IMG/VR virus record: IMGVR_UViG_3300028844_003248
Location: 1,540-65,539 of that record
Strand: one strand, 5' to 3'
DNA from: a virus
Taxonomy: Duplodnaviria > Caudoviricetes
DNA: 64,000 bases
The notes under the pieces are model-generated. The model saw only the letters and a program-made list of their open reading frames with translations, made no database searches and had not been told where the DNA came from. Of this stretch, positions 1-64,000 are shown piece after piece (position 1 is the first letter of the stretch; the number at the start of each line of letters is the position of its first letter). The position numbers were made by a program, and so were the translations under genes.

Positions 1-1839
1 GTATTCTCTTTTGGGCGTATGAATCCGCCTACCATTGGTCATGAGAAATTGTTAGACGCTATGGCAAAAACTGCTGGTAGGAATCCTTACCGCATGTACT
101 TGTCTCAGTCTCAAGACCCCAAGAAAAATCCTCTTAGCTACAAAGATAAAGTTAAGATTGCTCGTAAGATGTTTCCACGTCATGCGAGGAGTATTCTCAA
201 AGCCGACAAGGTTAAGAATCTGTGGCATGTTGTTACCTCTCTATATGACGAAGGTTATCGCAATGTAGTTATGGTTGTCGGATCAGATAGAGTAACCCAG
301 TTTGATATTCTTCTCAACAAATACAACGGTAAAAAAGGCACCCATGGGTTCTATAACTTCATGGATATTAAAGTTGTGTCTGCTGGAGAAAGAGATCCAG
401 ATGCCGAAGGTGCCTCTGGCATGTCTGCATCTAAGATGAGAGCCGCTGCATCTGAAAACGATTTTTCAAAGTTTTCTCTCGGTATTCCAAAAGCAGTAAG
501 CAACGCAGAATCTAAAAAGATTTTTAACATGGTTCGTAAAGGCATGGGTCTTAAAGAACAGACTGATTTTAAGAGACATATTCAGCTAGATCCAGTATCT
601 GATATGCGTGAGGCATACGTGGATGGATCACTATACTCAGTTGGCGATCAAGTTATTATCAAAGAAAATGAAGAAGTTGGTGTAGTAGCACAATGTGCAT
701 CGAACTATCTTATTATCGAACAACAAGACGGAAAGCGTGTCCGTAAATGGCTTGATGCCGTTGAGCCTGTTGAAGAGAAGGTAAGTCCATCACAAATCAC
801 TGGCTTGGAACGATTCGCTGATAAGCTTCTTGGTAAGTATGGTATCGATGTTGAGTTTACACGTCACTTTGCAGATAGAATGAATGATGCCAGAAACAAC
901 CCAGATATTAAGGTTGCTGAACTGCAGAAGTTTTTCAAGAAGGTCCATAAAGCCAAGGGCAATAAGATCAAGTCAATCGAAGATATGCAAGCTGTTTTGA
1001 AGGATCTTCCTACTGATTTGAATATGCCTGTTGTGATTAGACCAAAAGGTAATGATGACATTCAGATCACACTCAAGACCATCATGCGTAAAAAAGATTT
1101 CAAAACTCCTAATACTATCGTCAAATACGAATCGAGAAACGAGGGTCTTTGGGACAACATCCGTGCCAAGAGAGCACGTGGTGAGAAGATGCGTAAGAAG
1201 GGTGAGAAGGGTGCGCCCACTGCTGATCAGATAGCAAGAGCACAAGAGGCTACTGAAGAAAGAGATTACAAAAAAGAGTACGAGAACTACCAAGGGAAAC
1301 CAGAACAAATTGAAAGACGTTCTTCTCGTAACAAGGCTCGTAGAGCAATGACCGCTCTGAAGGGCAGTAAAGCGGTTAAGGGTAAAGATATCGGACATAA
1401 GGATAACAATCCTATGAACAATGACCCTAGTAATCTGAGAACCGAAGATCCATCAGAGAATCGTAGAGAGCCAAGACTCAGAAACGAAGCTGCACAAGAT
1501 CCTGATATCAAGGATAAAAAAGGCACACAGCCAGCGAAGTATTACTCTGGTCTGGGTAAGTCAACTAAGTCGGCACGTGACGCACACTTTAAGAAGTATG
1601 GTAAAAAAAGTGATAGTAGCAATTCTTCATATAAACCAGCACCAGGAGATGCCGACGCCAAGACCAAGCCAAGTAAGCATACTCTTAGGTTCAAGCAAAT
1701 GTTTGGTGAAAGCGAAGCACAAGATAGAGCAAAAGATCGTATTGAAAGAGAAAAGAAAGCAGATGCAGTGCGCCATGATCGTATGTTAGATCGTGCTAGA
1801 TTAAAAGATACTAGAACAAAAAACAAGGAAACAGAATAA
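1..1839 (+). CDS. Cytidyltransferase-like (HxGH nucleotidyltransferase) N-terminal domain fused to Lys-rich modules including an HNH-like module; 5' end lies outside the window
   Basis: Frame is open from base 1: VFSFGRMNPPTIGH; VVGSDR and MSASKMR motifs typical of T4-like phage cytidyltransferases; DIGHKDNNPMNNDPSNL near 1381-1440. Confidence 0.8.
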   Translation, partial: VFSFGRMNPPTIGHEKLLDAMAKTAGRNPYRMYLSQSQDPKKNPLSYKDKVKIARKMFPRHARSILKADKVKNLWHVVTSLYDEGYRNVVMVVGSDRVTQFDILLNKYNGKKGTHGFYNFMDIKVVSAGERDPDAEGASGMSASKMRAAASENDFSKFSLGIPKAVSNAESKKIFNMVRKGMGLKEQTDFKRHIQLDPVSDMREAYVDGSLYSVGDQVIIKENEEVGVVAQCASNYLIIEQQDGKRVRKWLDAVEPVEEKVSPSQITGLERFADKLLGKYGIDVEFTRHFADRMNDARNNPDIKVAELQKFFKKVHKAKGNKIKSIEDMQAVLKDLPTDLNMPVVIRPKGNDDIQITLKTIMRKKDFKTPNTIVKYESRNEGLWDNIRAKRARGEKMRKKGEKGAPTADQIARAQEATEERDYKKEYENYQGKPEQIERRSSRNKARRAMTALKGSKAVKGKDIGHKDNNPMNNDPSNLRTEDPSENRREPRLRNEAAQDPDIKDKKGTQPAKYYSGLGKSTKSARDAHFKKYGKKSDSSNSSYKPAPGDADAKTKPSKHTLRFKQMFGESEAQDRAKDRIEREKKADAVRHDRMLDRARLKDTRTKNKETE

Positions 1840-2102
1840 TGCAATTTAAACCAATCGGCGCTGTAATCACTTTAGACAGTGCATCAGGCAATCACATAAA
1901 CAGTGCTAAATCGGTTTATGTTTCAGCAACCGCTGACGCCACTCTCACCCTAAAAGATTCAGCAGGACCAAACGGAACAGTTATTGGCAGTCTACAGATG
2001 CACGAGAACAGTTCCATCATCATTAATAAAAAACCTATCGAAGGCTTATTCTCAACTGGAACTGCTTCTAAGGCGACTAAAATTTCATATCCAAGAGGCT
2101 AA
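1839..2102 (+). CDS. hypothetical protein
   Basis: 87 aa ORF coupled to the upstream gene (TAATG). Confidence 0.7.
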   Translation: MQFKPIGAVITLDSASGNHINSAKSVYVSATADATLTLKDSAGPNGTVIGSLQMHENSSIIINKKPIEGLFSTGTASKATKISYPRG

Positions 2103-2103
2103 C

Positions 2104-2487
2104 ATGATTCGTTTTAAGCAGTACATCACAGAAGATCCTTCAAAAGGTCTCAAAGCAAAAGCTGAGAAATCTGGTATGCCTGTTGGTATTCTGAGAAAAG
2201 TTTACAACCGTGGTGTAGCTGCTTGGAAAACTGGTCACCGTCCAGGGACAACTCCTCAACAGTGGGGCATGGCAAGAGTGAACTCTTTTGTAACCAAGTC
2301 TTCTGGGACATGGGGTAAAGCAGACTCAGATCTTGCTTCTAAGGTACGTAAAGAAGATGTAGAAACAACTTTTGCTGCTAGAAAATCAGAAAAAGTTACT
2401 GGACCAGACGGTAAAGTAAAAATAAGAATGGTTCCTGTGGAAAAAGATGTTATTAAAAAAGACAATACACCAAAGGGTAGCAAGTAA
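2104..2487 (+). CDS. putative internal head protein (DUF5824-like module)
   Basis: ATG at 2104; N-terminus MIRFKQYITE resembles the T4 capsid-targeting sequence; RGVAAWKTGHRPG..QQWGMARVNSF motif; family name recalled, not searched. Confidence 0.6.
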   Translation: MIRFKQYITEDPSKGLKAKAEKSGMPVGILRKVYNRGVAAWKTGHRPGTTPQQWGMARVNSFVTKSSGTWGKADSDLASKVRKEDVETTFAARKSEKVTGPDGKVKIRMVPVEKDVIKKDNTPKGSK

Positions 2488-3965
2488 TGCCACTTAAACC
2501 ATCAGACGGTGCGAAAGCATATGTAAAAGATTTTAAAAAATCAAAGGCACCTCAGTTTAAAGGCAAGTCTGATAAAAAGAAACAACAGATGGCTATAGCA
2601 GCATATCTAGACGACAAAGATGATCAAAAGGAAAGCACAATGGAAAAGTTCAAAGCACACATGATGTATGACCCTAAAACAGGCAAGGGTTACAAAGCAG
2701 AAAAAGAAGCCGATCATCTTCGTATGAAGAAAATGGGCTATAGTCATGATAAACCAGAACCTGTTGAAGAAGCAAAGAGTGGTACAGGCTATGAACTATA
2801 CCACAAAGACTTTTCTAGTGCGATGAAGCATGCGTATAAACACGCCAAAGACAAACTCAAGATTGAGATTGATCCAGAAGAAATCGACAAAAAAGTAGCA
2901 TCAGGCCCACGTAAACCATCTAGTGGTAAAACTAACTCCTACCGTCTGACTGACAAGTCTGGTAAGAAGGGTGTTCAGATCCAAGTTGCAAATCTCGACA
3001 ACAAGAGATACGAACTCAATATGTACAAAGAAAGTTTGGATGCTGCAGTCGAACTTGATGAAACAAAGAATACTAAAAAACTTATGAAAAATAAGTCTAT
3101 TGTAGATTATGTGAGAAAACAACAAGAAAAAAATAGAAAAGCCGTTGCAAAGCCTGGAGGACATAAAAAAGTTGGTGCATATGGTAATGAACCAAGATTT
3201 AATAGTGGTCCTGATTTCACGGACATGGTAGCAGATGCGATAGGACTGAGTAGTATGAGTCTTAGTAAAAGGAAAGCATTTGATCCTGAAGCTGAGTATG
3301 AAGCGATAGCAAGAAAACTTGGTCTTCATAAGTTTGAACCTAAACTAGAAGAAAACTTGGATGAGAGTACACTGTACGAGAACAAATCTCTCAAAACACT
3401 CGTATCCATGGGTATGCTATCCAAACCAAATATGGCAAAAGTTGATAGAGCCATGCGTGGCTTGAAAGACCCTGATGGTAAAGCACTAACATCTCTTGTA
3501 GATGATCTTGTCAAGGTTCTTTCTGGTGGAGAAATGAAAGAAGCAGTTGAACTTGATGAAAAGTTCCGATCAGCAAGACCTTCTAGTAAAGAAGTTAAAA
3601 TGGCAATCGGTATTGCAAATGACCCTCGTTACAAAGGTGGTAATATGACAGGCGCTGTAAAGGCGATTGAAAAAATAAGAGATGGGTTATCAAAATATCG
3701 AGACGTTGCGGCTGCTTTACAAAAAGCAAATGAAAATCTTGAAGAAGCACCTCGTAGAAAACGCCCACCTAAAATGAGTGGTGATTCTATTGCTATTCAA
3801 CGTGCAAAAGATGCAGAACTCAATAAAGCTTTGGGCCGCACTAAGACTGGACGTAAAAAACCTCAACGTACAATGACCTCTACACAACGTTCTCTGGCGT
3901 CTATCCAGAGAAGAGAACAGCTAGAATTTATTAGATCAAGAATGAGAGATCGTCATGGTAGCTAA
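2487..3965 (+). CDS. Lys-rich modular protein, putative internal head polyprotein
   Basis: 492 aa ORF; basic modules separated by VEE/LDE/LEE/MKE motifs. Confidence 0.6.
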   Translation: MPLKPSDGAKAYVKDFKKSKAPQFKGKSDKKKQQMAIAAYLDDKDDQKESTMEKFKAHMMYDPKTGKGYKAEKEADHLRMKKMGYSHDKPEPVEEAKSGTGYELYHKDFSSAMKHAYKHAKDKLKIEIDPEEIDKKVASGPRKPSSGKTNSYRLTDKSGKKGVQIQVANLDNKRYELNMYKESLDAAVELDETKNTKKLMKNKSIVDYVRKQQEKNRKAVAKPGGHKKVGAYGNEPRFNSGPDFTDMVADAIGLSSMSLSKRKAFDPEAEYEAIARKLGLHKFEPKLEENLDESTLYENKSLKTLVSMGMLSKPNMAKVDRAMRGLKDPDGKALTSLVDDLVKVLSGGEMKEAVELDEKFRSARPSSKEVKMAIGIANDPRYKGGNMTGAVKAIEKIRDGLSKYRDVAAALQKANENLEEAPRRKRPPKMSGDSIAIQRAKDAELNKALGRTKTGRKKPQRTMTSTQRSLASIQRREQLEFIRSRMRDRHGS

Positions 3966-4233
3966 AGATGAAGGACGTTTGGATAGAATAGAACAAAAAA
4001 TTGACAAGATGTCTGAAGCTATCATTCAGATGGCTCGACTTGAAGCGAAGATAGATAACTACGAGATCTATAGAGAAGAATCGTGGAAAAGAATGAACAA
4101 GTTTTCCGAGAAGCTAGATAGCATCGAGAAAACAGTAGATGATAACCACAGAACAGTTTCTACCATAAATAAACTATTCTGGGTAGTAATAATAGCAGCA
4201 GCAGGTGCTATAGCAACAAATTTATGGATGTAA
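3955..4233 (+). CDS. coiled-coil protein with C-terminal TM helix (holin/XhlA-like candidate)
   Basis: Heptad-like N-terminus followed by LFWVVIIAAAGAIA. Confidence 0.5.
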   Translation: MVAKDEGRLDRIEQKIDKMSEAIIQMARLEAKIDNYEIYREESWKRMNKFSEKLDSIEKTVDDNHRTVSTINKLFWVVIIAAAGAIATNLWM

Positions 4234-4246
4234 GAGGACAACCAAA

Positions 4247-5020
4247 ATGAAAACACAAGATATTAAAAATATTGCACTTGCTCTGAAAGATATCAGAGAA
4301 GGCGCAATGAAACGTGGCAAAGATCTGGATACGTACAGAAAAGAACCCCCAAAAAAAGAAGACAACAGCAATGATGTCTCTGATGATGGTGAGGGTCTGG
4401 ACAAGGTACAGCCGAAAGCTGTAAAGAAGAAGTTCAAGGATCGTAAAGACAAAGATATCGACAACGATGGTGATGTTGATTCTTCTGACAAGTTCTTGCA
4501 CAAACGTCGTAAGGCTGTGAGTAAGGCTATTGCTTCTAAGAAAAAACCGAGTGCAGAAAAAGATGCAGATGTTGAAGTGCAAGAAGCAAAGTTAATGTCA
4601 CGTGATGACGTGGCAAAAATGGTTGCTAAGAAATTAGGTAACCCGACAAAACAGGACAGATATGACACAATTGCAGCGATTAAATCTGTTCTGAACAAAT
4701 CACCAAATCAAAAAAGCCTTGCTACTGATAGAGAATTTATTGATGACGTTCTGGATACTCTATTTAAGAAATATAAATTTAGAGAAATGAAAGAAGCTGC
4801 AACACAGAAACCAAACAATGGTGCAGATGCAGAAGACGGTCTCTCACCAAATGGTAAAAAGATGATGGCTATGAAAACTGATGCTCCAGAAGGCGCTGAT
4901 ATCACAAAGGTTGCACCTAAGACTTTTGCTGCTATGAGAGCATCTGGCAAGAAAGCGGCAATGCGTAATAATGACAACCCACAAGGTGATAAAACACCTC
5001 CTAAAAATGATGGTAAATAA
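4247..5020 (+). CDS. conserved T4-like hypothetical, putative internal head protein
   Basis: DKDIDNDGDVDSSDKFLHKRRKA motif (EF-hand-like DxDxDG); GAGGA RBS. Confidence 0.65.
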   Translation: MKTQDIKNIALALKDIREGAMKRGKDLDTYRKEPPKKEDNSNDVSDDGEGLDKVQPKAVKKKFKDRKDKDIDNDGDVDSSDKFLHKRRKAVSKAIASKKKPSAEKDADVEVQEAKLMSRDDVAKMVAKKLGNPTKQDRYDTIAAIKSVLNKSPNQKSLATDREFIDDVLDTLFKKYKFREMKEAATQKPNNGADAEDGLSPNGKKMMAMKTDAPEGADITKVAPKTFAAMRASGKKAAMRNNDNPQGDKTPPKNDGK

Positions 5021-5160
5021 TGACAGATAAAACCTTTCTGACAGAAGAAAATCCAGATAAGTCCATCCCAGATATGATGGACCCAAACTGGTGTGAAGAA
5101 TGTGGCAAGGTGTGCGAATGTGCTCCAGGTGAATGTGAGTGTAACAAGAAAGAACATTAA
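5020..5160 (+). CDS. small Cys-rich metallothionein-like peptide (46 aa, absent from the ORF track)
   Basis: MTDKTFLTEENPDKSIPDMMDPNWCEECGKVCECAPGECECNKKEH; fills the gap exactly, with TAATG coupling at both ends. Confidence 0.7.
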   Translation: MTDKTFLTEENPDKSIPDMMDPNWCEECGKVCECAPGECECNKKEH

Positions 5161-5522
5161 TGAATGAAGATTTAGACGGTGATCTAATAATCTTTGCAGC
5201 AAAACATTATTATAAACCGTCTGGTCATGTTGATCCAGAAGAATTTTATGATGATATGAAAAGATTTAAATATGTGAAGCGGTTACTCAATCGCTACTTA
5301 GAAACTGGAATAGTGAGTGAGAGACTACTACTCAATCACTTCATTGTATTATTTAATGTGTTTGGGAACTATGCTGCACTCAAACTAATTGTGAACAAAC
5401 TGGATAAGAAACATTTACCTGCAGTAAAATCGTTTATGCTATTTCTACATCAACTGGCACCAAACCAGATGGTAGATATTAAAACAGATGAAAACGTAAT
5501 AGAGGTATTAAGGAAAATATAA
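5160..5522 (+). CDS. conserved T4-like phage hypothetical protein
   Basis: AAKHYY..EEFYDDMKRFKYVKRLL..ERLLLNH pattern seen in T4-like phages. Confidence 0.75.
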   Translation: MNEDLDGDLIIFAAKHYYKPSGHVDPEEFYDDMKRFKYVKRLLNRYLETGIVSERLLLNHFIVLFNVFGNYAALKLIVNKLDKKHLPAVKSFMLFLHQLAPNQMVDIKTDENVIEVLRKI

Positions 5523-6103
5523 TGGGCATTCTAAAGACAGCCGCTGATACAGTCTATACGTTCAGATTTCTGGCGTTGCTAGTCACGCCATTTGAAAAGA
5601 CTAAAGCATTTGAAGCTGGTATCATTGATGAAAAAGGTAAAAAGAATAAAAACTACCAACTTAACACTGTTGATAGCAGAGAAGCATATAGAAACTACTA
5701 CACCAAGTTTCATAGGCTTGTGTTTAATATTAAGAAGTTGATCCCAGCAGGACGACTTGGGACATATGCTGCAGCATTATACCTTTTAAAGGACCACTAT
5801 TCTGTTCCAGAGATTGCTATCAGAAAAGGTTTGAAAAGTGTTGGGGCTACACCAGACGAATATTTGATAGAAGAAAATGAATGGTTTTTGTTAGAAGATG
5901 GTGCCATATCTCCAGGTGTATACCGAGTAAAGGGAGAGAAGGCTCTAAACCTCACAGGTGATAATGTTGTGAGGTCGAGAGATCAGATCCGAATAGGAGA
6001 AGATAGTTTTCCAGTTGGAGATCTTTTTGGTATAAATATATACGAAGCAACGCATATAAAAACAAATCAAAAGATTTACGTTACCACTCAGGAGTTAACA
6101 TGA
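5522..6103 (+). CDS. conserved T4-like phage hypothetical protein
   Basis: ADTVYTFRFLALLVTPFEKTKAFEAGIIDEKG N-terminus. Confidence 0.75.
   Translation: MGILKTAADTVYTFRFLALLVTPFEKTKAFEAGIIDEKGKKNKNYQLNTVDSREAYRNYYTKFHRLVFNIKKLIPAGRLGTYAAALYLLKDHYSVPEIAIRKGLKSVGATPDEYLIEENEWFLLEDGAISPGVYRVKGEKALNLTGDNVVRSRDQIRIGEDSFPVGDLFGINIYEATHIKTNQKIYVTTQELT
6031..6038 (+). promoter_or_regulatory. T4-type late promoter (gp55 -10 box)
   Basis: TATAAATA about 60 nt upstream of the ORF at 6100. Confidence 0.55.
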
Positions 6104-6717
6104 AGACCTTTTTTGAAATCCGTGAAAATATGGCGATGAAGATGAAACTCATCAACAAGATGAAGAAAGCATCACCAGCGGCTAAGAAGGCATTAGAAGC
6201 GCCGTCACGTGTAGACAAGAAAAAAGAATCCGTTGAAGAAAACTTGGATGAGATTACTGTCAAAGATGTAGCCAACCAAGTTATGATGAAGACCAAAGCA
6301 GATGCGGCACGAAAGCGCCGAGGCAGAAACATTGATCAACTTAAAACAGGTCTTGATAGACTAAAAAAAGGTCTGAAAAAACAAATGGACCCTATCAAAA
6401 CACCTATCAAGACACGTCTCAACGCCTACACCGAAGAGAAAGATCCGAGGTTGAAATCTGCTGGAGTATCAGGCTTTAACAAACCAAAGAGAACTCCAAG
6501 TCATCCTAAAAAATCTCATATCGTGGTAGCCAAAGAAGGTGACAAAATCAAAACTATTCGTTTTGGTGAGCAAGGAGCATCAACCGCTGGAGACCCTAAG
6601 AAGGGAGAAAGCGATAAGATGAAAAAGAAAAGAGCATCATTCAAAGCAAGACATGCCAAGAATATCGCCAAAGGCAAAATGTCTGCGGCATATTGGGCTA
6701 ATAAGGAAAAATGGTAA
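6100..6717 (+). CDS. putative internal head protein with basic C-terminal viral domain
   Basis: MKTFFEIRE N-terminus; C-terminal IRFG..RASFKARH..SAAYWANKEKW motif. Confidence 0.65.
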   Translation: MKTFFEIRENMAMKMKLINKMKKASPAAKKALEAPSRVDKKKESVEENLDEITVKDVANQVMMKTKADAARKRRGRNIDQLKTGLDRLKKGLKKQMDPIKTPIKTRLNAYTEEKDPRLKSAGVSGFNKPKRTPSHPKKSHIVVAKEGDKIKTIRFGEQGASTAGDPKKGESDKMKKKRASFKARHAKNIAKGKMSAAYWANKEKW

Positions 6718-6718
6718 A

Positions 6719-7567
6719 ATGACAGATCAAATTCAAGAGGGTCTCAATGATCCAGCAATCTTCAAGGCAGTATTTCTAGCTGGTGGTCCTGGCTCTGGTA
6801 AATCATTTATTGTGGGTAAGACTGCACTGACTTCATTTGGTATGAAGTTGGTCAACTCAGACAACGCATTTGAAAAAGGTCTGAGAGATGCTGGTCTCAG
6901 CATGAAAGATTTGTTTAATCCAAAAGCACAAGATGTCAGAGCCAAAGCATCTGCACTCACCAAGAAAAAAATGGGTGGCTTTGTTGAAGGACGCCTTGGT
7001 CTTATCATCGATGGTACTGGTAAAGATGCAGAGAAGATTAAAAAGCAGATGGAAGCCTTAGAAATGATTGGCTATGAGACTGCCATGATTTTTGTCAACA
7101 CTGATCTAGAAACTGCTCTTAAAAGAAATAAAATGAGAGCACGAAGCTTGCCAGATGCTCAAGTAGAAAAAATGTGGAAGGGTGTTCAAAACAACCTTGG
7201 TGCGTTTCAGCGTATGTTCAGAGGCAATATGTATATCATCGATAACTCAGAAGGTCAGAACTTTGAAACTGCGGCTATGAGCACTTATAAAAAGATTGGC
7301 GCTTGGTCTAAAAAACTTCCAAACAATAAAGCAACTTCTGCTTGGATGAAAGCAGAGAAAGCCAAAAGAGGCATCAAAGAAGAGAATGCTGCAGCACCAG
7401 CAATGAACACTGGATCTATTCCTAACCCTGCTGTTACGGCAATGGGACCACGTAAGAAGAAAAAAGGTGATGCATATAATCCTATGCACGTAACGGATCG
7501 TAGACACAGGAATGGAAAGACTGTGTTAATTTCACGATTCAGAAACTATATGAAAAAAGATGGCTAA
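6719..7567 (+). CDS. P-loop kinase (zeta-toxin/AAA_33-like)
   Basis: Walker A AGGPGSGKS; VNSD; IIDGTG; ALKRNKMRARS. Confidence 0.8.
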   Translation: MTDQIQEGLNDPAIFKAVFLAGGPGSGKSFIVGKTALTSFGMKLVNSDNAFEKGLRDAGLSMKDLFNPKAQDVRAKASALTKKKMGGFVEGRLGLIIDGTGKDAEKIKKQMEALEMIGYETAMIFVNTDLETALKRNKMRARSLPDAQVEKMWKGVQNNLGAFQRMFRGNMYIIDNSEGQNFETAAMSTYKKIGAWSKKLPNNKATSAWMKAEKAKRGIKEENAAAPAMNTGSIPNPAVTAMGPRKKKKGDAYNPMHVTDRRHRNGKTVLISRFRNYMKKDG

Positions 7568-8075
7568 ACTATACTTGATGATCATTGTCCTAGGTATCCT
7601 AGGAAGCGCAGGGTATGGTGCCTATGCATATTATACTAGCACACAAGCTACTATTGCTACGTTGAGAGAGAACAACGCAAAGCTTGAAGTTGCGCTTGAG
7701 ACTGCTACAGAGAGTCTCGCTGTTATGGAAGCTACTGTAGAAAAAACAAATAAACTAAACAAACAACTCCAAACTGATCTGCAAGCAGCGGAGGCTTATA
7801 GTGATGAACTACGATCTAAATTTTCAAGATTGAATCTGGTTCAAGAAGCACTCAGAGACAGTGAGATATTGGAAGGAAAGATGAATGGAGCAACGGCAAA
7901 CTTATGGCGTGAAATCATGGGGGAAAGTGGTAGCAGTGACGGTAGTAGCAGGCCTCTTCCTAGCTGGTTGCAGCGGCCTGACGAGGAAACCAGAGACGGA
8001 GATCAAAGTAGTAACGAAGATAGTTCCGACGACGATACCGACAGTAGCCCAGCCAAAACCAATACAGTTAAATGA
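7560..8075 (+). CDS. putative i-spanin (Rz-like)
   Basis: N-terminal TM helix, then coiled coil; overlaps the downstream lipoprotein gene. Confidence 0.6.
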   Translation: MAKLYLMIIVLGILGSAGYGAYAYYTSTQATIATLRENNAKLEVALETATESLAVMEATVEKTNKLNKQLQTDLQAAEAYSDELRSKFSRLNLVQEALRDSEILEGKMNGATANLWREIMGESGSSDGSSRPLPSWLQRPDEETRDGDQSSNEDSSDDDTDSSPAKTNTVK

Positions 8076-8304
8076 CACTCGTGTATGGGTAGTCACTGAA
8101 GATAACCTAGAAGAGTTCATTGCTGACTTTAAAGAACAATATGGTGAGGTAGCATTCGTTGCCTTGTCTATGCGTGACTATGAAAACCTAGCGTTGAACA
8201 TAGGTGACCTAAAAAGATATATAGGTCAACAGAAAGAAATCATTGTATATTACGAGAAAGCAGTAACGCCAGATCCGAAGGAAGAAGAACCAGCGGAACA
8301 GTGA
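7885..8304 (+). CDS. putative o-spanin lipoprotein (Rz1-like)
   Basis: Signal peptide with lipobox LAGC; Pro-rich segment; overlaps the i-spanin 3' end in another frame. Confidence 0.65.
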   Translation: MEQRQTYGVKSWGKVVAVTVVAGLFLAGCSGLTRKPETEIKVVTKIVPTTIPTVAQPKPIQLNDTRVWVVTEDNLEEFIADFKEQYGEVAFVALSMRDYENLALNIGDLKRYIGQQKEIIVYYEKAVTPDPKEEEPAEQ

Positions 8305-8338
8305 CTTAATGTAACATGTAGAAAAATATTTTTGTAAA

Positions 8339-8383
8339 ACACCACATTTAGTGCTTTACAAGAAACTCAAAGTAATATATAAT
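8339..8383 (+). promoter_or_regulatory. sigma70-like promoter of nrdJ with adjacent NrdR-box-like site
   Basis: TTTACA(8355)-17 bp-TATAAT(8378); ACACCACATTTAGTG at 8339-8353. Confidence 0.6.
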
Positions 8384-8468
8384 ACTACCAATCAGAAACA
8401 ACTAAACAAGAATCGTTACGCTTGGTAGCGGTTAACAAATCCTATACACATTTTTTTGGAGAGAACGT

Positions 8469-10691
8469 ATGCTAAAAGTCGTCCCTAATAACCGTGACAC
8501 AGATACTCGTAATATCATGTCACAAACTAAATTTTATGAAGCCTACAGTCGATGGGACGATGATAAGGAAAGGTATGAGACGTGGGATGAATCCGTAACA
8601 CGAGTTATGGATATGCATCGAAATTACTATTCAAGCAAAATGACACCTGCCTTGAATCAGTTGATCAATGAAGCAGAATCATACTACAAGTTACAGTATG
8701 TTCTTGGTGCTCAACGTGCATTGCAGTTTGGTGGTGACCAGATTATGAAGCACATGATGCGTATGTACAACTGTACATCATCCTATGCAGATCGTCCACG
8801 GTTTTTCTCTGAGTGCTTCTATGTCTTATTGTGTGGTGCTGGTGCTGGCTTCTCTGTACAGAAACATCATGTGGATAAAATGCCAAACATTGCTGATCGT
8901 AAGAAACAAGCAAAAGGTTGGGTTATCGAGGATTCCATCGAAGGTTGGGCAGATGCGCTGGGCGTGTTGTTGTCTACATTCTTTGAAGGTGGTGGACAGT
9001 TCCCAGATTTTGAAGGCCGTCGTGTATACTTTGACTTGACACAGATCCGCCCAAAGGGTGCTATGATTTCTGGTGGATTTAAAGCACCAGGTCCAGAACC
9101 ACTTCGCAAGGCACTCGACAAGATTGAGCATCTCGTACAGTCTCGTATTTTGGCTGGCGCAGATCGTCTGCGTCCTATCGACGTATACGATATTGCTATG
9201 CATGCAGCAGATGCTGTACTTGCTGGTGGCGTTCGTCGTTCTGCTACAATCTGTTTATTCTCAGCGGATGATGAAGAGATGACCAAAGCCAAAACAGGCA
9301 ACTGGTTCGTTGATAATCCACAGCGTGGTCGCTCCAACAACAGTGCTGTTATCGTGCGTGATGAGATCACACGTGAACAGTTCAAGGATATTATGGTATC
9401 AATTAAAGAGTTTGGTGAGCCAGGATTTTACTTCGTAGATGATAAAGATTTTACTACGAACCCGTGTGTTGAAATCGGCATGTATCCACAGATTGATGGT
9501 AAGTCTGGTTGGCAAGGTTGTAACCTAACAGAGATCAATGGTTCGAAGTGTACATCTCCAGAAGAGTTCCACAAGGCATGTCGTGCTGGTTCTATTCTTG
9601 GTACACTACAAGCTGGCTATACAGATTTTAAATACCTTGATGACACATCCAAGCAGATCTTTGATCGTGAAGCATTGCTTGGTGTATCGGTTACAGGTTG
9701 GATGAATAACCCAGATGTATTGCTCGATGCTGATGTACAGCGTGAAGGTGCCGCTATCGTACAGAAGGTAAACAAAGAAGTTGCTAAACTTATCGGTATT
9801 AATCCTGCGGCACGTACTACTTGTGTGAAACCAAGTGGCAACGCATCTGTACTCCTACAGACTGCTTCTGGTATCCATGCAGAACACTCACCACGTTATA
9901 TCCGACACATTCAGTTGAATAAAGAATCCGAAGTTGCTCAGTTGATTGCACAGTCTAACCCATACATGGTAGATGAATCAGTATGGTCAAACAACGGCAC
10001 AGACTATTGTGTGGCATTCCCTGTGATTACTCCAGCAAACTCACTATATCGTGAGGAGTTGATGGGTACAGATTTGCTTGAGAAAGTAAAGCTGGTACAA
10101 CAGAACTGGGTAGAAGCTGGTACAAATGAAAAGCAGTGTGCAGATAAACGCATTCGGCATAACGTGTCTAATACTATTACAGTGCTACCGCATATGTGGA
10201 CCGAGGTAGAAGATTATGTGTTTGATAACCGTCACTCATTCTCTGGTATCTCATTCCTTGCTGGATCTGGTGACAAGGACTTTGCACAGGCTCCTAACAC
10301 TGAAGTCAAGACCGAAGAAGAGATTGTACGAGAATACGGTGCAGGTGCTCTTTTTGCTAGTGGCTTAATTGTTGATACATATAAGGCAGGGTTTAGAGAT
10401 CTATGGGAAGCAACCTCTGCGGCACAGTATGCCGTTGGTGGTGAGGTTTCCGATATGAGAAAAGAGTGGGTACGTAGGTTCAATAACTTCAGTGAGAACT
10501 ATTTCATGAACGATATGAAACAGGCAGAGTATTGTTTGAAAGATGTGTTCTTGCTACACAAGTGGACCAAAATCCAACAGAACTTGAACCCTATTGATTT
10601 TGATAATCAGCTAACGCAGAAGACGTTTACTGATATAGATACAATGGGAGCAATAGCATGTCAAGGTGGAGCATGTGAAATCTCCTTTTAA
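8469..10691 (+). CDS. nrdJ: class II (adenosylcobalamin-dependent) ribonucleotide reductase, RTPR type
   Basis: YNC, AGGVRRSA, TNPCVEI, CNLTEIN, TCVKPSG; C-terminal CQGGACE; no nrdB adjacent. Confidence 0.9.
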   Translation: MLKVVPNNRDTDTRNIMSQTKFYEAYSRWDDDKERYETWDESVTRVMDMHRNYYSSKMTPALNQLINEAESYYKLQYVLGAQRALQFGGDQIMKHMMRMYNCTSSYADRPRFFSECFYVLLCGAGAGFSVQKHHVDKMPNIADRKKQAKGWVIEDSIEGWADALGVLLSTFFEGGGQFPDFEGRRVYFDLTQIRPKGAMISGGFKAPGPEPLRKALDKIEHLVQSRILAGADRLRPIDVYDIAMHAADAVLAGGVRRSATICLFSADDEEMTKAKTGNWFVDNPQRGRSNNSAVIVRDEITREQFKDIMVSIKEFGEPGFYFVDDKDFTTNPCVEIGMYPQIDGKSGWQGCNLTEINGSKCTSPEEFHKACRAGSILGTLQAGYTDFKYLDDTSKQIFDREALLGVSVTGWMNNPDVLLDADVQREGAAIVQKVNKEVAKLIGINPAARTTCVKPSGNASVLLQTASGIHAEHSPRYIRHIQLNKESEVAQLIAQSNPYMVDESVWSNNGTDYCVAFPVITPANSLYREELMGTDLLEKVKLVQQNWVEAGTNEKQCADKRIRHNVSNTITVLPHMWTEVEDYVFDNRHSFSGISFLAGSGDKDFAQAPNTEVKTEEEIVREYGAGALFASGLIVDTYKAGFRDLWEATSAAQYAVGGEVSDMRKEWVRRFNNFSENYFMNDMKQAEYCLKDVFLLHKWTKIQQNLNPIDFDNQLTQKTFTDIDTMGAIACQGGACEISF

Positions 10692-10707
10692 TAACTGAGG
10701 AGAGAGC

Positions 10708-10872
10708 ATGACGATAAGAACTATTTACGAAGTGAACTGCAGTTTTTGCGGTCAAGATAGTTTTATTCACAAATTCACTGAAGCAGAAGTTGGGGATGCC
10801 CCTGACTTCTGCCCTATGTGTGGGGAGCCAACAGTGGCAACACTGGTGGACGATGAGGATTGGGATGATTGA
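10708..10872 (+). CDS. small zinc-ribbon protein
   Basis: MTIRTIYEVNCSFCG...DFCPMCGE...DDEDWDD; GAGGAG RBS. Confidence 0.75.
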   Translation: MTIRTIYEVNCSFCGQDSFIHKFTEAEVGDAPDFCPMCGEPTVATLVDDEDWDD

Positions 10873-11449
10873 ATGTCCTAGTGATTTTAGGTGGCAATAT
10901 CTACCCAGATTTCCTACGGAAGTTTTAAATAAAGTTACAGAATATTTTTGGTCAAACTATCCTACCGAAGAAGATATCGCATCAATACCAAATGAAGTTC
11001 CTTATATCGGCAATACATCCTTTGCCAATATGTTTACAGAAACAGCGTTAGTCTTGGATCATCCTCTTTTAAAAAATGCTGTTCTATTTTTTATATCAGA
11101 ACCCAACTCAGGGGTGTCTAATGTCCATACGGATAAATCCAGAGATTTTTCTATAAACTTTCCTATTCAAGTTGACCCTGTAAAGGGTCCATTCTTGTGC
11201 GGTCGTCATAAAGAATATAAGCGTTATATATGGAAAGAGACTGTCATTCTAGACGGTCAAGAAAGCAATCAATTTGGTTATAGAGAAAAAGATTTTGAAA
11301 AAGTACTTCTTGATCAACCCATTCTGTTAAGCACCAAGGTTCCTCATACGTGGGCAAACTACTCTGACAAGCATAGAGTTATAGCATCCTTCTTTTTAAA
11401 AGTTTCAGAGTTAGATGAGGCTATTGCCGTTACAAAGGATTGGATGTGA
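10865..11449 (+). CDS. cupin/2OG-Fe(II) oxygenase-like protein
   Basis: HTD...PH facial-triad-like pattern; paralog of 46483-47130. Confidence 0.55.
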   Translation: MIECPSDFRWQYLPRFPTEVLNKVTEYFWSNYPTEEDIASIPNEVPYIGNTSFANMFTETALVLDHPLLKNAVLFFISEPNSGVSNVHTDKSRDFSINFPIQVDPVKGPFLCGRHKEYKRYIWKETVILDGQESNQFGYREKDFEKVLLDQPILLSTKVPHTWANYSDKHRVIASFFLKVSELDEAIAVTKDWM

Positions 11450-11874
11450 TGTGGTATTATAAAAATGAACCTTTCAGTGCCGATGCGCCATCATTACACA
11501 TATCAGAATATCAAGGGTTTGTGTATGTCATCACGGATCTTACCAATAACAAAAAGTACGTCGGTAAAAAAGGATTCTGGTCAAAGAAAACACTTCCGCC
11601 ACTCAAAGGAAAAACCAGAAAGAGGCGTAGTATTGTCGAATCAGATTGGAAAATCTACTATGGATCATCTGATCAGGTTAAACAAATTCTACAAGAAAAT
11701 GGAGAACAAAGCTTTCATCGTGAGATATTACATCTCTGTAAATCAAAAGGTGAGATGTCATACCTTGAAGCAAAGGAACAGTTTGATAGACGTGTATTGC
11801 TAGACGATAACTACTACAATGGTATCATAAACTGTAAGATCCATCGGTCTCATGTTAAGGGTTTACATGACTGA
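11449..11874 (+). CDS. denA: GIY-YIG endonuclease (T4 endonuclease II-like)
   Basis: GFVYVIT..KKYVGKK, YYGSS, REIL, YYNGII; short protein with no DNA-binding tail. Confidence 0.7.
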   Translation: MWYYKNEPFSADAPSLHISEYQGFVYVITDLTNNKKYVGKKGFWSKKTLPPLKGKTRKRRSIVESDWKIYYGSSDQVKQILQENGEQSFHREILHLCKSKGEMSYLEAKEQFDRRVLLDDNYYNGIINCKIHRSHVKGLHD

Positions 11875-11890
11875 AAATATATGGTATAAT
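11862..11890 (+). promoter_or_regulatory. sigma70-like promoter
   Basis: TTTACA-17 bp-TATAAT with extended TG, upstream of rnh. Confidence 0.65.
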
Positions 11891-11915
11891 GATGTGAACA
11901 AAAAAGAGGTATATT

Positions 11916-12776
11916 ATGATTATCGTAGACTATAATGCTATCGCAATCGGTGGTGTTGTCGGTTCAAAGATGGGACTTGATGAGAACTTCATCAGGCATA
12001 CCATTCTGAACTCACTACGCATGTATAAGAAGAAGTTCAATGACTATGGAGATATGGTCATTGTCTCTGATGCTGGTGGTAACTGGCGCAAGGATGTGTT
12101 CCCACAATACAAAGCCAAGCGTAAGAGTGGTCGAGACGATTCCAAAATTGATTGGGAAGAGGTATTTCGTATTACACATATGGTACGTGATGAGATTGCT
12201 GAACACTTTCATTGGCGTGTTATTCACCAGTGGGGATGTGAAGCAGATGATGTGATTGCAACACTGTGTCAACGGACACAAGAGTTCGGTAACCATGAGC
12301 CTGTTATGATTGTATCGGCTGATCATGATTTCAAGCAGTTACAAGTTTATGATAACGTGAAGCAGTATTCCCCCCTACATAAAAAGTTTGTTGTGGCAGA
12401 ACCATCTGCTGCTGAGTATCGTTTGGAGCATATCATCAAAGGTTGCTCTGGTGACGGTGTGCCAAATGTACTATCTGACGATGACACATTCGTCGATGAG
12501 AGCAAACGCCAGACACCAATGTCTAAAAAGAAACTACAGATGTTGATGGAAGATCCTAGGTCTCTTGGTGAACAAGTATATCGTAACTATATTCGTAATG
12601 AAAAACTTGTGTCATTGACTGATAAAAAACATGATATTCCAGAATCTGTACGATCTGATATTATAAATACATTCGAAGAACAACACACTCGTTGGCATAA
12701 CAAAGGTAAGATCTTTCCATACCTTGTAGAAAAACGTTGCCGACACTTGATAGAAAGCATTGAGGACTTTTTTTAA
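11916..12776 (+). CDS. rnh: T4-like RNase H (5'-3' exonuclease)
   Basis: WRKDVFPQYKAKR, EADDVIA, SADHDFKQL, GCSGDGVPN. Confidence 0.9.
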   Translation: MIIVDYNAIAIGGVVGSKMGLDENFIRHTILNSLRMYKKKFNDYGDMVIVSDAGGNWRKDVFPQYKAKRKSGRDDSKIDWEEVFRITHMVRDEIAEHFHWRVIHQWGCEADDVIATLCQRTQEFGNHEPVMIVSADHDFKQLQVYDNVKQYSPLHKKFVVAEPSAAEYRLEHIIKGCSGDGVPNVLSDDDTFVDESKRQTPMSKKKLQMLMEDPRSLGEQVYRNYIRNEKLVSLTDKKHDIPESVRSDIINTFEEQHTRWHNKGKIFPYLVEKRCRHLIESIEDFF

Positions 12777-13192
12777 TGAGATACACTTATGAGATATTTG
12801 AAGCAGTGACCAAAGCCAAAACAGCGGCTGAGAAGAAAGATATTCTAACACAGAACGAAAAAGAATGGGCAATGAAGGATCTGATTAAAGGAACCTTTGA
12901 TGACTCATTGGAGTTTCTCTTGCCAAAAGGTGAAGTGCCATACACAGCATGTCAGGAACATAATGCCCCATCCGACTGGAAACGACAGCATAAGCAGTTG
13001 CGGTACGTGGTGAAGGGTGGCCCTGGCGAAAAGATGAGTGCTATCAAAAGAGAACACATATTCTTGGGTATGTTGGAATCGATACATCCCAAGGATGCAG
13101 AACTAGTTGTCAAAATGATTAATAAAGATAAGACACTAGCAAAAGGACTCACTAAAAAACTAGTAAAGGAGGTATTTCCAAGTCTTATATGA
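12776..13192 (+). CDS. conserved T4-like hypothetical protein
   Basis: LPKGEVPY..KREHIFLGMLESIHPKDAEL pattern. Confidence 0.75.
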   Translation: MRYTYEIFEAVTKAKTAAEKKDILTQNEKEWAMKDLIKGTFDDSLEFLLPKGEVPYTACQEHNAPSDWKRQHKQLRYVVKGGPGEKMSAIKREHIFLGMLESIHPKDAELVVKMINKDKTLAKGLTKKLVKEVFPSLI

Positions 13193-13231
13193 AATTAAAC
13201 TCTAGCAAGAAGGATAATACTTTTTAGTTCT

Positions 13232-13265
13232 GGGACGTGTCACTTTTGTGGCTCGTCCCTTTTTT
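13232..13265 (+). terminator. intrinsic terminator
   Basis: GGGACG...CGTCCC hairpin followed by T6. Confidence 0.65.
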
Positions 13266-13298
13266 CATTTCTATCAACCATTAAGGATAAAGAAATTC

Positions 13299-13469
13299 AT
13301 GCTTTCAATTCAAATAGATCGTTTAAAAAAAGATTCGAAGAAACTAAGTTACTACGCTGAAAGATACAAGAAACAAGGAAAGACAGACCGAATGTATAAA
13401 ATATTAAAAAAGCAGAAGTTCCTAGACGATCAGATATTTGAGATGCAAGAGGCTAAAACAGCAAGTTAG
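13299..13469 (+). CDS. small basic hypothetical protein
   Basis: MLSIQIDRLKK...; AAGGA upstream. Confidence 0.6.
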   Translation: MLSIQIDRLKKDSKKLSYYAERYKKQGKTDRMYKILKKQKFLDDQIFEMQEAKTAS

Positions 13470-13906
13470 GGGGTAACCGTAATCTCTTTAATACGGTGGG
13501 GCTGATCTAGTACCCATATAATTACATCGTGGACATAATCAAGACTCATCTTTTTAACGTCTTTATGTGCAGATCTCTCTGTATCAAAATAGCCAAAGTT
13601 GATAATGGTTGTGTCCACGTTTTGCCAGAATAAGGCATCGTTGGCATCTCTCAGTTGTTTCTTTTCAAGACCATATCGGAAGTTGTCTTTATACCCCTTA
13701 GTCCAATCAGATCCAGCAGATCCAATGTTAATGATTCTCTTACCTTGCTCTGCTGCTTGATATAGACGATGTACTTGTAGATATCCATCATGTTTATTGT
13801 TAATAAATACCTCGCAATCTTCCATGGTAGATACACACTTCTCTGGATATCGATCAATCCAATACCTACCCAATCCACGTCTTGTACCATTAATAAAAAA
13901 TTCCAT
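13466..13906 (-). CDS. short-chain dehydrogenase/reductase-like protein (truncated Rossmann fold)
   Basis: INGTRRGLG, VFINN, IINIGS, YGLEK (YxxxK), GYFDTE. Confidence 0.75.
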   Translation of the reverse strand: MEFFINGTRRGLGRYWIDRYPEKCVSTMEDCEVFINNKHDGYLQVHRLYQAAEQGKRIINIGSAGSDWTKGYKDNFRYGLEKKQLRDANDALFWQNVDTTIINFGYFDTERSAHKDVKKMSLDYVHDVIIWVLDQPHRIKEITVTP

Positions 13907-13939
13907 TGTGTTCCCCCTGTGCTTAAAGGCTGATAACCT

Positions 13940-13968
13940 ATTATATACTGATTCGCACGATTCGTCAA
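13940..13968 (-). promoter_or_regulatory. early promoter with two CGAATCR motifs
   Basis: TTGACG-17 bp-TATAAT on the minus strand. Confidence 0.75.
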
Positions 13969-14059
13969 TCCTGCAAAAAGTATCAGAAAAAAGGTGATAA
14001 CAATTTTAAACTAAATGCTAAGTGCTTGAGTTTGCTTATCTTTTTTCAAAAGTTTTCTC

Positions 14060-14088
14060 TTGACCATCTGAGCGTATAATGCTATTGT
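14060..14088 (+). promoter_or_regulatory. early promoter
   Basis: TTGACC-17 bp-TATTGT with TG extension, followed by the conserved leader TATGTAATCAAGAGAAAGAGAGAATCAC. Confidence 0.65.
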
Positions 14089-14120
14089 ATATATGTAATC
14101 AAGAGAAAGAGAGAATCACT

Positions 14121-14357
14121 ATGTTTCGCATTCCCCCCTTCAACCAGATGAATGAAATGACTTTAGAAGAAGCTAAAGGTATCATCACCAATCTCGGTGG
14201 TACCAAAACTCTTCTTGATGGTCTTGAGTACATGGACAACATGTGGAAAGAGCATTGTTTCAATGAAGATGATGACGATGATTTCTATGACACTTGGATC
14301 TATGAGGTAAATGCCTTCAATGTCGTATTCAAAAAAATGCAGCCTCTCTTTGCTTGA
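14121..14357 (+). CDS. hypothetical early protein
   Basis: ATG follows the conserved leader; acidic. Confidence 0.7.
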   Translation: MFRIPPFNQMNEMTLEEAKGIITNLGGTKTLLDGLEYMDNMWKEHCFNEDDDDDFYDTWIYEVNAFNVVFKKMQPLFA

Positions 14358-14802
14358 GTTTGAGGGATATAAACTGAGCCAAAAGCAGAAAGCCTTGATC
14401 AGCAAGGCTACTGCGATTGTGCTGTCCAATCTTGTATCGAAGCGGATGGCTGAGTCTCTGGAAATCACCATTGAGATAAACCGAAAGCTGTTCAAAGAAA
14501 CAGGCACCCTTGGTAACTGTGGTCTTGAGGATGATGCACGGTCTCCTAAGTATTTCACGATTGAACTGAACTACGGTGGAGCAAGCATGATGGATGAACT
14601 CATTCAGACACTGTGTCATGAACTGGTTCACGTTGTTCAATATGCTCAACGGCGGATGCGGTGTCTTTCTGGTTCTTATGCCGTAGCATGGGGAAAGGAT
14701 CACTACAATACGCAAGAGATTGCTTATGATGATCGGCCTTGGGAAATCGAAGCATTTGAGTTAGAAGAGATGCTATATAGTAAGGTAAAGGAAACGCTTT
14801 AA
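14311..14802 (+). CDS. putative zinc metallopeptidase (HExxH); start codon uncertain
   Basis: TLCHELVHVVQ and PWEIEA motifs. Confidence 0.75.
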   Translation: MPSMSYSKKCSLSLLEFEGYKLSQKQKALISKATAIVLSNLVSKRMAESLEITIEINRKLFKETGTLGNCGLEDDARSPKYFTIELNYGGASMMDELIQTLCHELVHVVQYAQRRMRCLSGSYAVAWGKDHYNTQEIAYDDRPWEIEAFELEEMLYSKVKETL

Positions 14803-14815
14803 CACGAGGAAACAA

Positions 14816-15046
14816 ATGCCCCAATACACAATGAGAGATATTAAAACCAAGGAAGAGTTTGAGGTAACTTGCACTTGGACAGAGATGCAAGAGTTACTTA
14901 ATGAGAACACTAATCTGGTTCAAAAACTATCCACGCCAAAGATTATCTCTGGTAGGAGTGGTGGCATGAAAGTTCCAGATGGATTTACCGATTTGAAAAA
15001 GAATATCAAAAAACACTCTGGTCGAGGCAATACGATTAAAATATGA
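14816..15046 (+). CDS. conserved small protein upstream of phoH (FmdB-like)
   Basis: MPQYTMRD..EEFE..KVPDGF pattern. Confidence 0.65.
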   Translation: MPQYTMRDIKTKEEFEVTCTWTEMQELLNENTNLVQKLSTPKIISGRSGGMKVPDGFTDLKKNIKKHSGRGNTIKI

Positions 15047-15744
15047 GCAACAAAACTCTCAACACTTCTCCTTGTCGGTTAAGTGATATGTATGAATTTG
15101 AAGCACTGACAGACAACCAACAGAAAGCAAGGGATGCATGGGAAGAAGACCATCACCTTGTTTTGAGTGGATCTGCTGGTACAGGCAAGACATATCTTGG
15201 AATGTATTTCGCTCTCGAAAAAGTTTTAAGTAAAGAAACCAGCTTCGATAAAGTTATCATCATTCGTTCTATCGTGCCTACACGTGAGATTGGATATCTA
15301 CCTGGAACCAGAGAAGAGAAGGAGTCTCCATACACTATTCCTTATGTGGACATATGCGCTGATATTCTGGATACTGGCAATGCCTATCAGAAGTTGGTTT
15401 TGCAAGGCAAAGCCGAGTTCATGAGCACATCCTTTATTCGTGGCACCACATTTGATAACTGCATTGTCCTCGTGGATGAGATGCAGAACTTGAACTTCCA
15501 CGAACTAGATTCTGTAATCACACGAGTGGGTGAAAACTGCAGAATGATTATGTGTGGAGACTACTACCAATCTGATTTTGAAAAAGATAGAGACAAGAAC
15601 GGTGTTATACAGTTTCTAAACATTCTAGAGCAACTCACCAAGTTTGAGACCATAGAGTTTACTTGGAAAGATATCGTCAGATCAGACTTTGTTCGTGATT
15701 ATATCATGACAAAAGAAATGTTAGGGGTTGACAGAATCTCTTAA
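15043..15744 (+). CDS. phoH: PhoH-family ATPase
   Basis: GSAGTGKT, IGYLPG, FIRGTTF, DEMQN, TRVG, GDYYQSD, DIVRS. Confidence 0.95.
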   Translation: MSNKTLNTSPCRLSDMYEFEALTDNQQKARDAWEEDHHLVLSGSAGTGKTYLGMYFALEKVLSKETSFDKVIIIRSIVPTREIGYLPGTREEKESPYTIPYVDICADILDTGNAYQKLVLQGKAEFMSTSFIRGTTFDNCIVLVDEMQNLNFHELDSVITRVGENCRMIMCGDYYQSDFEKDRDKNGVIQFLNILEQLTKFETIEFTWKDIVRSDFVRDYIMTKEMLGVDRIS

Positions 15745-15756
15745 AAGACCTATAAT
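15728..15756 (+). promoter_or_regulatory. sigma70-like promoter
   Basis: TTGACA-17 bp-TATAAT; GAATC directly after -35. Confidence 0.75.
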
Positions 15757-15799
15757 AGAATCATAAACGAAACAACTGTGAAAAGGCACAACCCCTAGA

Positions 15800-15973
15800 A
15801 TGGCAAAATACTCTCGTTACGATCCTCGAAACAAGAACAAAGGTAAGCAGAAAGAACGAACGCTGGAGAAAGATAATCGGATCAAAGACTCCACGGTAAA
15901 AGGTACTAAACTAAAATTGAAGTCATATCAAGCAGAGAAACTGGCTGAGATTACACAAAAAGAAGATATATAA
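15800..15973 (+). CDS. small basic hypothetical protein
   Basis: MAKYSRYDPRNKNKGK...; stop overlaps the next ATG. Confidence 0.6.
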   Translation: MAKYSRYDPRNKNKGKQKERTLEKDNRIKDSTVKGTKLKLKSYQAEKLAEITQKEDI

Positions 15974-16560
15974 TGAAATATGAATATAGTGACAATCTAA
16001 TCCTCACTGACTGTGATGGAGTATTAATGAACTGGGAGTATGCATTCATTACATGGATGACTCGTAAAGGTTTTGAACAGATAAATAGCACCGACTATGA
16101 TGTTGGAAAACGTTTTGGTATGGAGAAAGAAGAGAGCCGTAAATATGTTCGTATGTTTAACGAATCTGCTGCTATCGGTTTCTTACCACCTTTACGTGAT
16201 GCTATTCATTACATTGATTTGTTACACCGTAAGTATGGTTATGTATTTCACATGATCACTTCTTTGAGTAATGATCCTCAAGCACAAGAGTTGCGTATCG
16301 CTAACACCAAGAAACTTTTTGGCGAGACTGCGTTTGAGAAGTTTGTATTCCTTGATACTGGTGCTGACAAAGACGAAGCACTTGAACCATATCGTGACAC
16401 TGGATTGCCATGGATTGAAGATAAGCCTGAGAATGCCGATTTGGGTTGGCGCATGGGTCTTAATAGTATGCTTGTTGAGCATGGTCACAACATGAACCAT
16501 GCACCTCAAACAACACACAAAAACTGGAAATCTATTTTCTACACCTTAACAGGAGAATAA
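15973..16560 (+). CDS. HAD-superfamily nucleotidase-like protein (T4 30.2-like)
   Basis: TDCDGVL, ITS, WIEDK. Confidence 0.8.
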   Translation: MKYEYSDNLILTDCDGVLMNWEYAFITWMTRKGFEQINSTDYDVGKRFGMEKEESRKYVRMFNESAAIGFLPPLRDAIHYIDLLHRKYGYVFHMITSLSNDPQAQELRIANTKKLFGETAFEKFVFLDTGADKDEALEPYRDTGLPWIEDKPENADLGWRMGLNSMLVEHGHNMNHAPQTTHKNWKSIFYTLTGE

Positions 16561-16562
16561 AT

Positions 16563-16832
16563 ATGGACAATGTTTTTACGGCACTTGCCTTCCGTTCTCG
16601 TTGGGAAGACATCACACAATCGTTTCGTTTTTCAGAAAATGAGAGGCATCAAGGTACTATAGATAACTTGATGTGGTTTCTAAAAGAAGGCAAGAAAAGC
16701 AATGCTCGTAGAAAGCACTATAATGAAGCAGTGCATCTAGCGGAAGTGATTCTAGGACTCCATGATAAAATTGACAAAGAACCCAAATCTGATAACAAAC
16801 AAAAGAATCAGGGAGAACTGGTATCCTGTTAA
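16563..16832 (+). CDS. hypothetical protein
   Basis: AGGAG RBS; 89 aa. Confidence 0.55.
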   Translation: MDNVFTALAFRSRWEDITQSFRFSENERHQGTIDNLMWFLKEGKKSNARRKHYNEAVHLAEVILGLHDKIDKEPKSDNKQKNQGELVSC

Positions 16833-17640
16833 CAAACGACAAAGGATCATAGCCAAGGCAACAGTAGGCTGTGGTGATATTATGTTTGCCTATAATGTCG
16901 CCCATTTAAGATCCCATATAATAGAGAAGCCAGTGTATCTTGAGGTGCACTGGTTTTATCCAGAAGATTACTACCATCATTTTGAAGATCCAGAGACATT
17001 ACCAGAGAGAGCCGAATATCTTCTAAAGTTCTACAATAATGATACAACAGATGTCATTATAGACCACAAATTTAACTCCACGGATTGGTCTCTCTATTAT
17101 AAAAAGTTTATTGGGTTTGAAGATAAGTATGGAGAGGTTCGTAGAGGAACCAAAAGACCTAGTAATATTAAAATAAATGAGTGGCAGTTTAGAGATATAG
17201 ATATCCCTGTTGTCAATAAGAAGATCACTATATGGCATTCTGCTTTAAACAGTGAGTTACCAAGACCCTTCAAGAGAACGTTTAACTTGAAAGAATGGGA
17301 CCAAGTAAAGAAGATCTTAGAGATACAAGGTTATAGTGTTACGTTCATTGATTATAGAACACCTATTCGAGAAGTTCTTTACCATATTGCTAGTTGCGAA
17401 TGTGTGATCTGTTATGAAGGAATGTGGCACTACGTAGCCAAGAATCTAAACAAACCTATGATTGTTCTCACCAAAGATTTGATTACAGGGTTTCACACAC
17501 CTGCTGCAGTCAAATACAAGGTCAGAAAAGTCGAACAGCATCAGATCAGTTACTTTTATGATATTGATAACAAGATAATCGAAGCCAAATCCATGGCTGA
17601 AAAACAAAGAAAAAAGTTGAGTTTACTATATGAAAATTGA
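16762..17640 (+). CDS. putative GT-B glycosyltransferase (GT9/heptosyltransferase-like)
   Basis: GCGDIM near the N-terminus; C-terminal IASCECVICYEGMWHYVAKNLNKPMIVL resembles the GT9 motif. Confidence 0.55.
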   Translation: MIKLTKNPNLITNKRIRENWYPVNKRQRIIAKATVGCGDIMFAYNVAHLRSHIIEKPVYLEVHWFYPEDYYHHFEDPETLPERAEYLLKFYNNDTTDVIIDHKFNSTDWSLYYKKFIGFEDKYGEVRRGTKRPSNIKINEWQFRDIDIPVVNKKITIWHSALNSELPRPFKRTFNLKEWDQVKKILEIQGYSVTFIDYRTPIREVLYHIASCECVICYEGMWHYVAKNLNKPMIVLTKDLITGFHTPAAVKYKVRKVEQHQISYFYDIDNKIIEAKSMAEKQRKKLSLLYEN

Positions 17641-18589
17641 TAGAGCGGTAATCGAGATCAATGGTGGGTGTAACTACACTTGTCAGATGTGTCCACAAAC
17701 AAATCCAGATGGAACACACGGTGCACGTGGTAAGAACTGGCTCAAGAAAATGTCACTCACAGAGTTTGAAGATAATGTTGCTCAGTGTGCAGAAGCAGGG
17801 TTGAATGTGGTAAACTTAGATGGTTCTGGAGAGGTAACACTGAACCGTAATCTGCCAGAATACATCAAGATCGTAAAGAAGTATGGTGCCAAGGCATTCA
17901 TGTTCTCAAACGGTCTGCGTATGTCATATAACTTTATGAACGAGACTGTTGATGCTGGTTGTGATTTCTTTCGGTTTTCTATTATAGGATACAATGCTGA
18001 CCTTTATTGGAAGTGGATGAATAGCCCATACTTTGGAAAGGTGATTAAAAACCTACATGATATGCAAGAGTATGTAACCAAGACAGGATCTGATTGTGTC
18101 GTTGCTACCTATCATCTTGTTCTGGATAATGACAATATCGACTATGAGGTTGAGCAATATAAAAAGATTGTAGAAGGTGCTGGAGTCAGTACAGAGATTT
18201 GGAAAATGCACAACTGGTCTGGTGTGTATGAACCAGAGTATGCAAGGAAAGGCAAACTCAAAACTTGTGGCAGACCGTTCTCACCTGACGTAGTAATCCG
18301 AGCAGGTGGTCTCGATGGTAACAAAGGTGCTATCCATCCTTGCTGCCAAGTATTGGGTAGAGATGATGAAGCCGTTCTGGGTCATATGAGCACGAACACA
18401 CTTGAAGAGATCTGGTATGGCGAGCCTTATAACCAACTGAGAAAGCAGCACGAGATGGGAGATTTTCCAGACTTCTGTAAAGGTTGTGATTTCTTGATTG
18501 ATGATCCAGAGGTTCTTGTATACACCAATCATGATAGAAAAAACTACAAGATGCACGGTACGGAATTTGACCTCAATGACTATCGCTAA
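17630..18589 (+). CDS. radical SAM protein with SPASM/twitch domain
   Basis: CNYTCQMC; GSGE; C-terminal CGRPF..HPCC..LEEIW..CKGC. Confidence 0.9.
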   Translation: MKIDRAVIEINGGCNYTCQMCPQTNPDGTHGARGKNWLKKMSLTEFEDNVAQCAEAGLNVVNLDGSGEVTLNRNLPEYIKIVKKYGAKAFMFSNGLRMSYNFMNETVDAGCDFFRFSIIGYNADLYWKWMNSPYFGKVIKNLHDMQEYVTKTGSDCVVATYHLVLDNDNIDYEVEQYKKIVEGAGVSTEIWKMHNWSGVYEPEYARKGKLKTCGRPFSPDVVIRAGGLDGNKGAIHPCCQVLGRDDEAVLGHMSTNTLEEIWYGEPYNQLRKQHEMGDFPDFCKGCDFLIDDPEVLVYTNHDRKNYKMHGTEFDLNDYR

Positions 18590-19193
18590 AACACTACCGA
18601 TCTACCAGATTGTAATACCAAACAATCCTATCTCAGAATACTATGCTGAGAAATCCGTGGAAAGTTTTAACAAGTTTGGGTACACAAACATCATACGTGT
18701 ACATGCTAGTACCCCTGATGATATGCCAAACTATCTGTTTTTCAGTGACCAGAGAGAGTACAGTAAAGAGCGTACACGAGAGTGGTTACCAGAAGAAAAA
18801 GCAATATGGTATTCTCATTATAGATGTTGGCATAAAATAGCAAAACAGAATGGCAAGCCATTCGTGGGACCATCCCTTGTAATAGAACACGATTGCATTA
18901 TGACAAAGGAACTGCCAGAACAACTTTTAAAGAAACGTCTTTGGTCGTTTGGTATGACCGAAGATAAGAGAAATCTAGCTGCTTTGGGTTACCTTATAAA
19001 GCCTTCAATGGCGAAAGAACTCTTGTTTATCAATCGAATTAATATGCCTGTTGATGGGTATCTACATTCTAAGCAAGATCCTTGGTATCCTAGAGGTACA
19101 TTTAAAAGCGAATATATAGATACAACCATATGCGCAGAGCATTATATTAATTCTGATATAGGCACAACAAAACCGACAATAGGTACAACATGA
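18576..19193 (+). CDS. GT25-like glycosyltransferase
   Basis: SHYRCW, VIEHD, GYLIKP, PVDGYL. Confidence 0.65.
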   Translation: MTIAKTLPIYQIVIPNNPISEYYAEKSVESFNKFGYTNIIRVHASTPDDMPNYLFFSDQREYSKERTREWLPEEKAIWYSHYRCWHKIAKQNGKPFVGPSLVIEHDCIMTKELPEQLLKKRLWSFGMTEDKRNLAALGYLIKPSMAKELLFINRINMPVDGYLHSKQDPWYPRGTFKSEYIDTTICAEHYINSDIGTTKPTIGTT

Positions 19194-19984
19194 AACGATT
19201 GATCTATCAAGTCTACACTGGCAAGCCATCCAAATTATATGATTGGTGCACCCAGAGTGTAGAAGAATACGCAGAGAAAATAGGCGCAGAATACATTTGC
19301 CAGAGGCATCCTATCCTCAAAATAAAACCCGATGTTTTCCAAACCAATAGGAGCAAAGAAAGCTATGAGAAGTATGGTGGATTCCTTCCGATATATGAAA
19401 AAGAGAATGCGTTTGGATACCTCGACAGATTCGATCAAGTGGCAATTGTGGATGCTGATGTGTATATCAGGAGCAGTGCTTCATCTATCTTTGATGATCT
19501 ACCTGTTTCTTATGACTTTGGCGCTGTAGTAGAAAGAGACATGCCACTCACTCCAGCATATGTAAACAAGATTACAAACTACAGCAATATGCAATATGGA
19601 CGTCTCAAAGATGTTGATTGGAAATGGAATAAGCGTGGTGGTGAGTTCATGAACATGGGTATCATGGTAATGAATAAAAGCTTTGCCAAATACCTCAAAG
19701 GTCAAACCCCTAAAGAGTTCCTACAGCGCAGTGAGTTCCAAAGGTTTATCAACGGTGATGGTGCTTGGAAATGGTCTACTGATCAAACGCTGCTGAACTG
19801 GTGGATTCGTAAGGAGAAGATGAACATCAAAAATATGGATTGGAAATGGAATGGATTGTATGCAGCAAATACCAAGATTGGATACTGCGATTTCGTGCAT
19901 TTCTTCCTCAAAGATAAGTTGCCCAATAAGGGTGAGAATGTAAAAGAGTTGATGGAAAGTATCGATGAGACTTATATCCCATAG
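19190..19984 (+). CDS. GT-A glycosyltransferase (GT8/GT34-like)
   Basis: VDADVYI, MNMGIMV, TDQTLLN, WN, FVHF. Confidence 0.75.
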   Translation: MKRLIYQVYTGKPSKLYDWCTQSVEEYAEKIGAEYICQRHPILKIKPDVFQTNRSKESYEKYGGFLPIYEKENAFGYLDRFDQVAIVDADVYIRSSASSIFDDLPVSYDFGAVVERDMPLTPAYVNKITNYSNMQYGRLKDVDWKWNKRGGEFMNMGIMVMNKSFAKYLKGQTPKEFLQRSEFQRFINGDGAWKWSTDQTLLNWWIRKEKMNIKNMDWKWNGLYAANTKIGYCDFVHFFLKDKLPNKGENVKELMESIDETYIP

Positions 19985-20402
19985 AGGCAATATCAACGGC
20001 CCAAAGCCCAAATATGAAAACACGACAAGTTATATACTCGAAGCTATTCAAGAAGGTTACGATGTAGAGATAGACCTAAGAAGAGAAGATAATGCGTTGT
20101 GGTTGGGTCATGATGATAAATCAGAAAAGATCCGCACAAGCTTTCTGTATGACAATTTTGACAAACTTTGGATTCATTGCAAAGACATGAGTTCTCTTTC
20201 ATATCTCAACCGTTCGAGTCTCAACTACTTTTGGCATGAGAATGATGATTACACGATAACCTCACGTGGATGGATCTGGGCCTATCCTGGTAAACAAGTA
20301 GAAATACATACTGTATCAATAGCTGTTTTACCAGAGATAAATAAGACTAATGTAGACAACTTTTCAGGAGTTTGCAGTGATCAGATAGGACTTTACAAAT
20401 GA
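19965..20402 (+). CDS. glycerophosphodiester phosphodiesterase-like protein
   Basis: ISHRGN..EN, VEIDL, LGHD, WIHCK, GVCSD. Confidence 0.75.
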   Translation: MRLISHRGNINGPKPKYENTTSYILEAIQEGYDVEIDLRREDNALWLGHDDKSEKIRTSFLYDNFDKLWIHCKDMSSLSYLNRSSLNYFWHENDDYTITSRGWIWAYPGKQVEIHTVSIAVLPEINKTNVDNFSGVCSDQIGLYK

Positions 20403-21457
20403 AATATTATACTGTTATATATGAAGTAGATGGACCAGACATTCAAAAGGCTGCTTGGAATATTGCAATCGGTCAGAGTATTGGTAATCCAAACATTCGA
20501 TCTGAAATCGAAACAGCACAGAACATCAAAGATTTTGAAGCAACGATTGAATCCATCGAAGGTAATATTGTAAAGATAAACTTTCCTTTAGATGCATGGG
20601 ATTGGCCTAATCTAAATCAACTTATGTGTGTTATCCAAGGTGGTCAATCAGACATTGAGTGTGTGCACCGATGTCGAGTCATTGATATCGAAGGTTTGCC
20701 ATATATGAATGAACCAGTGCTTGGTCTCAAGAAATGGAAAGAGCGAGTCGGTGCAGAGAATCGACCTCTATTTGGTGGTATTATTAAACCAAAATCTGGA
20801 TTGACCCCAGACCAGATGATGAGTATTGTACAGCAGATGATTGATGGTGGTGCTGATTTTATCAAAGAAGATGAGATCATGGCTAATAATAGCTACTATC
20901 CATTGAGTGCTAGAGTAGATGATGTAACGAAAGCCATCAAAGATTCTGGATGGAAAGGTGTATATGCGTATTGTGTCAATGCAGATCCTTTACAGATAAT
21001 CGACAATTTGAATACGATTAAAGAACATGGCGGTGAAGCATGTCATATCAACTTCTGGTCTAGTATGGGTGCATATACAACTTCCAATAAACTAGGTGTT
21101 GTAACACATTTTCAAAGATCTGGTATTCGAACATGGACAGATCCAAACAACAGATTTTCTATTTCTTGGAACGTAATCGTAAAACTTGCTATTATGGCAG
21201 GTGTTGATTCCATGCACGTTGGTATGCTTGGTGGATACTATCCAGAAGGTGAGTCAGAAGAGGAGACGCATAAAGCAGTTTCTGATCTGATCAACACCGA
21301 CCGAGTTGCTGCCTTGAGTTGTGGCATGAACCCAGAAATTGCAAGAGAGATCCGTGGTCTGATTGGAAACGATTGGATGGCTAACATTGGTGGGTGGCTA
21401 CATACTGGAGAAACCATCTATGAAAAAGTTTACGAAATGAGAAAGAGCCTTGAATGA
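20399..21457 (+). CDS. RuBisCO-like protein (form IV-like)
   Basis: GGIIKPKSGL, GADFIKEDE, GVDSMHVG, LSCGM, NIGGWLH align to RuBisCO barrel motifs. Confidence 0.85.
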   Translation: MKYYTVIYEVDGPDIQKAAWNIAIGQSIGNPNIRSEIETAQNIKDFEATIESIEGNIVKINFPLDAWDWPNLNQLMCVIQGGQSDIECVHRCRVIDIEGLPYMNEPVLGLKKWKERVGAENRPLFGGIIKPKSGLTPDQMMSIVQQMIDGGADFIKEDEIMANNSYYPLSARVDDVTKAIKDSGWKGVYAYCVNADPLQIIDNLNTIKEHGGEACHINFWSSMGAYTTSNKLGVVTHFQRSGIRTWTDPNNRFSISWNVIVKLAIMAGVDSMHVGMLGGYYPEGESEEETHKAVSDLINTDRVAALSCGMNPEIAREIRGLIGNDWMANIGGWLHTGETIYEKVYEMRKSLE

Positions 21458-22173
21458 AAATTATATTACCTATGGCTGGCAATGGTCAGCGATTTTTTGA
21501 TGCTGGTTATGATCTACCAAAACCCCTAATCGATGTCAAAGGTGCTCCTATGTTTAAAAGAGTGCTAGACAATATTACTGATGAATATAAAGGTGTAGAG
21601 GTTGTTGCAATCGTTAGACCAGACCACGTAGAGAAATATTCGATTGATCAAAAGCTAAAAGAAGCACTTCCTAACATTGAGATTGTAGTAACAGATGGAC
21701 CAACCGAGGGTGCAGCTTGTACTGTAATGTTGGCGATTGACCAATATAGTGAAGATGAGGTTCTTATTGCAAACTGTGATCAGATCGCAGAGTTTAATGC
21801 CTCTATATTTCACACATTCAGTACAACATCTGATGGAACTATTCTAACCTTCTTTAGTGATAACCCAGAGCCAAAACACTCTTATGTCACAGTTGATTCA
21901 CAAGGGTTCCTTAAAGAACTCGCAGAAAAAAGAAAGATATCGGATGTAGCTACAGTGGGGGTTTATCACTTTAGTTCACAGCGAGAGTTTAGTAATGCAG
22001 TAAAAGCTATGATGGAAGCAGACGATAGGATCAATGGAGAGTTCTATCTCGCTCCTGTGTATAACTATTACAGAGGAAATGTATCTTGTTTTGATTGTAC
22101 TCAAATGTATGGTATGGGAACTCCAGAAGAACTAGAAGCATTCAAACAGACAGATTATTATGAGGCACTATGA
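21454..22173 (+). CDS. sugar-phosphate nucleotidyltransferase (GlmU/NTP_transferase-like)
   Basis: PMAGNGQRF..PKPLI, TEGAACT, NCDQ, EKRKIS, NGEFY, GTPEEL. Confidence 0.85.
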   Translation: MKIILPMAGNGQRFFDAGYDLPKPLIDVKGAPMFKRVLDNITDEYKGVEVVAIVRPDHVEKYSIDQKLKEALPNIEIVVTDGPTEGAACTVMLAIDQYSEDEVLIANCDQIAEFNASIFHTFSTTSDGTILTFFSDNPEPKHSYVTVDSQGFLKELAEKRKISDVATVGVYHFSSQREFSNAVKAMMEADDRINGEFYLAPVYNYYRGNVSCFDCTQMYGMGTPEELEAFKQTDYYEAL

Positions 22174-22892
22174 AACTAGCAGTATGTATGAACGGACTCT
22201 TCCGTAATCATGTGAAACCACATGTGGGAGTACTCCACAAAAGATTTCACGAAAAATTTCCAACAGCAGATTTTTACTACCACACGTGGACAGAGTTTGA
22301 AAATACTGTCCCATCGCAGTATAAAATGAATCAAGACTATTTCTTTACTGATCCAGAGCCAAAACTAAAATACCACCCTATCTCTGATTCTAAAACAAAT
22401 TGCAAACACGGTAAATGGCATCCCTATAAATCAGGTAACTTAATGCGTCACAAGACCCAAAATGGGTCCAAGCAGATCCTTGGATATGCTATGATGCACA
22501 AGAATATCCAGAAGGAATATGACGTTGTGATTCGTGCACGATGGGATACTGCACTTGATGAGCAAGTAGATTTTACTCCATATATAGAAATGGCTTACGA
22601 AGAAGGTCCAGTAGGGTTTTCTATAAGAGGAAAAAGAGGTCCATCTGGAAAAGACGGTAAGGTTAAAATTGTAGAAAAGACTGACTATGATCCAATGGAT
22701 GATTGGTTTGGTTATCTACAAGATGCTTTGATTATACACAAACAAGAACATTTTGATCCAGACTACGTTTTGCAGTTACATAAAGACGAAAACTTATGGC
22801 CTGCAGAATGGGGATGGTATCAAGTGATGAGTTTACCGTATGGTGATGATATTCATACGAGTTGTCATGGTGGTGCTTATATAGCAAGGTGA
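22170..22892 (+). CDS. glycan-locus conserved protein (putative transferase)
   Basis: MKLAVCMNGLFR..HTW..YDVVIRARWD pattern. Confidence 0.55.
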   Translation: MKLAVCMNGLFRNHVKPHVGVLHKRFHEKFPTADFYYHTWTEFENTVPSQYKMNQDYFFTDPEPKLKYHPISDSKTNCKHGKWHPYKSGNLMRHKTQNGSKQILGYAMMHKNIQKEYDVVIRARWDTALDEQVDFTPYIEMAYEEGPVGFSIRGKRGPSGKDGKVKIVEKTDYDPMDDWFGYLQDALIIHKQEHFDPDYVLQLHKDENLWPAEWGWYQVMSLPYGDDIHTSCHGGAYIAR

Positions 22893-22899
22893 GGTTAAA

Positions 22900-23583
22900 A
22901 TGATACCAAAGGTTTTTATACACATTCCCAAAAATGGCGGAATGACTATCAGGCGCAGTCCACTACTCAGAGATAAAGTTCGTGTTGCGACCCCTGATAT
23001 ACACAAGTCCAAAGAATATTCAAACGCAGTTCTGACTACAATGAACAAAAACAATGATCACCATGGCTATGAACATGCACGATGGCGAGATCTGAAAAGA
23101 TCTGTGGTGGAAGGTTTTGGATCATTTGCCATTGTAAGAAACCCATGGGATCGTGTCGTTTCAAGATATTTCTTTGCAAAGAAAGTAATCGAGGTAGAGA
23201 TGGGACAACCAGCATCGTATGCTGATGTCACTTCTTTTGAAGCATTTATCGAGGAAAGGCATAAATGGGGCGATAAAGATTACATGTGGCATCGTGCAGT
23301 AAGAGGCTGGTATCCAGCACTTGACCATGTTACTGATGAAAAAGGTAATATCAAATGTGATATACTATCGTTTGAGGATTATAACTCGGATGTAATGGCA
23401 TACTTTAATCTCAGTGAAATGTCCAGAGCACGTAATGTAACAGCTATGAACAAAGGGATATATACAGATGTATATACACCAGAGACAAGAAACATTATTG
23501 GTGATTGGTACAAAGATGATATCGAAACATTTGGATATGATTTTGGAACAGGTCCAACCAAAAATTTATGGAGAATGAAATGA
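22900..23583 (+). CDS. sulfotransferase (family 2)
   Basis: PAPS motifs FIHIPKNGGMTI and VRNPWDRVVS. Confidence 0.85.
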   Translation: MIPKVFIHIPKNGGMTIRRSPLLRDKVRVATPDIHKSKEYSNAVLTTMNKNNDHHGYEHARWRDLKRSVVEGFGSFAIVRNPWDRVVSRYFFAKKVIEVEMGQPASYADVTSFEAFIEERHKWGDKDYMWHRAVRGWYPALDHVTDEKGNIKCDILSFEDYNSDVMAYFNLSEMSRARNVTAMNKGIYTDVYTPETRNIIGDWYKDDIETFGYDFGTGPTKNLWRMK

Positions 23584-24269
23584 GTGAACTGTTGAAAATC
23601 TTTGATAAACATGACTGCGACAAGGGTAGTCGTAAGCACTTTTATAATGAGGTCTATGAACCGCACTTTGAAAAGGTGAGAAACGATCCTATTAATATCT
23701 TAGAGATTGGTGTTTTTCTAGGAGAGAGCACTGCTGCTTTTCATGAGTATTTTCCTAATGCTAACATCTATGGCATCGACATTTTTGTTCGTACAAGTCC
23801 AGAAGATTTAGAAATCTTGAAAGAGGAGAGGGTTCATTTTATCAAAGGTGATTCGATGGACCCAATGATTAAAACACAGATTGAAGAAGAATGGCCTGGA
23901 GTTAAGTTTGATATCATCATTGATGATGGTGCTCATTGGCCTGAAGCAAATCGTCTCACGTTTAAACACACAGCACCATTTTTGAAAGAAAAGGGTAAAT
24001 ATTTTGTTGAAGATGTTTGGCCTATTGATGAAATGGGTATTGAAGATATCAATCATTATTGGATTAAAAAGAACCCAGACCGTTACAGCCAGACTAGCTA
24101 TAAAAAGTTTTTAAATGAGTTTTCCTTTGGATATATCAGTGAATGGTACGATGTGAGACAAAAGACCAAACTTTCAAGTCTCGTAAAAAGAGGTAAGGGT
24201 AATAAACCAGAGTGGATTTCTGACAGCACTATTATGTTGATCGAACATGACCATACCATTACCATTTAA
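23580..24269 (+). CDS. class I SAM-dependent (sugar O-)methyltransferase
   Basis: ILEIGV, YGIDI, FDIIIDDGAH, YFVED. Confidence 0.85.
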   Translation: MSELLKIFDKHDCDKGSRKHFYNEVYEPHFEKVRNDPINILEIGVFLGESTAAFHEYFPNANIYGIDIFVRTSPEDLEILKEERVHFIKGDSMDPMIKTQIEEEWPGVKFDIIIDDGAHWPEANRLTFKHTAPFLKEKGKYFVEDVWPIDEMGIEDINHYWIKKNPDRYSQTSYKKFLNEFSFGYISEWYDVRQKTKLSSLVKRGKGNKPEWISDSTIMLIEHDHTITI

Positions 24270-25080
24270 TATTGACAAACCATCATTAGAAAAGGTACTC
24301 GAAAGGACAAAGTATAGAATGGACGCTTATATCATATCAATCACCAATAATCATGAGAGCACAGTTGCGACTCGTAGACTTATGCTTTCTATCAAAGACA
24401 GTAGATCCGATATCAATGCGTTTATCTATGATGCAGTCATTCCAAGAAATCTAAAAGAAAACATGAGTAAGGTATTTCCTCAGTCGAATGTCCTACCACC
24501 AATCTCGTACACATATCCTATCGAAGGATCTCGCTTTGACATGAAATCTGGAATGCAGTTGTCTGCATATCCCACAGCACATCTAGACAAGAGGATCTCG
24601 TGTTTCATGAGCCACTATAATCTATGGCTCAAGTGTGTGAAAGATGATAAGCCTATCATGATTCTAGAGCACGATGCTCAGTTTACTCGTAGGTTTGAAT
24701 GGGACAAGATAGAAGATAGATTCAATGGAGATATTCTTGCACTCAACTCACCAATGGGAGCTACGAGAAAAGCTACTCTTTACAATGAAAAAGTAAAGGA
24801 ACTCGTTGAGAAAAAGGTAAGAATGCAGAAGAAGAAGAGTGACGTCAACGTAGTCCTAGTGCCGTGGATTGATGACAAGATTATTCCACAAGGATTGCCT
24901 GGGAATAGCGCATATATAATCAAACCAGCAGGGGCAAAGAAGCTGATCGAACTTACATCAGAGCATGGCATATGGCCTAATGATGCTCTGATGTGCAAAC
25001 AGTTAATGCCAGGGAAACTCCAACAACTCTATCCCTTTGTAACAAAGGTACAGAAAATTGATTCGCATACATCCAAATAA
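24247..25080 (+). CDS. GT25-like glycosyltransferase
   Basis: AYIISI, SCFMSHYNLW, ILEHD, AYIIKPAGAKKL. Confidence 0.8.
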   Translation: MTIPLPFNIDKPSLEKVLERTKYRMDAYIISITNNHESTVATRRLMLSIKDSRSDINAFIYDAVIPRNLKENMSKVFPQSNVLPPISYTYPIEGSRFDMKSGMQLSAYPTAHLDKRISCFMSHYNLWLKCVKDDKPIMILEHDAQFTRRFEWDKIEDRFNGDILALNSPMGATRKATLYNEKVKELVEKKVRMQKKKSDVNVVLVPWIDDKIIPQGLPGNSAYIIKPAGAKKLIELTSEHGIWPNDALMCKQLMPGKLQQLYPFVTKVQKIDSHTSK

Positions 25081-25690
25081 GTACATTCTAATACACATAC
25101 CCAAGAATGCTGGTACAAGTATAAGAGAGAATGCGGATGGAAGACTTATACATGCCATTCAGAAACAGAATGTAACAAAGACGGTTACACCAGATCACCT
25201 TAACTTCATGGTGCATCACTGCCCAGCGACCTATTTACATAGGCAGTTGAAATCACATCCAAAGGTAGCAGTGATTCGTAATCCTTGGTCAAGGCTTGTA
25301 TCTCTGTATGAGCATGCTGATCATTTAAGAGAACATGGTGTCGGTGATTATTTTCAGAGAGAAAAGATCTCTTGGGATGAGTTTATAGATCGTATAGATA
25401 GTTACATTCAAACATCAGTATTCTACTACAATCATCCCTATGACCATTTCGCATCACAGTCTGATTGGTTGACGCCTGAGGTTAAGCTTCTCAGATACGA
25501 ACATCTGTCAGAAGATTATGAAAAACTTTTTAAAACACCTTTGACAACGATTGCAAACAAAGGGGTTTACAAAGAACACTATACATGTTATTATAGTAAA
25601 AACCAAATCGAAAAAGTTCGAGAGTGGTTTAGATATGATATTTACAAGTTTGGGTGTGACTTTGAAACCACGGCAAGGAACATAAGATGA
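25058..25690 (+). CDS. sulfotransferase (family 2)
   Basis: IHIPKNAGTSI, IRNPWSRLVS, RYEHL. Confidence 0.85.
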   Translation: MIRIHPNKYILIHIPKNAGTSIRENADGRLIHAIQKQNVTKTVTPDHLNFMVHHCPATYLHRQLKSHPKVAVIRNPWSRLVSLYEHADHLREHGVGDYFQREKISWDEFIDRIDSYIQTSVFYYNHPYDHFASQSDWLTPEVKLLRYEHLSEDYEKLFKTPLTTIANKGVYKEHYTCYYSKNQIEKVREWFRYDIYKFGCDFETTARNIR

Positions 25691-26337
25691 GAAAAGCATA
25701 CGTCATTACTATTCTCGATAATGAGAGATCCGTACAAGTGGCTGAACGGTGTATCAAGTCTGGTAAAAAACATGGACTTGAAATAGAAAAATGGAAAGCA
25801 TATACACCAAACCGTGATCTGATAAATCGAGTTGCTTCTTTTGGTATCGACCCACGAGCATTTGATGAGGTGTACTCTCGTACAGATAACTGTATGGCGG
25901 CATTTTTATCACACTATTCTTTGTGGGCGAAGGCTGTGAGGGAGAAGATCGATGTACTGATCTTTGAGCACGATGCCGTGATAGTGAACGAAATCCCAGA
26001 AGTCAATGGTTACCAAGGGTGCATTACATTTGGAAAACCGTCATACGGTCAATACAACATCCCTAGATATCTGGGTGTACAAGAACTACAGCATAAGAGA
26101 TATTTTGGTGGAGCACATGCCTATCAAGTATCGTGGCAAGCAGCCGAGGTTCTGATTAAGAAGGCAAAGAGCAAAGCGGCACCTACAGACGTTTTCCTTC
26201 ACTTAGATAATTTTAGATTCCTACAAGAGTATTATCCATGGCCTGTTGAAGCAAGAGATAACTTCAGCACAATCCAAGTTGAAAGAGGATGTTTGTCAAA
26301 GCACCAATACAATAAGGAAACCTATGACATTATCTAA
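25687..26337 (+). CDS. GT25-like glycosyltransferase
   Basis: AYVITI, AFLSHYSLW, IFEHD, GAHAY. Confidence 0.8.
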   Translation: MRKAYVITILDNERSVQVAERCIKSGKKHGLEIEKWKAYTPNRDLINRVASFGIDPRAFDEVYSRTDNCMAAFLSHYSLWAKAVREKIDVLIFEHDAVIVNEIPEVNGYQGCITFGKPSYGQYNIPRYLGVQELQHKRYFGGAHAYQVSWQAAEVLIKKAKSKAAPTDVFLHLDNFRFLQEYYPWPVEARDNFSTIQVERGCLSKHQYNKETYDII

Positions 26338-26965
26338 GCGAACATTTATGACAGGAGTTGACAAGACCACTCAGTGGATGCTGCCATGGTTTATGAAAAA
26401 CTTCAAGAAGCATAACAAAAAAGAAAAGATTGTTGTGTACGATTTTGGTATGACGCCTGATATGGCTGGTCAGTACGGTGCAGTGGAACTGAAAACAGTG
26501 GCAAGAGGTTGGTTCAAGAAACCAGCAGCGATGCTACATCAGAGTAAACTCTCAGAGAAAACATGTTGGATTGATTCTGACTGTGAGGTGTTGGGTGACG
26601 TATCTGGCATATGGGATTGCATTGTACCAAACAAACTACTCATGGTTGAGGATAAACCTTGGTCAACACGTAAAGGAATTAAGTGGCACAACTCTGGTGT
26701 GGTAGGATTTGAAGGCACACCACAGATTCTTAGAGAATGGGAACACCAGTGTGCCGTACCAGCACAGTCTGGAGACCAAGAGGTGTTGCATCATATGATT
26801 GGTGACAACGATATAATGAAAATGGGTCTTATTGAAGATTTGCCTAATAAATACAACGTACTCCGATTACAGAAGACAGATAAAACGGAGCCGAAAGAAA
26901 AACTCATTTTGCACCACACAGGCAGAAAAGGTAAACTGCATATCGAAAGGTTGATTAATGGCTAG
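26324..26965 (+). CDS. GT-A glycosyltransferase (GT8-like)
   Basis: WFKKP, WIDSD, HNSGVV, GDQEVL, YN, HHTG. Confidence 0.75.
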   Translation: MTLSKRTFMTGVDKTTQWMLPWFMKNFKKHNKKEKIVVYDFGMTPDMAGQYGAVELKTVARGWFKKPAAMLHQSKLSEKTCWIDSDCEVLGDVSGIWDCIVPNKLLMVEDKPWSTRKGIKWHNSGVVGFEGTPQILREWEHQCAVPAQSGDQEVLHHMIGDNDIMKMGLIEDLPNKYNVLRLQKTDKTEPKEKLILHHTGRKGKLHIERLING

Positions 26966-27560
26966 AACAGCACATATTATTGGAAATGGTGATAGAGCAG
27001 GAATGTTCAAGCAACCTCAAAAAGGTATCAAGATCACGTGTAACCTTCCTCCATTTAGTGTCGAAGGAGCATATGCAACGTGCCTTGTAGATTTCAAGAT
27101 TATGCATGCCATGCATCTACAAGAGATTGCCATTCCTGGAGATTGGATCTTGGGGTTCAGACCACACAAATACTTAGAGATGAACCCAGATCTTCGTATT
27201 CGATGGGCTTCTCAAATCCGAGATTACTTCACTGATAAACCACCATATGCTCCAACACTCACTGATTGGAACTGTGGTCACATGGCTACACGATATGCTT
27301 GCCATCCAAATAAGATTGGTGCCGATACCATTCACATGTATGGGTTTGATTCTATCTTTGATATGAACCTCAAGAGTTGTTCAGATTTCTACTTGAACAG
27401 CGATAGATCTGATATGAACCAAGTAAGGCTGGCTGATAACTGGCGTCCTATCTGGGTAAAGCTATTCGAAGAGTTTCCAGACAAGCAGTTTGTTCTGCAC
27501 CACAATCATACTAAAGCTAGAATTAATCTACCAGAGAATGTTGAAATTGTCACAAAATGA
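26958..27560 (+). CDS. putative CMP-sugar-dependent transferase (sialyltransferase/Maf-like motifs)
   Basis: AHIIGNG..TCN..IHMYGFD. Confidence 0.5.
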   Translation: MARTAHIIGNGDRAGMFKQPQKGIKITCNLPPFSVEGAYATCLVDFKIMHAMHLQEIAIPGDWILGFRPHKYLEMNPDLRIRWASQIRDYFTDKPPYAPTLTDWNCGHMATRYACHPNKIGADTIHMYGFDSIFDMNLKSCSDFYLNSDRSDMNQVRLADNWRPIWVKLFEEFPDKQFVLHHNHTKARINLPENVEIVTK

Positions 27561-29500
27561 TAAGAGTGCTATACTCTAATCCTGCCGCTGAAGAAAGGCA
27601 GATATGGTTGCCCTATGCGTGGGGTAGATTTAGAGAGTATTGCGACTACCAAAGTAAACACGATCTAACGCAAGTAAACTGGCTACCACCTCTCATCGAA
27701 GGTTGGTTTGATGTGGATCGACTTATAGAAGAGCACGACCTAAAAAATGTTGATGTACTACTATTATCTTTCTATGTCTGGAACGAAGAGCGACAACTGG
27801 AAATCGCCAAGAGAGCAAGAGCGGCAAACCCTAATGTCCTTATTCTTGCTGGTGGACCACAAGCCCAATACAGACCACACCAGAACACAAAAGCATACGA
27901 AGTCTGTGATTGGATCACTCCTTGGGAAGGTGAAGATGTTCTTGCAGAGGTTCTTTATCAAAAAGTAAATAGGCAGATAGTCAACCATAATCTACTTGTC
28001 GATCCTAAAAATCCTGTAGATCAAGTCAAAGCGAAACGGCTCTTTTTAAAAGAGTTTCGATCTCCATATAAGCTGTACTGGAATGAATATGTCCAGATAG
28101 GTAAAACTATTAAAGAGAGACATGGTAAGATTTTTACGATGTGGGAAACAAATAGAGGTTGCCCATATAAATGTGCATTCTGTGATTGGGGTTCTGCTAC
28201 GTCAGATAAGATTCGTAGACTGACTGAAGATACCGTCATGGAAGACCTTGAGGCATTCTCAAAACTAGGTGTCACCTATGTGTTCAATGCCGATGCTAAC
28301 TTTGGTATATTCAAGGATGATATCAAGTACATTGAGAGAGCGGTAGAACTGAAGAAGACTACAGGCTATCCACAAGAGATTCAATTTTCGGCAGCGAAGA
28401 ACAAGAAAGAGGTAAGCAACCAAGCACACAAGATTCTGTATGAAGCCAACATGTGTAATGGTGCTCAGATATCCTATCAACATACAGACGATGCTGTACT
28501 TGATGCTATTGACCGTTCTAATATCAAGCAAGACAAGCTGCAAGAAGAACTGAACGAAGCTTTCAAGAACAATATCCCTCTTGTTGGCGTATCCATCTTA
28601 GGGAATCCAGGTGACACAGTAGAGAAGTGGAAACACAATCTTGGCTATATGCTGGAGATTGGGTTTCATCATGATCTACGTGTCCATGATTTTATGTTAT
28701 TACCGAATGCTCCAGCAGCAGATCCAGAATATATTGACAAGTATGGTATCAAGACCACTCGCTTGAGAAATGAGAACTCTACATTCAGAACTCTATATCA
28801 CTCTGAGTTCGTCACAGAAACCAATACGTATTCTAAGGATGACTATGCTGATATGCAAGCATTCACACAGTTCTTGATTGGATTTCACATACTCAATGTG
28901 AGTAAGTTTGTGGCACACTTTGCTCGACATTATTACACTATTGATTATGCAACTTTTTATAGTAAGCTATCTCAGATGCCTACATGCCAGAGGATATATA
29001 ATGAGGTAAAGGATCATATGAAGAAGTACGTGGCACATGAGGTTGACTCGAAAGCCATGGTGTTTCGTGGAAGTAAAATACCAGCAGATGTGTATGTGAA
29101 ATATAGAGCGGTAGAGAACCTTGCTGACATTCTAAATGAGATTGTTGATCTGATGCTAGAACTGACTCCTCTGTCCGAAGATAAGATGAGAGATATGGTA
29201 AAGGCACAATACATGACAATCGTTTCATGGAGAAAGCCAAAACCTCTCACGATGAAATATAACTTCAGTGAGATCTTTAATATGCTCAACAACCTAATCC
29301 CAGGCGAACGGAGCAATCTGATGGACATCCAACCAAACGAACGAGAGGTTGAAATAAATACATTTAAAGTGAGCACTCAGTTCGAGGAGAACTTGCTAGA
29401 GTTCTTCGACTATGAAAGATTTAAAAACTTATTCGACCTCAAAAATCAACCGAATAAACGTGAGGGTATGTCTCACTATCCACAGTCACTGGAGTTATAA
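27557..29500 (+). CDS. cobalamin-binding radical SAM protein
   Basis: SFYVWN, AGGPQ, EGE; ETNRGCPYKCAFCDW; DANFG; LGNPGDT. Confidence 0.9.
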   Translation: MIRVLYSNPAAEERQIWLPYAWGRFREYCDYQSKHDLTQVNWLPPLIEGWFDVDRLIEEHDLKNVDVLLLSFYVWNEERQLEIAKRARAANPNVLILAGGPQAQYRPHQNTKAYEVCDWITPWEGEDVLAEVLYQKVNRQIVNHNLLVDPKNPVDQVKAKRLFLKEFRSPYKLYWNEYVQIGKTIKERHGKIFTMWETNRGCPYKCAFCDWGSATSDKIRRLTEDTVMEDLEAFSKLGVTYVFNADANFGIFKDDIKYIERAVELKKTTGYPQEIQFSAAKNKKEVSNQAHKILYEANMCNGAQISYQHTDDAVLDAIDRSNIKQDKLQEELNEAFKNNIPLVGVSILGNPGDTVEKWKHNLGYMLEIGFHHDLRVHDFMLLPNAPAADPEYIDKYGIKTTRLRNENSTFRTLYHSEFVTETNTYSKDDYADMQAFTQFLIGFHILNVSKFVAHFARHYYTIDYATFYSKLSQMPTCQRIYNEVKDHMKKYVAHEVDSKAMVFRGSKIPADVYVKYRAVENLADILNEIVDLMLELTPLSEDKMRDMVKAQYMTIVSWRKPKPLTMKYNFSEIFNMLNNLIPGERSNLMDIQPNEREVEINTFKVSTQFEENLLEFFDYERFKNLFDLKNQPNKREGMSHYPQSLEL

Positions 29501-30675
29501 TGAAAAAAGAGATGACATTCTGGAGAGACTCCATTGAGAAACAGAATGACCACACTCATATAAAGCACATGCACAAGTGGACCTTCACCACTGAGGGGGG
29601 TAAAGAATACCTCGATCTGGCATGGGGAAATACTGCACCTTTGGGATCACAGAATAGTAGAATGGCACAAGCCGTTCATGAAGCTGTTTATCACTATACA
29701 AGACTTCCATCTACACGTGGTCTCACGAACCACATGCAAGAAGAGTTGAGTACATTCTTGTGCAAAGACGATTGGGCAGGCTATACTTGGGCTTTGTCTG
29801 GATCTGATGCTGTAGATCAAGCAATCATTATTGCCGATGAGTATTGGAAGACATTGAATAAAGTAAAGCCAAGCATCGTGTCTATGAGTCCTAGCTACCA
29901 TGGAAACACATATCTTTCTAGATCCATGGGTGATATGAATGTTCCTTTGGGAAGAATGTCTCGTACAAGATTACTCAAACCTATCGAAGGTATGGGAGTA
30001 GAAGAAGAGAAGAAAATGTTGTTCAGATTGGAACGAGAGTTCAAGTCTGGCGATGTTGGTTCCTTCATTATCGAACCAGTAATGGTGCATGCTGGGGTTC
30101 TGTACCTATCAAACTTCGCTTGGATTAACATCCGCAGATTGTGCAACGAATACAAGGTTATTCTCATTACTGACGATATATCTTCTGGCTGTGGAAAACT
30201 TGGATCTTGGCATTCTACACACACCGCACAGCATGGAGTGCAGAGTGACATAAACATCTTAGGCAAAGCTTTGACAGGGGGATACGCTCCACTTGCCATG
30301 ACCTTCTCAAGAGACTTCATTTGGGAGAGGGTTGGAACGAGGTGCATGTTTGGAAACAGCCACTATCCGTTTATGGGTGGAGTAGCTGCTGCCCTAGAGT
30401 ACATAAAGATCGTCGAAGAGCAGTTTTTGTTCTACAAGGTAGTGAAGGATAAGAAGCGTATGGTAACACATATGTTACCAAGTAACACCAACTCCATAGG
30501 ACTACTCAATCATATATATTTTGATGAGCCGAAACACTACAAAGAAATACTGGAAGCTGGTATATTCACACCAGTAAGAGAAGACAAAGTAAGTGGTCTG
30601 AGATTTGTAATACCTATCGGTGCTGACGAAGAATACTGGAATAAACTACTTCCTAGATTAGAAAGATTGCTATGA
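29500..30675 (+). CDS. class III PLP-dependent aminotransferase
   Basis: SGSDAVD, SYHGNT, IIEPV, TDDISSGCGKLG, LGKALTGGY. Confidence 0.9.
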   Translation: MKKEMTFWRDSIEKQNDHTHIKHMHKWTFTTEGGKEYLDLAWGNTAPLGSQNSRMAQAVHEAVYHYTRLPSTRGLTNHMQEELSTFLCKDDWAGYTWALSGSDAVDQAIIIADEYWKTLNKVKPSIVSMSPSYHGNTYLSRSMGDMNVPLGRMSRTRLLKPIEGMGVEEEKKMLFRLEREFKSGDVGSFIIEPVMVHAGVLYLSNFAWINIRRLCNEYKVILITDDISSGCGKLGSWHSTHTAQHGVQSDINILGKALTGGYAPLAMTFSRDFIWERVGTRCMFGNSHYPFMGGVAAALEYIKIVEEQFLFYKVVKDKKRMVTHMLPSNTNSIGLLNHIYFDEPKHYKEILEAGIFTPVREDKVSGLRFVIPIGADEEYWNKLLPRLERLL

Positions 30676-32183
30676 GATACTGTGGATATTCGGAACTCTT
30701 TCATGACGCTGGACTTGCGTTCGTAGAAGATGGTGAGATAGAACTGGCTGTTCATGCAGAAAGGTTTTCTGGCATGAAATTTGATCACAGTCTGACACAA
30801 GAGATGTTTGACATGATTCGTTGGATGGATCATGTTACGTTCTATGAAGATCATGATCTAAGAAACAAGTCAATATATCATAAAGGTGCCATATCAAGCT
30901 TTAGTCATGATGTTTGGATTGATGCTATGTTCCGACCTGTAAGCAATGGTAATCTACAAAATCAAAACAACATATCGAGTAGTCTTGTCTATGATGATTG
31001 TATTACCCACCACCAAAGTCATGCAGCAATGGCATACTATACCAGACCTTGGGAATCATCTGAGGACACCGTAATACTTACCATTGATGGTATGGGAGAA
31101 GCACAATCAGTTTGCATTTATGACCATAACTTGAAACTACTGGACCACTGGAACAACCCAAAAAGTATTGGAGTTTACTATACACAAACAGTCAAATCTA
31201 CTGGCTATAGAACGATGGAAGATGAGTATGTGATTATGGGACTTTCTGCTTACGGCAACAATGAGTGGGGAGATGAGTTCATAAAGAAGTTTGATGCGCT
31301 ACCACCGTATGACCCAGATGAGCCTGATATTACTACACGGATGATGTACGAGTCCATGCGTCAACATTGTAGGTGGATTCATAACCGAATCAAAAAATCC
31401 AGCCACGAAAATTCTGCTGCATCAATACAGAAGTTTGCCGAACACTTTATCATTGATCGAGTGATCGAGGCACGAAAATATGGTAAGAAGTTATGCTATG
31501 GGGGCGGCGTTGCTCAAAACGTTATTGCCAACTCTATGATAAAAGAACTGGGTATTTTTGACGATATCTGGATTGCGCCTTCTCCTACTGATGCTGGATC
31601 TGCACTTGGTGCAGCAGCACACTCATACTGCACTGCAACAGGGAATACTAGGATCAACTGGAAAAACTCCTTCCTTGGCACAGAGATAGAGGGAGATCCG
31701 AATCCCAAAGCCATAGTCGAATACATACTCGAACACAAGGTATGTGGACTTGCTACAGGTAAGGCAGAGTATGGTCCAAGAGCACTTGGTAACAGAAGCT
31801 TGATTGCAGATGTGAGGTATGACGTCAAGGATACGGTCAATGAAATCAAACGCAGACAGAAGTTCAGACCGTTTGCCCCTGCAATCATGGAAGAGTTTGT
31901 TGATGACTATTTTGATGGTCCAACGAATGAATACATGCAGTACCAAGCAAAGGCTTTACACGACTATAAGTCAGTGACACACGTTGATGGCACAGCAAGA
32001 GTTCAAGTCGTCAAGAAGGATTGCGGCACAGTTCTCAGATCCGTTCTAGAAGAGTACTACGAAAAGACAGGAGTACCAATGCTGTTGAATACCTCATTGA
32101 ATATTAGAGGGAAGCCTATGGTCAACACAATGAAGGATGCTCGACGTTGGCAAGCCAAGTATGGCGTCAAAGTCTTCTCTTGA
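30672..32183 (+). CDS. carbamoyltransferase (NodU/CmcH/TobZ family)
   Basis: HDAGLA, ERFS, HHQSHA, DGMGE, GGVAQN, EYGPRALGNRS, FRPFAP, LLNTSLN. Confidence 0.92.
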   Translation: MRYCGYSELFHDAGLAFVEDGEIELAVHAERFSGMKFDHSLTQEMFDMIRWMDHVTFYEDHDLRNKSIYHKGAISSFSHDVWIDAMFRPVSNGNLQNQNNISSSLVYDDCITHHQSHAAMAYYTRPWESSEDTVILTIDGMGEAQSVCIYDHNLKLLDHWNNPKSIGVYYTQTVKSTGYRTMEDEYVIMGLSAYGNNEWGDEFIKKFDALPPYDPDEPDITTRMMYESMRQHCRWIHNRIKKSSHENSAASIQKFAEHFIIDRVIEARKYGKKLCYGGGVAQNVIANSMIKELGIFDDIWIAPSPTDAGSALGAAAHSYCTATGNTRINWKNSFLGTEIEGDPNPKAIVEYILEHKVCGLATGKAEYGPRALGNRSLIADVRYDVKDTVNEIKRRQKFRPFAPAIMEEFVDDYFDGPTNEYMQYQAKALHDYKSVTHVDGTARVQVVKKDCGTVLRSVLEEYYEKTGVPMLLNTSLNIRGKPMVNTMKDARRWQAKYGVKVFS

Positions 32184-32208
32184 CAGTAAGTAGAATTTAC
32201 GCTATACT
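32180..32208 (+). promoter_or_regulatory. sigma70-like promoter
   Basis: TTGACA-17 bp-TATACT. Confidence 0.75.
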
Positions 32209-32241
32209 GTAAAAACTAGAAAATTACTATGGAGCGTAAAA

Positions 32242-32394
32242 ATGACTGAACCATTTAGTATAGATAAGCTTATGAATGATGTAGCAGAATGGCACGGCAT
32301 CACATATAAGGAACTACGACGTCGGATGACTGAAGACTGTGAGCCATTGGTACATCAATACTATATCGGAAAGTATGGACCCGATCCCTTCTAA
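32242..32394 (+). CDS. small hypothetical protein
   Basis: GGAG RBS; MTEPFSIDKLMNDVAEWHG... (50 aa). Confidence 0.55.
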   Translation: MTEPFSIDKLMNDVAEWHGITYKELRRRMTEDCEPLVHQYYIGKYGPDPF

Positions 32395-32408
32395 TGATTG
32401 GACAATAG

Positions 32409-32645
32409 ATGATCACTAACGAGATGGAGTATGACGAAACCATTATTACTGTTATGGATGATGATGGCTTGTATGAAGATGTACAAGTCTTCTTAGATGA
32501 CAATGAGGTTTATATCAGGCAATATAATGAGGTTGACGATAAACATGATCTAGTGGTCATGAGTTGTGAAATGTACTTGCAGATGTTGAGTGCAATGAAG
32601 CTACCAGAGGGTATGTTTAAGTTTGAGTTTAAAGATAAACCTTGA
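32409..32645 (+). CDS. acidic hypothetical protein
   Basis: 78 aa ORF in the operon. Confidence 0.65.
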   Translation: MITNEMEYDETIITVMDDDGLYEDVQVFLDDNEVYIRQYNEVDDKHDLVVMSCEMYLQMLSAMKLPEGMFKFEFKDKP

Positions 32646-32670
32646 CAAGCAGCGAATCGTTTGCTATAAT
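32642..32670 (+). promoter_or_regulatory. early promoter with CGAATCG in the spacer
   Basis: TTGACA-AGCAGCGAATCGTTTGC-TATAAT. Confidence 0.85.
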
Positions 32671-32695
32671 GGTATTATAGCAAAGGAGTTTTATA

Positions 32696-32896
32696 ATGCT
32701 TACACTGAAACTGTTCAACAAGAACATCACTAACATTGAGGTTGATGGTATCGATATGAGTGACTATCCTAAATTTTGTGATGCCTATATCGAGTCTGCT
32801 TTGGTCGATGGTGTAGAAGCCACTGAAGCAGAACTTGAGGATATGAATGAATGTGGTGAGTTCCTATACGAAGCAATCCATCACGCAATCCATTAA
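32696..32896 (+). CDS. acidic hypothetical protein
   Basis: AAGGAG RBS; VDGIDMSDYPKFCDAYI. Confidence 0.7.
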   Translation: MLTLKLFNKNITNIEVDGIDMSDYPKFCDAYIESALVDGVEATEAELEDMNECGEFLYEAIHHAIH

Positions 32897-32905
32897 AGGT
32901 GAACC

Positions 32906-33844
32906 GTGAAGAAATCACTCACCTTATTCAAGTCTCAGTTTGACAACAAGACACACAAACGTATCGACTTCGCATCTTTTGATGAGTTGGAGATGCTTTT
33001 GCGTAACCTAAGTAAACAGACTAAGAAGGGTAAAAAAGATGCTGAACTTATTTCGCCAGCTATATACAAGGCTGACTCTACTAGAGCCAATGCAAATGTT
33101 CTTGCTTGGGCAGGCTGGTGTGCTCTTGATGTTGATGATTTTACTTTTGACGGGGAGTTAGAGGATGTCCTCCGCAATAAGTTTGGTCAGTATCGGTATG
33201 TATGTTATAGCACTGCCAGCAGTACTGATGATCATCCGAAGTTTCGCCTTGTCTTCGACATTGAGAGCGAGGTTAGCGCAGATGTCATTAGGCATTTCTG
33301 GTTCGCACTCAATAAAGAGTTTGGAGACCTTGGAGATGCGCAGACTAAAGACCTATCTCGCATGTATTACATCCCTGCAGATTATGCTAACGCTAGTAAC
33401 TTTTTCTTTACTAATAGCGGCGATAGTCTTGACGCTCACTCCATTATGGCTCGACATCCCTACAGTGACAGAAGTACTGCTAGAACCTTCTTAGAAAGAA
33501 TTCCAGAAGAGTTAGCCAAACAAGTAATAGAGTATCGAAAATCTCAGTTACAGAATACACACTTCTCTTGGTCATCCTATCTAAACTGCCCATTTGTGAA
33601 TAAGAGTTTGATATCTGAATATAGAAGTATTGCTCACATTGACAACTCTGGCAGATATGCCATGATATATAAGATCATGTGTTCGATAGCATCCAACGCT
33701 GTCAAGAGGGGATATCCAATACAGACATCAGAGATTGTTGATCTGATTAAACAACTTGATGGTGATACATCACGCAGATATGAAAAGAGACCACTGGATA
33801 TCGAAGCAGATAGAGCAGTGGAATATGCATATAGGAATCTATAA
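32906..33844 (+). CDS. AEP-superfamily primase/prim-pol-like protein
   Basis: LISPA..R..ALDVD (DxD), YSTAS, KFRLV, DAQTKDLSRMYYIP. Confidence 0.75.
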   Translation: MKKSLTLFKSQFDNKTHKRIDFASFDELEMLLRNLSKQTKKGKKDAELISPAIYKADSTRANANVLAWAGWCALDVDDFTFDGELEDVLRNKFGQYRYVCYSTASSTDDHPKFRLVFDIESEVSADVIRHFWFALNKEFGDLGDAQTKDLSRMYYIPADYANASNFFFTNSGDSLDAHSIMARHPYSDRSTARTFLERIPEELAKQVIEYRKSQLQNTHFSWSSYLNCPFVNKSLISEYRSIAHIDNSGRYAMIYKIMCSIASNAVKRGYPIQTSEIVDLIKQLDGDTSRRYEKRPLDIEADRAVEYAYRNL

Positions 33845-34620
33845 TGAGAATTATTGCTGGACCTTGCCAACACGAAACACTTGAAAAGTCAATGGAGATT
33901 GCAGAGCACTGTGATCTTGTGTGTAGCAAATATGAAATGGATTATTACTTCAAAGCGAGTTACGACAAAGCAAATCGGACACATGTAAAAGGGTACCGAG
34001 GTGTTGGTATCAATAAAACCATGCACGATTTTTTACAGATCAAGAAGAAAGGCATCAAAATTCTTACCGATGTACACAGTGTGCAAGATGCTTACATGGT
34101 CAAGTATTGGGGTGCGGTTGATGTAATACAGATCCCTGCATTCTTGTCTCGGCAAACAGATATTCTTCAAGCAGCACGTGATACTGGCTTGATCGTCAAT
34201 GTTAAAAAAGGTCAGTTTATGGCACCTTGGGATTTGGACGGTGTTTTATCTAAGCTTGATGGTGCAAGAGAAGTCTGGTTAACAGAGAGAGGAACGAGTT
34301 TTGGGTACAATAATCTTGTGGTTGATTTTAATGGGCTTCAGTATATGCTGGGTGCTTACGGTGATGATGCTGTTGTTTTTGATGGAACCCACTCCGTCCA
34401 ACAACCGTCTGCGAACGGCACTAGTAGTGGTGGCAATAGGGAGTACGTTCCTGGTCTTTTGCGTTCTGCCGCTGCTTTGGGTGTTCGTAACTTTTTCTTA
34501 GAGGTTCATGCGAATCCAGATGATGCACCAAGTGATGGACCAAACATGGTTCGACTAGATGATTTTGAGGAGATAATCAATGAGATCGACCGCTATTCTT
34601 ATTCCCGCACGGATTGGTAG
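33844..34620 (+). CDS. kdsA: KDO8P synthase
   Basis: IAGPC, KASYDKANRT, TDVH, QIPAFLSRQTD, KKGQF, ERGTSFGY, DGTHSVQQP, EVH, SDG. Confidence 0.95.
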   Translation: MRIIAGPCQHETLEKSMEIAEHCDLVCSKYEMDYYFKASYDKANRTHVKGYRGVGINKTMHDFLQIKKKGIKILTDVHSVQDAYMVKYWGAVDVIQIPAFLSRQTDILQAARDTGLIVNVKKGQFMAPWDLDGVLSKLDGAREVWLTERGTSFGYNNLVVDFNGLQYMLGAYGDDAVVFDGTHSVQQPSANGTSSGGNREYVPGLLRSAAALGVRNFFLEVHANPDDAPSDGPNMVRLDDFEEIINEIDRYSYSRTDW

Positions 34621-35272
34621 TACACGGTTTCCAGAGAAACCACTCTGTAATCTAGGTGGAATGCCTATGATTAAAAGAGTTTACAATGCTTGTAAAGAGT
34701 ATGGATTACCTACATATATACTTACTGACTCTCTCAAAGTAGCAAGCCTATTTCAAAACACCAGTGTCATTATTGATGATGAGGATTACAAGAATGGAAC
34801 AGAAAGGTGTTCAGGCGCAGTAGGTAAAACAGATTATCTGGATAAGTACAACTACTTTATTAATGTACAAGGCGATATGCCAGACATCACTCCAGATATC
34901 ATTAAAAAAGTACATGAAAAGGTGTATCAAGGATCAATTTCAACAGCATTCTGTGATATAGAAGAACCAGAAGTTATGAAGGATCTCAACTCAGTGAAGG
35001 CTGTTGTCACTGGAGATCCTGATTTCCACGGCAATATCAAATGGTTTGGTCGTGGATTTATGTACGGTTATCATCACCTAGGAATATATGGGTATGATAG
35101 GCGGTGCCTACTCAAATATAGAAACCTTGGTAGTAGGTATGAAGATCACGAAGGTCTAGAGCAACTGAGATGGATCGAAAATGATTACAAGATCATTGGC
35201 TCTAGAGTAAAATTTAACGGTATTGAAATCAATACTCCAGAAGATATGGAGAAATGGAATGCAAGCAGGTAA
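34580..35272 (+). CDS. kdsB: CMP-KDO synthetase
   Basis: IPARIGSTRFPEKPL, GTERC, NVQGD, HLGIYGY, LEQLR. Confidence 0.93.
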   Translation: MRSTAILIPARIGSTRFPEKPLCNLGGMPMIKRVYNACKEYGLPTYILTDSLKVASLFQNTSVIIDDEDYKNGTERCSGAVGKTDYLDKYNYFINVQGDMPDITPDIIKKVHEKVYQGSISTAFCDIEEPEVMKDLNSVKAVVTGDPDFHGNIKWFGRGFMYGYHHLGIYGYDRRCLLKYRNLGSRYEDHEGLEQLRWIENDYKIIGSRVKFNGIEINTPEDMEKWNASR

Positions 35273-35615
35273 AGTGTGGGGTACGACTGAATTGATTGAG
35301 GCAAATGGTGCCTTGGAGTTTCATCGTATCGAAATGGATCGTGGCGGCGTTTGCTCAAAGCATCTCCACGAGTTCAAGTGGAATGGATTCTATGTCGAGT
35401 CTGGTACTATGCTTGTTCGTGTATGGCAGAAAGACTATGACCTAGTGGATGAGACTATCCTCCATGCTGGCGATTACACTAAAGTAAAACCTGGCGTATA
35501 TCATCAGTTTGAATGCATAGCCGATGGGGTAGCGTATGAACTGTATTGGGCAGAGTTTAATCACAATGACATTAAAAGAGAATCAGTTGGTGAACTGAAA
35601 GATGTGGAAATCTAA
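35259..35615 (+). CDS. cupin (sugar isomerase-like)
   Basis: KVWG, CSKHLH, PGVYHQF. Confidence 0.75.
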   Translation: MQAGKVWGTTELIEANGALEFHRIEMDRGGVCSKHLHEFKWNGFYVESGTMLVRVWQKDYDLVDETILHAGDYTKVKPGVYHQFECIADGVAYELYWAEFNHNDIKRESVGELKDVEI

Positions 35616-35978
35616 ATGAAGAACAACTTGAGAGTTAACATCAACGATGTTGGTGGTGAGATTGCAAAAGAAGATGAGCGATATATCGTTAAAGATAATA
35701 CACGACTCAAAGACGTTGTACTTTCATCTACTCGACTTAACCCTAACTGTGCCACAAATGGGCATAAACACGAGGGTCAAGAAGAGGTTTATATCTTCCA
35801 AAGCGGAAGCGGTATCATGGAACTTGACGGTGTAGAACATACGTTTGCGGATGGTGATATTTTTCTCATCGAAGATAATGTGTTTCATAAGGTGACCGCT
35901 GGACCAGACGGTGCTTATTTCATCTGCGTATTTAATGGAGCACGGTACGATCATGTGGCAGTGTTAGGCTACAACTAA
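35616..35978 (+). CDS. cupin domain protein
   Basis: GHKHEGQEEVY..GSG..FHKV. Confidence 0.8.
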   Translation: MKNNLRVNINDVGGEIAKEDERYIVKDNTRLKDVVLSSTRLNPNCATNGHKHEGQEEVYIFQSGSGIMELDGVEHTFADGDIFLIEDNVFHKVTAGPDGAYFICVFNGARYDHVAVLGYN

Positions 35979-36670
35979 TGCACTATATTTTTGATGTCGA
36001 TGGAACGCTCACACCTAGCCGTGGTAAAATGGATCAGAAGTTTTCTAACTGGTTTGAGCATTTCCAGACACATCACGCTACGTATATGGTAACTGGATCT
36101 GATAAAGAAAAGACCATCGAACAAGTGGGGTGGAATCACTATAAGTCTTGCATTCGAGTCTACAACTGTAGTGGTAATGATGTATGGGAATCTGGTAGTC
36201 ATGTCAGAACTAACAAGATGACGATGCCTGATAAATGGGAAAGCATTTTAGGTAGAATTCTAGAGAATAGTAAATCGCCAGTTAAGAAAGGCAATCATTT
36301 TGACTTGAGGCCAGGGTTGTTTAACTTCAGCACTTTGGGTAGAAACGCTACACTTGAAGATAGAGCAATCTACAAAAAGTTTGATAAGGTATACGATGAG
36401 AGACTAGTATTGACAGAACAACTGCAGAACATTTGGCCTGATTATGAAATCACTATTGCTGGAGAAACTGGCATCGATATTGTACCAAAAGGATACGACA
36501 AAAGCCAGATCATACACGACTTTGGACCAAAGGATCAGATAATATTCTTTGGTGATAAGATGGAACCAACAGGCAATGACTATACGCTTGCTTTAGAAGT
36601 AGCGCATTCTGGTGGTACAGTCCATCAAGTTAAATCATGGAAAGATACATGGCGAATATTACAGGAATAA
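35978..36670 (+). CDS. HAD-IIB phosphomannomutase (eukaryotic PMM-like)
   Basis: FDVDGTLTPSR, VTGSD, FNFSTLGR, FFGDKMEPTGNDY. Confidence 0.85.
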   Translation: MHYIFDVDGTLTPSRGKMDQKFSNWFEHFQTHHATYMVTGSDKEKTIEQVGWNHYKSCIRVYNCSGNDVWESGSHVRTNKMTMPDKWESILGRILENSKSPVKKGNHFDLRPGLFNFSTLGRNATLEDRAIYKKFDKVYDERLVLTEQLQNIWPDYEITIAGETGIDIVPKGYDKSQIIHDFGPKDQIIFFGDKMEPTGNDYTLALEVAHSGGTVHQVKSWKDTWRILQE

Positions 36671-37065
36671 CATTTTCAACATTTGACCTACTACACGCTG
36701 GTCACGTGGCAATGTTACGAGAAGCAAAAACCCAATGCGATTATCTCATTTGTGGACTACAAGTAGATCCAAGCGTAGATAGACCAGAGAAAAATGCACC
36801 AGTACAGACATTGGTTGAACGATGGATGCAGCTACAAGGTGTATCGTATGTGGATGAGATCATCCCATACCAGACCGAGACTGATGTAGAAGACATTTTA
36901 AAACTTTTAAAACTAGATCTTAGGATTATTGGCGAAGAGTATAAAGACGGTAAATTTACTGGACGTGCCACTTGCGCTGCAAGAGGAATTGAGTTATACT
37001 ACAACAAACGAGATCACCGATTTAGCACCACTGATTTGAGAAAGAGAGTTATAGAAAATGGCTAA
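36649..37065 (+). CDS. tagD: glycerol-3-phosphate cytidylyltransferase-like protein
   Basis: STFDLLHAGH, ER, YVDEII, FSTTDLR. Confidence 0.8.
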   Translation: MANITGITFSTFDLLHAGHVAMLREAKTQCDYLICGLQVDPSVDRPEKNAPVQTLVERWMQLQGVSYVDEIIPYQTETDVEDILKLLKLDLRIIGEEYKDGKFTGRATCAARGIELYYNKRDHRFSTTDLRKRVIENG

Positions 37066-38014
37066 AATAGCTATCACTGGTGGCGCTGGCTTCATTGGAT
37101 ATCATTTAGCAAAGCACTATGTTGCTCTCGGTCATGATGTGGTTTGTTGCGATAGCTTCAATGACTACTATGATCCACAGCTAAAATATGCAAGAGAGAA
37201 CCAGTTAGAGGGTATAGATGGATGCGAAATCCTAGATCTAACGTGGAGAGAAAGTGTTGCCAAATGGATATATGAAACTGAGCCTGATCTAGTCATTCAC
37301 CTTGCTGCTTATGCTGGCGTCAGATATTCTGTGGAATATCCACAAAAATACATTGACAATAACATCATAGGAACCCAAAACCTCATTGAGGCTTGTGAGA
37401 GTTATGGGGTCCACAAAGTTGTGTATGCCTCTACATCATCTGTCATGTCAGGCAACCCACTGCCCTACAATGAGGCTGATAATCTACCGCACCAGAAGCA
37501 TCCTTATGGTATGACAAAGGTTGCCAATGAGAGCCAGTTCATGGGAAGTAGTATCGACACTACGATAGGATTACGGTTCTTCACTGTATATGGACCATGG
37601 GGTAGACCTGATATGGCACTGTTCGACTTCACGAAAAAGATCATTGCTGGAGAGCCAATCACACTATTCAATAATGGAGATATGATTCGAGACTTTACCT
37701 ATATCGACGATATCGTACAAGGTGTGGATCTTGTAGTGAAGAATGCTCTGAATACGACATTGCCCAAAAAGAAAGATATATACAATATAGGTTATGGAGA
37801 ACAAGTGCAGTTGATGGACTTCGTTGACCATATTGAAAAGAACCTTGGTAGGACTGCTATCAAAGAATACGCACCAATGCACCCAGCAGATGCTCATGCG
37901 ACTTGGAGCGATACAACTAAACTACAGAAACTAGGATACAAACCAACCACTTCGATTGCTGAAGGGGTAGAGGCATTCGTGGCTTGGTATAAAGGATATT
38001 ATAATGTCAACTAA
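37058..38014 (+). CDS. NAD-dependent epimerase (UDP-glucuronate 4-epimerase-like)
   Basis: TGGAGFIG, HLAAYAGVRYS, YGMTK, RFFTVYGPWGRPDMA, RDFTYIDD. Confidence 0.92.
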   Translation: MAKIAITGGAGFIGYHLAKHYVALGHDVVCCDSFNDYYDPQLKYARENQLEGIDGCEILDLTWRESVAKWIYETEPDLVIHLAAYAGVRYSVEYPQKYIDNNIIGTQNLIEACESYGVHKVVYASTSSVMSGNPLPYNEADNLPHQKHPYGMTKVANESQFMGSSIDTTIGLRFFTVYGPWGRPDMALFDFTKKIIAGEPITLFNNGDMIRDFTYIDDIVQGVDLVVKNALNTTLPKKKDIYNIGYGEQVQLMDFVDHIEKNLGRTAIKEYAPMHPADAHATWSDTTKLQKLGYKPTTSIAEGVEAFVAWYKGYYNVN

Positions 38015-38879
38015 AATCGCTATCGTGGGACATGGTTTTGTCGGTAAGGCAGTGGACTATGGGTTCAACTCACCAGACATAGAGAAGATCATCATTGATC
38101 CAATCTTGGGAACAAGTATTGAGGATCTTGATGGTGAAGATCTCACAGCAACTTTCGTGTGCCTACCAACACCTATGGGACAAAATGGGCATATTGATTG
38201 TCAGCTAGTGGCTGAGACTGTAGAATATCTGAAAGAGAATACCTACGGGTTGATCATTGTAAAATCCACGATTACCCCTGATATTGTAAGACGCCTTACC
38301 CTAGCAAAGAATGCTGCGATGCCAACAGACAAACTTTTTAAACCTGCACCTGGTAAACACACTGATAGAGTTGTCTACAATCCAGAGTTCCTAGCAGAAA
38401 GAACAGCAAACGAAGACTTTGCCAATCCACAACTGCATGTGTTTGGTGGACATCCAAACAAGACCAAGGAAGCCGAAGAGTTGTACAAGCAGTACAGCAT
38501 CTGTAAGCCTTGCCAGTCTTTTCATATGAGTGCAGTGGACGCAAGCTTTGTCAAGTACGGTATTAATTCTTACCTTGCTACCAAGGTTGCTTGGTTCAAT
38601 CAATACTATGATATGGTGAACAACCACGGTGGCAACTTCTACAAAGTTCTCAACGCCATTACCCATGATGACCGAGTAGGAACCAGCCATACTGCTGTTC
38701 CAGGTTATGATGGCAAAAGAGGTTTCGGTGGAGCATGTTTTCCCAAAGACACATCTGCCCTACTTGGATTTGACCCATCTCTTACAATCTTACGAGAGGC
38801 ATGTACCATCAACAATGCCATGCGCTCTATGTATGAGAAGGATGACCGTGAGAAAGAACAGAATATTTCTTTCGATTGA
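38004..38879 (+). CDS. ugd: UDP-glucose/GDP-mannose dehydrogenase-like protein
   Basis: GHGFVG, CLPTP, KSTI, NPEFL, GFGGACFPKD. Confidence 0.88.
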   Translation: MSTKIAIVGHGFVGKAVDYGFNSPDIEKIIIDPILGTSIEDLDGEDLTATFVCLPTPMGQNGHIDCQLVAETVEYLKENTYGLIIVKSTITPDIVRRLTLAKNAAMPTDKLFKPAPGKHTDRVVYNPEFLAERTANEDFANPQLHVFGGHPNKTKEAEELYKQYSICKPCQSFHMSAVDASFVKYGINSYLATKVAWFNQYYDMVNNHGGNFYKVLNAITHDDRVGTSHTAVPGYDGKRGFGGACFPKDTSALLGFDPSLTILREACTINNAMRSMYEKDDREKEQNISFD

Positions 38880-38882
38880 CAC

Positions 38883-38911
38883 TTTACATTTTACACCGAA
38901 TCGTGTATAAT
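38883..38911 (+). promoter_or_regulatory. promoter with CGAATCG in the spacer
   Basis: TTTACA-17 bp-TATAAT. Confidence 0.75.
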
Positions 38912-38941
38912 AATCTTAATATTATGAAAACGGAGCAAGAT

Positions 38942-39622
38942 ATGCAACTAAATCAAACGACTATGAATGTACTCAAAAACTTCTCGACGATCAACGATAA
39001 CCTTGTGGTATCGGCTGGTAATGTTGTTAAGTCTATGGGAGAATCTCGAAACATTATGGCGAAGGCAACTCTCGATCAAGAGTTTCCATCTGGCTTTGGC
39101 ATCTATGATTTGGGCGAGTTTCTCAATGTAGTATCACTTGTCGATTCACCTACTCTTGGATTCACAGAAGACTTTGCCACAATCAGTGATGGGTCTGGTC
39201 GATCAAGGGTAAAGTATTTCTTCTCTGATCCAGATATTCTGACAAGCCCAACATCTGATGTAAAAGTATCTGACTGTGAGGTTAGTTTTACTTTGAATAA
39301 TGATACGCTCAATCAGTTGAAACGTGCTGGTGCTGCACTTGGTCATAACTCTCTTTCTATTCGACCTGATGGTAAGAGTTTGAAACTCAGCATTTTTGCT
39401 GAAGACAATCCTACTGGTAACACATACGATACTGTTATCGCTGGTACATTTCCAGAAGGTGCACAGTTCGATTTGATTCTCAATATCCAACACCTCAAAA
39501 TGATTGCTGGTGACTATGAGGTAGAGGTATCTTCTAAGGGTGTTGCTCATCTGACGCATGATGCAGAATGCAAGATGGAATATTGGATTGCACTCGAAAA
39601 ATCTTCAAAGTGGGAGGGATAA
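38942..39622 (+). CDS. gp45: DNA polymerase sliding clamp
   Basis: LKNFSTIN, FGIYDLGEFL, GDYEV, YWIALE. Confidence 0.92.
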   Translation: MQLNQTTMNVLKNFSTINDNLVVSAGNVVKSMGESRNIMAKATLDQEFPSGFGIYDLGEFLNVVSLVDSPTLGFTEDFATISDGSGRSRVKYFFSDPDILTSPTSDVKVSDCEVSFTLNNDTLNQLKRAGAALGHNSLSIRPDGKSLKLSIFAEDNPTGNTYDTVIAGTFPEGAQFDLILNIQHLKMIAGDYEVEVSSKGVAHLTHDAECKMEYWIALEKSSKWEG

Positions 39623-39626
39623 ACTC

Positions 39627-39655
39627 TTGACAGCGAGGCTATGATTCGCTATACT
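39627..39655 (+). promoter_or_regulatory. promoter with TGATTCG in the spacer
   Basis: TTGACA-17 bp-TATACT. Confidence 0.8.
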
Positions 39656-39740
39656 ATACTTACTAACCGCCAATGAAAACTCCCCGATTCAGCTTTGTGT
39701 AAGCCAAACAATCGGATTTCTAAGGAAATGGAGAACTACT

Positions 39741-40961
39741 ATGAAAATGAACCAAGAGCACTTACTTGTCTGGGACAACAAAGTACACACTTGTGCCGCA
39801 CTCAAGCAAACAATTGATCTAGATGAATATTGTGAAAACAACCGCCGCCGAGGTAAGTTTGTCGGATTTGCCTTTCTCAATCTTGATGGTCTAAACACGA
39901 ACACTGCCAACTGGTACAATGACCTAATTCGTCAAAAATCTGTGGACAAGGAAGACCATTTGAAGTTGATGCACTCCATTCGTGCCCGAGGTTGGCTGAA
40001 GTCAGAAAAGCTGCCTTGTGTGAATCGAAACGGAGAAATTATAGACGGACGTAGCCGTATACGAGCAGCGATAGCGCTTGGTATGACACACGTGGCTGTT
40101 GCAGTGTATGATGATGGAGAACTCAGTGAATGCGAGAAAGCGGCACGTGGTACTCTAGCAAACACTGACGCTCTTCCACGAGTCTCTGCAGACTATAAAG
40201 ATTATGTATCCCAATTGACCAAACTTGTTATTTCTGGTGAATTGGAGCAGACAGAAAAGGCGATGAAGGCGCAACTTGTGGATGCTGGATTCGGCTCTCC
40301 AAGTATGTATGATCTAGATTCCAAGTATGGTAAGGAAAAGATGAATAAGTGTATCAAGGAAGCGAACACTGACATTGCCCTACACTTTAATATTAAAAAT
40401 AACGTAGCTGGAGAGTACCTCATCCCCATGGAAAAAGGTCAAGTGATTGAACTAATCAATGATCGGTGGCTTGGGTATGACGTTGAGGGTTCGGTGAATG
40501 AAAGCGCAGAGAAATACAACACAGTGCTTATGGGTATGCATTATTATCAGGACATGCAAAAAGTCATTCATAGCGCTATTCCTGCTGCTGCAGAAAAGGG
40601 TTGGAAAACTCCTCTGAAAATCATCTTCTATGCTTCAAAGGACACAAAACTGAATGATGCTCGATATGGGTATAAAACGTCTATATTGCGCATGCAAGAA
40701 TTTACTTGGCGCTACTGGGCGCAGCAGTTTGTACATGTGCAAAATGTAATCGATTCGGTCTATGATGGTCTGCCCAAGCCAATGCAAGACATACAGCGGC
40801 CCGACGTGATGGGCTATAAAACCGTAAATGCACCATTCACATTTGCTGGTGTTGTTCCACAAGTACGAAACCGAAAATCCCATGAAAAGCCCATGAATGG
40901 TGGTTTTTTGGACAACGTAGTTCCGCTTGAGAAAGGGTACATCTACGACCCAAATGCGTAA
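39741..40961 (+). CDS. ParB/Srx N-terminal-domain protein
   Basis: LMHSIRARGW..IIDGRSRIRAA. Confidence 0.6.
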   Translation: MKMNQEHLLVWDNKVHTCAALKQTIDLDEYCENNRRRGKFVGFAFLNLDGLNTNTANWYNDLIRQKSVDKEDHLKLMHSIRARGWLKSEKLPCVNRNGEIIDGRSRIRAAIALGMTHVAVAVYDDGELSECEKAARGTLANTDALPRVSADYKDYVSQLTKLVISGELEQTEKAMKAQLVDAGFGSPSMYDLDSKYGKEKMNKCIKEANTDIALHFNIKNNVAGEYLIPMEKGQVIELINDRWLGYDVEGSVNESAEKYNTVLMGMHYYQDMQKVIHSAIPAAAEKGWKTPLKIIFYASKDTKLNDARYGYKTSILRMQEFTWRYWAQQFVHVQNVIDSVYDGLPKPMQDIQRPDVMGYKTVNAPFTFAGVVPQVRNRKSHEKPMNGGFLDNVVPLEKGYIYDPNA

Positions 40962-40969
40962 TAAAATCC

Positions 40970-40998
40970 TTGACTACGTTGGCGAATCATGCTAATGT
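40970..40998 (+). promoter_or_regulatory. early promoter with CGAATCA, embedded in an inverted repeat
   Basis: TTGACT-17 bp-TAATGT with TG extension; conserved leader follows. Confidence 0.7.
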
Positions 40999-41029
40999 AG
41001 TCAAGTAATCAAAAGAGAGAGAGAATCAC

Positions 41030-41272
41030 ATGAGCACGATGAACAAAGAACTGGCTCAATTCGTAGAATATGTAGAAAACTTTTATGGTGCTGCTAGTAC
41101 CCTTTACCCAATGGGTGCAACTACAAAGATGATCGTTGCTGCCACTGAAAAGTACATCAACAAAGTTGGCACAGATCCAGAGGTGTCTAACTCATTTTGT
41201 GGTGACAGCCTTGATCGTGAAAATGTTCGTGACATCATGATGGATGACTATGGTTTGGTCTGGCCTTCATGA
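41030..41272 (+). CDS. hypothetical early protein
   Basis: ORF after the conserved leader. Confidence 0.7.
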   Translation: MSTMNKELAQFVEYVENFYGAASTLYPMGATTKMIVAATEKYINKVGTDPEVSNSFCGDSLDRENVRDIMMDDYGLVWPS

Positions 41273-41604
41273 GCATGCACATGATCCGTGGTGTTCAAGT
41301 TCACGGCAAATCAAAGCGTAAGAGGAAAGCTGGCTGGAAGAAAGCCTTGGCTGACCACGAGAAGTTTTTAAAAGAGATGGGTGTCACTGGTAAAGGTGGT
41401 GACGCCCATCTTTCTATACCAGACTATAATACTGGTCCACGTGTAACGTCTGACAAGGTTGCTGGCAATGGTACAGCAAAGCCACAGAATAAATACACAG
41501 GTAATGAGATTGCTGGTATCGTAACCACACACAAATCCAACCTTATGCCTGTGCGTAAGGATAACAAGCAGTCATTCAAAGATGCTGCTAACATGCGGAG
41601 ATAA
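41269..41604 (+). CDS. basic hypothetical protein
   Basis: ATGA overlap; YTG..GI...HKSNLMPV motif. Confidence 0.7.
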   Translation: MSMHMIRGVQVHGKSKRKRKAGWKKALADHEKFLKEMGVTGKGGDAHLSIPDYNTGPRVTSDKVAGNGTAKPQNKYTGNEIAGIVTTHKSNLMPVRKDNKQSFKDAANMRR

Positions 41605-41607
41605 GTA

Positions 41608-41775
41608 ATGGGTAAGTCGAGTGTCGAGTGGCAAGAACTTCATGGTCTGCGTACTTATGTGCAGCATCTAAAAAGTATTAAGGTCAAGGCAACTGGGGAT
41701 AAATTAATAGATACTAATGTTGCTATGAGTATGGCAGATGAGCGAATCAGAGAACTTGAGGATCTTGGTGTATAG
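41608..41775 (+). CDS. small hypothetical protein
   Basis: MGKSSVEWQELHGLRTY... (55 aa) fills the gap. Confidence 0.5.
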   Translation: MGKSSVEWQELHGLRTYVQHLKSIKVKATGDKLIDTNVAMSMADERIRELEDLGV

Positions 41776-42031
41776 TTCTGAGATCAGAAACAGAATCAAG
41801 CTATCAGTAGCAGCCTATGCATACGAGTATAGAGATGACTCTATTATGTCAGATGCCGATTTTGATGCACTCTCATTAGAGATAAATCCGAAGGAAAAAA
41901 CTGGTAACAAGAAAATGGACAACTTTTTTGAAAAGCATTTCCAGCCAGACACTGGCATGTGGATCAGAAATCATCCACAAAAACCACAGTTAGATTACCT
42001 CTACGAAACCTATTATAGAAAGAAGGTATAA
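41738..42031 (+). CDS. stand-alone NAD-dependent DNA ligase domain Ia-like protein; start uncertain
   Basis: AYAYEYRDDSIMSDADFDAL resembles LigA Ia YY..D.P.ISD.EYD.L. Confidence 0.65.
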   Translation: MSESENLRILVYSSEIRNRIKLSVAAYAYEYRDDSIMSDADFDALSLEINPKEKTGNKKMDNFFEKHFQPDTGMWIRNHPQKPQLDYLYETYYRKKV

Positions 42032-42032
42032 G

Positions 42033-42491
42033 ATGTTCAAACTAGCAATCGCTCTCGTTCTACTTGGAACGACAGCAGCAACAGCAAGTAACGTGAACGC
42101 CACAGTTAGCCACAAATATAAGACTGTATGGCGAGACGTTCCTGTTAAATCGAAACAATGTTACAACAAAGAAGTTCCAATTTATGGTACTGTCAGACGT
42201 CAAGGTGATGCTGCGGCAGGTGCTTTGTTTGGTATGATTCTTGGTGGAGTAACAGGTAAGGTCATCTCTGGTAGTGATAAAGGTGCTGCTGGTGGTGCTG
42301 TTATTGGTGGATTGATTGGCGCTGATCAAGGATCGAAGTCACACAATGAAACTGTTATCACTGGCTATAGGAATGAACGTGTATGTGAAGAAGTGGTCAC
42401 ATGGAAAAGCAAAAAAGATCGTGTGTATTCACACTCAATCATTCGCTGGACCGAAGACGGTGTTACAAACGTTCTAGAGTTCCAGCGATGA
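42033..42491 (+). CDS. secreted glycine-zipper protein
   Basis: Signal peptide; GALFGMILGG..GAAGGAVIGGLIG. Confidence 0.75.
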   Translation: MFKLAIALVLLGTTAATASNVNATVSHKYKTVWRDVPVKSKQCYNKEVPIYGTVRRQGDAAAGALFGMILGGVTGKVISGSDKGAAGGAVIGGLIGADQGSKSHNETVITGYRNERVCEEVVTWKSKKDRVYSHSIIRWTEDGVTNVLEFQR

Positions 42492-43555
42492 AGGTTACCG
42501 TAAATCGTGATAGTATTACTGATGAAATCAGTCGTATCATGGATTACGAGTTTAATGGTACATCTGAGTTTATGCCACATAAGTTTAGTCAACTGGATTT
42601 TGAGACTACTCTCAAAGATTTTGGTATTGGTCTTATTGTGGGTCCATCTGGATCTGGTAAGACCACACTGCTTGCCGAGTTTGGATCTGAGGTAGAGCCA
42701 GAGTGGAATCCAGACAAAGCCATTGCTTCCCACTTCAAGGATATCGATGACGTACAGAACAGACTTGGTGCTGTTGGTTTCAACAGTGTGCCATCTTGGA
42801 TGCGTCCATATCACGTCCTATCAAATGGCGAACAGTTTCGTGCCAGACTTGCACGGCAACTCGATAGCAATATCGTGGTTGATGAGTTCACGTCAGTTAT
42901 TGATAGAGATGTGGCTAAGAGTTGCTCACATGCAATCTCACGATATGTTAAGAAAAATGGTTTAAAGAACATTGTATTTTCCTCATGTCACTATGACATT
43001 ATTGAGTGGTTGCAGCCAGATTGGGTATTCGATACCCAAACAGGTAAGCTAACCACAAGGGGGTATCAAAGGCCAGAGATCGTATTGGAAATTCTACCTG
43101 CTACCAGCGAGTCGTGGAAAGACTTCAGCGACCATCACTATCTCGACGGAAATGTCAATAAAGGTGCAGTGTGTTGGGTCGTCATCTGGAACGGTAGACT
43201 TGTCGGATTTCTTTCAAGCATAGCCATGCCTAGTGGCACACTCAAAAATGCTTGGCGAGGTCATCGTACTGTAGTACTGCCAGAGTTCCAAGGATTAGGC
43301 ATCGGAGCCAGAATGACCGAGGCACTTGGTGAGATCCACTTGTCAGAAGGCAAGCGATTCTTTACAAAGACGGCTCACCCTAGGTTAGGTGAATATCGTA
43401 ACAGTTCTCCCAGATGGAGAGGCACAGCCTACAATGGTCAAAGCCGTCCAGACATGGGTGAGGAATATACACACAATAAAAAATACAGCCAAGAACTGAT
43501 GGCGAAACACGCAAACAGAGTCTGCTATGCCCACGAATATGTGGGTGTGACATAA
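42488..43555 (+). CDS. ABC-type ATPase fused to a GNAT acetyltransferase
   Basis: GPSGSGKT, LSNGE, VVDEF; C-terminal RTVVLPEFQGLGIG. Confidence 0.85.
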   Translation: MKVTVNRDSITDEISRIMDYEFNGTSEFMPHKFSQLDFETTLKDFGIGLIVGPSGSGKTTLLAEFGSEVEPEWNPDKAIASHFKDIDDVQNRLGAVGFNSVPSWMRPYHVLSNGEQFRARLARQLDSNIVVDEFTSVIDRDVAKSCSHAISRYVKKNGLKNIVFSSCHYDIIEWLQPDWVFDTQTGKLTTRGYQRPEIVLEILPATSESWKDFSDHHYLDGNVNKGAVCWVVIWNGRLVGFLSSIAMPSGTLKNAWRGHRTVVLPEFQGLGIGARMTEALGEIHLSEGKRFFTKTAHPRLGEYRNSSPRWRGTAYNGQSRPDMGEEYTHNKKYSQELMAKHANRVCYAHEYVGVT

Positions 43556-43590
43556 ACCACACAGTAATAAAAAAGATTTAAAAAGTTTGT

Positions 43591-43617
43591 AATAGGGGTT
43601 GTTGCCCCTATTTTTTT
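43591..43617 (+). terminator. intrinsic terminator overlapping the next early promoter
   Basis: AATAGGGG-TTGTTG-CCCCTATT plus T-run. Confidence 0.6.
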
Positions 43618-43658
43618 ATGCTATACAGTATATGTAATCAACGGAGAAAGGCTCCACC

Positions 43659-43946
43659 ATGAATGTTGAAATTCTTAAAGACTTGATCCATGATCTTGCC
43701 AATGTCAAAGTTTCTTTGAAGGAAGGCAAGCGTGATACCGAGCGTGGTATGAAAAATGCCCTGTCAGGTGATTTCGATTGGAATAAGGATAAGGTTATTG
43801 AGGAACTCGGTGGTGCTGCCAGCGATGCTTGTTTTGAGATCGACAAAGCTTCTGACATGATCTACGATATCTTGGAAGGTCTGGAAAACATGGTCTACAT
43901 GGTAGAGTTCGATGAGGCGGCTCAGAAAGCTGTAAAAAACTTTTAA
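43659..43946 (+). CDS. hypothetical early protein
   Basis: Follows a leader variant TATATGTAATCAACGGAG. Confidence 0.7.
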   Translation: MNVEILKDLIHDLANVKVSLKEGKRDTERGMKNALSGDFDWNKDKVIEELGGAASDACFEIDKASDMIYDILEGLENMVYMVEFDEAAQKAVKNF

Positions 43947-43952
43947 AAAGAG

Positions 43953-43981
43953 TTGACACCGCTTCCGAATCATGCTATAAA
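43953..43981 (+). promoter_or_regulatory. early promoter with CGAATCA
   Basis: TTGACA-17 bp-TATAAA; conserved leader follows. Confidence 0.8.
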
Positions 43982-44012
43982 GTATATGTAATCAAGAGAA
44001 AGAGAGAATCAC

Positions 44013-44426
44013 ATGGCTTATGTTTCCCAAGATCAGAAGAAAAAACTAGCACCTGGCATCAAAGCGGTGCTTGCCAAGTATGGTGTCAAAGGCACTATCG
44101 GTGTCAACCATCATTCTACTTTGGTGGTCAACATCAAAGAAGGCGTTCTTGACTTCATCGGCAATGCTAACAAGAAAAATAAAGAATATGCCGAACGTAC
44201 TGGTAGCCAGTTCTATGAGGTCAAAGACAACTACCAAGCCAATCCTTACCATGCTCAAGATGATGAGGGTGTCTTTGGTGAGTTCTTTGGTGAACTGATC
44301 GCTGCAATGAAAGGTACCGATTGGTTCGATGAGTCGGACATCATGACTGACTACTTCCACACTGCTTGGTACTTGAATATCAATGTCGGCAAATGGAACA
44401 AACCTTACAACTACACAGGAGTGTAA
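44013..44426 (+). CDS. conserved phage hypothetical early protein
   Basis: MAYVSQ..WFDESDIMTDYFHTAWY..IGKW-like motif. Confidence 0.75.
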   Translation: MAYVSQDQKKKLAPGIKAVLAKYGVKGTIGVNHHSTLVVNIKEGVLDFIGNANKKNKEYAERTGSQFYEVKDNYQANPYHAQDDEGVFGEFFGELIAAMKGTDWFDESDIMTDYFHTAWYLNINVGKWNKPYNYTGV

Positions 44427-44428
44427 TC

Positions 44429-44611
44429 ATGGAATACTTCACATTCAAAGCATACGGCAACATCTACAGCAAAAAAGGTGAGAACGGTGTTGCATGTATG
44501 GAAGATGCCAATCGTGAACTACTCTGGACGAATACAGAGACAAAGGATGGTGCTTGGTTCGAAGATGGTCCAAACGCATATCAGTGGATTGAAGGAAACT
44601 TTTTCGACTAA
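44429..44611 (+). CDS. hypothetical protein
   Basis: AGGAG RBS. Confidence 0.6.
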   Translation: MEYFTFKAYGNIYSKKGENGVACMEDANRELLWTNTETKDGAWFEDGPNAYQWIEGNFFD

Positions 44612-44616
44612 AGGGC

Positions 44617-44645
44617 TTGACACGAATCGAATCATGTGCTATACA
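44617..44645 (+). promoter_or_regulatory. early promoter with tandem CGAATCGAATCA
   Basis: TTGACA-17 bp-TATACA; identical to the copy at 44967. Confidence 0.8.
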
Positions 44646-44681
44646 GTATGTATAAGTTAGTTAAACAGAAAGAGAACCATT

Positions 44682-44957
44682 ATGTCTATTAAGAAACTTA
44701 TCGATCAAACTAACCAAGCAATTCGTAAGGTGGAACAGCATCACGCCCCGATAGATACAGAACTTGCCGATCTATATAAAGATGATCTATCTGATTTTGA
44801 ATCAGTACAACGGATGATCAATGCACACGATACTGATGGTGCATCAGTAAAGATCAACGGAATGTGGCATGAACCACGGGAACAGATCGTAATGGCTATT
44901 GCTGATGAGTATGGTAATGGATATGTAGAAACTGTACTAGGTTATGAGGTATCATAA
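44682..44957 (+). CDS. hypothetical early protein
   Basis: ORF directly downstream of the promoter. Confidence 0.7.
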   Translation: MSIKKLIDQTNQAIRKVEQHHAPIDTELADLYKDDLSDFESVQRMINAHDTDGASVKINGMWHEPREQIVMAIADEYGNGYVETVLGYEVS

Positions 44958-44966
44958 AAAAGAGGG

Positions 44967-44995
44967 TTGACACGAATCGAATCATGTGCTATACA
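44967..44995 (+). promoter_or_regulatory. early promoter with tandem CGAATCGAATCA
   Basis: Identical to the copy at 44617. Confidence 0.8.
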
Positions 44996-45027
44996 GTATA
45001 TGTAGACAGAAAAAGAAAGGTCTCACA

Positions 45028-45264
45028 ATGCAAAATCAAATCGACTATATCAATGCTCATAACGGTGGCATCCAGTGTTGTTCTGATGCTGGTGGTCTTG
45101 TTGGCTGGTCCAACACTGCCGAAGGTATCGCATATATCTTGAATACCAAGGGTATTGCGCCTGTCGTCATGGGCAGTTCGTCCATGGATTTTGCTTCTGA
45201 GTACGGTTTCGAAGATGATGAAGGTGCTCAGTGGCTGTGGAAAAAAGCTTTGGAATTGGTCTAA
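45028..45264 (+). CDS. hypothetical early protein
   Basis: MQNQIDYI..MGSSSMDFASEYGF. Confidence 0.7.
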   Translation: MQNQIDYINAHNGGIQCCSDAGGLVGWSNTAEGIAYILNTKGIAPVVMGSSSMDFASEYGFEDDEGAQWLWKKALELV

Positions 45265-45277
45265 GGAGGATCGCACT

Positions 45278-45514
45278 ATGTTTGAAGTTGGTATGGGATT
45301 TGTTCGTGTGTACGGTGATCGCACCGAGTCTGGTAAAATCGATCTGGTCATGGATGGTGAGATCGGAGTGACCTTTGACAACGGCGTCCAGAAAGTATAC
45401 ACGATGGAATGCGTCTTGAACACTCTGGGTCGCCGCATCTTGGTTACTCGTGATTGGACCGAGGAAGAACGGAAAGAACTGGAGTCAGCACGGAAAGAAC
45501 TGGAGTCAGCATAA
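45278..45514 (+). CDS. hypothetical protein
   Basis: AAGGAGG RBS. Confidence 0.7.
   Translation: MFEVGMGFVRVYGDRTESGKIDLVMDGEIGVTFDNGVQKVYTMECVLNTLGRRILVTRDWTEEERKELESARKELESA
45469..45510 (+). repeat. 21 bp tandem duplication
   Basis: ACGGAAAGAACTGGAGTCAGC x2 (RKELESA x2). Confidence 0.95.
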
Positions 45515-45744
45515 TGGACAAGAAAACATTCATGGAAGCTGTATATGGCGCTGTCGGTACTGAGGTATCTGGCTGGTGCCGTGGTACTGAGTTTCTTGGT
45601 GAAATCATCGATACTCGTGTGAAGTACGGTGAAGGTGAGGTACAAGTGACCGTTAAAGACGGTGACGAATATCATTTCATTGATGCATCGTCTATCCTTG
45701 AGGGTGGCGATTCAACCTTTTCTAACTTGCATATATACTTGTAG
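45514..45744 (+). CDS. hypothetical protein
   Basis: TAATG coupling. Confidence 0.65.
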   Translation: MDKKTFMEAVYGAVGTEVSGWCRGTEFLGEIIDTRVKYGEGEVQVTVKDGDEYHFIDASSILEGGDSTFSNLHIYL

Positions 45745-45752
45745 TCTTTAAA

Positions 45753-45829
45753 GGTCTCTTGGCTCAACTGGAGAGAGCAACGGCCTTCTAAGCCGTAGGT
45801 TGCAGGTTCGAGTCCTGCAGAGACCGCCA
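45753..45829 (+). tRNA. tRNA-Arg(TCT)
   Basis: GGTCTCT/AGAGACC acceptor stem, ACGGC-CTTCTAA-GCCGT, TTCGAGT, CCA. Confidence 0.95.
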
Positions 45830-45836
45830 AAACACA

Positions 45837-45913
45837 GCGCCTTTAGCTTAGTTGGTTAAAGCTATCCGCTCATAACGGATTGATCGTAGGTTCGAGTCCT
45901 ACAGGGCGCACCA
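45837..45913 (+). tRNA. tRNA with CAT anticodon, probably Ile2 (lysidine); elongator Met not excluded
   Basis: GCGCCTT/AGGGCGC, ATCCG-CTCATAA-CGGAT, CCA; paired G1-C72, so not an initiator. Confidence 0.9.
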
Positions 45914-45917
45914 AAGG

Positions 45918-46003
45918 GTGAGCATGGCGGAATAGGTAGACGCAACGGACTTAAAATTCGTTATCTTTATGGTGTGTGGGTTCGAGTCCCTCTGCTCACA
46001 CCA
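45918..46003 (+). tRNA. tRNA-Leu(TAA)
   Basis: GTGAGCA/TGCTCAC, long variable arm, CTTAAAA loop, CCA. Confidence 0.92.
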
Positions 46004-46009
46004 AATAAT

Positions 46010-46085
46010 GCACTCATGGCTCAAATGGTAGAGCAACTGATTTGTAATCAGTAGGTTGTAGGTTCGAGTCCTACTGAGTGCACCA
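46010..46085 (+). tRNA. tRNA-Thr(TGT)
   Basis: GCACTCA/TGAGTGC, ACTGA-TTTGTAA-TCAGT, CCA. Confidence 0.95.
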
Positions 46086-46105
46086 ATATAAAAAGGAGAA
46101 TATTT

Positions 46106-46483
46106 ATGGACCCATTTTTTGGATTCCTAATGATTGTGAGTGCACTTGTCACCTTTGATAAGGTGGAGACACTCAAAACAGAAAACGCAGTATTAGAAGA
46201 AAAAGTTGAAACACTCAAGTATGCTACAGAAGAACTCTACACAAGGCATGAGAATGTAGCAGAATATGTTGATGAGCAGTCAATCAAACAAGAAGAAGAT
46301 TTTATTCGGCTTGCGGCATCTCATGCTGCTGCGACTGCTCGTAGAAAACATGATATTGATGAAAATACATCCGATATTGGACAGATTGATATTGCTGTTG
46401 AATTGCTTGAACTTGAAGTAGAATATTTAATGGAAATGCTAAAAACTCAACAGCAGTCACAGCCAGAGCCAATTGATAAGTAA
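46106..46483 (+). CDS. membrane-anchored coiled-coil protein
   Basis: Hydrophobic N-terminus; AAGGAG RBS. Confidence 0.7.
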   Translation: MDPFFGFLMIVSALVTFDKVETLKTENAVLEEKVETLKYATEELYTRHENVAEYVDEQSIKQEEDFIRLAASHAAATARRKHDIDENTSDIGQIDIAVELLELEVEYLMEMLKTQQQSQPEPIDK

Positions 46484-47130
46484 TGCTACGCTATCAGAAA
46501 CTGGATTTGTTTCCTCAAGGTAAGTTTGATGAACTGGTCAAGGTTTACCACCACACGGTACCAGATCCTAATACCTTTGTAGATAACATGAAGAGCCATA
46601 GTTATCAATGGCCTCGTACAGGCATCAAGGTAGCACAGACTGAGTTTGATCTTGGACCACAGTTTCAGCCAACAGCATTCTTTATGATGAGCAAGCCATT
46701 TGGTCAGATGTCTCATATACATTTGGACCCGACATTGCAGTTCACTTTGAATATTCCGATAGCGGCACATCCATCAAAGGGTGCATATCTGGCACCTCGG
46801 TTTGACAGTCTTGATAACTATCCCAAACCATATCATATTAAGAGTCCTAGAATCGATGATCCTACATACAAGGGACCAAAGCAATGGGATGTTTGGGATT
46901 ATGATGCTAACCTTTTTGAGTATGTCAAGATGGATAGTCCGATACTCATCAACAACTGGTTACCCCATGCTTGGATGAACTACCACAGTGAGTGGCGAGT
47001 CGTCTGTAGCATATTTTTTAAAACAACCAACATCAACGAAGCACAGGAGATAGTAAGCAAATGGCAAAGTGGTCAACAGGTCAGACATCAACATGGGGAG
47101 AAGATCCCAGAAAGAAAGAAAGCGCAATGA
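46483..47130 (+). CDS. cupin/2OG-Fe(II) oxygenase-like protein
   Basis: HLD...PHAW; paralog of 10865-11449. Confidence 0.55.
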   Translation: MLRYQKLDLFPQGKFDELVKVYHHTVPDPNTFVDNMKSHSYQWPRTGIKVAQTEFDLGPQFQPTAFFMMSKPFGQMSHIHLDPTLQFTLNIPIAAHPSKGAYLAPRFDSLDNYPKPYHIKSPRIDDPTYKGPKQWDVWDYDANLFEYVKMDSPILINNWLPHAWMNYHSEWRVVCSIFFKTTNINEAQEIVSKWQSGQQVRHQHGEKIPERKKAQ

Positions 47131-47333
47131 AAGAACAACTGATCAAAGCATCATACATGCATGCAGAAGGTGATCTAGAACGTGCCAAGACAAACATCAT
47201 GGTCTATATGAATCAGTCAGTAGGCATTGGTGAGCACTCTGATGTAGTCGAGGCTATTCAAGAAGAACTGGATAAGATGGCTGCGGCACAAGATCGTATC
47301 GAAATGCTAGAACGCTACTTCATGGACAAATGA
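47127..47333 (+). CDS. conserved phage hypothetical protein
   Basis: VGIGEHSDVVEAIQEEL motif; alternative start at 47061. Confidence 0.7.
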   Translation: MKEQLIKASYMHAEGDLERAKTNIMVYMNQSVGIGEHSDVVEAIQEELDKMAAAQDRIEMLERYFMDK

Positions 47334-47806
47334 AAAAAGTAGCTATCACTGGACATCTAAATGGTCTTGGTAAAGCGTTGTTTCAGCGTTTGCCAAATGC
47401 TATTGGTTTTGACATTGTTGGTGGCTGGGATAGTTACGATATTACAAAAGACTACAATCGAATAGCCCAAAAAGCCCACGACTGTGATGTGTTTATTAAT
47501 AACGCATACGATGGTCGTGGGCAAATTCTTATGCATCACGCCATTGAAGAACAATACCAACATACCGATAAACTGATCATCAATATATCTTCACTCACGA
47601 CTGATCTATATCCAGATCGCAATGACGAGTATGCCCAAGTAAAGCGAGAGTTAGAAAAGATAAGTAGACATGCAAGGTGTCCATGTGAATGCATTCAAGT
47701 ACCTCTCATGAACACTCAACTCGCAAACGGAAAGAAGCATGCTAAAACTTACAAGATTAATGCTGACATTGTAGCAAAGGCAATCATTGAATGGCATATC
47801 TCCTAG
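47330..47806 (+). CDS. short SDR-like oxidoreductase
   Basis: ITGHLNGLG, VFINNA, IINISS, YAQVK. Confidence 0.75.
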   Translation: MKKVAITGHLNGLGKALFQRLPNAIGFDIVGGWDSYDITKDYNRIAQKAHDCDVFINNAYDGRGQILMHHAIEEQYQHTDKLIINISSLTTDLYPDRNDEYAQVKRELEKISRHARCPCECIQVPLMNTQLANGKKHAKTYKINADIVAKAIIEWHIS

Positions 47807-48429
47807 TCTCATTTGCATGGTGGATATTTCTATCCTCGGCAATCGTATCGGCAGGGTACCATCGGTACTTTGCCCATCGTGCTTTTAAGGCACCTATTTG
47901 GTATGAGTATATGGTCTTATTGCTTGGACCGCTTTCTGGTTCTGGTCCAGCACTTGGTTGGGTCGGTGTTCATAGACTGCACCACAACCACTCTGACACA
48001 GAACAAGATCCACACTCACCTAAATTTGTTCCAAAATGGAAGGTACTCACATCTATGTTTGATGTACCACCAATACCAAGAAAAGCAGTGAAGGATCTAC
48101 TGAGAAACAAAAGAGTGGTTTGGTTCTATAAGAAACACAAGCCAATACGTCTTCTCGTTTTCATTTTATTTCTTTTAATCACTGGTCCGATCTGGACCTT
48201 TTGGTTATTCATCATGCCTATGGTGTATGGTTATGTTGGTTATGGTTTACTTAATACATATTGTCATAGCAAGGAAACTGTAAGAAACTTGTGGTGGGCA
48301 AACATACTTACTGGTGGAGAGGGTTGGCATGCAAATCACCATGAAAATCCAAGAGACTGGAAAATAGGCAAAGAATGGTATGAATGGGATTGGGGAGCAT
48401 GGTGGATACGTTTGATCAAAAAATCTTGA
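47791..48429 (+). CDS. membrane fatty acid desaturase (delta-9-like)
   Basis: His boxes HRYFAH, HRLHH, HANHH; DPHSP; GEGWH. Confidence 0.9.
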   Translation: MAYLLVSFAWWIFLSSAIVSAGYHRYFAHRAFKAPIWYEYMVLLLGPLSGSGPALGWVGVHRLHHNHSDTEQDPHSPKFVPKWKVLTSMFDVPPIPRKAVKDLLRNKRVVWFYKKHKPIRLLVFILFLLITGPIWTFWLFIMPMVYGYVGYGLLNTYCHSKETVRNLWWANILTGGEGWHANHHENPRDWKIGKEWYEWDWGAWWIRLIKKS

Positions 48430-48986
48430 CTCTTGAAGAATATGGTACACTTAGTTTTGAAAAAGAGTTGAAAAGACTCGGTGCCGAAGCTAATGTGTAT
48501 GATAAGAAAAATTCAGAGTGGTTTGATATATTACCAACCACCTACAAAAAATACATTGATTGGTTCTTCTTGTTTGATGGAGACAATCCTGTAGCGTTCT
48601 CTACCGTACAAAAGTATTACAGTGGCTGCTATAGGGTACTGACACGCACCTACATCTATCGAGACTATCGACGGTTCACTAACCCAAAGCTGGACACGTA
48701 CCTTAGTCCTACCATGAGACTACTGCCATATCAGCTAGAGTATCTGACAGGCTACGACACAGTGTTCGTTTCGATGCAAGGAACCAACAGACGAAACGCC
48801 CTCAAAAGATTTCAAAACAAAATAGAGCACCACACCAGAGACAAATGGCATCTATCGAGCCGTATGCTACAGACCTGCGGTGGTGGTGCAGACTGCTGGC
48901 AGAATGTGATATATAAAGGTATGCCACCACAACTTAACGATATGAGTATAGAAGAATATGACCGAATGTTTAATCGCACAGACTAA
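48399..48986 (+). CDS. hypothetical protein (possible GNAT-like fold)
   Basis: ORF in the operon; RVLTRTYIYRDYR. Confidence 0.55.
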   Translation: MVDTFDQKILTLEEYGTLSFEKELKRLGAEANVYDKKNSEWFDILPTTYKKYIDWFFLFDGDNPVAFSTVQKYYSGCYRVLTRTYIYRDYRRFTNPKLDTYLSPTMRLLPYQLEYLTGYDTVFVSMQGTNRRNALKRFQNKIEHHTRDKWHLSSRMLQTCGGGADCWQNVIYKGMPPQLNDMSIEEYDRMFNRTD

Positions 48987-49605
48987 GAGAAAAAGGGTCG
49001 GGGGTACTGGTCCACGACGCAACAAACTGCTTACTATGTGTAAGCTGGGAGACGCTCCGACACGAGTTGTGGACGAACTGAACTACATCCTTGACACTCA
49101 TAGTGGTAATGACATAGGGGGAGATGACTACGGGATCTCTCAGAACTGCGACTATGAGGAAGTATTCAACGTACAAGACAAGTATAGACAAGTACTACTA
49201 CAGAAGAAGGCGCTGGGCAACAGTGATGATGTAGACGAATACTTGTATACAGAGTGGGACGGTAACTATGTGGTACGGTATACACATCCGTATATACAGA
49301 CGTTATTTAATAATGTTTATCGGTTTCGCTTGAGCGAAATGCAAGGGGATCACGAGTTAAACTGGCACATCGATGCCGATACAAGTGTGATTTGTAGAGC
49401 ACAGATATGCTTGACTGATAGCGAATCGCTGCTGGAGTTTCGTGATAAGAGTGGTGTACACAAGCTACAGATGAAGAAAGGGGAGGTGTGGTTCATCAAT
49501 ACAGGGTGGAATCATAGGGTCGTCAATGGCAGCAATCTGAGACGAAGTGCCATATTGGGGTTTCATTATGAGGATCTCAAGAACAAGAGTTTGATCGATG
49601 TCTGA
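48958..49605 (+). CDS. 2OG-Fe(II) oxygenase (Asp/Asn beta-hydroxylase-like)
   Basis: RFRLS..WHID..GEVWFINTGWNHRVVN..R. Confidence 0.75.
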   Translation: MTECLIAQTKRKRVGGTGPRRNKLLTMCKLGDAPTRVVDELNYILDTHSGNDIGGDDYGISQNCDYEEVFNVQDKYRQVLLQKKALGNSDDVDEYLYTEWDGNYVVRYTHPYIQTLFNNVYRFRLSEMQGDHELNWHIDADTSVICRAQICLTDSESLLEFRDKSGVHKLQMKKGEVWFINTGWNHRVVNGSNLRRSAILGFHYEDLKNKSLIDV

Positions 49606-50203
49606 GGCGTTCATGATAAACTTGCTTGATCGAGTCGCCACGTATGCATGGGCAGGTCGTGTAGACAATTTAGAGTGCTTTCGTAAGGGGCAGATCCAGA
49701 GCAAGAAATGGCTGGTATACGAGATCACCAAGTTTCAAAAACATTTTAAAAGAGTAGCGGTATTGGGTAGTTGGGATGCTATCCTTCTCTATGAACTGAT
49801 GAATAAGGACGCCACGGTCGAGCATTGGGACTTCTATGATATCGATGGGGGATGCCACAAGAGACGTGATATATATTTTGATGTGAACGGAATGGCACCT
49901 AACTATACCTCTATTCACGAGGACGTAGAGACGTTGTTTGATTCTCCTAGTATTTGTTCACAGTATGACCTCATTATCAATCCATCGTGTGAGCATATGA
50001 AAGATATCCCTGCATGCGCTGGGCCTCTGTATGCACTGACTTCGAACAACTATGACAAGCTAGAAGAGCATATAAACACCATTCAAGACTACCGTGATTT
50101 GGCTATAAAGAATCATATAAATAAAGTACTATATGAAGGTGAGTTAAGACTGCCTTTATACACAAGATATTGCACAGTAGGATACCACGAAGATGACAGA
50201 TGA
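49598..50203 (+). CDS. SAM-dependent methyltransferase-like protein
   Basis: QIQSKKWL, VLGSW, YDID, INPSCEHM, SNNY. Confidence 0.65.
   Translation: MSEAFMINLLDRVATYAWAGRVDNLECFRKGQIQSKKWLVYEITKFQKHFKRVAVLGSWDAILLYELMNKDATVEHWDFYDIDGGCHKRRDIYFDVNGMAPNYTSIHEDVETLFDSPSICSQYDLIINPSCEHMKDIPACAGPLYALTSNNYDKLEEHINTIQDYRDLAIKNHINKVLYEGELRLPLYTRYCTVGYHEDDR
50116..50123 (+). promoter_or_regulatory. T4-type late promoter
   Basis: TATAAATA 70 nt upstream of the ORF at 50193. Confidence 0.5.
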
Positions 50204-50456
50204 TATATTCGATTTTGGCTTTACAGCCGTCACAGAAGATGAACTCACTACTGTACAAGAAGCAAATAAAACTGCAATAGCACTTAGTGAACAGACTGAT
50301 AATAAACAGAACCAACTGGATTCCCTCTATAATGCTATTATGCCCCTTCTGAATAACCTCAAAATGAATCCAGAAAAAGACTATATTCTATGGCCCAATC
50401 GTTTGGCAAAGGTAGAAGAGTTTGAAGATCATTTACAGAAGATATACAAAGGATGA
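50193..50456 (+). CDS. conserved T4-like hypothetical protein
   Basis: DFGFTAVTEDEL..PLLNNLK.NPEKDYI.WPNR. Confidence 0.75.
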   Translation: MTDDIFDFGFTAVTEDELTTVQEANKTAIALSEQTDNKQNQLDSLYNAIMPLLNNLKMNPEKDYILWPNRLAKVEEFEDHLQKIYKG

Positions 50457-50462
50457 ATAGTT

Positions 50463-50726
50463 ATGGTAAATACAATGTGGTCGGCATTGCTGCTTATATG
50501 CGCAATCGATTCCGATGGTGAATTCAAAGAAGAACGTCAGTGTACAGCAATTGTGAGCCAGCAGGTCTGGCGTAATGAAGAATCTTGTATGAATGGTATT
50601 GCTCAAGGGTTTAACTCTCAGTTACAAATGCCAACTTCAAGAGCGTTCTCTATACGAGATTTTGCTTGCTTTGAATGGGAACGGCAGAGGCATGTAACTC
50701 CTGACGGTGATGATTCCAAGCTATAG
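50463..50726 (+). CDS. small secreted/membrane Cys-containing protein
   Basis: MWSALLLICA signal-like segment; 4 Cys. Confidence 0.65.
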   Translation: MVNTMWSALLLICAIDSDGEFKEERQCTAIVSQQVWRNEESCMNGIAQGFNSQLQMPTSRAFSIRDFACFEWERQRHVTPDGDDSKL

Positions 50727-50757
50727 TGTTCCCCCCTGTTCTGAAGGCTGACACCTT

Positions 50758-50786
50758 ATTATACACTGATTCGGCAACATTGTCAA
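50758..50786 (-). promoter_or_regulatory. minus-strand promoter with CGAATCA; no obvious ORF downstream
   Basis: TTGACA-17 bp-TATAAT. Confidence 0.8.
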
Positions 50787-50799
50787 GCAATCTTTTTAT

Positions 50800-50828
50800 T
50801 TGACAGAGTGCGAATCATATGCTATAGT
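50800..50828 (+). promoter_or_regulatory. early promoter with CGAATCA
   Basis: TTGACA-17 bp-TATAGT. Confidence 0.8.
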
Positions 50829-50860
50829 ACTGAAAGAAATGATCAGTTAAGGAGAATCAT

Positions 50861-50986
50861 ATGACTGACTTCGAATGGGAAGTGATCGAAGATATGTACA
50901 CTTGGGCAGATGCCACAAACTTCGATATTGAAGCGGATCGGAAAATGATGATCGATGCGTATTGGAAAGATTACTTTTGGGCTTGA
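50861..50986 (+). CDS. small acidic hypothetical protein
   Basis: AAGGAG RBS; MTDFEWEVIEDMY... (41 aa). Confidence 0.65.
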   Translation: MTDFEWEVIEDMYTWADATNFDIEADRKMMIDAYWKDYFWA

Positions 50987-51011
50987 CACCCTAAGCGAAT
51001 CAGTGTATAAT
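50983..51011 (+). promoter_or_regulatory. early promoter with CGAATCA
   Basis: TTGACA-17 bp-TATAAT. Confidence 0.85.
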
Positions 51012-51038
51012 AATAGCGAATCATGAGAAAGGAATCAC

Positions 51039-51329
51039 ATGCTCACTGAAACTCAAATGGCTGACCGTCTTGCGATGATCAAAGAAGGTGCTGAGAAGCA
51101 TAATCGTCAGAGTGTTTTGAAGGCAAGTCTTGCAAAGAAAGCATCTGCTGTAAAGGGCTGGATGGATGAGGTTGAGAAACCTGCCAAAGCGCCTACTCAG
51201 AACCTTACTGAGAAGTACGATGGTTACAATGAGAACCATTATACGGATGCTTCAAAGTATGCCAAAGAGCACTATGGTGAACGCTATAATCAGACCACTC
51301 GGTTTGATAATGATTGGGGAGATTACTAA
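51039..51329 (+). CDS. hypothetical early protein
   Basis: AAGGA RBS. Confidence 0.7.
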   Translation: MLTETQMADRLAMIKEGAEKHNRQSVLKASLAKKASAVKGWMDEVEKPAKAPTQNLTEKYDGYNENHYTDASKYAKEHYGERYNQTTRFDNDWGDY

Positions 51330-51535
51330 TGTCTGATACCTATTTCGGTAAAGGGTCATCGGATACTGCACAGCTTGAAATGCGGATTCACCGCTCGAAT
51401 GACAAGATCAGTGATCTTAAACATCAGCTTAAAGAAGTACGAAAAGATGTACTCAAGCTGAATAAAAAGGTAAATGACTTGTTGGTAACATTAACCGATG
51501 AAACCTTGGTAACATTAACCGATGAAACCGAATGA
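51329..51535 (+). CDS. coiled-coil hypothetical protein
   Basis: TAATG coupling. Confidence 0.6.
   Translation: MSDTYFGKGSSDTAQLEMRIHRSNDKISDLKHQLKEVRKDVLKLNKKVNDLLVTLTDETLVTLTDETE
51482..51529 (+). repeat. 24 bp tandem duplication
   Basis: TTGGTAACATTAACCGATGAAACC x2. Confidence 0.95.
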
Positions 51536-51695
51536 ATCGTTCAAATTAACTGTCGATGATATTGACCTTATTGAGCATGCTCTCAGAAAGGCGATGATTG
51601 ACAATGAGGAGCAAGCGAGTCTTATTGTGGACTTGCTTGCTCGTATTCACCACCAGAAGAACTGGTACAGACCTAAAGAATATATCGGAGGATAA
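51522..51695 (+). CDS. small hypothetical protein
   Basis: MKPNESFKLTVDDIDLIEHAL..HHQKNWYRPK (57 aa). Confidence 0.6.
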   Translation: MKPNESFKLTVDDIDLIEHALRKAMIDNEEQASLIVDLLARIHHQKNWYRPKEYIGG

Positions 51696-51699
51696 CTAT

Positions 51700-51966
51700 A
51701 TGATGACACGTAATGAAATGATGGAAATGCTTCAAGCAAGCACTTGCCAGGTTGATTTCACAAAAGTAAATGGAGACACACGCAACATGACGTGCACACT
51801 TCGTGAGGATATCATTCCAGCACCAACTAAATCAGAACCCATTACACAGAAGGCAGTACGTGCGGTAAATGAAGAAGTGATTCCAGTATGGGACGTAAAA
51901 GCCGAAGGATGGCGCTCTTTTCGTGTGAACTCTGTTACTGGGTTTAATGCGGTATCGGGCGCATGA
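51700..51966 (+). CDS. WYL-like/SH3-fold protein conserved in T4-like phages
   Basis: VDFTKVNGDTRNMTCTL..VWDV...GWRSFR. Confidence 0.8.
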   Translation: MMTRNEMMEMLQASTCQVDFTKVNGDTRNMTCTLREDIIPAPTKSEPITQKAVRAVNEEVIPVWDVKAEGWRSFRVNSVTGFNAVSGA

Positions 51967-52217
51967 TCATGGATTGGTTTCTAGTCGCATATACAGTCGG
52001 CATTTTTGGATGCGCTTTTATGATGGGTAGAAACACCATTAACTTTTCAAAACAGTTAGAGGATTCGGTTGAGGTTACAATCGATCTTCTAGCCTCGAAG
52101 GGTTATCTACGTAAACGATATGAAGACGGTGAATGGCATCTAGTCGAACTCAAAGAAGTTTATAAAGAAGGATATGATGCTGCTACAAAAGGGAGTTGTC
52201 GTGAAAAACTACGTTAA
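51963..52217 (+). CDS. membrane protein, hypothetical
   Basis: N-terminal TM segment. Confidence 0.6.
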   Translation: MIMDWFLVAYTVGIFGCAFMMGRNTINFSKQLEDSVEVTIDLLASKGYLRKRYEDGEWHLVELKEVYKEGYDAATKGSCREKLR

Positions 52218-52485
52218 AGAGCATTTCGAAAAACACCCTAGGGCGGATAGTGAACCAAGGCCCGCAATAGTTTGTGCAGATGGTACTAGGTATTCTGTGC
52301 AAGCGTCTCGGGGCCACTATTGTACACCTAGGGAGGACAACGCCCCCGAATATTCCAGTGTTGAAGTATTTGGACCATTTACTGTTGAGCCCGAAGGTTG
52401 GGTGTCTGTTAGACTCGTCAACCAAAGAATCAAAAGACACGGGGGGTTGACATATAACGCAGGAAATGCTAGAATCGAATCATAA
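52201..52485 (+). CDS. conserved phage hypothetical protein
   Basis: CADG..SVQAS..HYCTPR..SVEV motif; GTG start after GGGAG. Confidence 0.7.
   Translation: MKNYVKEHFEKHPRADSEPRPAIVCADGTRYSVQASRGHYCTPREDNAPEYSSVEVFGPFTVEPEGWVSVRLVNQRIKRHGGLTYNAGNARIES
52447..52475 (+). promoter_or_regulatory. sigma70-like promoter
   Basis: TTGACA-17 bp-TAGAAT; CGAATCA immediately downstream. Confidence 0.75.
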
Positions 52486-52496
52486 CTTGAGGAGAA

Positions 52497-53618
52497 ATGC
52501 ACATGGCATTACGTCGTAAGAAAAAAGTTCCTGTAGTACGTCGCACTGGTTTAGCCGCAGCACCAACGGATTCGTATCGTTGGTTTGCGTCTTATGTTCG
52601 ACTTGAAGTAGATAAGAAAGATATCGCTGGTATCCTTCGTAACTACATTCGTAATAACTTTGATGGTGAGTTACGCAAGTTTCTTTTGAGTGGTCCTGAT
52701 TGGATCTATACCAGCAAGTATGATACCGCTGCTATGATTGAGTGGGTCATTAATCGTGGTAATAAAGAACCGAAAGGCTACTCAGTCGAAGAGGTTACAA
52801 AACGCTATGTCTCTGAAGTCAGTGATTGGTGTAAGAGGAAACTCGAAGAGCGTAGTGCTTCTGAAGAGGTAGAGGAGAAACCAAAGGTTCCTCAGTTGAC
52901 TCCTCTCGAACGTACTCAGCGTGTTGGTCGTCATCTGATTGCTGACATCGAAGGTATGATCGATACGTGGGAGAAGCATCGAGACGCTAACATCTATGAC
53001 AAGCTTGTGAGTGAACAAGTCTCATTGGTCGGTGCTCAGATGGTGATGAAATATTACCAGCCTCTGAAGGTGGAACTCGAAGAGTTGGTGAATACCAAGA
53101 CACCTGATCTGGTGGAAGGCTATAAGAATATGACCGTGAAGCAACAGAAAGGGTTGCTCGAATGGATCACTATGGTGATTGAAGATACCGAGAAGTATAT
53201 TCTTTCCAAGAAAGCAACTCGTGCTGTTCGTAAGCCTCGTGTGAAATCTGCAGATAAACAAGTAGTGAAATTGAACTATCTGAAGGCTTCGAAAGAATAC
53301 AAACTCAACTCAATCAATCCTATGTCGATTGTGGGAGCGATGCGCTTGTATGTATTCAATGCAAAGTACAAGACCATCACTGAGTACGTATCAAACAGTC
53401 GTAAAGGCTTTGAGGTGAAAGGATCAACCCTGCAGAAGGTGGATCTTGGACAGTCTCGAATGACTACACTGCGTAAGCCAGAAACAAGTCTGAGTGTATT
53501 CCAAAAGAAAACGATCAATCAGATCAACAAGCATTGGAGTTCGCTCACTACTAAAACCAAAGTGCCAACGGCACGTATTAATAAGGAGACAATACTCTTG
53601 AGGGTCAGCGATAAATGA
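52497..53618 (+). CDS. conserved T4-like hypothetical protein
   Basis: 373 aa; SINPMSIVGA..VKGSTL..TLRKP..RINKETILL. Confidence 0.7.
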   Translation: MHMALRRKKKVPVVRRTGLAAAPTDSYRWFASYVRLEVDKKDIAGILRNYIRNNFDGELRKFLLSGPDWIYTSKYDTAAMIEWVINRGNKEPKGYSVEEVTKRYVSEVSDWCKRKLEERSASEEVEEKPKVPQLTPLERTQRVGRHLIADIEGMIDTWEKHRDANIYDKLVSEQVSLVGAQMVMKYYQPLKVELEELVNTKTPDLVEGYKNMTVKQQKGLLEWITMVIEDTEKYILSKKATRAVRKPRVKSADKQVVKLNYLKASKEYKLNSINPMSIVGAMRLYVFNAKYKTITEYVSNSRKGFEVKGSTLQKVDLGQSRMTTLRKPETSLSVFQKKTINQINKHWSSLTTKTKVPTARINKETILLRVSDK

Positions 53619-53839
53619 CAGAATTTTTAACAAAAGCAGTTTTTACCAGCATGGTTGAGAAAGCCGTGCTGGACACGAAGATGTCCTACATGGATGCCAT
53701 CTTATCTATTTGTGATAAGAATGATATCGATCCAGAGGGTGTAAGAAAGTTTATTTCGGCCCCGATCCGAAGTAAAATCGAAGCAGAAGCAAAACGATTA
53801 AACCTTCTACCAAAAGAAAGTGAGTTGGAGTTCGAATAA
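53615..53839 (+). CDS. gp33: late transcription coactivator
   Basis: SYMDAI..C....ID.E...K.IS..I..KIEAEA..LNLL; adjacent to gp32. Confidence 0.85.
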   Translation: MTEFLTKAVFTSMVEKAVLDTKMSYMDAILSICDKNDIDPEGVRKFISAPIRSKIEAEAKRLNLLPKESELEFE

Positions 53840-53843
53840 AGTA

Positions 53844-53872
53844 TGGACGAATCAAATATACTATGTTATACT
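53844..53872 (+). promoter_or_regulatory. gp32 promoter with CGAATCA
   Basis: TGGACG-17 bp-TATACT with TG extension. Confidence 0.65.
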
Positions 53873-53909
53873 TCAGTAATATTACAGCACATATAAGGGA
53901 AAATAAAAT

Positions 53910-54837
53910 ATGTCTTTTTCAAATCTAAAACGCAACCGTGGTGGTATCGAAAAACTAATCAATGCCGCTGAAAAAGTAGGTGGTGGTACCACCAAATCAT
54001 ATACAGATGAGCGTATCTGGAAACCAACCGTGGACAAGGTGGGAAATGGCTATGCCGTTCTACGCTTCTTGCCAGCAGGTGAGGGTCAAGAACTTCCATG
54101 GGTTCGCTATTGGGATCATGGGTTCAAGGGACCAACTGGTAAATGGTATATCGAACGGTCTTTGACATCCATTGGAAAAGACGATCCAGTAGGAGAATTC
54201 AATTCAAAACTTTGGAACTCTGGTATCGATGCCGACAAAGAAGAAGCACGTAGGCAGAAGCGACGTCTTCACTATGTGTCGAATGTTCTTGTGGTATCTG
54301 ATCCAGCCAATCCTCATAATGAGGGTAAGGTATTCATGTATCAGTATGGTGCAAAGATCTTTGAAAAGTTGAACGATTTGATGAACCCACAGTTCGACGA
54401 TGAAACAGCAATCAATCCTTTTGATTTCTGGGAAGGTGCAAACTTCAAACTGAAGATCCGTCAGGTCGAAGGCTATCGTAACTATGATAAGTCTGAGTTT
54501 GATGGTCCGACTGAACTAGGAGCGGATGACTATTGTGAAGGTATCTACAACTCAATGCATGATCTGTCTGAATACACAGACGAAAACAACTACAAGACTT
54601 ATGCAGAACTCAAGGCAAAGCTTGAGAGTGTTCTGGGTACAACTGGTATGATGAGTATGAGCGATGAGATGAAACTCGGTAACGAGACATCTGCTGCTCC
54701 AATGCGTGAGATGCCAGCGCAGTCGATCACAGAAGTATCAAGTGATCCAGAGACTATTACTGTCTCTCTCTGTCGAAGAAACTTCAAAGGATGATGATCC
54801 AATGTCGTACTTTGCAAAGTTAGCCGCTGAAGGCTAA
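53910..54837 (+). CDS. gp32: single-stranded DNA-binding protein; apparent frameshift near 54763-54771
   Basis: DERIWKP..GNGYAVLRFLP, HGFKGPTGKWYIE, PFDFWEGANFKLKIR, NYDKSEF; conserved tail DDDPMSYFAKLA lies in the +1 frame. Confidence 0.95.
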
Positions 54838-54884
54838 CTTACACGTTTTCTTTCTTTGATCGGGTTGTGCCGTAATACACACGT

Positions 54885-54911
54885 GAGGGGCCACGGTTAG
54901 CCCCTCTTTTT
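54885..54911 (+). terminator. intrinsic terminator between convergent genes
   Basis: GAGGGGC-CACGGTTA-GCCCCTC plus T5. Confidence 0.75.
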
Positions 54912-54912
54912 A

Positions 54913-56913
54913 TTAGAAACCTGCTGGTAAATATGTTGGATCTACATTATCAAAGCCAGAACTACCGCCCATATTATAAGTATCTCCACCTCGATTATTA
55001 CTTTGGTCTATATTGGTTGAAGACGAGGTTTCTGGCGCTGGCTGAAGGTATAGAGACACTGCTGCAAATTCTTCCGCTTCTCTGAACGCTTTTGTGGATT
55101 GCCTTTGCTTGAAAGCAAACTCTGCAGAGGCACGTCTGTCATCGAAAGCATCAGCCGTGTATTTACCTGTGCTGGTGTCAAAGAAAGATCCTTGTGGTCT
55201 GCTTGCTGACCCCATATATGATAATTGCGCTCCAGTTAGAGCACGTCCACCGCTGATTTTTCCAGTTTTATTATCAATATTCATAGTTGGACCAAGCATG
55301 GCGTCTAGTTTTAGTGCTTGAGCGAGTTGTATTAACTCTGGTTTTTTCATATGCATAACATCCAACATCATTGCCATTTCTGAACCAGGCGGTCCATAGC
55401 GACCACTTAACATGGGTAAAATATCTTTTTGTATTTTAAAAACATCATCCATAGGTGCGCCACCTTGCATCAAGGCTACCATGGCTCTGAAACCTTTTTG
55501 AATTATAGGAAAATTATCTTGCATTGCTATCATTGTAGGCATTAGAGCCATTTCAGCAACAAGTAGTGGCATACTTCCAAGAACTCTAGCAGCGCCACCA
55601 GCCACTTTAGCGAGAGCTTGTCCTCCGCCAACTTTAGCGCCCTTCTGAACACCTTGCGCTGTTAACTGTAGTGCAGCCAAAGGATCTCCAGCCGCAGCAG
55701 AACCAAAGTTTACCGCCCCACCGAATCTACTTGGCATTTGATTTCTTCCACGTGGATCTTTAGCATCACTAGCAGAAGCATTTGTTTTTTGCATTGCTTC
55801 AACATTAGCTAAAACCTCCGCTTTCTTTGCAAAAATCTCCATGCCACCGGGGCGTGGCATTTTATAAGTCACTCGTCCAGTTTTATCAATAACTCTTCTA
55901 TATCCAGCATCACTCAGGTCAGCATCGGATATTTTTCCTAACCTTAGATCCAAAGGATTAGCTTTTGGTGTAGCCAACGGCCTTGGAGCCGTTGTCTGCA
56001 CATTTGGGCCGTCTGGAAGAACTCTAGGTGCCCTGTCTGCATCGAGATTTGTCCCACGTGGATCTCCAGCATCAGCAGCAGCGTTTAACGCTATTCTTGC
56101 ATTTGCGGCTTCAATGGCCTTTGTGCGCTGCAGCCTCTTGGCTGCTTTTGCTTCTTGAATAATTCTATTTTGATTTGCAATGCGTTCCGCTCTATTGAAT
56201 CTTTCTGTTTCTACCGCTACTTTTGATCTTCGTACTTCTTCTGCTTGCTTGAACTTTTCATCCGCTTGTTGCATTTTTTGACGAGCCTCTTGAAATTTTT
56301 TATCTCTTTCTGCTCTAATAGATTCAGCACGTAGGCGTTTTGCCTCTCGTGCAGTTCGTGCTTCTATTTGTTTAAATTCTTTTAGTTGTGCTCTTTCAAT
56401 ACGTTTCCGTGCCTTTGTTTCTTCTACTAATCGTTTCTTTTCTATCTGTGCTTTTCTTTTAAATTCATCGGCTTCTAATCTAGCAATACCACGTTGTGTT
56501 TTAACTCTATCGTCAAACTGATTTTTTAAACCTCTTACTGATTCTGCTAAACCTTTAAGTGCTAATCGAATAGACCCAATCAACAAACGAAACGTCACTC
56601 TTGCAGCACCTAATCCCAATGCTCCTAGAAGTCCTGCTGCTGTAATCGTTTTTAAACTTGGAAACCCTCCTGATTTAGTAGATTTTCTAGTAGCCGAAGC
56701 CTTTGCCAGACCACCAGCCATAAATGATCCAACACCTTTTTTTCTTTCACGACGATCCTCAAGGTCATCCAATCTTCTTCTTGACATTTCAAGAAGAAAC
56801 TTCTTTAAATTATTATCAATAGAAGTTAACTTTTGGTTACCTTCTTCTTGATTGTCAATGATAACAGAGTCGTTACCTTTAATCAGCGCACCGATTTCTT
56901 TTAAACTGGACAT
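54913..56913 (-). CDS. putative tape measure/baseplate hub protein (gp29 position)
   Basis: 666 aa, Ala/Gly-rich with a long coiled coil; directly downstream of gp26/gp51. Confidence 0.55.
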   Translation of the reverse strand: MSSLKEIGALIKGNDSVIIDNQEEGNQKLTSIDNNLKKFLLEMSRRRLDDLEDRRERKKGVGSFMAGGLAKASATRKSTKSGGFPSLKTITAAGLLGALGLGAARVTFRLLIGSIRLALKGLAESVRGLKNQFDDRVKTQRGIARLEADEFKRKAQIEKKRLVEETKARKRIERAQLKEFKQIEARTAREAKRLRAESIRAERDKKFQEARQKMQQADEKFKQAEEVRRSKVAVETERFNRAERIANQNRIIQEAKAAKRLQRTKAIEAANARIALNAAADAGDPRGTNLDADRAPRVLPDGPNVQTTAPRPLATPKANPLDLRLGKISDADLSDAGYRRVIDKTGRVTYKMPRPGGMEIFAKKAEVLANVEAMQKTNASASDAKDPRGRNQMPSRFGGAVNFGSAAAGDPLAALQLTAQGVQKGAKVGGGQALAKVAGGAARVLGSMPLLVAEMALMPTMIAMQDNFPIIQKGFRAMVALMQGGAPMDDVFKIQKDILPMLSGRYGPPGSEMAMMLDVMHMKKPELIQLAQALKLDAMLGPTMNIDNKTGKISGGRALTGAQLSYMGSASRPQGSFFDTSTGKYTADAFDDRRASAEFAFKQRQSTKAFREAEEFAAVSLYLQPAPETSSSTNIDQSNNRGGDTYNMGGSSGFDNVDPTYLPAGF

Positions 56914-57095
56914 TATTGTGTGGCCTTTAGTTGTTGTTGTTCTTGCTTCAATTGATTAACCAATAGTGTCAAATAAATCTCCCTTTCCCATGGTATCATA
57001 CTACAAATATTATCAAGCGAGTAGTTATGTTTTTCCATCAATAAAAAATTCGTTTCAAAATGGCTTACCAATGTTTCATGAGAAAGGGCTATTCG
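56913..57095 (-). CDS. gp51: gp51-like baseplate hub assembly protein (frame shown; internal ATG at 57038)
   Basis: RIALSHETLVSHFETNFLLMEKHNYSLDNICSMIPWEREIYL; MIPWEREIY is the hallmark. Confidence 0.8.
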   Translation of the reverse strand, partial: RIALSHETLVSHFETNFLLMEKHNYSLDNICSMIPWEREIYLTLLVNQLKQEQQQLKATQ

Positions 57096-57802
57096 AAAAA
57101 ATTCTGCATTCCCATTATCATAGTTTCGTTTTCATGAGCGCACTCATCACATTTAAATTTTATATCGAGTTTCAACTGAGGCATATTCAAAACAAAGTTG
57201 CTTAGTTTTTCATATTGTTTCTGTGTCATGCCATTGACAAACTCTTCTAGTTCTTCTCTTGTTTCATCTTTTACAATAACTCTTTCATCTTCTGTCAACA
57301 CTGCTTCAATGCTACTCAAAATTAAATCGTAAAGCCTTGTTACATCACTTTCAGGTTCTTCATCACTGCTGTTCAGTGTATCAAAGTATGATATGTACCT
57401 CATTTGCAGAGAAACATCCTTAGTTAAGTCAATGATATAAGATTTTTTCTCAGGGGTATCAACACTTACCTCATTTAAGTTTACATTGACTTCTTGTTCA
57501 TGCTCACAATTAGAACATAGCATAATCAAATCTACCGTTTCACCAACAGATTTGGATCTAATGTTGAGAAACAAATATTCAGCATCAAATGATGGTAAAT
57601 TTCTTACATCTATATCATCATCTATACAACTTTCGATTATATCTAATGTTGCGCTTATGATCTGCTTTTCTTCTTTAGTTTCAGAAGCAATCATTAAAAC
57701 CTTTTCTTCTCCAACAAGATAAGGTCTGAATCTTGTTTTCTTGCCAGTTGACGGTATGGTGATATCATACATTGGCGTATTGTTTAATTTAGGCAGTGCC
57801 AT
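57089..57802 (-). CDS. gp26: baseplate hub subunit/assembly chaperone
   Basis: MALPKL..RPYLVGEEKVL..FDAEYLFLNIRSKSVGE; CxxC; ends NFFE. Confidence 0.9.
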   Translation of the reverse strand: MALPKLNNTPMYDITIPSTGKKTRFRPYLVGEEKVLMIASETKEEKQIISATLDIIESCIDDDIDVRNLPSFDAEYLFLNIRSKSVGETVDLIMLCSNCEHEQEVNVNLNEVSVDTPEKKSYIIDLTKDVSLQMRYISYFDTLNSSDEEPESDVTRLYDLILSSIEAVLTEDERVIVKDETREELEEFVNGMTQKQYEKLSNFVLNMPQLKLDIKFKCDECAHENETMIMGMQNFFE

Positions 57803-57831
57803 TTCATGTTTTCCTTATAATATAGCTATTA

Positions 57832-58639
57832 TTAATATGGTCCAGACGTTCCAGTACGACGAACACTAGGGGGTGGATTGTTTGGATATGTTGTTGTAAC
57901 TGGTTTTGTTACATTGGTTGGTCTTGATTTCGGTCTCACTGATGTTGCTGGTGCACCACTTGCACTTGGAATAAGATTATTGGTAACTGTCGGTTTCGAT
58001 GGAGTAAAGTTAGATCTCCAGTTTTTATACGAAAGCTGGATCTGTAACTGCATCACATCTCCCATTGCGTTTCCAAGTTCAACTGCACTCATAGTAGTAC
58101 AAAATGCTTTTTCTAATGTACACTCATAGACAACTGCCTCTCTAAAGATTGGTAGATCGATATCTAACTCACCTTGTGCAAGATCAAGAGATCCTATCTT
58201 TGGTAGTCTGTTTTGTATTTCTGCTGGTAGTATAGGCAATCCTAAAGGTGTATATCGGTAATGTAAACCCTCTTTTTAGCTGTTGGATTTTAACATCAAA
58301 TGTATACTCACTGTGGTAGTTTGGTTCTAGAGTGTTTGGATCGAGTGCAAGTGCTTGCCATGATTCAAAATAGTTTTTAATACCGTAATCATTGAGAAGC
58401 AAGAACGTCATGTTTACATCGTCATATGCTTGGTCATATGCGACCTTCTGCATTATCGTACCAATTTTTCTTTCTTGTGTCATGATCTGACGACCTGGCA
58501 GGTTTACATTAGAACACAATAGATTTATTTCTCTGCTTGTGGCACCTGGCATAGACGGTAAAAATACTCTGTAGATATTACCTTTTGCTATACCACTACT
58601 CTTTGATACCAAACCTTTGAGATCTTCAATTCTAGCCAT
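57832..58639 (-). CDS. tail-tube-like baseplate subunit (gp54/gp19-like), split by an apparent frameshift near 58250
   Basis: N-half LCSNVNLPGR..FESWQ..IQQL; C-half YECTLEKAFCTTMSAVELG..LSYKNW; halves overlap in different frames. Confidence 0.7.
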
Positions 58640-59222
58640 TGATCTTCATCCTTGAATCTTTGTAGATATTTGATTTGGAACTCTTCTCAAAATCTGCGGT
58701 TGGTAGAAATGTTGCTATTTCCCATTCGGGTGCTTCGACATTAGCAAAACGTGATCTCACATGATCGTTAAGATAGTGTTTGTAGCAAGCCTTAAAATAT
58801 TTCAACTTAGCTGCTCTTTGCAACATGCTATAGTTGACTTGAAACTTTGTCGTCTCGTCGTATCTCTTATTGTTCATGGTGTCCATAAGACCATCGAGAA
58901 ACTTGGCTCTCAGTGTTGGGGGCAGATAGTGCAAGTTCAGCCCATAGAATCCACCCTCGGCTGGACCGACCATAATGATGAGTGGAAACCTATCATAGTA
59001 TGGCAAAGTCTTCTTGTGCTTTGGATCATAGTAGAACATGTACATCTTACCTGCACCTACTCGGTTTTTCAAGTTAACTTGCTCATCTCTCATGAGTGAT
59101 GCTCTGTTGATAGATCTCATATTAGCCACACGCCTACGAAACCACGCTTGAGACTCTTTAGTTCTCGGTGTGATTCCCTTGCGGAATGCTTCCATTTCTA
59201 GTTTATTAAAGAGATTACTCAT
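58632..59222 (-). CDS. gp2: DNA end protector protein
   Basis: GKMYMFYYDPKHKKTLPYYDRFPL, GLNLHYLPP, FLPTADF. Confidence 0.92.
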   Translation of the reverse strand: MSNLFNKLEMEAFRKGITPRTKESQAWFRRRVANMRSINRASLMRDEQVNLKNRVGAGKMYMFYYDPKHKKTLPYYDRFPLIIMVGPAEGGFYGLNLHYLPPTLRAKFLDGLMDTMNNKRYDETTKFQVNYSMLQRAAKLKYFKACYKHYLNDHVRSRFANVEAPEWEIATFLPTADFEKSSKSNIYKDSRMKING

Positions 59223-59247
59223 CTATGGTTCCTATTTTTCATAATGT

Positions 59248-59255
59248 TATTTATA
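59248..59255 (-). promoter_or_regulatory. T4-type late promoter for gp2
   Basis: TATAAATA on the minus strand, about 25 nt upstream of the ATG. Confidence 0.75.
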
Positions 59256-59741
59256 TCATTTTTTCACCTTTTTTCTTTTAAAAGGCTTCAAAGGCTTAGT
59301 AGACTTTGGTTTGATACCCATACTCTCAAGAGTATTCTCAGTCCATATCACAAACTCCCAGTTACGATCTTTTGCGTACCTCTTGGCTGCTTTCCATTTA
59401 TTGACATTTTTTACGTAGGTTAAACCTTCGTTGATGTATCTCTTGGTCTTCTTGCCAGGATTTACAGGGGGCTTGGTTTCTTTGTCTGGCTTTATCTCAA
59501 TAAGTACAGTCTTTCCTGAGATAAAGGTTACCTTTAAATCAACAAAGTATCTATGGTATTTTTTATCGACTTCGTAATAGTATGGAACTACTACTTCCTC
59601 GGAACTCCATGCTTTGATTTCAGAATTTTCGTCGCACCACTTGAAGCACCACTTCTCCCACATAGATCGGTACACTACCTTGGTATGATCTCCTTGATAC
59701 TTCTTGGGGTTCTTAACAGTATATTTTCCAGAATAAGCCAT
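59256..59741 (-). CDS. gp4: head completion nuclease
   Basis: MAYSGKY..NPKKYQGD..YRSMWE..WSSEE..HRYFVD..EIKP..KWKAA. Confidence 0.92.
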   Translation of the reverse strand: MAYSGKYTVKNPKKYQGDHTKVVYRSMWEKWCFKWCDENSEIKAWSSEEVVVPYYYEVDKKYHRYFVDLKVTFISGKTVLIEIKPDKETKPPVNPGKKTKRYINEGLTYVKNVNKWKAAKRYAKDRNWEFVIWTENTLESMGIKPKSTKPLKPFKRKKVKK

Positions 59742-59750
59742 GATTTCCAA

Positions 59751-59782
59751 TATAAATAACAACAACAGATCACATATTTATA
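59751..59782. promoter_or_regulatory. pair of face-to-face T4 late promoters
   Basis: TATAAATA on + at 59751-59758 (for gp48) and on - at 59775-59782 (for gp4). Confidence 0.75.
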
Positions 59783-59791
59783 AGGTAAGAC

Positions 59792-60853
59792 ATGGCAAAT
59801 ACATTGAGATATCCCTATGAAGACCCAGATGATTACAAGGGAACAATTGTTTTTAAGGTTGTGAATGAAGATGCTATACGTCAAGCGGCTGTGTCTGCAA
59901 TAGAAGCATCTGCCTCTGCTGTTTATAATATAGGAAGTGGCGAATATGATGCGGCTGTAGAATTGCTAGAGAATGTTCAACGTAGTGCAGTATTAGCAGA
60001 TCGTATAGATCCAAAAAAATTGAAAGAAGCGCAAGATACAGTGGCGGGTTTCAGAGACATAAGAAACCCATCCAGAGATGTTGGCGTAACCTCTATTGAG
60101 AATGATTTAAATCTACCGACTAAAAACACTGCTGAATGCCCATATGTACAACTATATTTACCTACGGCGTTTCAGCTTCAAGATGCAGTTGAATTCGAAA
60201 ACTTTGAGTTAGGAAGAGTAGGGGCTGTAGCAGAAAAACTAATCACAGACGGTGTAGGATTAGGTAGTGCTGCCTTTAATGCCGCTGCCGCAGGTCTAGA
60301 AGCGTTTAAGAATGCTCCATCCGCTCTAACAAAACAAATAGATTTATCAGATCCAGCAGCAGGTCTTATAGGACAAAGTGTAGCAAAAAAAGTCGGTCTC
60401 GGTAAGCTTGGTTACGGAGAAGAACTTAGTGGTGCAGTTAGGAGTGTTACAGGCACTCAGTTCAATCCTAATACAAGAGCATTGTTTAAGTCTGTGCCTT
60501 TGAGAAGTTTTAACTTCAACTTCGTGATGGTTCCTACTAGTAAGGCAGAAGCAGAACAAGCAAAACGTATAGTAAGGCATTTTAGAGAGGAGTTATATCC
60601 GACAGGACTAGATATGGCTGGTATCAACTATGGGTACAAGTTTCCTAACAGATTCGTTATTGAGACCAAGTACAACGATGTCACAATAGCTGGACTTAAA
60701 TTTTTGCCAGCATATTTAACTGGAGTTTCCACTACATATAACACACAAGGTATGTCTTTCCATTCGGATGGTAACTTTTCGTCAACTTCGATTACCCTTA
60801 ACTTCACAGAGTCTAAAGCACTCATGAAACAACACATACAGGCGGATTTCTAA
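59792..60853 (+). CDS. gp48: baseplate tail tube cap
   Basis: LRYP, LYLP, NPNTRALFKSVPLRSFNFNF..P.S..EA, LNFTE. Confidence 0.8.
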   Translation: MANTLRYPYEDPDDYKGTIVFKVVNEDAIRQAAVSAIEASASAVYNIGSGEYDAAVELLENVQRSAVLADRIDPKKLKEAQDTVAGFRDIRNPSRDVGVTSIENDLNLPTKNTAECPYVQLYLPTAFQLQDAVEFENFELGRVGAVAEKLITDGVGLGSAAFNAAAAGLEAFKNAPSALTKQIDLSDPAAGLIGQSVAKKVGLGKLGYGEELSGAVRSVTGTQFNPNTRALFKSVPLRSFNFNFVMVPTSKAEAEQAKRIVRHFREELYPTGLDMAGINYGYKFPNRFVIETKYNDVTIAGLKFLPAYLTGVSTTYNTQGMSFHSDGNFSSTSITLNFTESKALMKQHIQADF

Positions 60854-61575
60854 TGTCAAACTTTTTTAGAAACTTCCCAATTATAACATATACCTTTGGT
60901 AATGAAACAGATAGGGTTTTATTTGAAAATATTTCTGTCTATATCAAGATCATTGATAAACTAAAAGATAATATTGCTTTCTATGAAACCGAGTTTATTA
61001 ATGATTTTGAAAGACCAGATACGCTATCAAATAAGTTGTATGGCACAACTGATTATTATTGGACATTTTATTACTTGAATAATGATGTAAGAGAATCTGG
61101 ATGGCCTCTTGCTGAACTGGAAATACAAGAGAAACTCAAAGCAGACTATCCACACAGAACCATTGTTACTCAGACTCCTATAGCATCTGCAATCAAAGTA
61201 GGCGATACTGTGGTAGGGCAGACATCTGGCTCTACAGGAACAGTCATAAAAAAGTTTATTGATCTTGGTCAAGTAGTGGTAAAATGTCCAGATAACTTTG
61301 CAGTGGGTGAACTCGTTGTGCCAAACAATCGGATTGCCGATACTATCACGGTTTCCAGTGAGGGGGTTCAGTACGACTCTGTTCACCATTATGAGAACTC
61401 TTCTGGAGAATATGTGGACATAGATCCATTGAGTCCTTCTCTTGGTGGGCTTACACCTATCACATACTCGAACAGAGTGTATGCCAAGAATGATGCTTTG
61501 AGAGAACTAAAGGTTATGAAACCAAACGTAGCTACTCAAGTCCAAGCTGAATATAATAGACTATTGAAAGGTTAA
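60853..61575 (+). CDS. gp53: baseplate wedge subunit
   Basis: FRNFP.I.Y, ERPDTLS..LYG...YYW, WPL, VHHYE. Confidence 0.85.
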   Translation: MSNFFRNFPIITYTFGNETDRVLFENISVYIKIIDKLKDNIAFYETEFINDFERPDTLSNKLYGTTDYYWTFYYLNNDVRESGWPLAELEIQEKLKADYPHRTIVTQTPIASAIKVGDTVVGQTSGSTGTVIKKFIDLGQVVVKCPDNFAVGELVVPNNRIADTITVSSEGVQYDSVHHYENSSGEYVDIDPLSPSLGGLTPITYSNRVYAKNDALRELKVMKPNVATQVQAEYNRLLKG

Positions 61576-61578
61576 CAT

Positions 61579-62952
61579 ATGTCGCTTCGACCATCCCCTG
61601 CGATTCAATCGGCATCTGATTATAATCTCGATCAACTAGTCTACATGCCTAACGGTAGAGAGAGTGACAGATCTAATGTAAAACTTGGCAAGTCTGTGTT
61701 TCAAGTTGATATATATGAACACTTGGACAGACCTTTTCTATCAGGTCAGATTATTATTAAAGATGATATCAAGCTATATGATACTCTTTTTAATGTGAAT
61801 GGCACCGAAAGACTTTTACTCATATTTTCTGATGCTGAAAATAATAGCTCTATTAGCAAAAGGTTTGTACTCCGTAAAATATCAGCTACAAAAAAGACAG
61901 ATGAAACATCCGAAGTTATTATTTTCGGTATTATTGATGAGACATATTTTTTAGATACTGTTTCTAGATTTAGTAAAGCCTACAAAGGAACACCTGATCA
62001 GATTATTAAAAATATTTTAAAGGACAAGTTACAGAGAGATCTGATTCTTCCAAACGAACTTCCTTTTCAAGAACCTATGAAGGTTGTAGTTCCATATTTG
62101 ACTCCGTTCCAAGCAGCACAATGGGTTACAAATAGAGCATCTACAGAGCATGGATTTCCTTATTACTTGTATGCAACCCTTTTTGATGATGATCTTGTAC
62201 TAAAATCATTAGAGGATATGTTCAAAGAGGATGCATGGAACCTAAAACTTCATAAAGGAAAATCTTTTGAATACTCTCAGGCTAGAAATGCACAAAATAC
62301 TTCTTTGGTGACCGAATCTCAGTTATATAATATTATAAATTTTAAACAAGGCAATAATGAAGATACGTTACATCTTTTAGAAAGAGGTGCAGTAGGAGCC
62401 TCTTACAATGTGCTTGATGCAACTACTGGGGTAAAAGAATCATTTAGATTTAATGCAGAGCAACTTTATAGAGATACTATAATGAGCAATGATTTGCTTG
62501 GAGAGAACACAAAAAATATGTTGTCGATTTTAGATGATAATAGTACCTTTGGTGAAGAGAATTTTAAGCTAAGTGATAAGGATGGTCAATCGTTTGACCG
62601 TATCGTTATGACTAATACATATAATGACATAAACAATTATTACAATGAAAAACAAGTGAGCGGATACAACAAAGATGCAACAGCAAAAGCTTTGAAAAAT
62701 ATCATAGGTAAATCTAGTGCTTCTATAGAAGTTGGTGGTGCTATATTCATGGGTGGGGAAAGAAACAGAACCATAGGTACTAAGATTGATGTAGTTTTCC
62801 CAAATAACGATCCAGAAGGTATACTCAAGGGTAATACAAAAGATTTAAAAAGGTCTGGTGAATATATTATTCATTCTCTTCGACATATATTTTCTGATGA
62901 ACGTCATGTCATTAGTGCCAATCTAATAAAACTAGGAAACTTGAAAGCATGA
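61579..62952 (+). CDS. putative baseplate hub protein (gp27-like)
   Basis: Between gp53 and gp5; IYEHLD.PFLSG, SKAYKG, SGEYIIHSLRH. Confidence 0.6.
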   Translation: MSLRPSPAIQSASDYNLDQLVYMPNGRESDRSNVKLGKSVFQVDIYEHLDRPFLSGQIIIKDDIKLYDTLFNVNGTERLLLIFSDAENNSSISKRFVLRKISATKKTDETSEVIIFGIIDETYFLDTVSRFSKAYKGTPDQIIKNILKDKLQRDLILPNELPFQEPMKVVVPYLTPFQAAQWVTNRASTEHGFPYYLYATLFDDDLVLKSLEDMFKEDAWNLKLHKGKSFEYSQARNAQNTSLVTESQLYNIINFKQGNNEDTLHLLERGAVGASYNVLDATTGVKESFRFNAEQLYRDTIMSNDLLGENTKNMLSILDDNSTFGEENFKLSDKDGQSFDRIVMTNTYNDINNYYNEKQVSGYNKDATAKALKNIIGKSSASIEVGGAIFMGGERNRTIGTKIDVVFPNNDPEGILKGNTKDLKRSGEYIIHSLRHIFSDERHVISANLIKLGNLKA

Positions 62953-63959
62953 GTGAGCGCAGCACAATCACAGGACCGAATACCTCAATCTTCTATGGAG
63001 ACAAACCTATACGTTGGTTTGTGGGAACTGTTATCGAAAAGGGAAATGATGAACCAAGGCTTGGTAGGGTAAAGGTTCGTATTGAAGGTGTTCATGGACC
63101 AGAGGTATCGAATGCTGATATACCATATGCACAAGTCTTAATACCTACCACAGAAGCAGGAACATCTGGTCTCGGTTGGAACTCGGCACTCGAACGATCT
63201 GCTACGGTATTTGGTATTTTTCTAGATGGCAAACAGTCTCAGCTACCTCTTGTATTAGGATCTATTCCAGTGGTGCATATGGCTAGTGCTACACAAATTG
63301 CAGAAGGTGTGGCATGGAGTAGTGACGGTTCACCTGGTGTTGGTGCACCAGCAACAGTTAGCAGTGCGCTGTCTGGTCCTCCTAGTAGTTTTGTGCTAGA
63401 TCCAAATATAGAATATGGAAGCAATATACAATACGCTTGGTCCTACTTTCGAAAGAATGAGATCTTTAGTGATATTGCAATCGCTGCACTCATAGGAAAC
63501 TTTTGTGTCGAGTCAGGAAGAGGATCTCCTTTTGATATCCAACCAGCCGCAAAAGGTGATATCGGATTAAAAAGACCAGAGGATGTTTCGCTTGGTATTG
63601 CTCAATGGTATAATGGCACACCACGGCAGAGAAATCTAATCAGTTTCGCTAAAGCTAAAGGTGGTAGTGCATTTGATCTTTCTATACAGCTACAGTTTGT
63701 AGAGCATGAATGGACTACTGATCCTTTTTTTAATCTTACACGATTAAACAATTACAAACAGCTTTCAAAAGCAACTGTCTATGTTCATCAATGGTATGAA
63801 ACACCTGCGGTAGTTAAAGGTGCAAAAAGTATACACCCAGAAGATACCTTTCCAACAAATAGTGGTGATCAAAGGCTGAAAGAATCGGCTAGGATCGGAT
63901 ATGCTCGTGATGTGTTCGATACATTTACAAGATCAAAACCAACAACAGAAACGGCATAA
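62949..63959 (+). CDS. gp5: gp5 N-terminal OB-fold fused to a phage tail lysozyme-like domain
   Basis: WFVGTV..LGRVKVRI.GVH, VFGIFLDG..QLPLVLGS; AALIGNF..ES..GIAQW..R. Confidence 0.8.
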   Translation: MSERSTITGPNTSIFYGDKPIRWFVGTVIEKGNDEPRLGRVKVRIEGVHGPEVSNADIPYAQVLIPTTEAGTSGLGWNSALERSATVFGIFLDGKQSQLPLVLGSIPVVHMASATQIAEGVAWSSDGSPGVGAPATVSSALSGPPSSFVLDPNIEYGSNIQYAWSYFRKNEIFSDIAIAALIGNFCVESGRGSPFDIQPAAKGDIGLKRPEDVSLGIAQWYNGTPRQRNLISFAKAKGGSAFDLSIQLQFVEHEWTTDPFFNLTRLNNYKQLSKATVYVHQWYETPAVVKGAKSIHPEDTFPTNSGDQRLKESARIGYARDVFDTFTRSKPTTETA

Positions 63960-63962
63960 AAA

Positions 63963-64000
63963 ATGGCAATAGATTTCAATGCCATCAATGGCAAGTTCTC
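63963..64000 (+). CDS. start of the next gene (partial)
   Basis: ATG 3 nt after the gp5 stop; frame open to the window end. Confidence 0.5.
   Translation, partial: MAIDFNAINGKF

Follow-up and report, generated by a model that had tools for sequence, protein, structure and literature searches.

GcrA-type boxes in the sigma70-type promoters of an uncultured marine T4-like phage and the putative borrowing of a host epigenetic reader

The DNA considered here comes from an uncultured marine T4-like phage; the contig is 65.5 kb long, about 32% of the genome, and the 64,000 nt of it that were analysed are called the window. Thirteen sigma70-type promoters in the window, each with a TTGACA-like hexamer separated by 17 bp from a TATAAT-like one, carry the heptamer CGAATC(A/G), referred to below as CGAATCR or simply the box (Table 1). 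The original prediction had named twelve of these promoters and had noticed a box just past the -10 of another at 52447; all thirteen exist at the positions it gave. The replication genes that it had placed behind them are also real: the primase-like gene was identified by a PHROG match and gp45 by a Pfam match to gp45-slide_C, and the third is gp32.

Table 1. Box-bearing promoters of the window and the features downstream. Centres are those of the GANTC site, counted from a predicted start 7 nt past the -10; each may be off by 1-2 nt.
Promoter	Coordinates	Strand	Hexamers and spacer	Boxes (centre)	Downstream features
13968	13940-13968	-	TTGACG-N17-TATAAT	CGAATCG 13958-13964 (about -28, overlaps -35); CGAATCA 13949-13955 (about -19)	ORF 13466-13906 (-)
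32642	32642-32670	+	TTGACA-N17-TATAAT	CGAATCG 32653-32659 (about -21)	66-aa ORF 32696-32896, then primase-like gene 32906-33844
38883	38883-38911	+	TTTACA-N17-TATAAT	CGAATCG 38897-38903 (about -18)	gp45 sliding clamp gene 38942-39622
39627	39627-39655	+	TTGACA-N17-TATACT	reversed, TGATTCG 39642-39648 (about -17)	406-aa protein with ParB-like N-terminus, 39741-40961
40970	40970-40998	+	TTGACT-N17-TAATGT (weak -10)	CGAATCA 40983-40989 (about -19)	small ORFs from 41030
43953	43953-43981	+	TTGACA-N17-TATAAA	CGAATCA 43966-43972 (about -19)	extra AGAATCA at about +21; ORF 44013-44426
44617	44617-44645	+	TTGACA-N17-TATACA	overlapping tandem: CGAATCG 44623-44629 (about -26), CGAATCA 44628-44634 (about -21)	ORF 44682-44957
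44967	44967-44995	+	near-identical second copy of 44617	44973-44979; 44978-44984	ORF 45028-45264
50786	50758-50786	-	TTGACA-N17-TATAAT	CGAATCA 50767-50773 (about -19)	leader like that of 13968; no ORF
50800	50800-50828	+	TTGACA-N17-TATAGT	CGAATCA 50811-50817 (about -21)	divergent from 50786; extra AGAATCA at about +22
50983	50983-51023	+	TTGACA-N17-TATAAT	CGAATCA 50996-51002 (about -19); CGAATCA 51017-51023 (about +3)	ORF 51039-51329
52447	52447-52482	+	TTGACA-N17-TAGAAT	none in spacer; AGAATCG and CGAATCA (52476-52482) immediately 3' of -10	373-aa gene 52497-53618
53844	53844-53872	+	TGGACG-N17-TATACT	CGAATCA 53848-53854 (about -28, overlaps degenerate -35)	gp32 gene 53910-54794

Promoters chosen blind to the motif (a -35 with at most one mismatch, a spacer of 16 to 18 nt and a TAnnnn -10 with at most two mismatches, with an SD and an ATG ORF downstream) number 16 in the window. 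The heptamer lies between the -35 and the -10 in nine of these and directly past the -10 in one more; the chance of a box per 29-nt window is 0.0063, which gives a binomial tail of 1.7e-16 for nine out of 16. Three box promoters, 40970, 50758-50786 (-) and 53844, are not part of this strict set, owing to a weak -10, the lack of a downstream ORF and a weak -35, respectively. The -35 hexamer is intact in 11 of the 13.

Measured from the predicted starts, the box centres in the motif-blind set are at -17, -18, -19 (three times) and -21 (four times), with others at -26 (twice) and -28; the three further promoters add -19, -19 and -28. Over all 13 promoters this amounts to a class at -17 to -21 (11 promoters), a class at -26/-28 (four promoters, as the second box of 13968, 44617 and 44967 and as the sole box of the gp32 promoter) and a class at -3/+3 (two promoters). 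CGAATCR is on the non-template strand everywhere except in 39627. Both offset and orientation thus vary less than was originally claimed, the offsets falling into these classes and the orientation being the same in 12 of 13. The spacer bases that flank the box differ between promoters, which indicates that the box itself is the conserved part, and often TGC or GTG separates the box from the -10, which comes near an extended -10. GANTC also occurs between +1 and +30 in 6 of the 16 promoters, where 0.079 is expected per promoter (tail 0.001). The sites at +21 to +23 all read GAGAATCA(C/T)ATG and may instead be part of the ribosome-binding region.

The concentration of CGAATCR in promoters rather than in coding DNA, on which the original prediction depended, is borne out by the counts. 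The window has 31 copies (22 of them CGAATCA) where 11.56 +/- 3.38 are expected from 100 dinucleotide shuffles, none of which reached 31. The 13 promoters hold 17 copies, and the other 14, roughly the chance number, are scattered through coding DNA; when ORFs are masked crudely, there are 2.46 copies/kb in noncoding DNA (5,288 bases) versus 0.31/kb in coding DNA (58,712 bases). An unbiased k-mer test ranks CGAATCA first among the noncoding-enriched 7-mers and GAATCA first among the 6-mers, both above TATAAT. Over the whole window, GANTC itself is under-represented (204 observed versus 271.5 +/- 15.6 in shuffles; observed/expected 0.83 by a Markov estimate), and its density is 19.6/kb in promoter zones versus 2.9/kb elsewhere, a 6.7-fold difference.

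The word itself is a familiar one. Excerpts of two reports on GcrA (PMC4647560, PMC5887438) give TGATTCG as the MEME consensus of GcrA-bound sites, with YGAKTCK as a broader form, and describe TGATTCG co-crystallised with the GcrA DNA-binding domain, all seven of its bases being contacted. CGAATCA is the exact reverse complement of this top GcrA word, so that the match originally proposed is complete for TGATTCG, and the 17 promoter copies comprise only CGAATCA and CGAATCG, the complements of TGATTCG and CGATTCG. Among the GANTC sites, YGAKTCK or its complement is matched by 19 of 21 in promoter zones (18 of the 19 in one orientation) versus 66 of 183 elsewhere (Fisher p = 1.5e-6). The positions agree as well: Caulobacter GcrA boxes are narrowly placed around -20 and at +2 to +30 (excerpt of PMC4647560), published boxes lie at -20 +/- 1 and -30 +/- 2, and the PcsM promoter used for cryo-EM has Gm6AATC at -22 to -18 (PMC9976885). 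The phage centres coincide with these positions, with -17, -18 and -26 falling just outside the published windows.

Comparison of close relatives reveals that the box can be gained or lost while the promoter is retained. Boxes are kept in relatives L001-L003 and L332, whereas L004, L334 and L337 preserve the same -35 and -10 with GANTC absent there. At the homologue of the 13968 promoter, L332 has both boxes and L334 and L337 have none; both GANTC sites of the 50983 promoter are kept in L003, and L004 has a different promoter there that lacks GANTC. The 52447 promoter has an extra CGAATCA in the spacer in L001 and neither box in L004. Since close relatives hold the same promoters without it, the box is a lineage-specific addition. 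At gp32, CGAATCA is kept in L001-L003 and accompanies a degraded -35 (TGGACG or TATACG), whereas the box-free promoter of L004 has a good one, TTTACA, followed by AAACA; this is what would be expected of an activator-dependent promoter.

Other uncultured viral contigs have promoters of the same architecture, in which the box prefers the same offsets. Among 57 distinct spacers from these contigs, the arrangement N7-box-N3 occurs 20 times and N5-box-N5 12 times, while a composition-matched control word stays flat at 3-4 across the offsets. Of 104 box loci, 65 encode T4-like proteins related to those of the window and 39 have no T4-like relative of them; one other box-bearing group has 74% DNA identity to the cultured Roseobacter phage CRP-1. 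The architecture is absent from all 17 cultured phages examined, 14 of which have alphaproteobacterial hosts (HTVC008M, RHph_I1_18, Cr30, CRP-1, CRP-804, CRP-4, ICBM3, HMO-2011, SIO1, RcapNL, RDJL Phi 1, RcTitan, DSS3phi2 and RC1); the Caulobacter phage Cr30 has 44 CGAATCR copies, in coding context. The strict AT-rich form is scarce among 301 sampled alphaproteobacterial genomes, with 18 matches versus 9 for the reversed control. Our literature search found no paper describing GcrA-type boxes of this kind on phage DNA.

Nothing in the window assigns the phage to an alphaproteobacterial host: its KdsA homologue is about 50% identical to those of many phyla, neither alphaproteobacterial LexA boxes nor CtrA boxes stand out (there are 0 full CtrA boxes), and its best relatives in culture are phages of cyanobacteria, SAR11 and Methylophilales. 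The homologs of gcrA and ccrM to which the original prediction had pointed were sought as GcrA (PF07750) and as an N6_N4 methylase (PF01555) of the GANTC/ccrM type, and the 65.5-kb contig, about a third of the genome, has no match to either; among 32 other box-bearing viral records, GcrA is found in 0 and the methylase in 4.

An exact GcrA word at known GcrA promoter positions suggests that the phage probably relies on an epigenetic reader of its host to activate its early and replication genes, and reading the boxes through GcrA and CcrM is, in our estimation, a little better than an even proposition. A GcrA-type box, that is, a GANTC site with GcrA-preferred flanks, would have been built into 13 sigma70-type promoters. 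The host would be an alphaproteobacterium in which GcrA is stably bound, as a cofactor, to the RNA polymerase-sigma70 complex, and the GANTC adenines would be N6-methylated either by the host CcrM or by a phage enzyme encoded outside the fragment. The DNA-binding domain of GcrA would then dock on the methylated box, in the spacer (about -20) or at the edge of the -35 (about -28), on the face opposite the polymerase, and increase both polymerase binding and open-complex formation. The small early genes and the replication genes (primase-like, gp45, gp32) could in this manner be fired by the host polymerase with no need of a phage activator. What was originally proposed along these lines is supported in part, as regards the word, its positions, its flanks and the genes concerned, but finds no counterpart in a host link, in gcrA or ccrM genes of the contig or in the 14 cultured alphaproteobacterial phages. 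Two observations also weigh against it: near-consensus promoters might work without an activator, and close relatives manage without the box.

The box could instead be the site of a different trans-acting protein, the resemblance to the GcrA word being coincidental, a serious contender although on the unlikely side. This protein might be an early phage DNA-binding protein that occupies the spacer to repress or stimulate the promoter class, or, if the host is not an alphaproteobacterium, some host factor that is not GcrA. Repressors classically bind in the spacer, the box is lineage-specific among close relatives, as if read by a lineage-specific phage gene, the contig has many small ORFs of unassigned function, a ParB-like protein is encoded directly behind one box promoter, and the architecture is missing from the cultured phages of alphaproteobacterial hosts. 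Nonetheless, a conserved heptamer would equal the top GcrA word in either orientation only about once in 8,000 by chance, positions aside. Being one short asymmetric word and neither a palindrome nor a direct repeat, the site suits a reader that acts as a monomer, GcrA for instance, better than a repressor that acts as a dimer. Early-gene promoters, moreover, must act before a phage protein exists. The same word and offsets in contigs of varied size, some of them encoding no T4-like relative of the window's proteins and one group akin to a Roseobacter podovirus, are better explained by a shared host factor than by a single phage's own protein.

An extension of the GcrA reading, which we think improbable, is that the boxes tie early transcription to the methylation state of the phage chromosome. 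The infecting genome, fully methylated, would be read by host GcrA-RNA polymerase and the new unmethylated copies would be read poorly, so that early promoters might silence themselves during replication with no phage repressor, and infection might start efficiently only in cells at a stage of the cycle when GcrA is present. The coupling of infection to the host cell cycle that had originally been suggested is purely conjectural. If the extension as a whole were true, the box would be a marker, legible in DNA alone, placing many uncultured marine T4-like phages in alphaproteobacterial hosts, and wherever relatives about 75-80% identical in DNA differ by having gained or lost it, a host shift would be indicated.

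Distinctly doubtful is the idea that the word acts only in cis, through polymerase contact or DNA shape or as the core of a recombining promoter cassette, with neither a reader nor methylation. Cassette shuffling is said to occur at the early promoters of T4-type phages. In keeping with this, the near-identical 44617 and 44967 copies flank a small gene cassette that is missing from other contigs (those from three RNA-library runs join 44649 directly to 45010), the 13968 and 50786 promoters have leaders in common, and the TGC or GTG next to the -10 would suit an extended -10. Against it, the bases from the -35 to the box and from the box to the -10 differ in most promoters, which are thus not copies of one cassette. 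A shape element bound by polymerase should occupy one place, and the box is found at several offsets (N5, N7, N8, over the -35 and past the -10); unrelated spacers suffice in the homologous promoters of relatives, and GANTC sites have the GcrA flanks much more frequently in promoter zones than elsewhere. Finally, that a HinfI-type host restriction system purged GANTC and left the promoter copies as an unremovable residue is scarcely credible: the depletion that would favor it is slight and not seen in the relatives compared (ratios 0.80 to 1.29), while the promoter copies are dense, specific in their flanks and missing from the homologous promoters of relatives, and hence were added or kept by selection.

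Several known systems resemble the one envisaged here. T4 middle promoters depend on two phage proteins, MotA as the reader and AsiA as the remodeller of sigma, and have the MotA box, at about -30, in place of the -35. Both these promoters and ours belong to T4-type phages and serve replication genes through an extra element of a sigma70 promoter that lies near the -35 or replaces it; in ours, however, most -35 hexamers are intact, and the box, which usually lies in the spacer, would be read by a host protein. The contig, about 32% of the genome, has no match to MotA or AsiA (PF09114, PF09010), a weak negative because the contig is a fragment and neither family was matched in any control genome, which left the search with no positive control; it therefore bears only weakly on the original idea that GANTC and GcrA serve instead of a MotA box.

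The closest parallel is with the GcrA/CcrM promoters of Caulobacter crescentus (PcsM, mipZ and ctrA P1; Wu 2023, PMC9976885, and excerpts of Haakonsen 2015, PMC4647560, and Wu 2018, PMC5887438), which share with the phage the same 7-bp word at about -20, at about -30 and just past the start, as a single asymmetric site in a sigma70-type -35/-10 frame; the published form of PcsM even shows GAATC at -22 to -18, in the orientation of the phage non-template strand. Unlike these chromosomal promoters, ours belong to a lytic T4-like phage, are rich in A and T and close to the E. coli-type consensus, have a putative GcrA dependence and include a very high fraction with boxes (9/16), some with two. 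Promoters of Alphaproteobacteria phages likewise carry sites for a host cell-cycle regulator, in that case CtrA with its site TTAA-N7-TTAA, and a GcrA matrix scan of such phages gave no positional signal (excerpt of Mascolo et al. 2022, PMC9437464). The phiCbK-like Caulobacter phages encode GcrA homologues, with no promoter boxes described in the excerpt of the report concerned (Gill et al. 2012, PMC3556154). They too tie a phage to the GcrA circuit, in their case through a regulator gene, whereas the present fragment has the boxes without such a gene.

The observation that the word CGAATC(A/G) (CGAATCR, hereafter the box) recurs in the sigma70-like promoters of this phage is confirmed and sharpened by our analysis. 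The window contains 31 copies, as opposed to the 11.6 +/- 3.4 expected from dinucleotide shuffles, and none of 100 shuffles reached this number; GANTC, the core of the box, is depleted overall (204 versus 271.5 +/- 15.6 in the shuffles). When the contexts of all 31 copies are printed, 17 are found within 13 promoter-like sites of the form TTGACA-N17-TATAAT, and the remaining 14 are scattered through coding DNA at approximately the chance number. In a k-mer test that was unaware of the motif, CGAATCA was the most noncoding-enriched 7-mer (7 noncoding versus 5 coding copies on the plus strand, p = 1.4e-5) and GAATCA the most enriched 6-mer (p = 9.6e-7), both of them outranking TATAAT. A motif-blind promoter rule that ignores the content of the spacer yielded 16 promoters in the window. 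It allowed up to one mismatch in the -35, a spacer of N16-18 and up to two mismatches in a -10 of the form TAnnnn, and it required a Shine-Dalgarno sequence and an ATG ORF of 40 codons or more downstream. The 7-mer is located between the -35 and the -10 in nine of these 16 and directly after the -10 in a tenth. The chance of finding it in a random 29-nt segment of this sequence is 0.0063, which gives a binomial tail of 1.7e-16 for 9/16, and the promoter enrichment supposed in the original prediction is thus confirmed. Three of the promoters it had named (by their first position in the window) are real, though they fall outside the strict motif-blind set: 40970 has a weak -10, 50758-50786 on the minus strand has no downstream ORF, and 53844, the gp32 promoter, has a weak -35.

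The placement of the box is also constrained. With positions counted from a predicted transcription start 7 nt after the -10, the center of GANTC is at -17, -18, -19 or -21 in 11 promoters and at -26 or -28 in four (13968, 44617, 44967 and the gp32 promoter). In the first three of these four, the -26/-28 box is a second box that touches or overlaps the -35; in the gp32 promoter, the box of the -28 class is the sole one. Two promoters have a copy at the predicted position -3 or +3. CGAATCR is on the non-template strand in 12 of the 13 promoters, 39627 alone being reversed, and hence offset and orientation, which had been described as varying, are much less variable than claimed. The spacer bases flanking the box, on the side of the -35 and on that of the -10, vary among the promoters; the box is constant. 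The density of GANTC is 19.6/kb in the -35 to +30 zones of the 16 motif-blind promoters (1,072 nt) versus 2.9/kb elsewhere. Six of these 16 have GANTC at +1 to +30 (expected 0.079 each, tail 0.001), and since most such downstream sites read GAGAATCA(C/T)ATG, they may be part of the translation start region instead.

The window is that of a T4-like phage and covers 64 kb of a 65.5-kb source contig that CheckV estimates to be about 32% complete. Kyanoviridae-type phages that infect cyanobacteria, SAR11 and Methylophilales are its nearest cultured relatives by gp32 and RNase H (42-58% protein identity), and marine metagenomes from several studies contain DNA near-identical to the window. Three of its four tRNAs read A-ending codons, a weak hint that they would suit a host of higher G+C than this phage of 40% G+C. 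A RuBisCO-like protein is unusual for a phage. In the Atlas, 158 such proteins form a viral cluster.

Features of the window and their positions
Feature	Position	Remark
Class II ribonucleotide reductase	8469-10691	
RNase H	11916-12776	
Biosynthetic island	14000-38900	long, within a T4-like phage; e.g., 17630-18589, 20399-21457, 27557-29500, 29500-32183, 33844-38879
RuBisCO-like protein	20399-21457	in biosynthetic island
Two radical-SAM enzymes (one with B12-binding domain), aminotransferase-like protein, NodU-type carbamoyltransferase		in biosynthetic island
KdsA-like, KdsB-like, phosphomannomutase, NAD-dependent epimerase/dehydratase, UDP-glucose dehydrogenase-like protein		in biosynthetic island
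Primase-like protein	32906-33844	
gp45 sliding clamp	38942-39622	
406-aa protein	39741-40961	ParB/sulfiredoxin-like N-terminal segment (weak PHROG matches); directly behind the sole reversed-box promoter
tRNA cluster (4)	45753-46085	Arg-TCT, Met-CAT, Leu-TAA, Thr-TGT
gp32	53910-54794	

A comparison with related uncultured contigs indicates how the box has evolved. Contigs L001-L003 (gp32 89-95% identical) and L332 retain boxes, and L001 has an additional CGAATCA in the spacer of its homologue of promoter 52447. In L004, which is syntenic with window 47043-63799 at about 70-78% DNA identity, and in L334 and L337, whose reductases are 97% and 91% identical to that of the window, the homologous -35 and -10 hexamers are kept and there is no GANTC in these promoters. 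Since the box is present in the former contigs and absent from the same promoters in the latter, it is a lineage-specific layer over promoters that are otherwise conserved, several of which have acquired or lost it in parallel. The pattern TTGAC-N6-9-CGAATCR has no match in the whole contigs of five such relatives versus 11 in the contig of the window, a comparison in which four of the five relatives mainly cover a genome region that is box-poor in the window as well. The gp32 promoter has a poor -35 (TGGACG, TATACG) in box-bearing genomes versus TTTACA in the box-less L004, as would be expected if the box recruits an activator.

The window family TTGACA CGAATCGAATCATGTGC TATACA (44617-44645) can be compared with the box-less TTTACA AATCAATCATGC TATGAT of L004 (3990-4060); AATCAATCATGC looks like the same spacer minus the G of each GANTC, and may record the loss of boxes. 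A cassette of about 350 bp with an ORF at 44682-44957 lies between promoters 44617 and 44967, which both carry boxes and are near-identical. In contigs of three RNA-library runs, 44649 is followed directly by 45010, 360 bases being skipped, which indicates that there are related genomes without the cassette; this arrangement (44617-45010) suggests that recombination between the promoter copies has added or removed the gene. The minus-strand promoter and leader (13880-13968) of gene 13466-13906, whose 146-aa product has no PHROG match, recur at 50700-50786 (promoter 50758-50786) with a similar leader, ...CAGCCTT.AG.ACAGGGGGGAACAC..., and no ORF behind it. This second site looks like the remnant of another copy of a small backward-facing cassette.

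The architecture extends beyond the immediate relatives. An exact scan of IMG/VR for TTGACA-N5-8-CGAATCA-N2-5-TATAAT gave at least 119 matching stretches, and at least 120 for the reversed word, versus 29 in a complete scan with a composition-matched control word; when near-identical spacers are collapsed, there are at least 35, at least 33 and 21 clusters, respectively, and because the forward count is a lower bound set against a complete control, these figures do not give the size of an enrichment. Among the reversed-word matches listed, one repeated promoter dominates, so no conclusion on orientation is drawn from that set. More telling than the counts is the preference in offset: among the matches listed, the 57 distinct spacers include 20 of the form N7-box-N3 and 12 of the form N5-box-N5, the two main geometries of the window, and the control is flat at 3-4 each. 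T4-like proteins related to those of the window occur in 65 of 104 loci among the matches listed (e.g., RNase H at 39-56% identity), and one other group among them has 74% DNA identity to Roseobacter phage CRP-1. A motif-blind census of four other box-bearing contigs placed the box at -17 to -23 in 2/15, 3/5, 5/14 and 2/10 promoters; under the same rule the window has 9/14. Two AT-rich T4-like contigs, G008 and G012 (loci L418-L425 and L434-L435), have four and five promoters with GANTC centered at about -4, just after the -10, and in several promoters TGATTCG at +13 to +22 adjoining the start codon; these sites may add one more class of placement for this word.

The original prediction had supposed that the phage exploits GcrA and CcrM, and a search for their homologues found no GcrA or N6_N4 methylase gene in the approximately 32%-complete contig. 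Among 32 other box-bearing viral records, GcrA was found in none and an N6_N4 methylase in four. Methylases were found on three box-bearing contigs, and in the two compared with solved structures the match to CcrM was no better than that to other beta-class enzymes, so their specificity cannot be told from it. The 406-aa ParB-like protein was considered as a hidden methylase and rejected, because it has no DPPY-type motif by eye and no Pfam match. Host signals sought in other genes and sites gave no usable assignment: the KdsA homologue has counterparts of about 46-53% identity in many phyla among the matches listed, a search with the RuBisCO-like protein gave no useful taxa, alphaproteobacterial LexA boxes in the window are at chance (2 versus 1.9), and CtrA boxes number zero in it. 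Contigs of four RNA-library runs cover parts of 43901-53900; since neither starts nor strand nor level can be read from such contigs, and these libraries may also contain DNA, they argue neither for nor against promoter activity, and uncovered stretches carry no information.

In 17 records of cultured phages, 14 of them from alphaproteobacterial hosts (including the T4-like Caulobacter phage Cr30, Rhizobium phage RHph_I1_18 and Pelagibacter phage HTVC008M), neither strict nor relaxed patterns detected the box architecture. The strict pattern is rare in 301 alphaproteobacterial genomes, with 18 matches versus 9 for the control, too few for use. The word itself is unevenly distributed: CGAATCR versus the reversed control word is 98 versus 17 in RHph_I1_18, 44 versus 3 in Cr30, with copies in coding DNA, and 0 versus 3 in the 147 kb of HTVC008M (KC465899.1). 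We found no literature on GcrA boxes in phage promoters. Mascolo et al. (2022; PMC9437464) applied a GcrA matrix to phages of Alphaproteobacteria and found no positional signal, and phiCbK-like phages are described as encoding a GcrA homologue (PMC3556154).

The reading that we favor, by a little over even chances, is that the boxes are of the GcrA type and that host GcrA-RNA polymerase would read them on methylated phage DNA. Counting against this are the lack of a GcrA or N6_N4 methylase gene in the contig, the 17 cultured phages without the architecture, the rarity of the strict pattern in the 301 alphaproteobacterial genomes and the negative scan of Mascolo et al. In addition, the box positions are counted from predicted starts, and the promoters of the window are near consensus, so that an activator is perhaps unneeded. 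The main rival, that a different reader protein of phage or host origin uses the box, is appreciably less probable, and a purely cis-acting or cassette-inherited element is less probable still. That the boxes are a restriction-modification residue is very improbable, as the depletion of GANTC is mild and is not common to the relatives. If the GcrA reading is true, this would be the first case found in which a virus employs a host's reader of methylation as its early activator, a lytic phage with a GcrA box in most of its early and replication promoters. It would explain, beyond plain sigma70 promoters, the organization of transcription in marine T4-like phages that lack MotA/AsiA; it would offer a testable link between infection success and the host's cell-cycle or methylation state, as well as a marker, readable from sequence, by which hosts could be predicted for the many uncultured T4-like phages of ocean viromes. 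The homologous promoter pairs with and without a box in close relatives are natural, ready-made test constructs.

GcrA and CcrM are part of a bacterial cell-cycle circuit. The dominant word of the window, CGAATCA, is the exact reverse complement of TGATTCG, the methylated sequence on which the DNA-binding domain of GcrA was crystallized with all seven bases contacted (Wu et al. 2018; PMC5887438). The broader form YGAKTCK, or its complement, fits 19 of the 21 GANTC sites in promoter zones versus 66 of 183 elsewhere (Fisher p = 1.5e-6), and agreement with the GcrA word and positions played no part in the choice of promoters. Haakonsen et al. (PMC4647560) describe the sites of directly regulated promoters as "narrowly centered around -20" and "from +2 to +30". 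Upstream boxes were placed at -20 +/- 1 and -30 +/- 2 by Wu et al. (2023; PMC9976885), who used a PcsM template with Gm6AATC at -22 to -18 and found that GcrA acts as a monomer from the side of the spacer that faces away from RNA polymerase. The boxes of the window agree with the published GcrA boxes in word, in place, in being a single asymmetric site and in their sigma70 frame.
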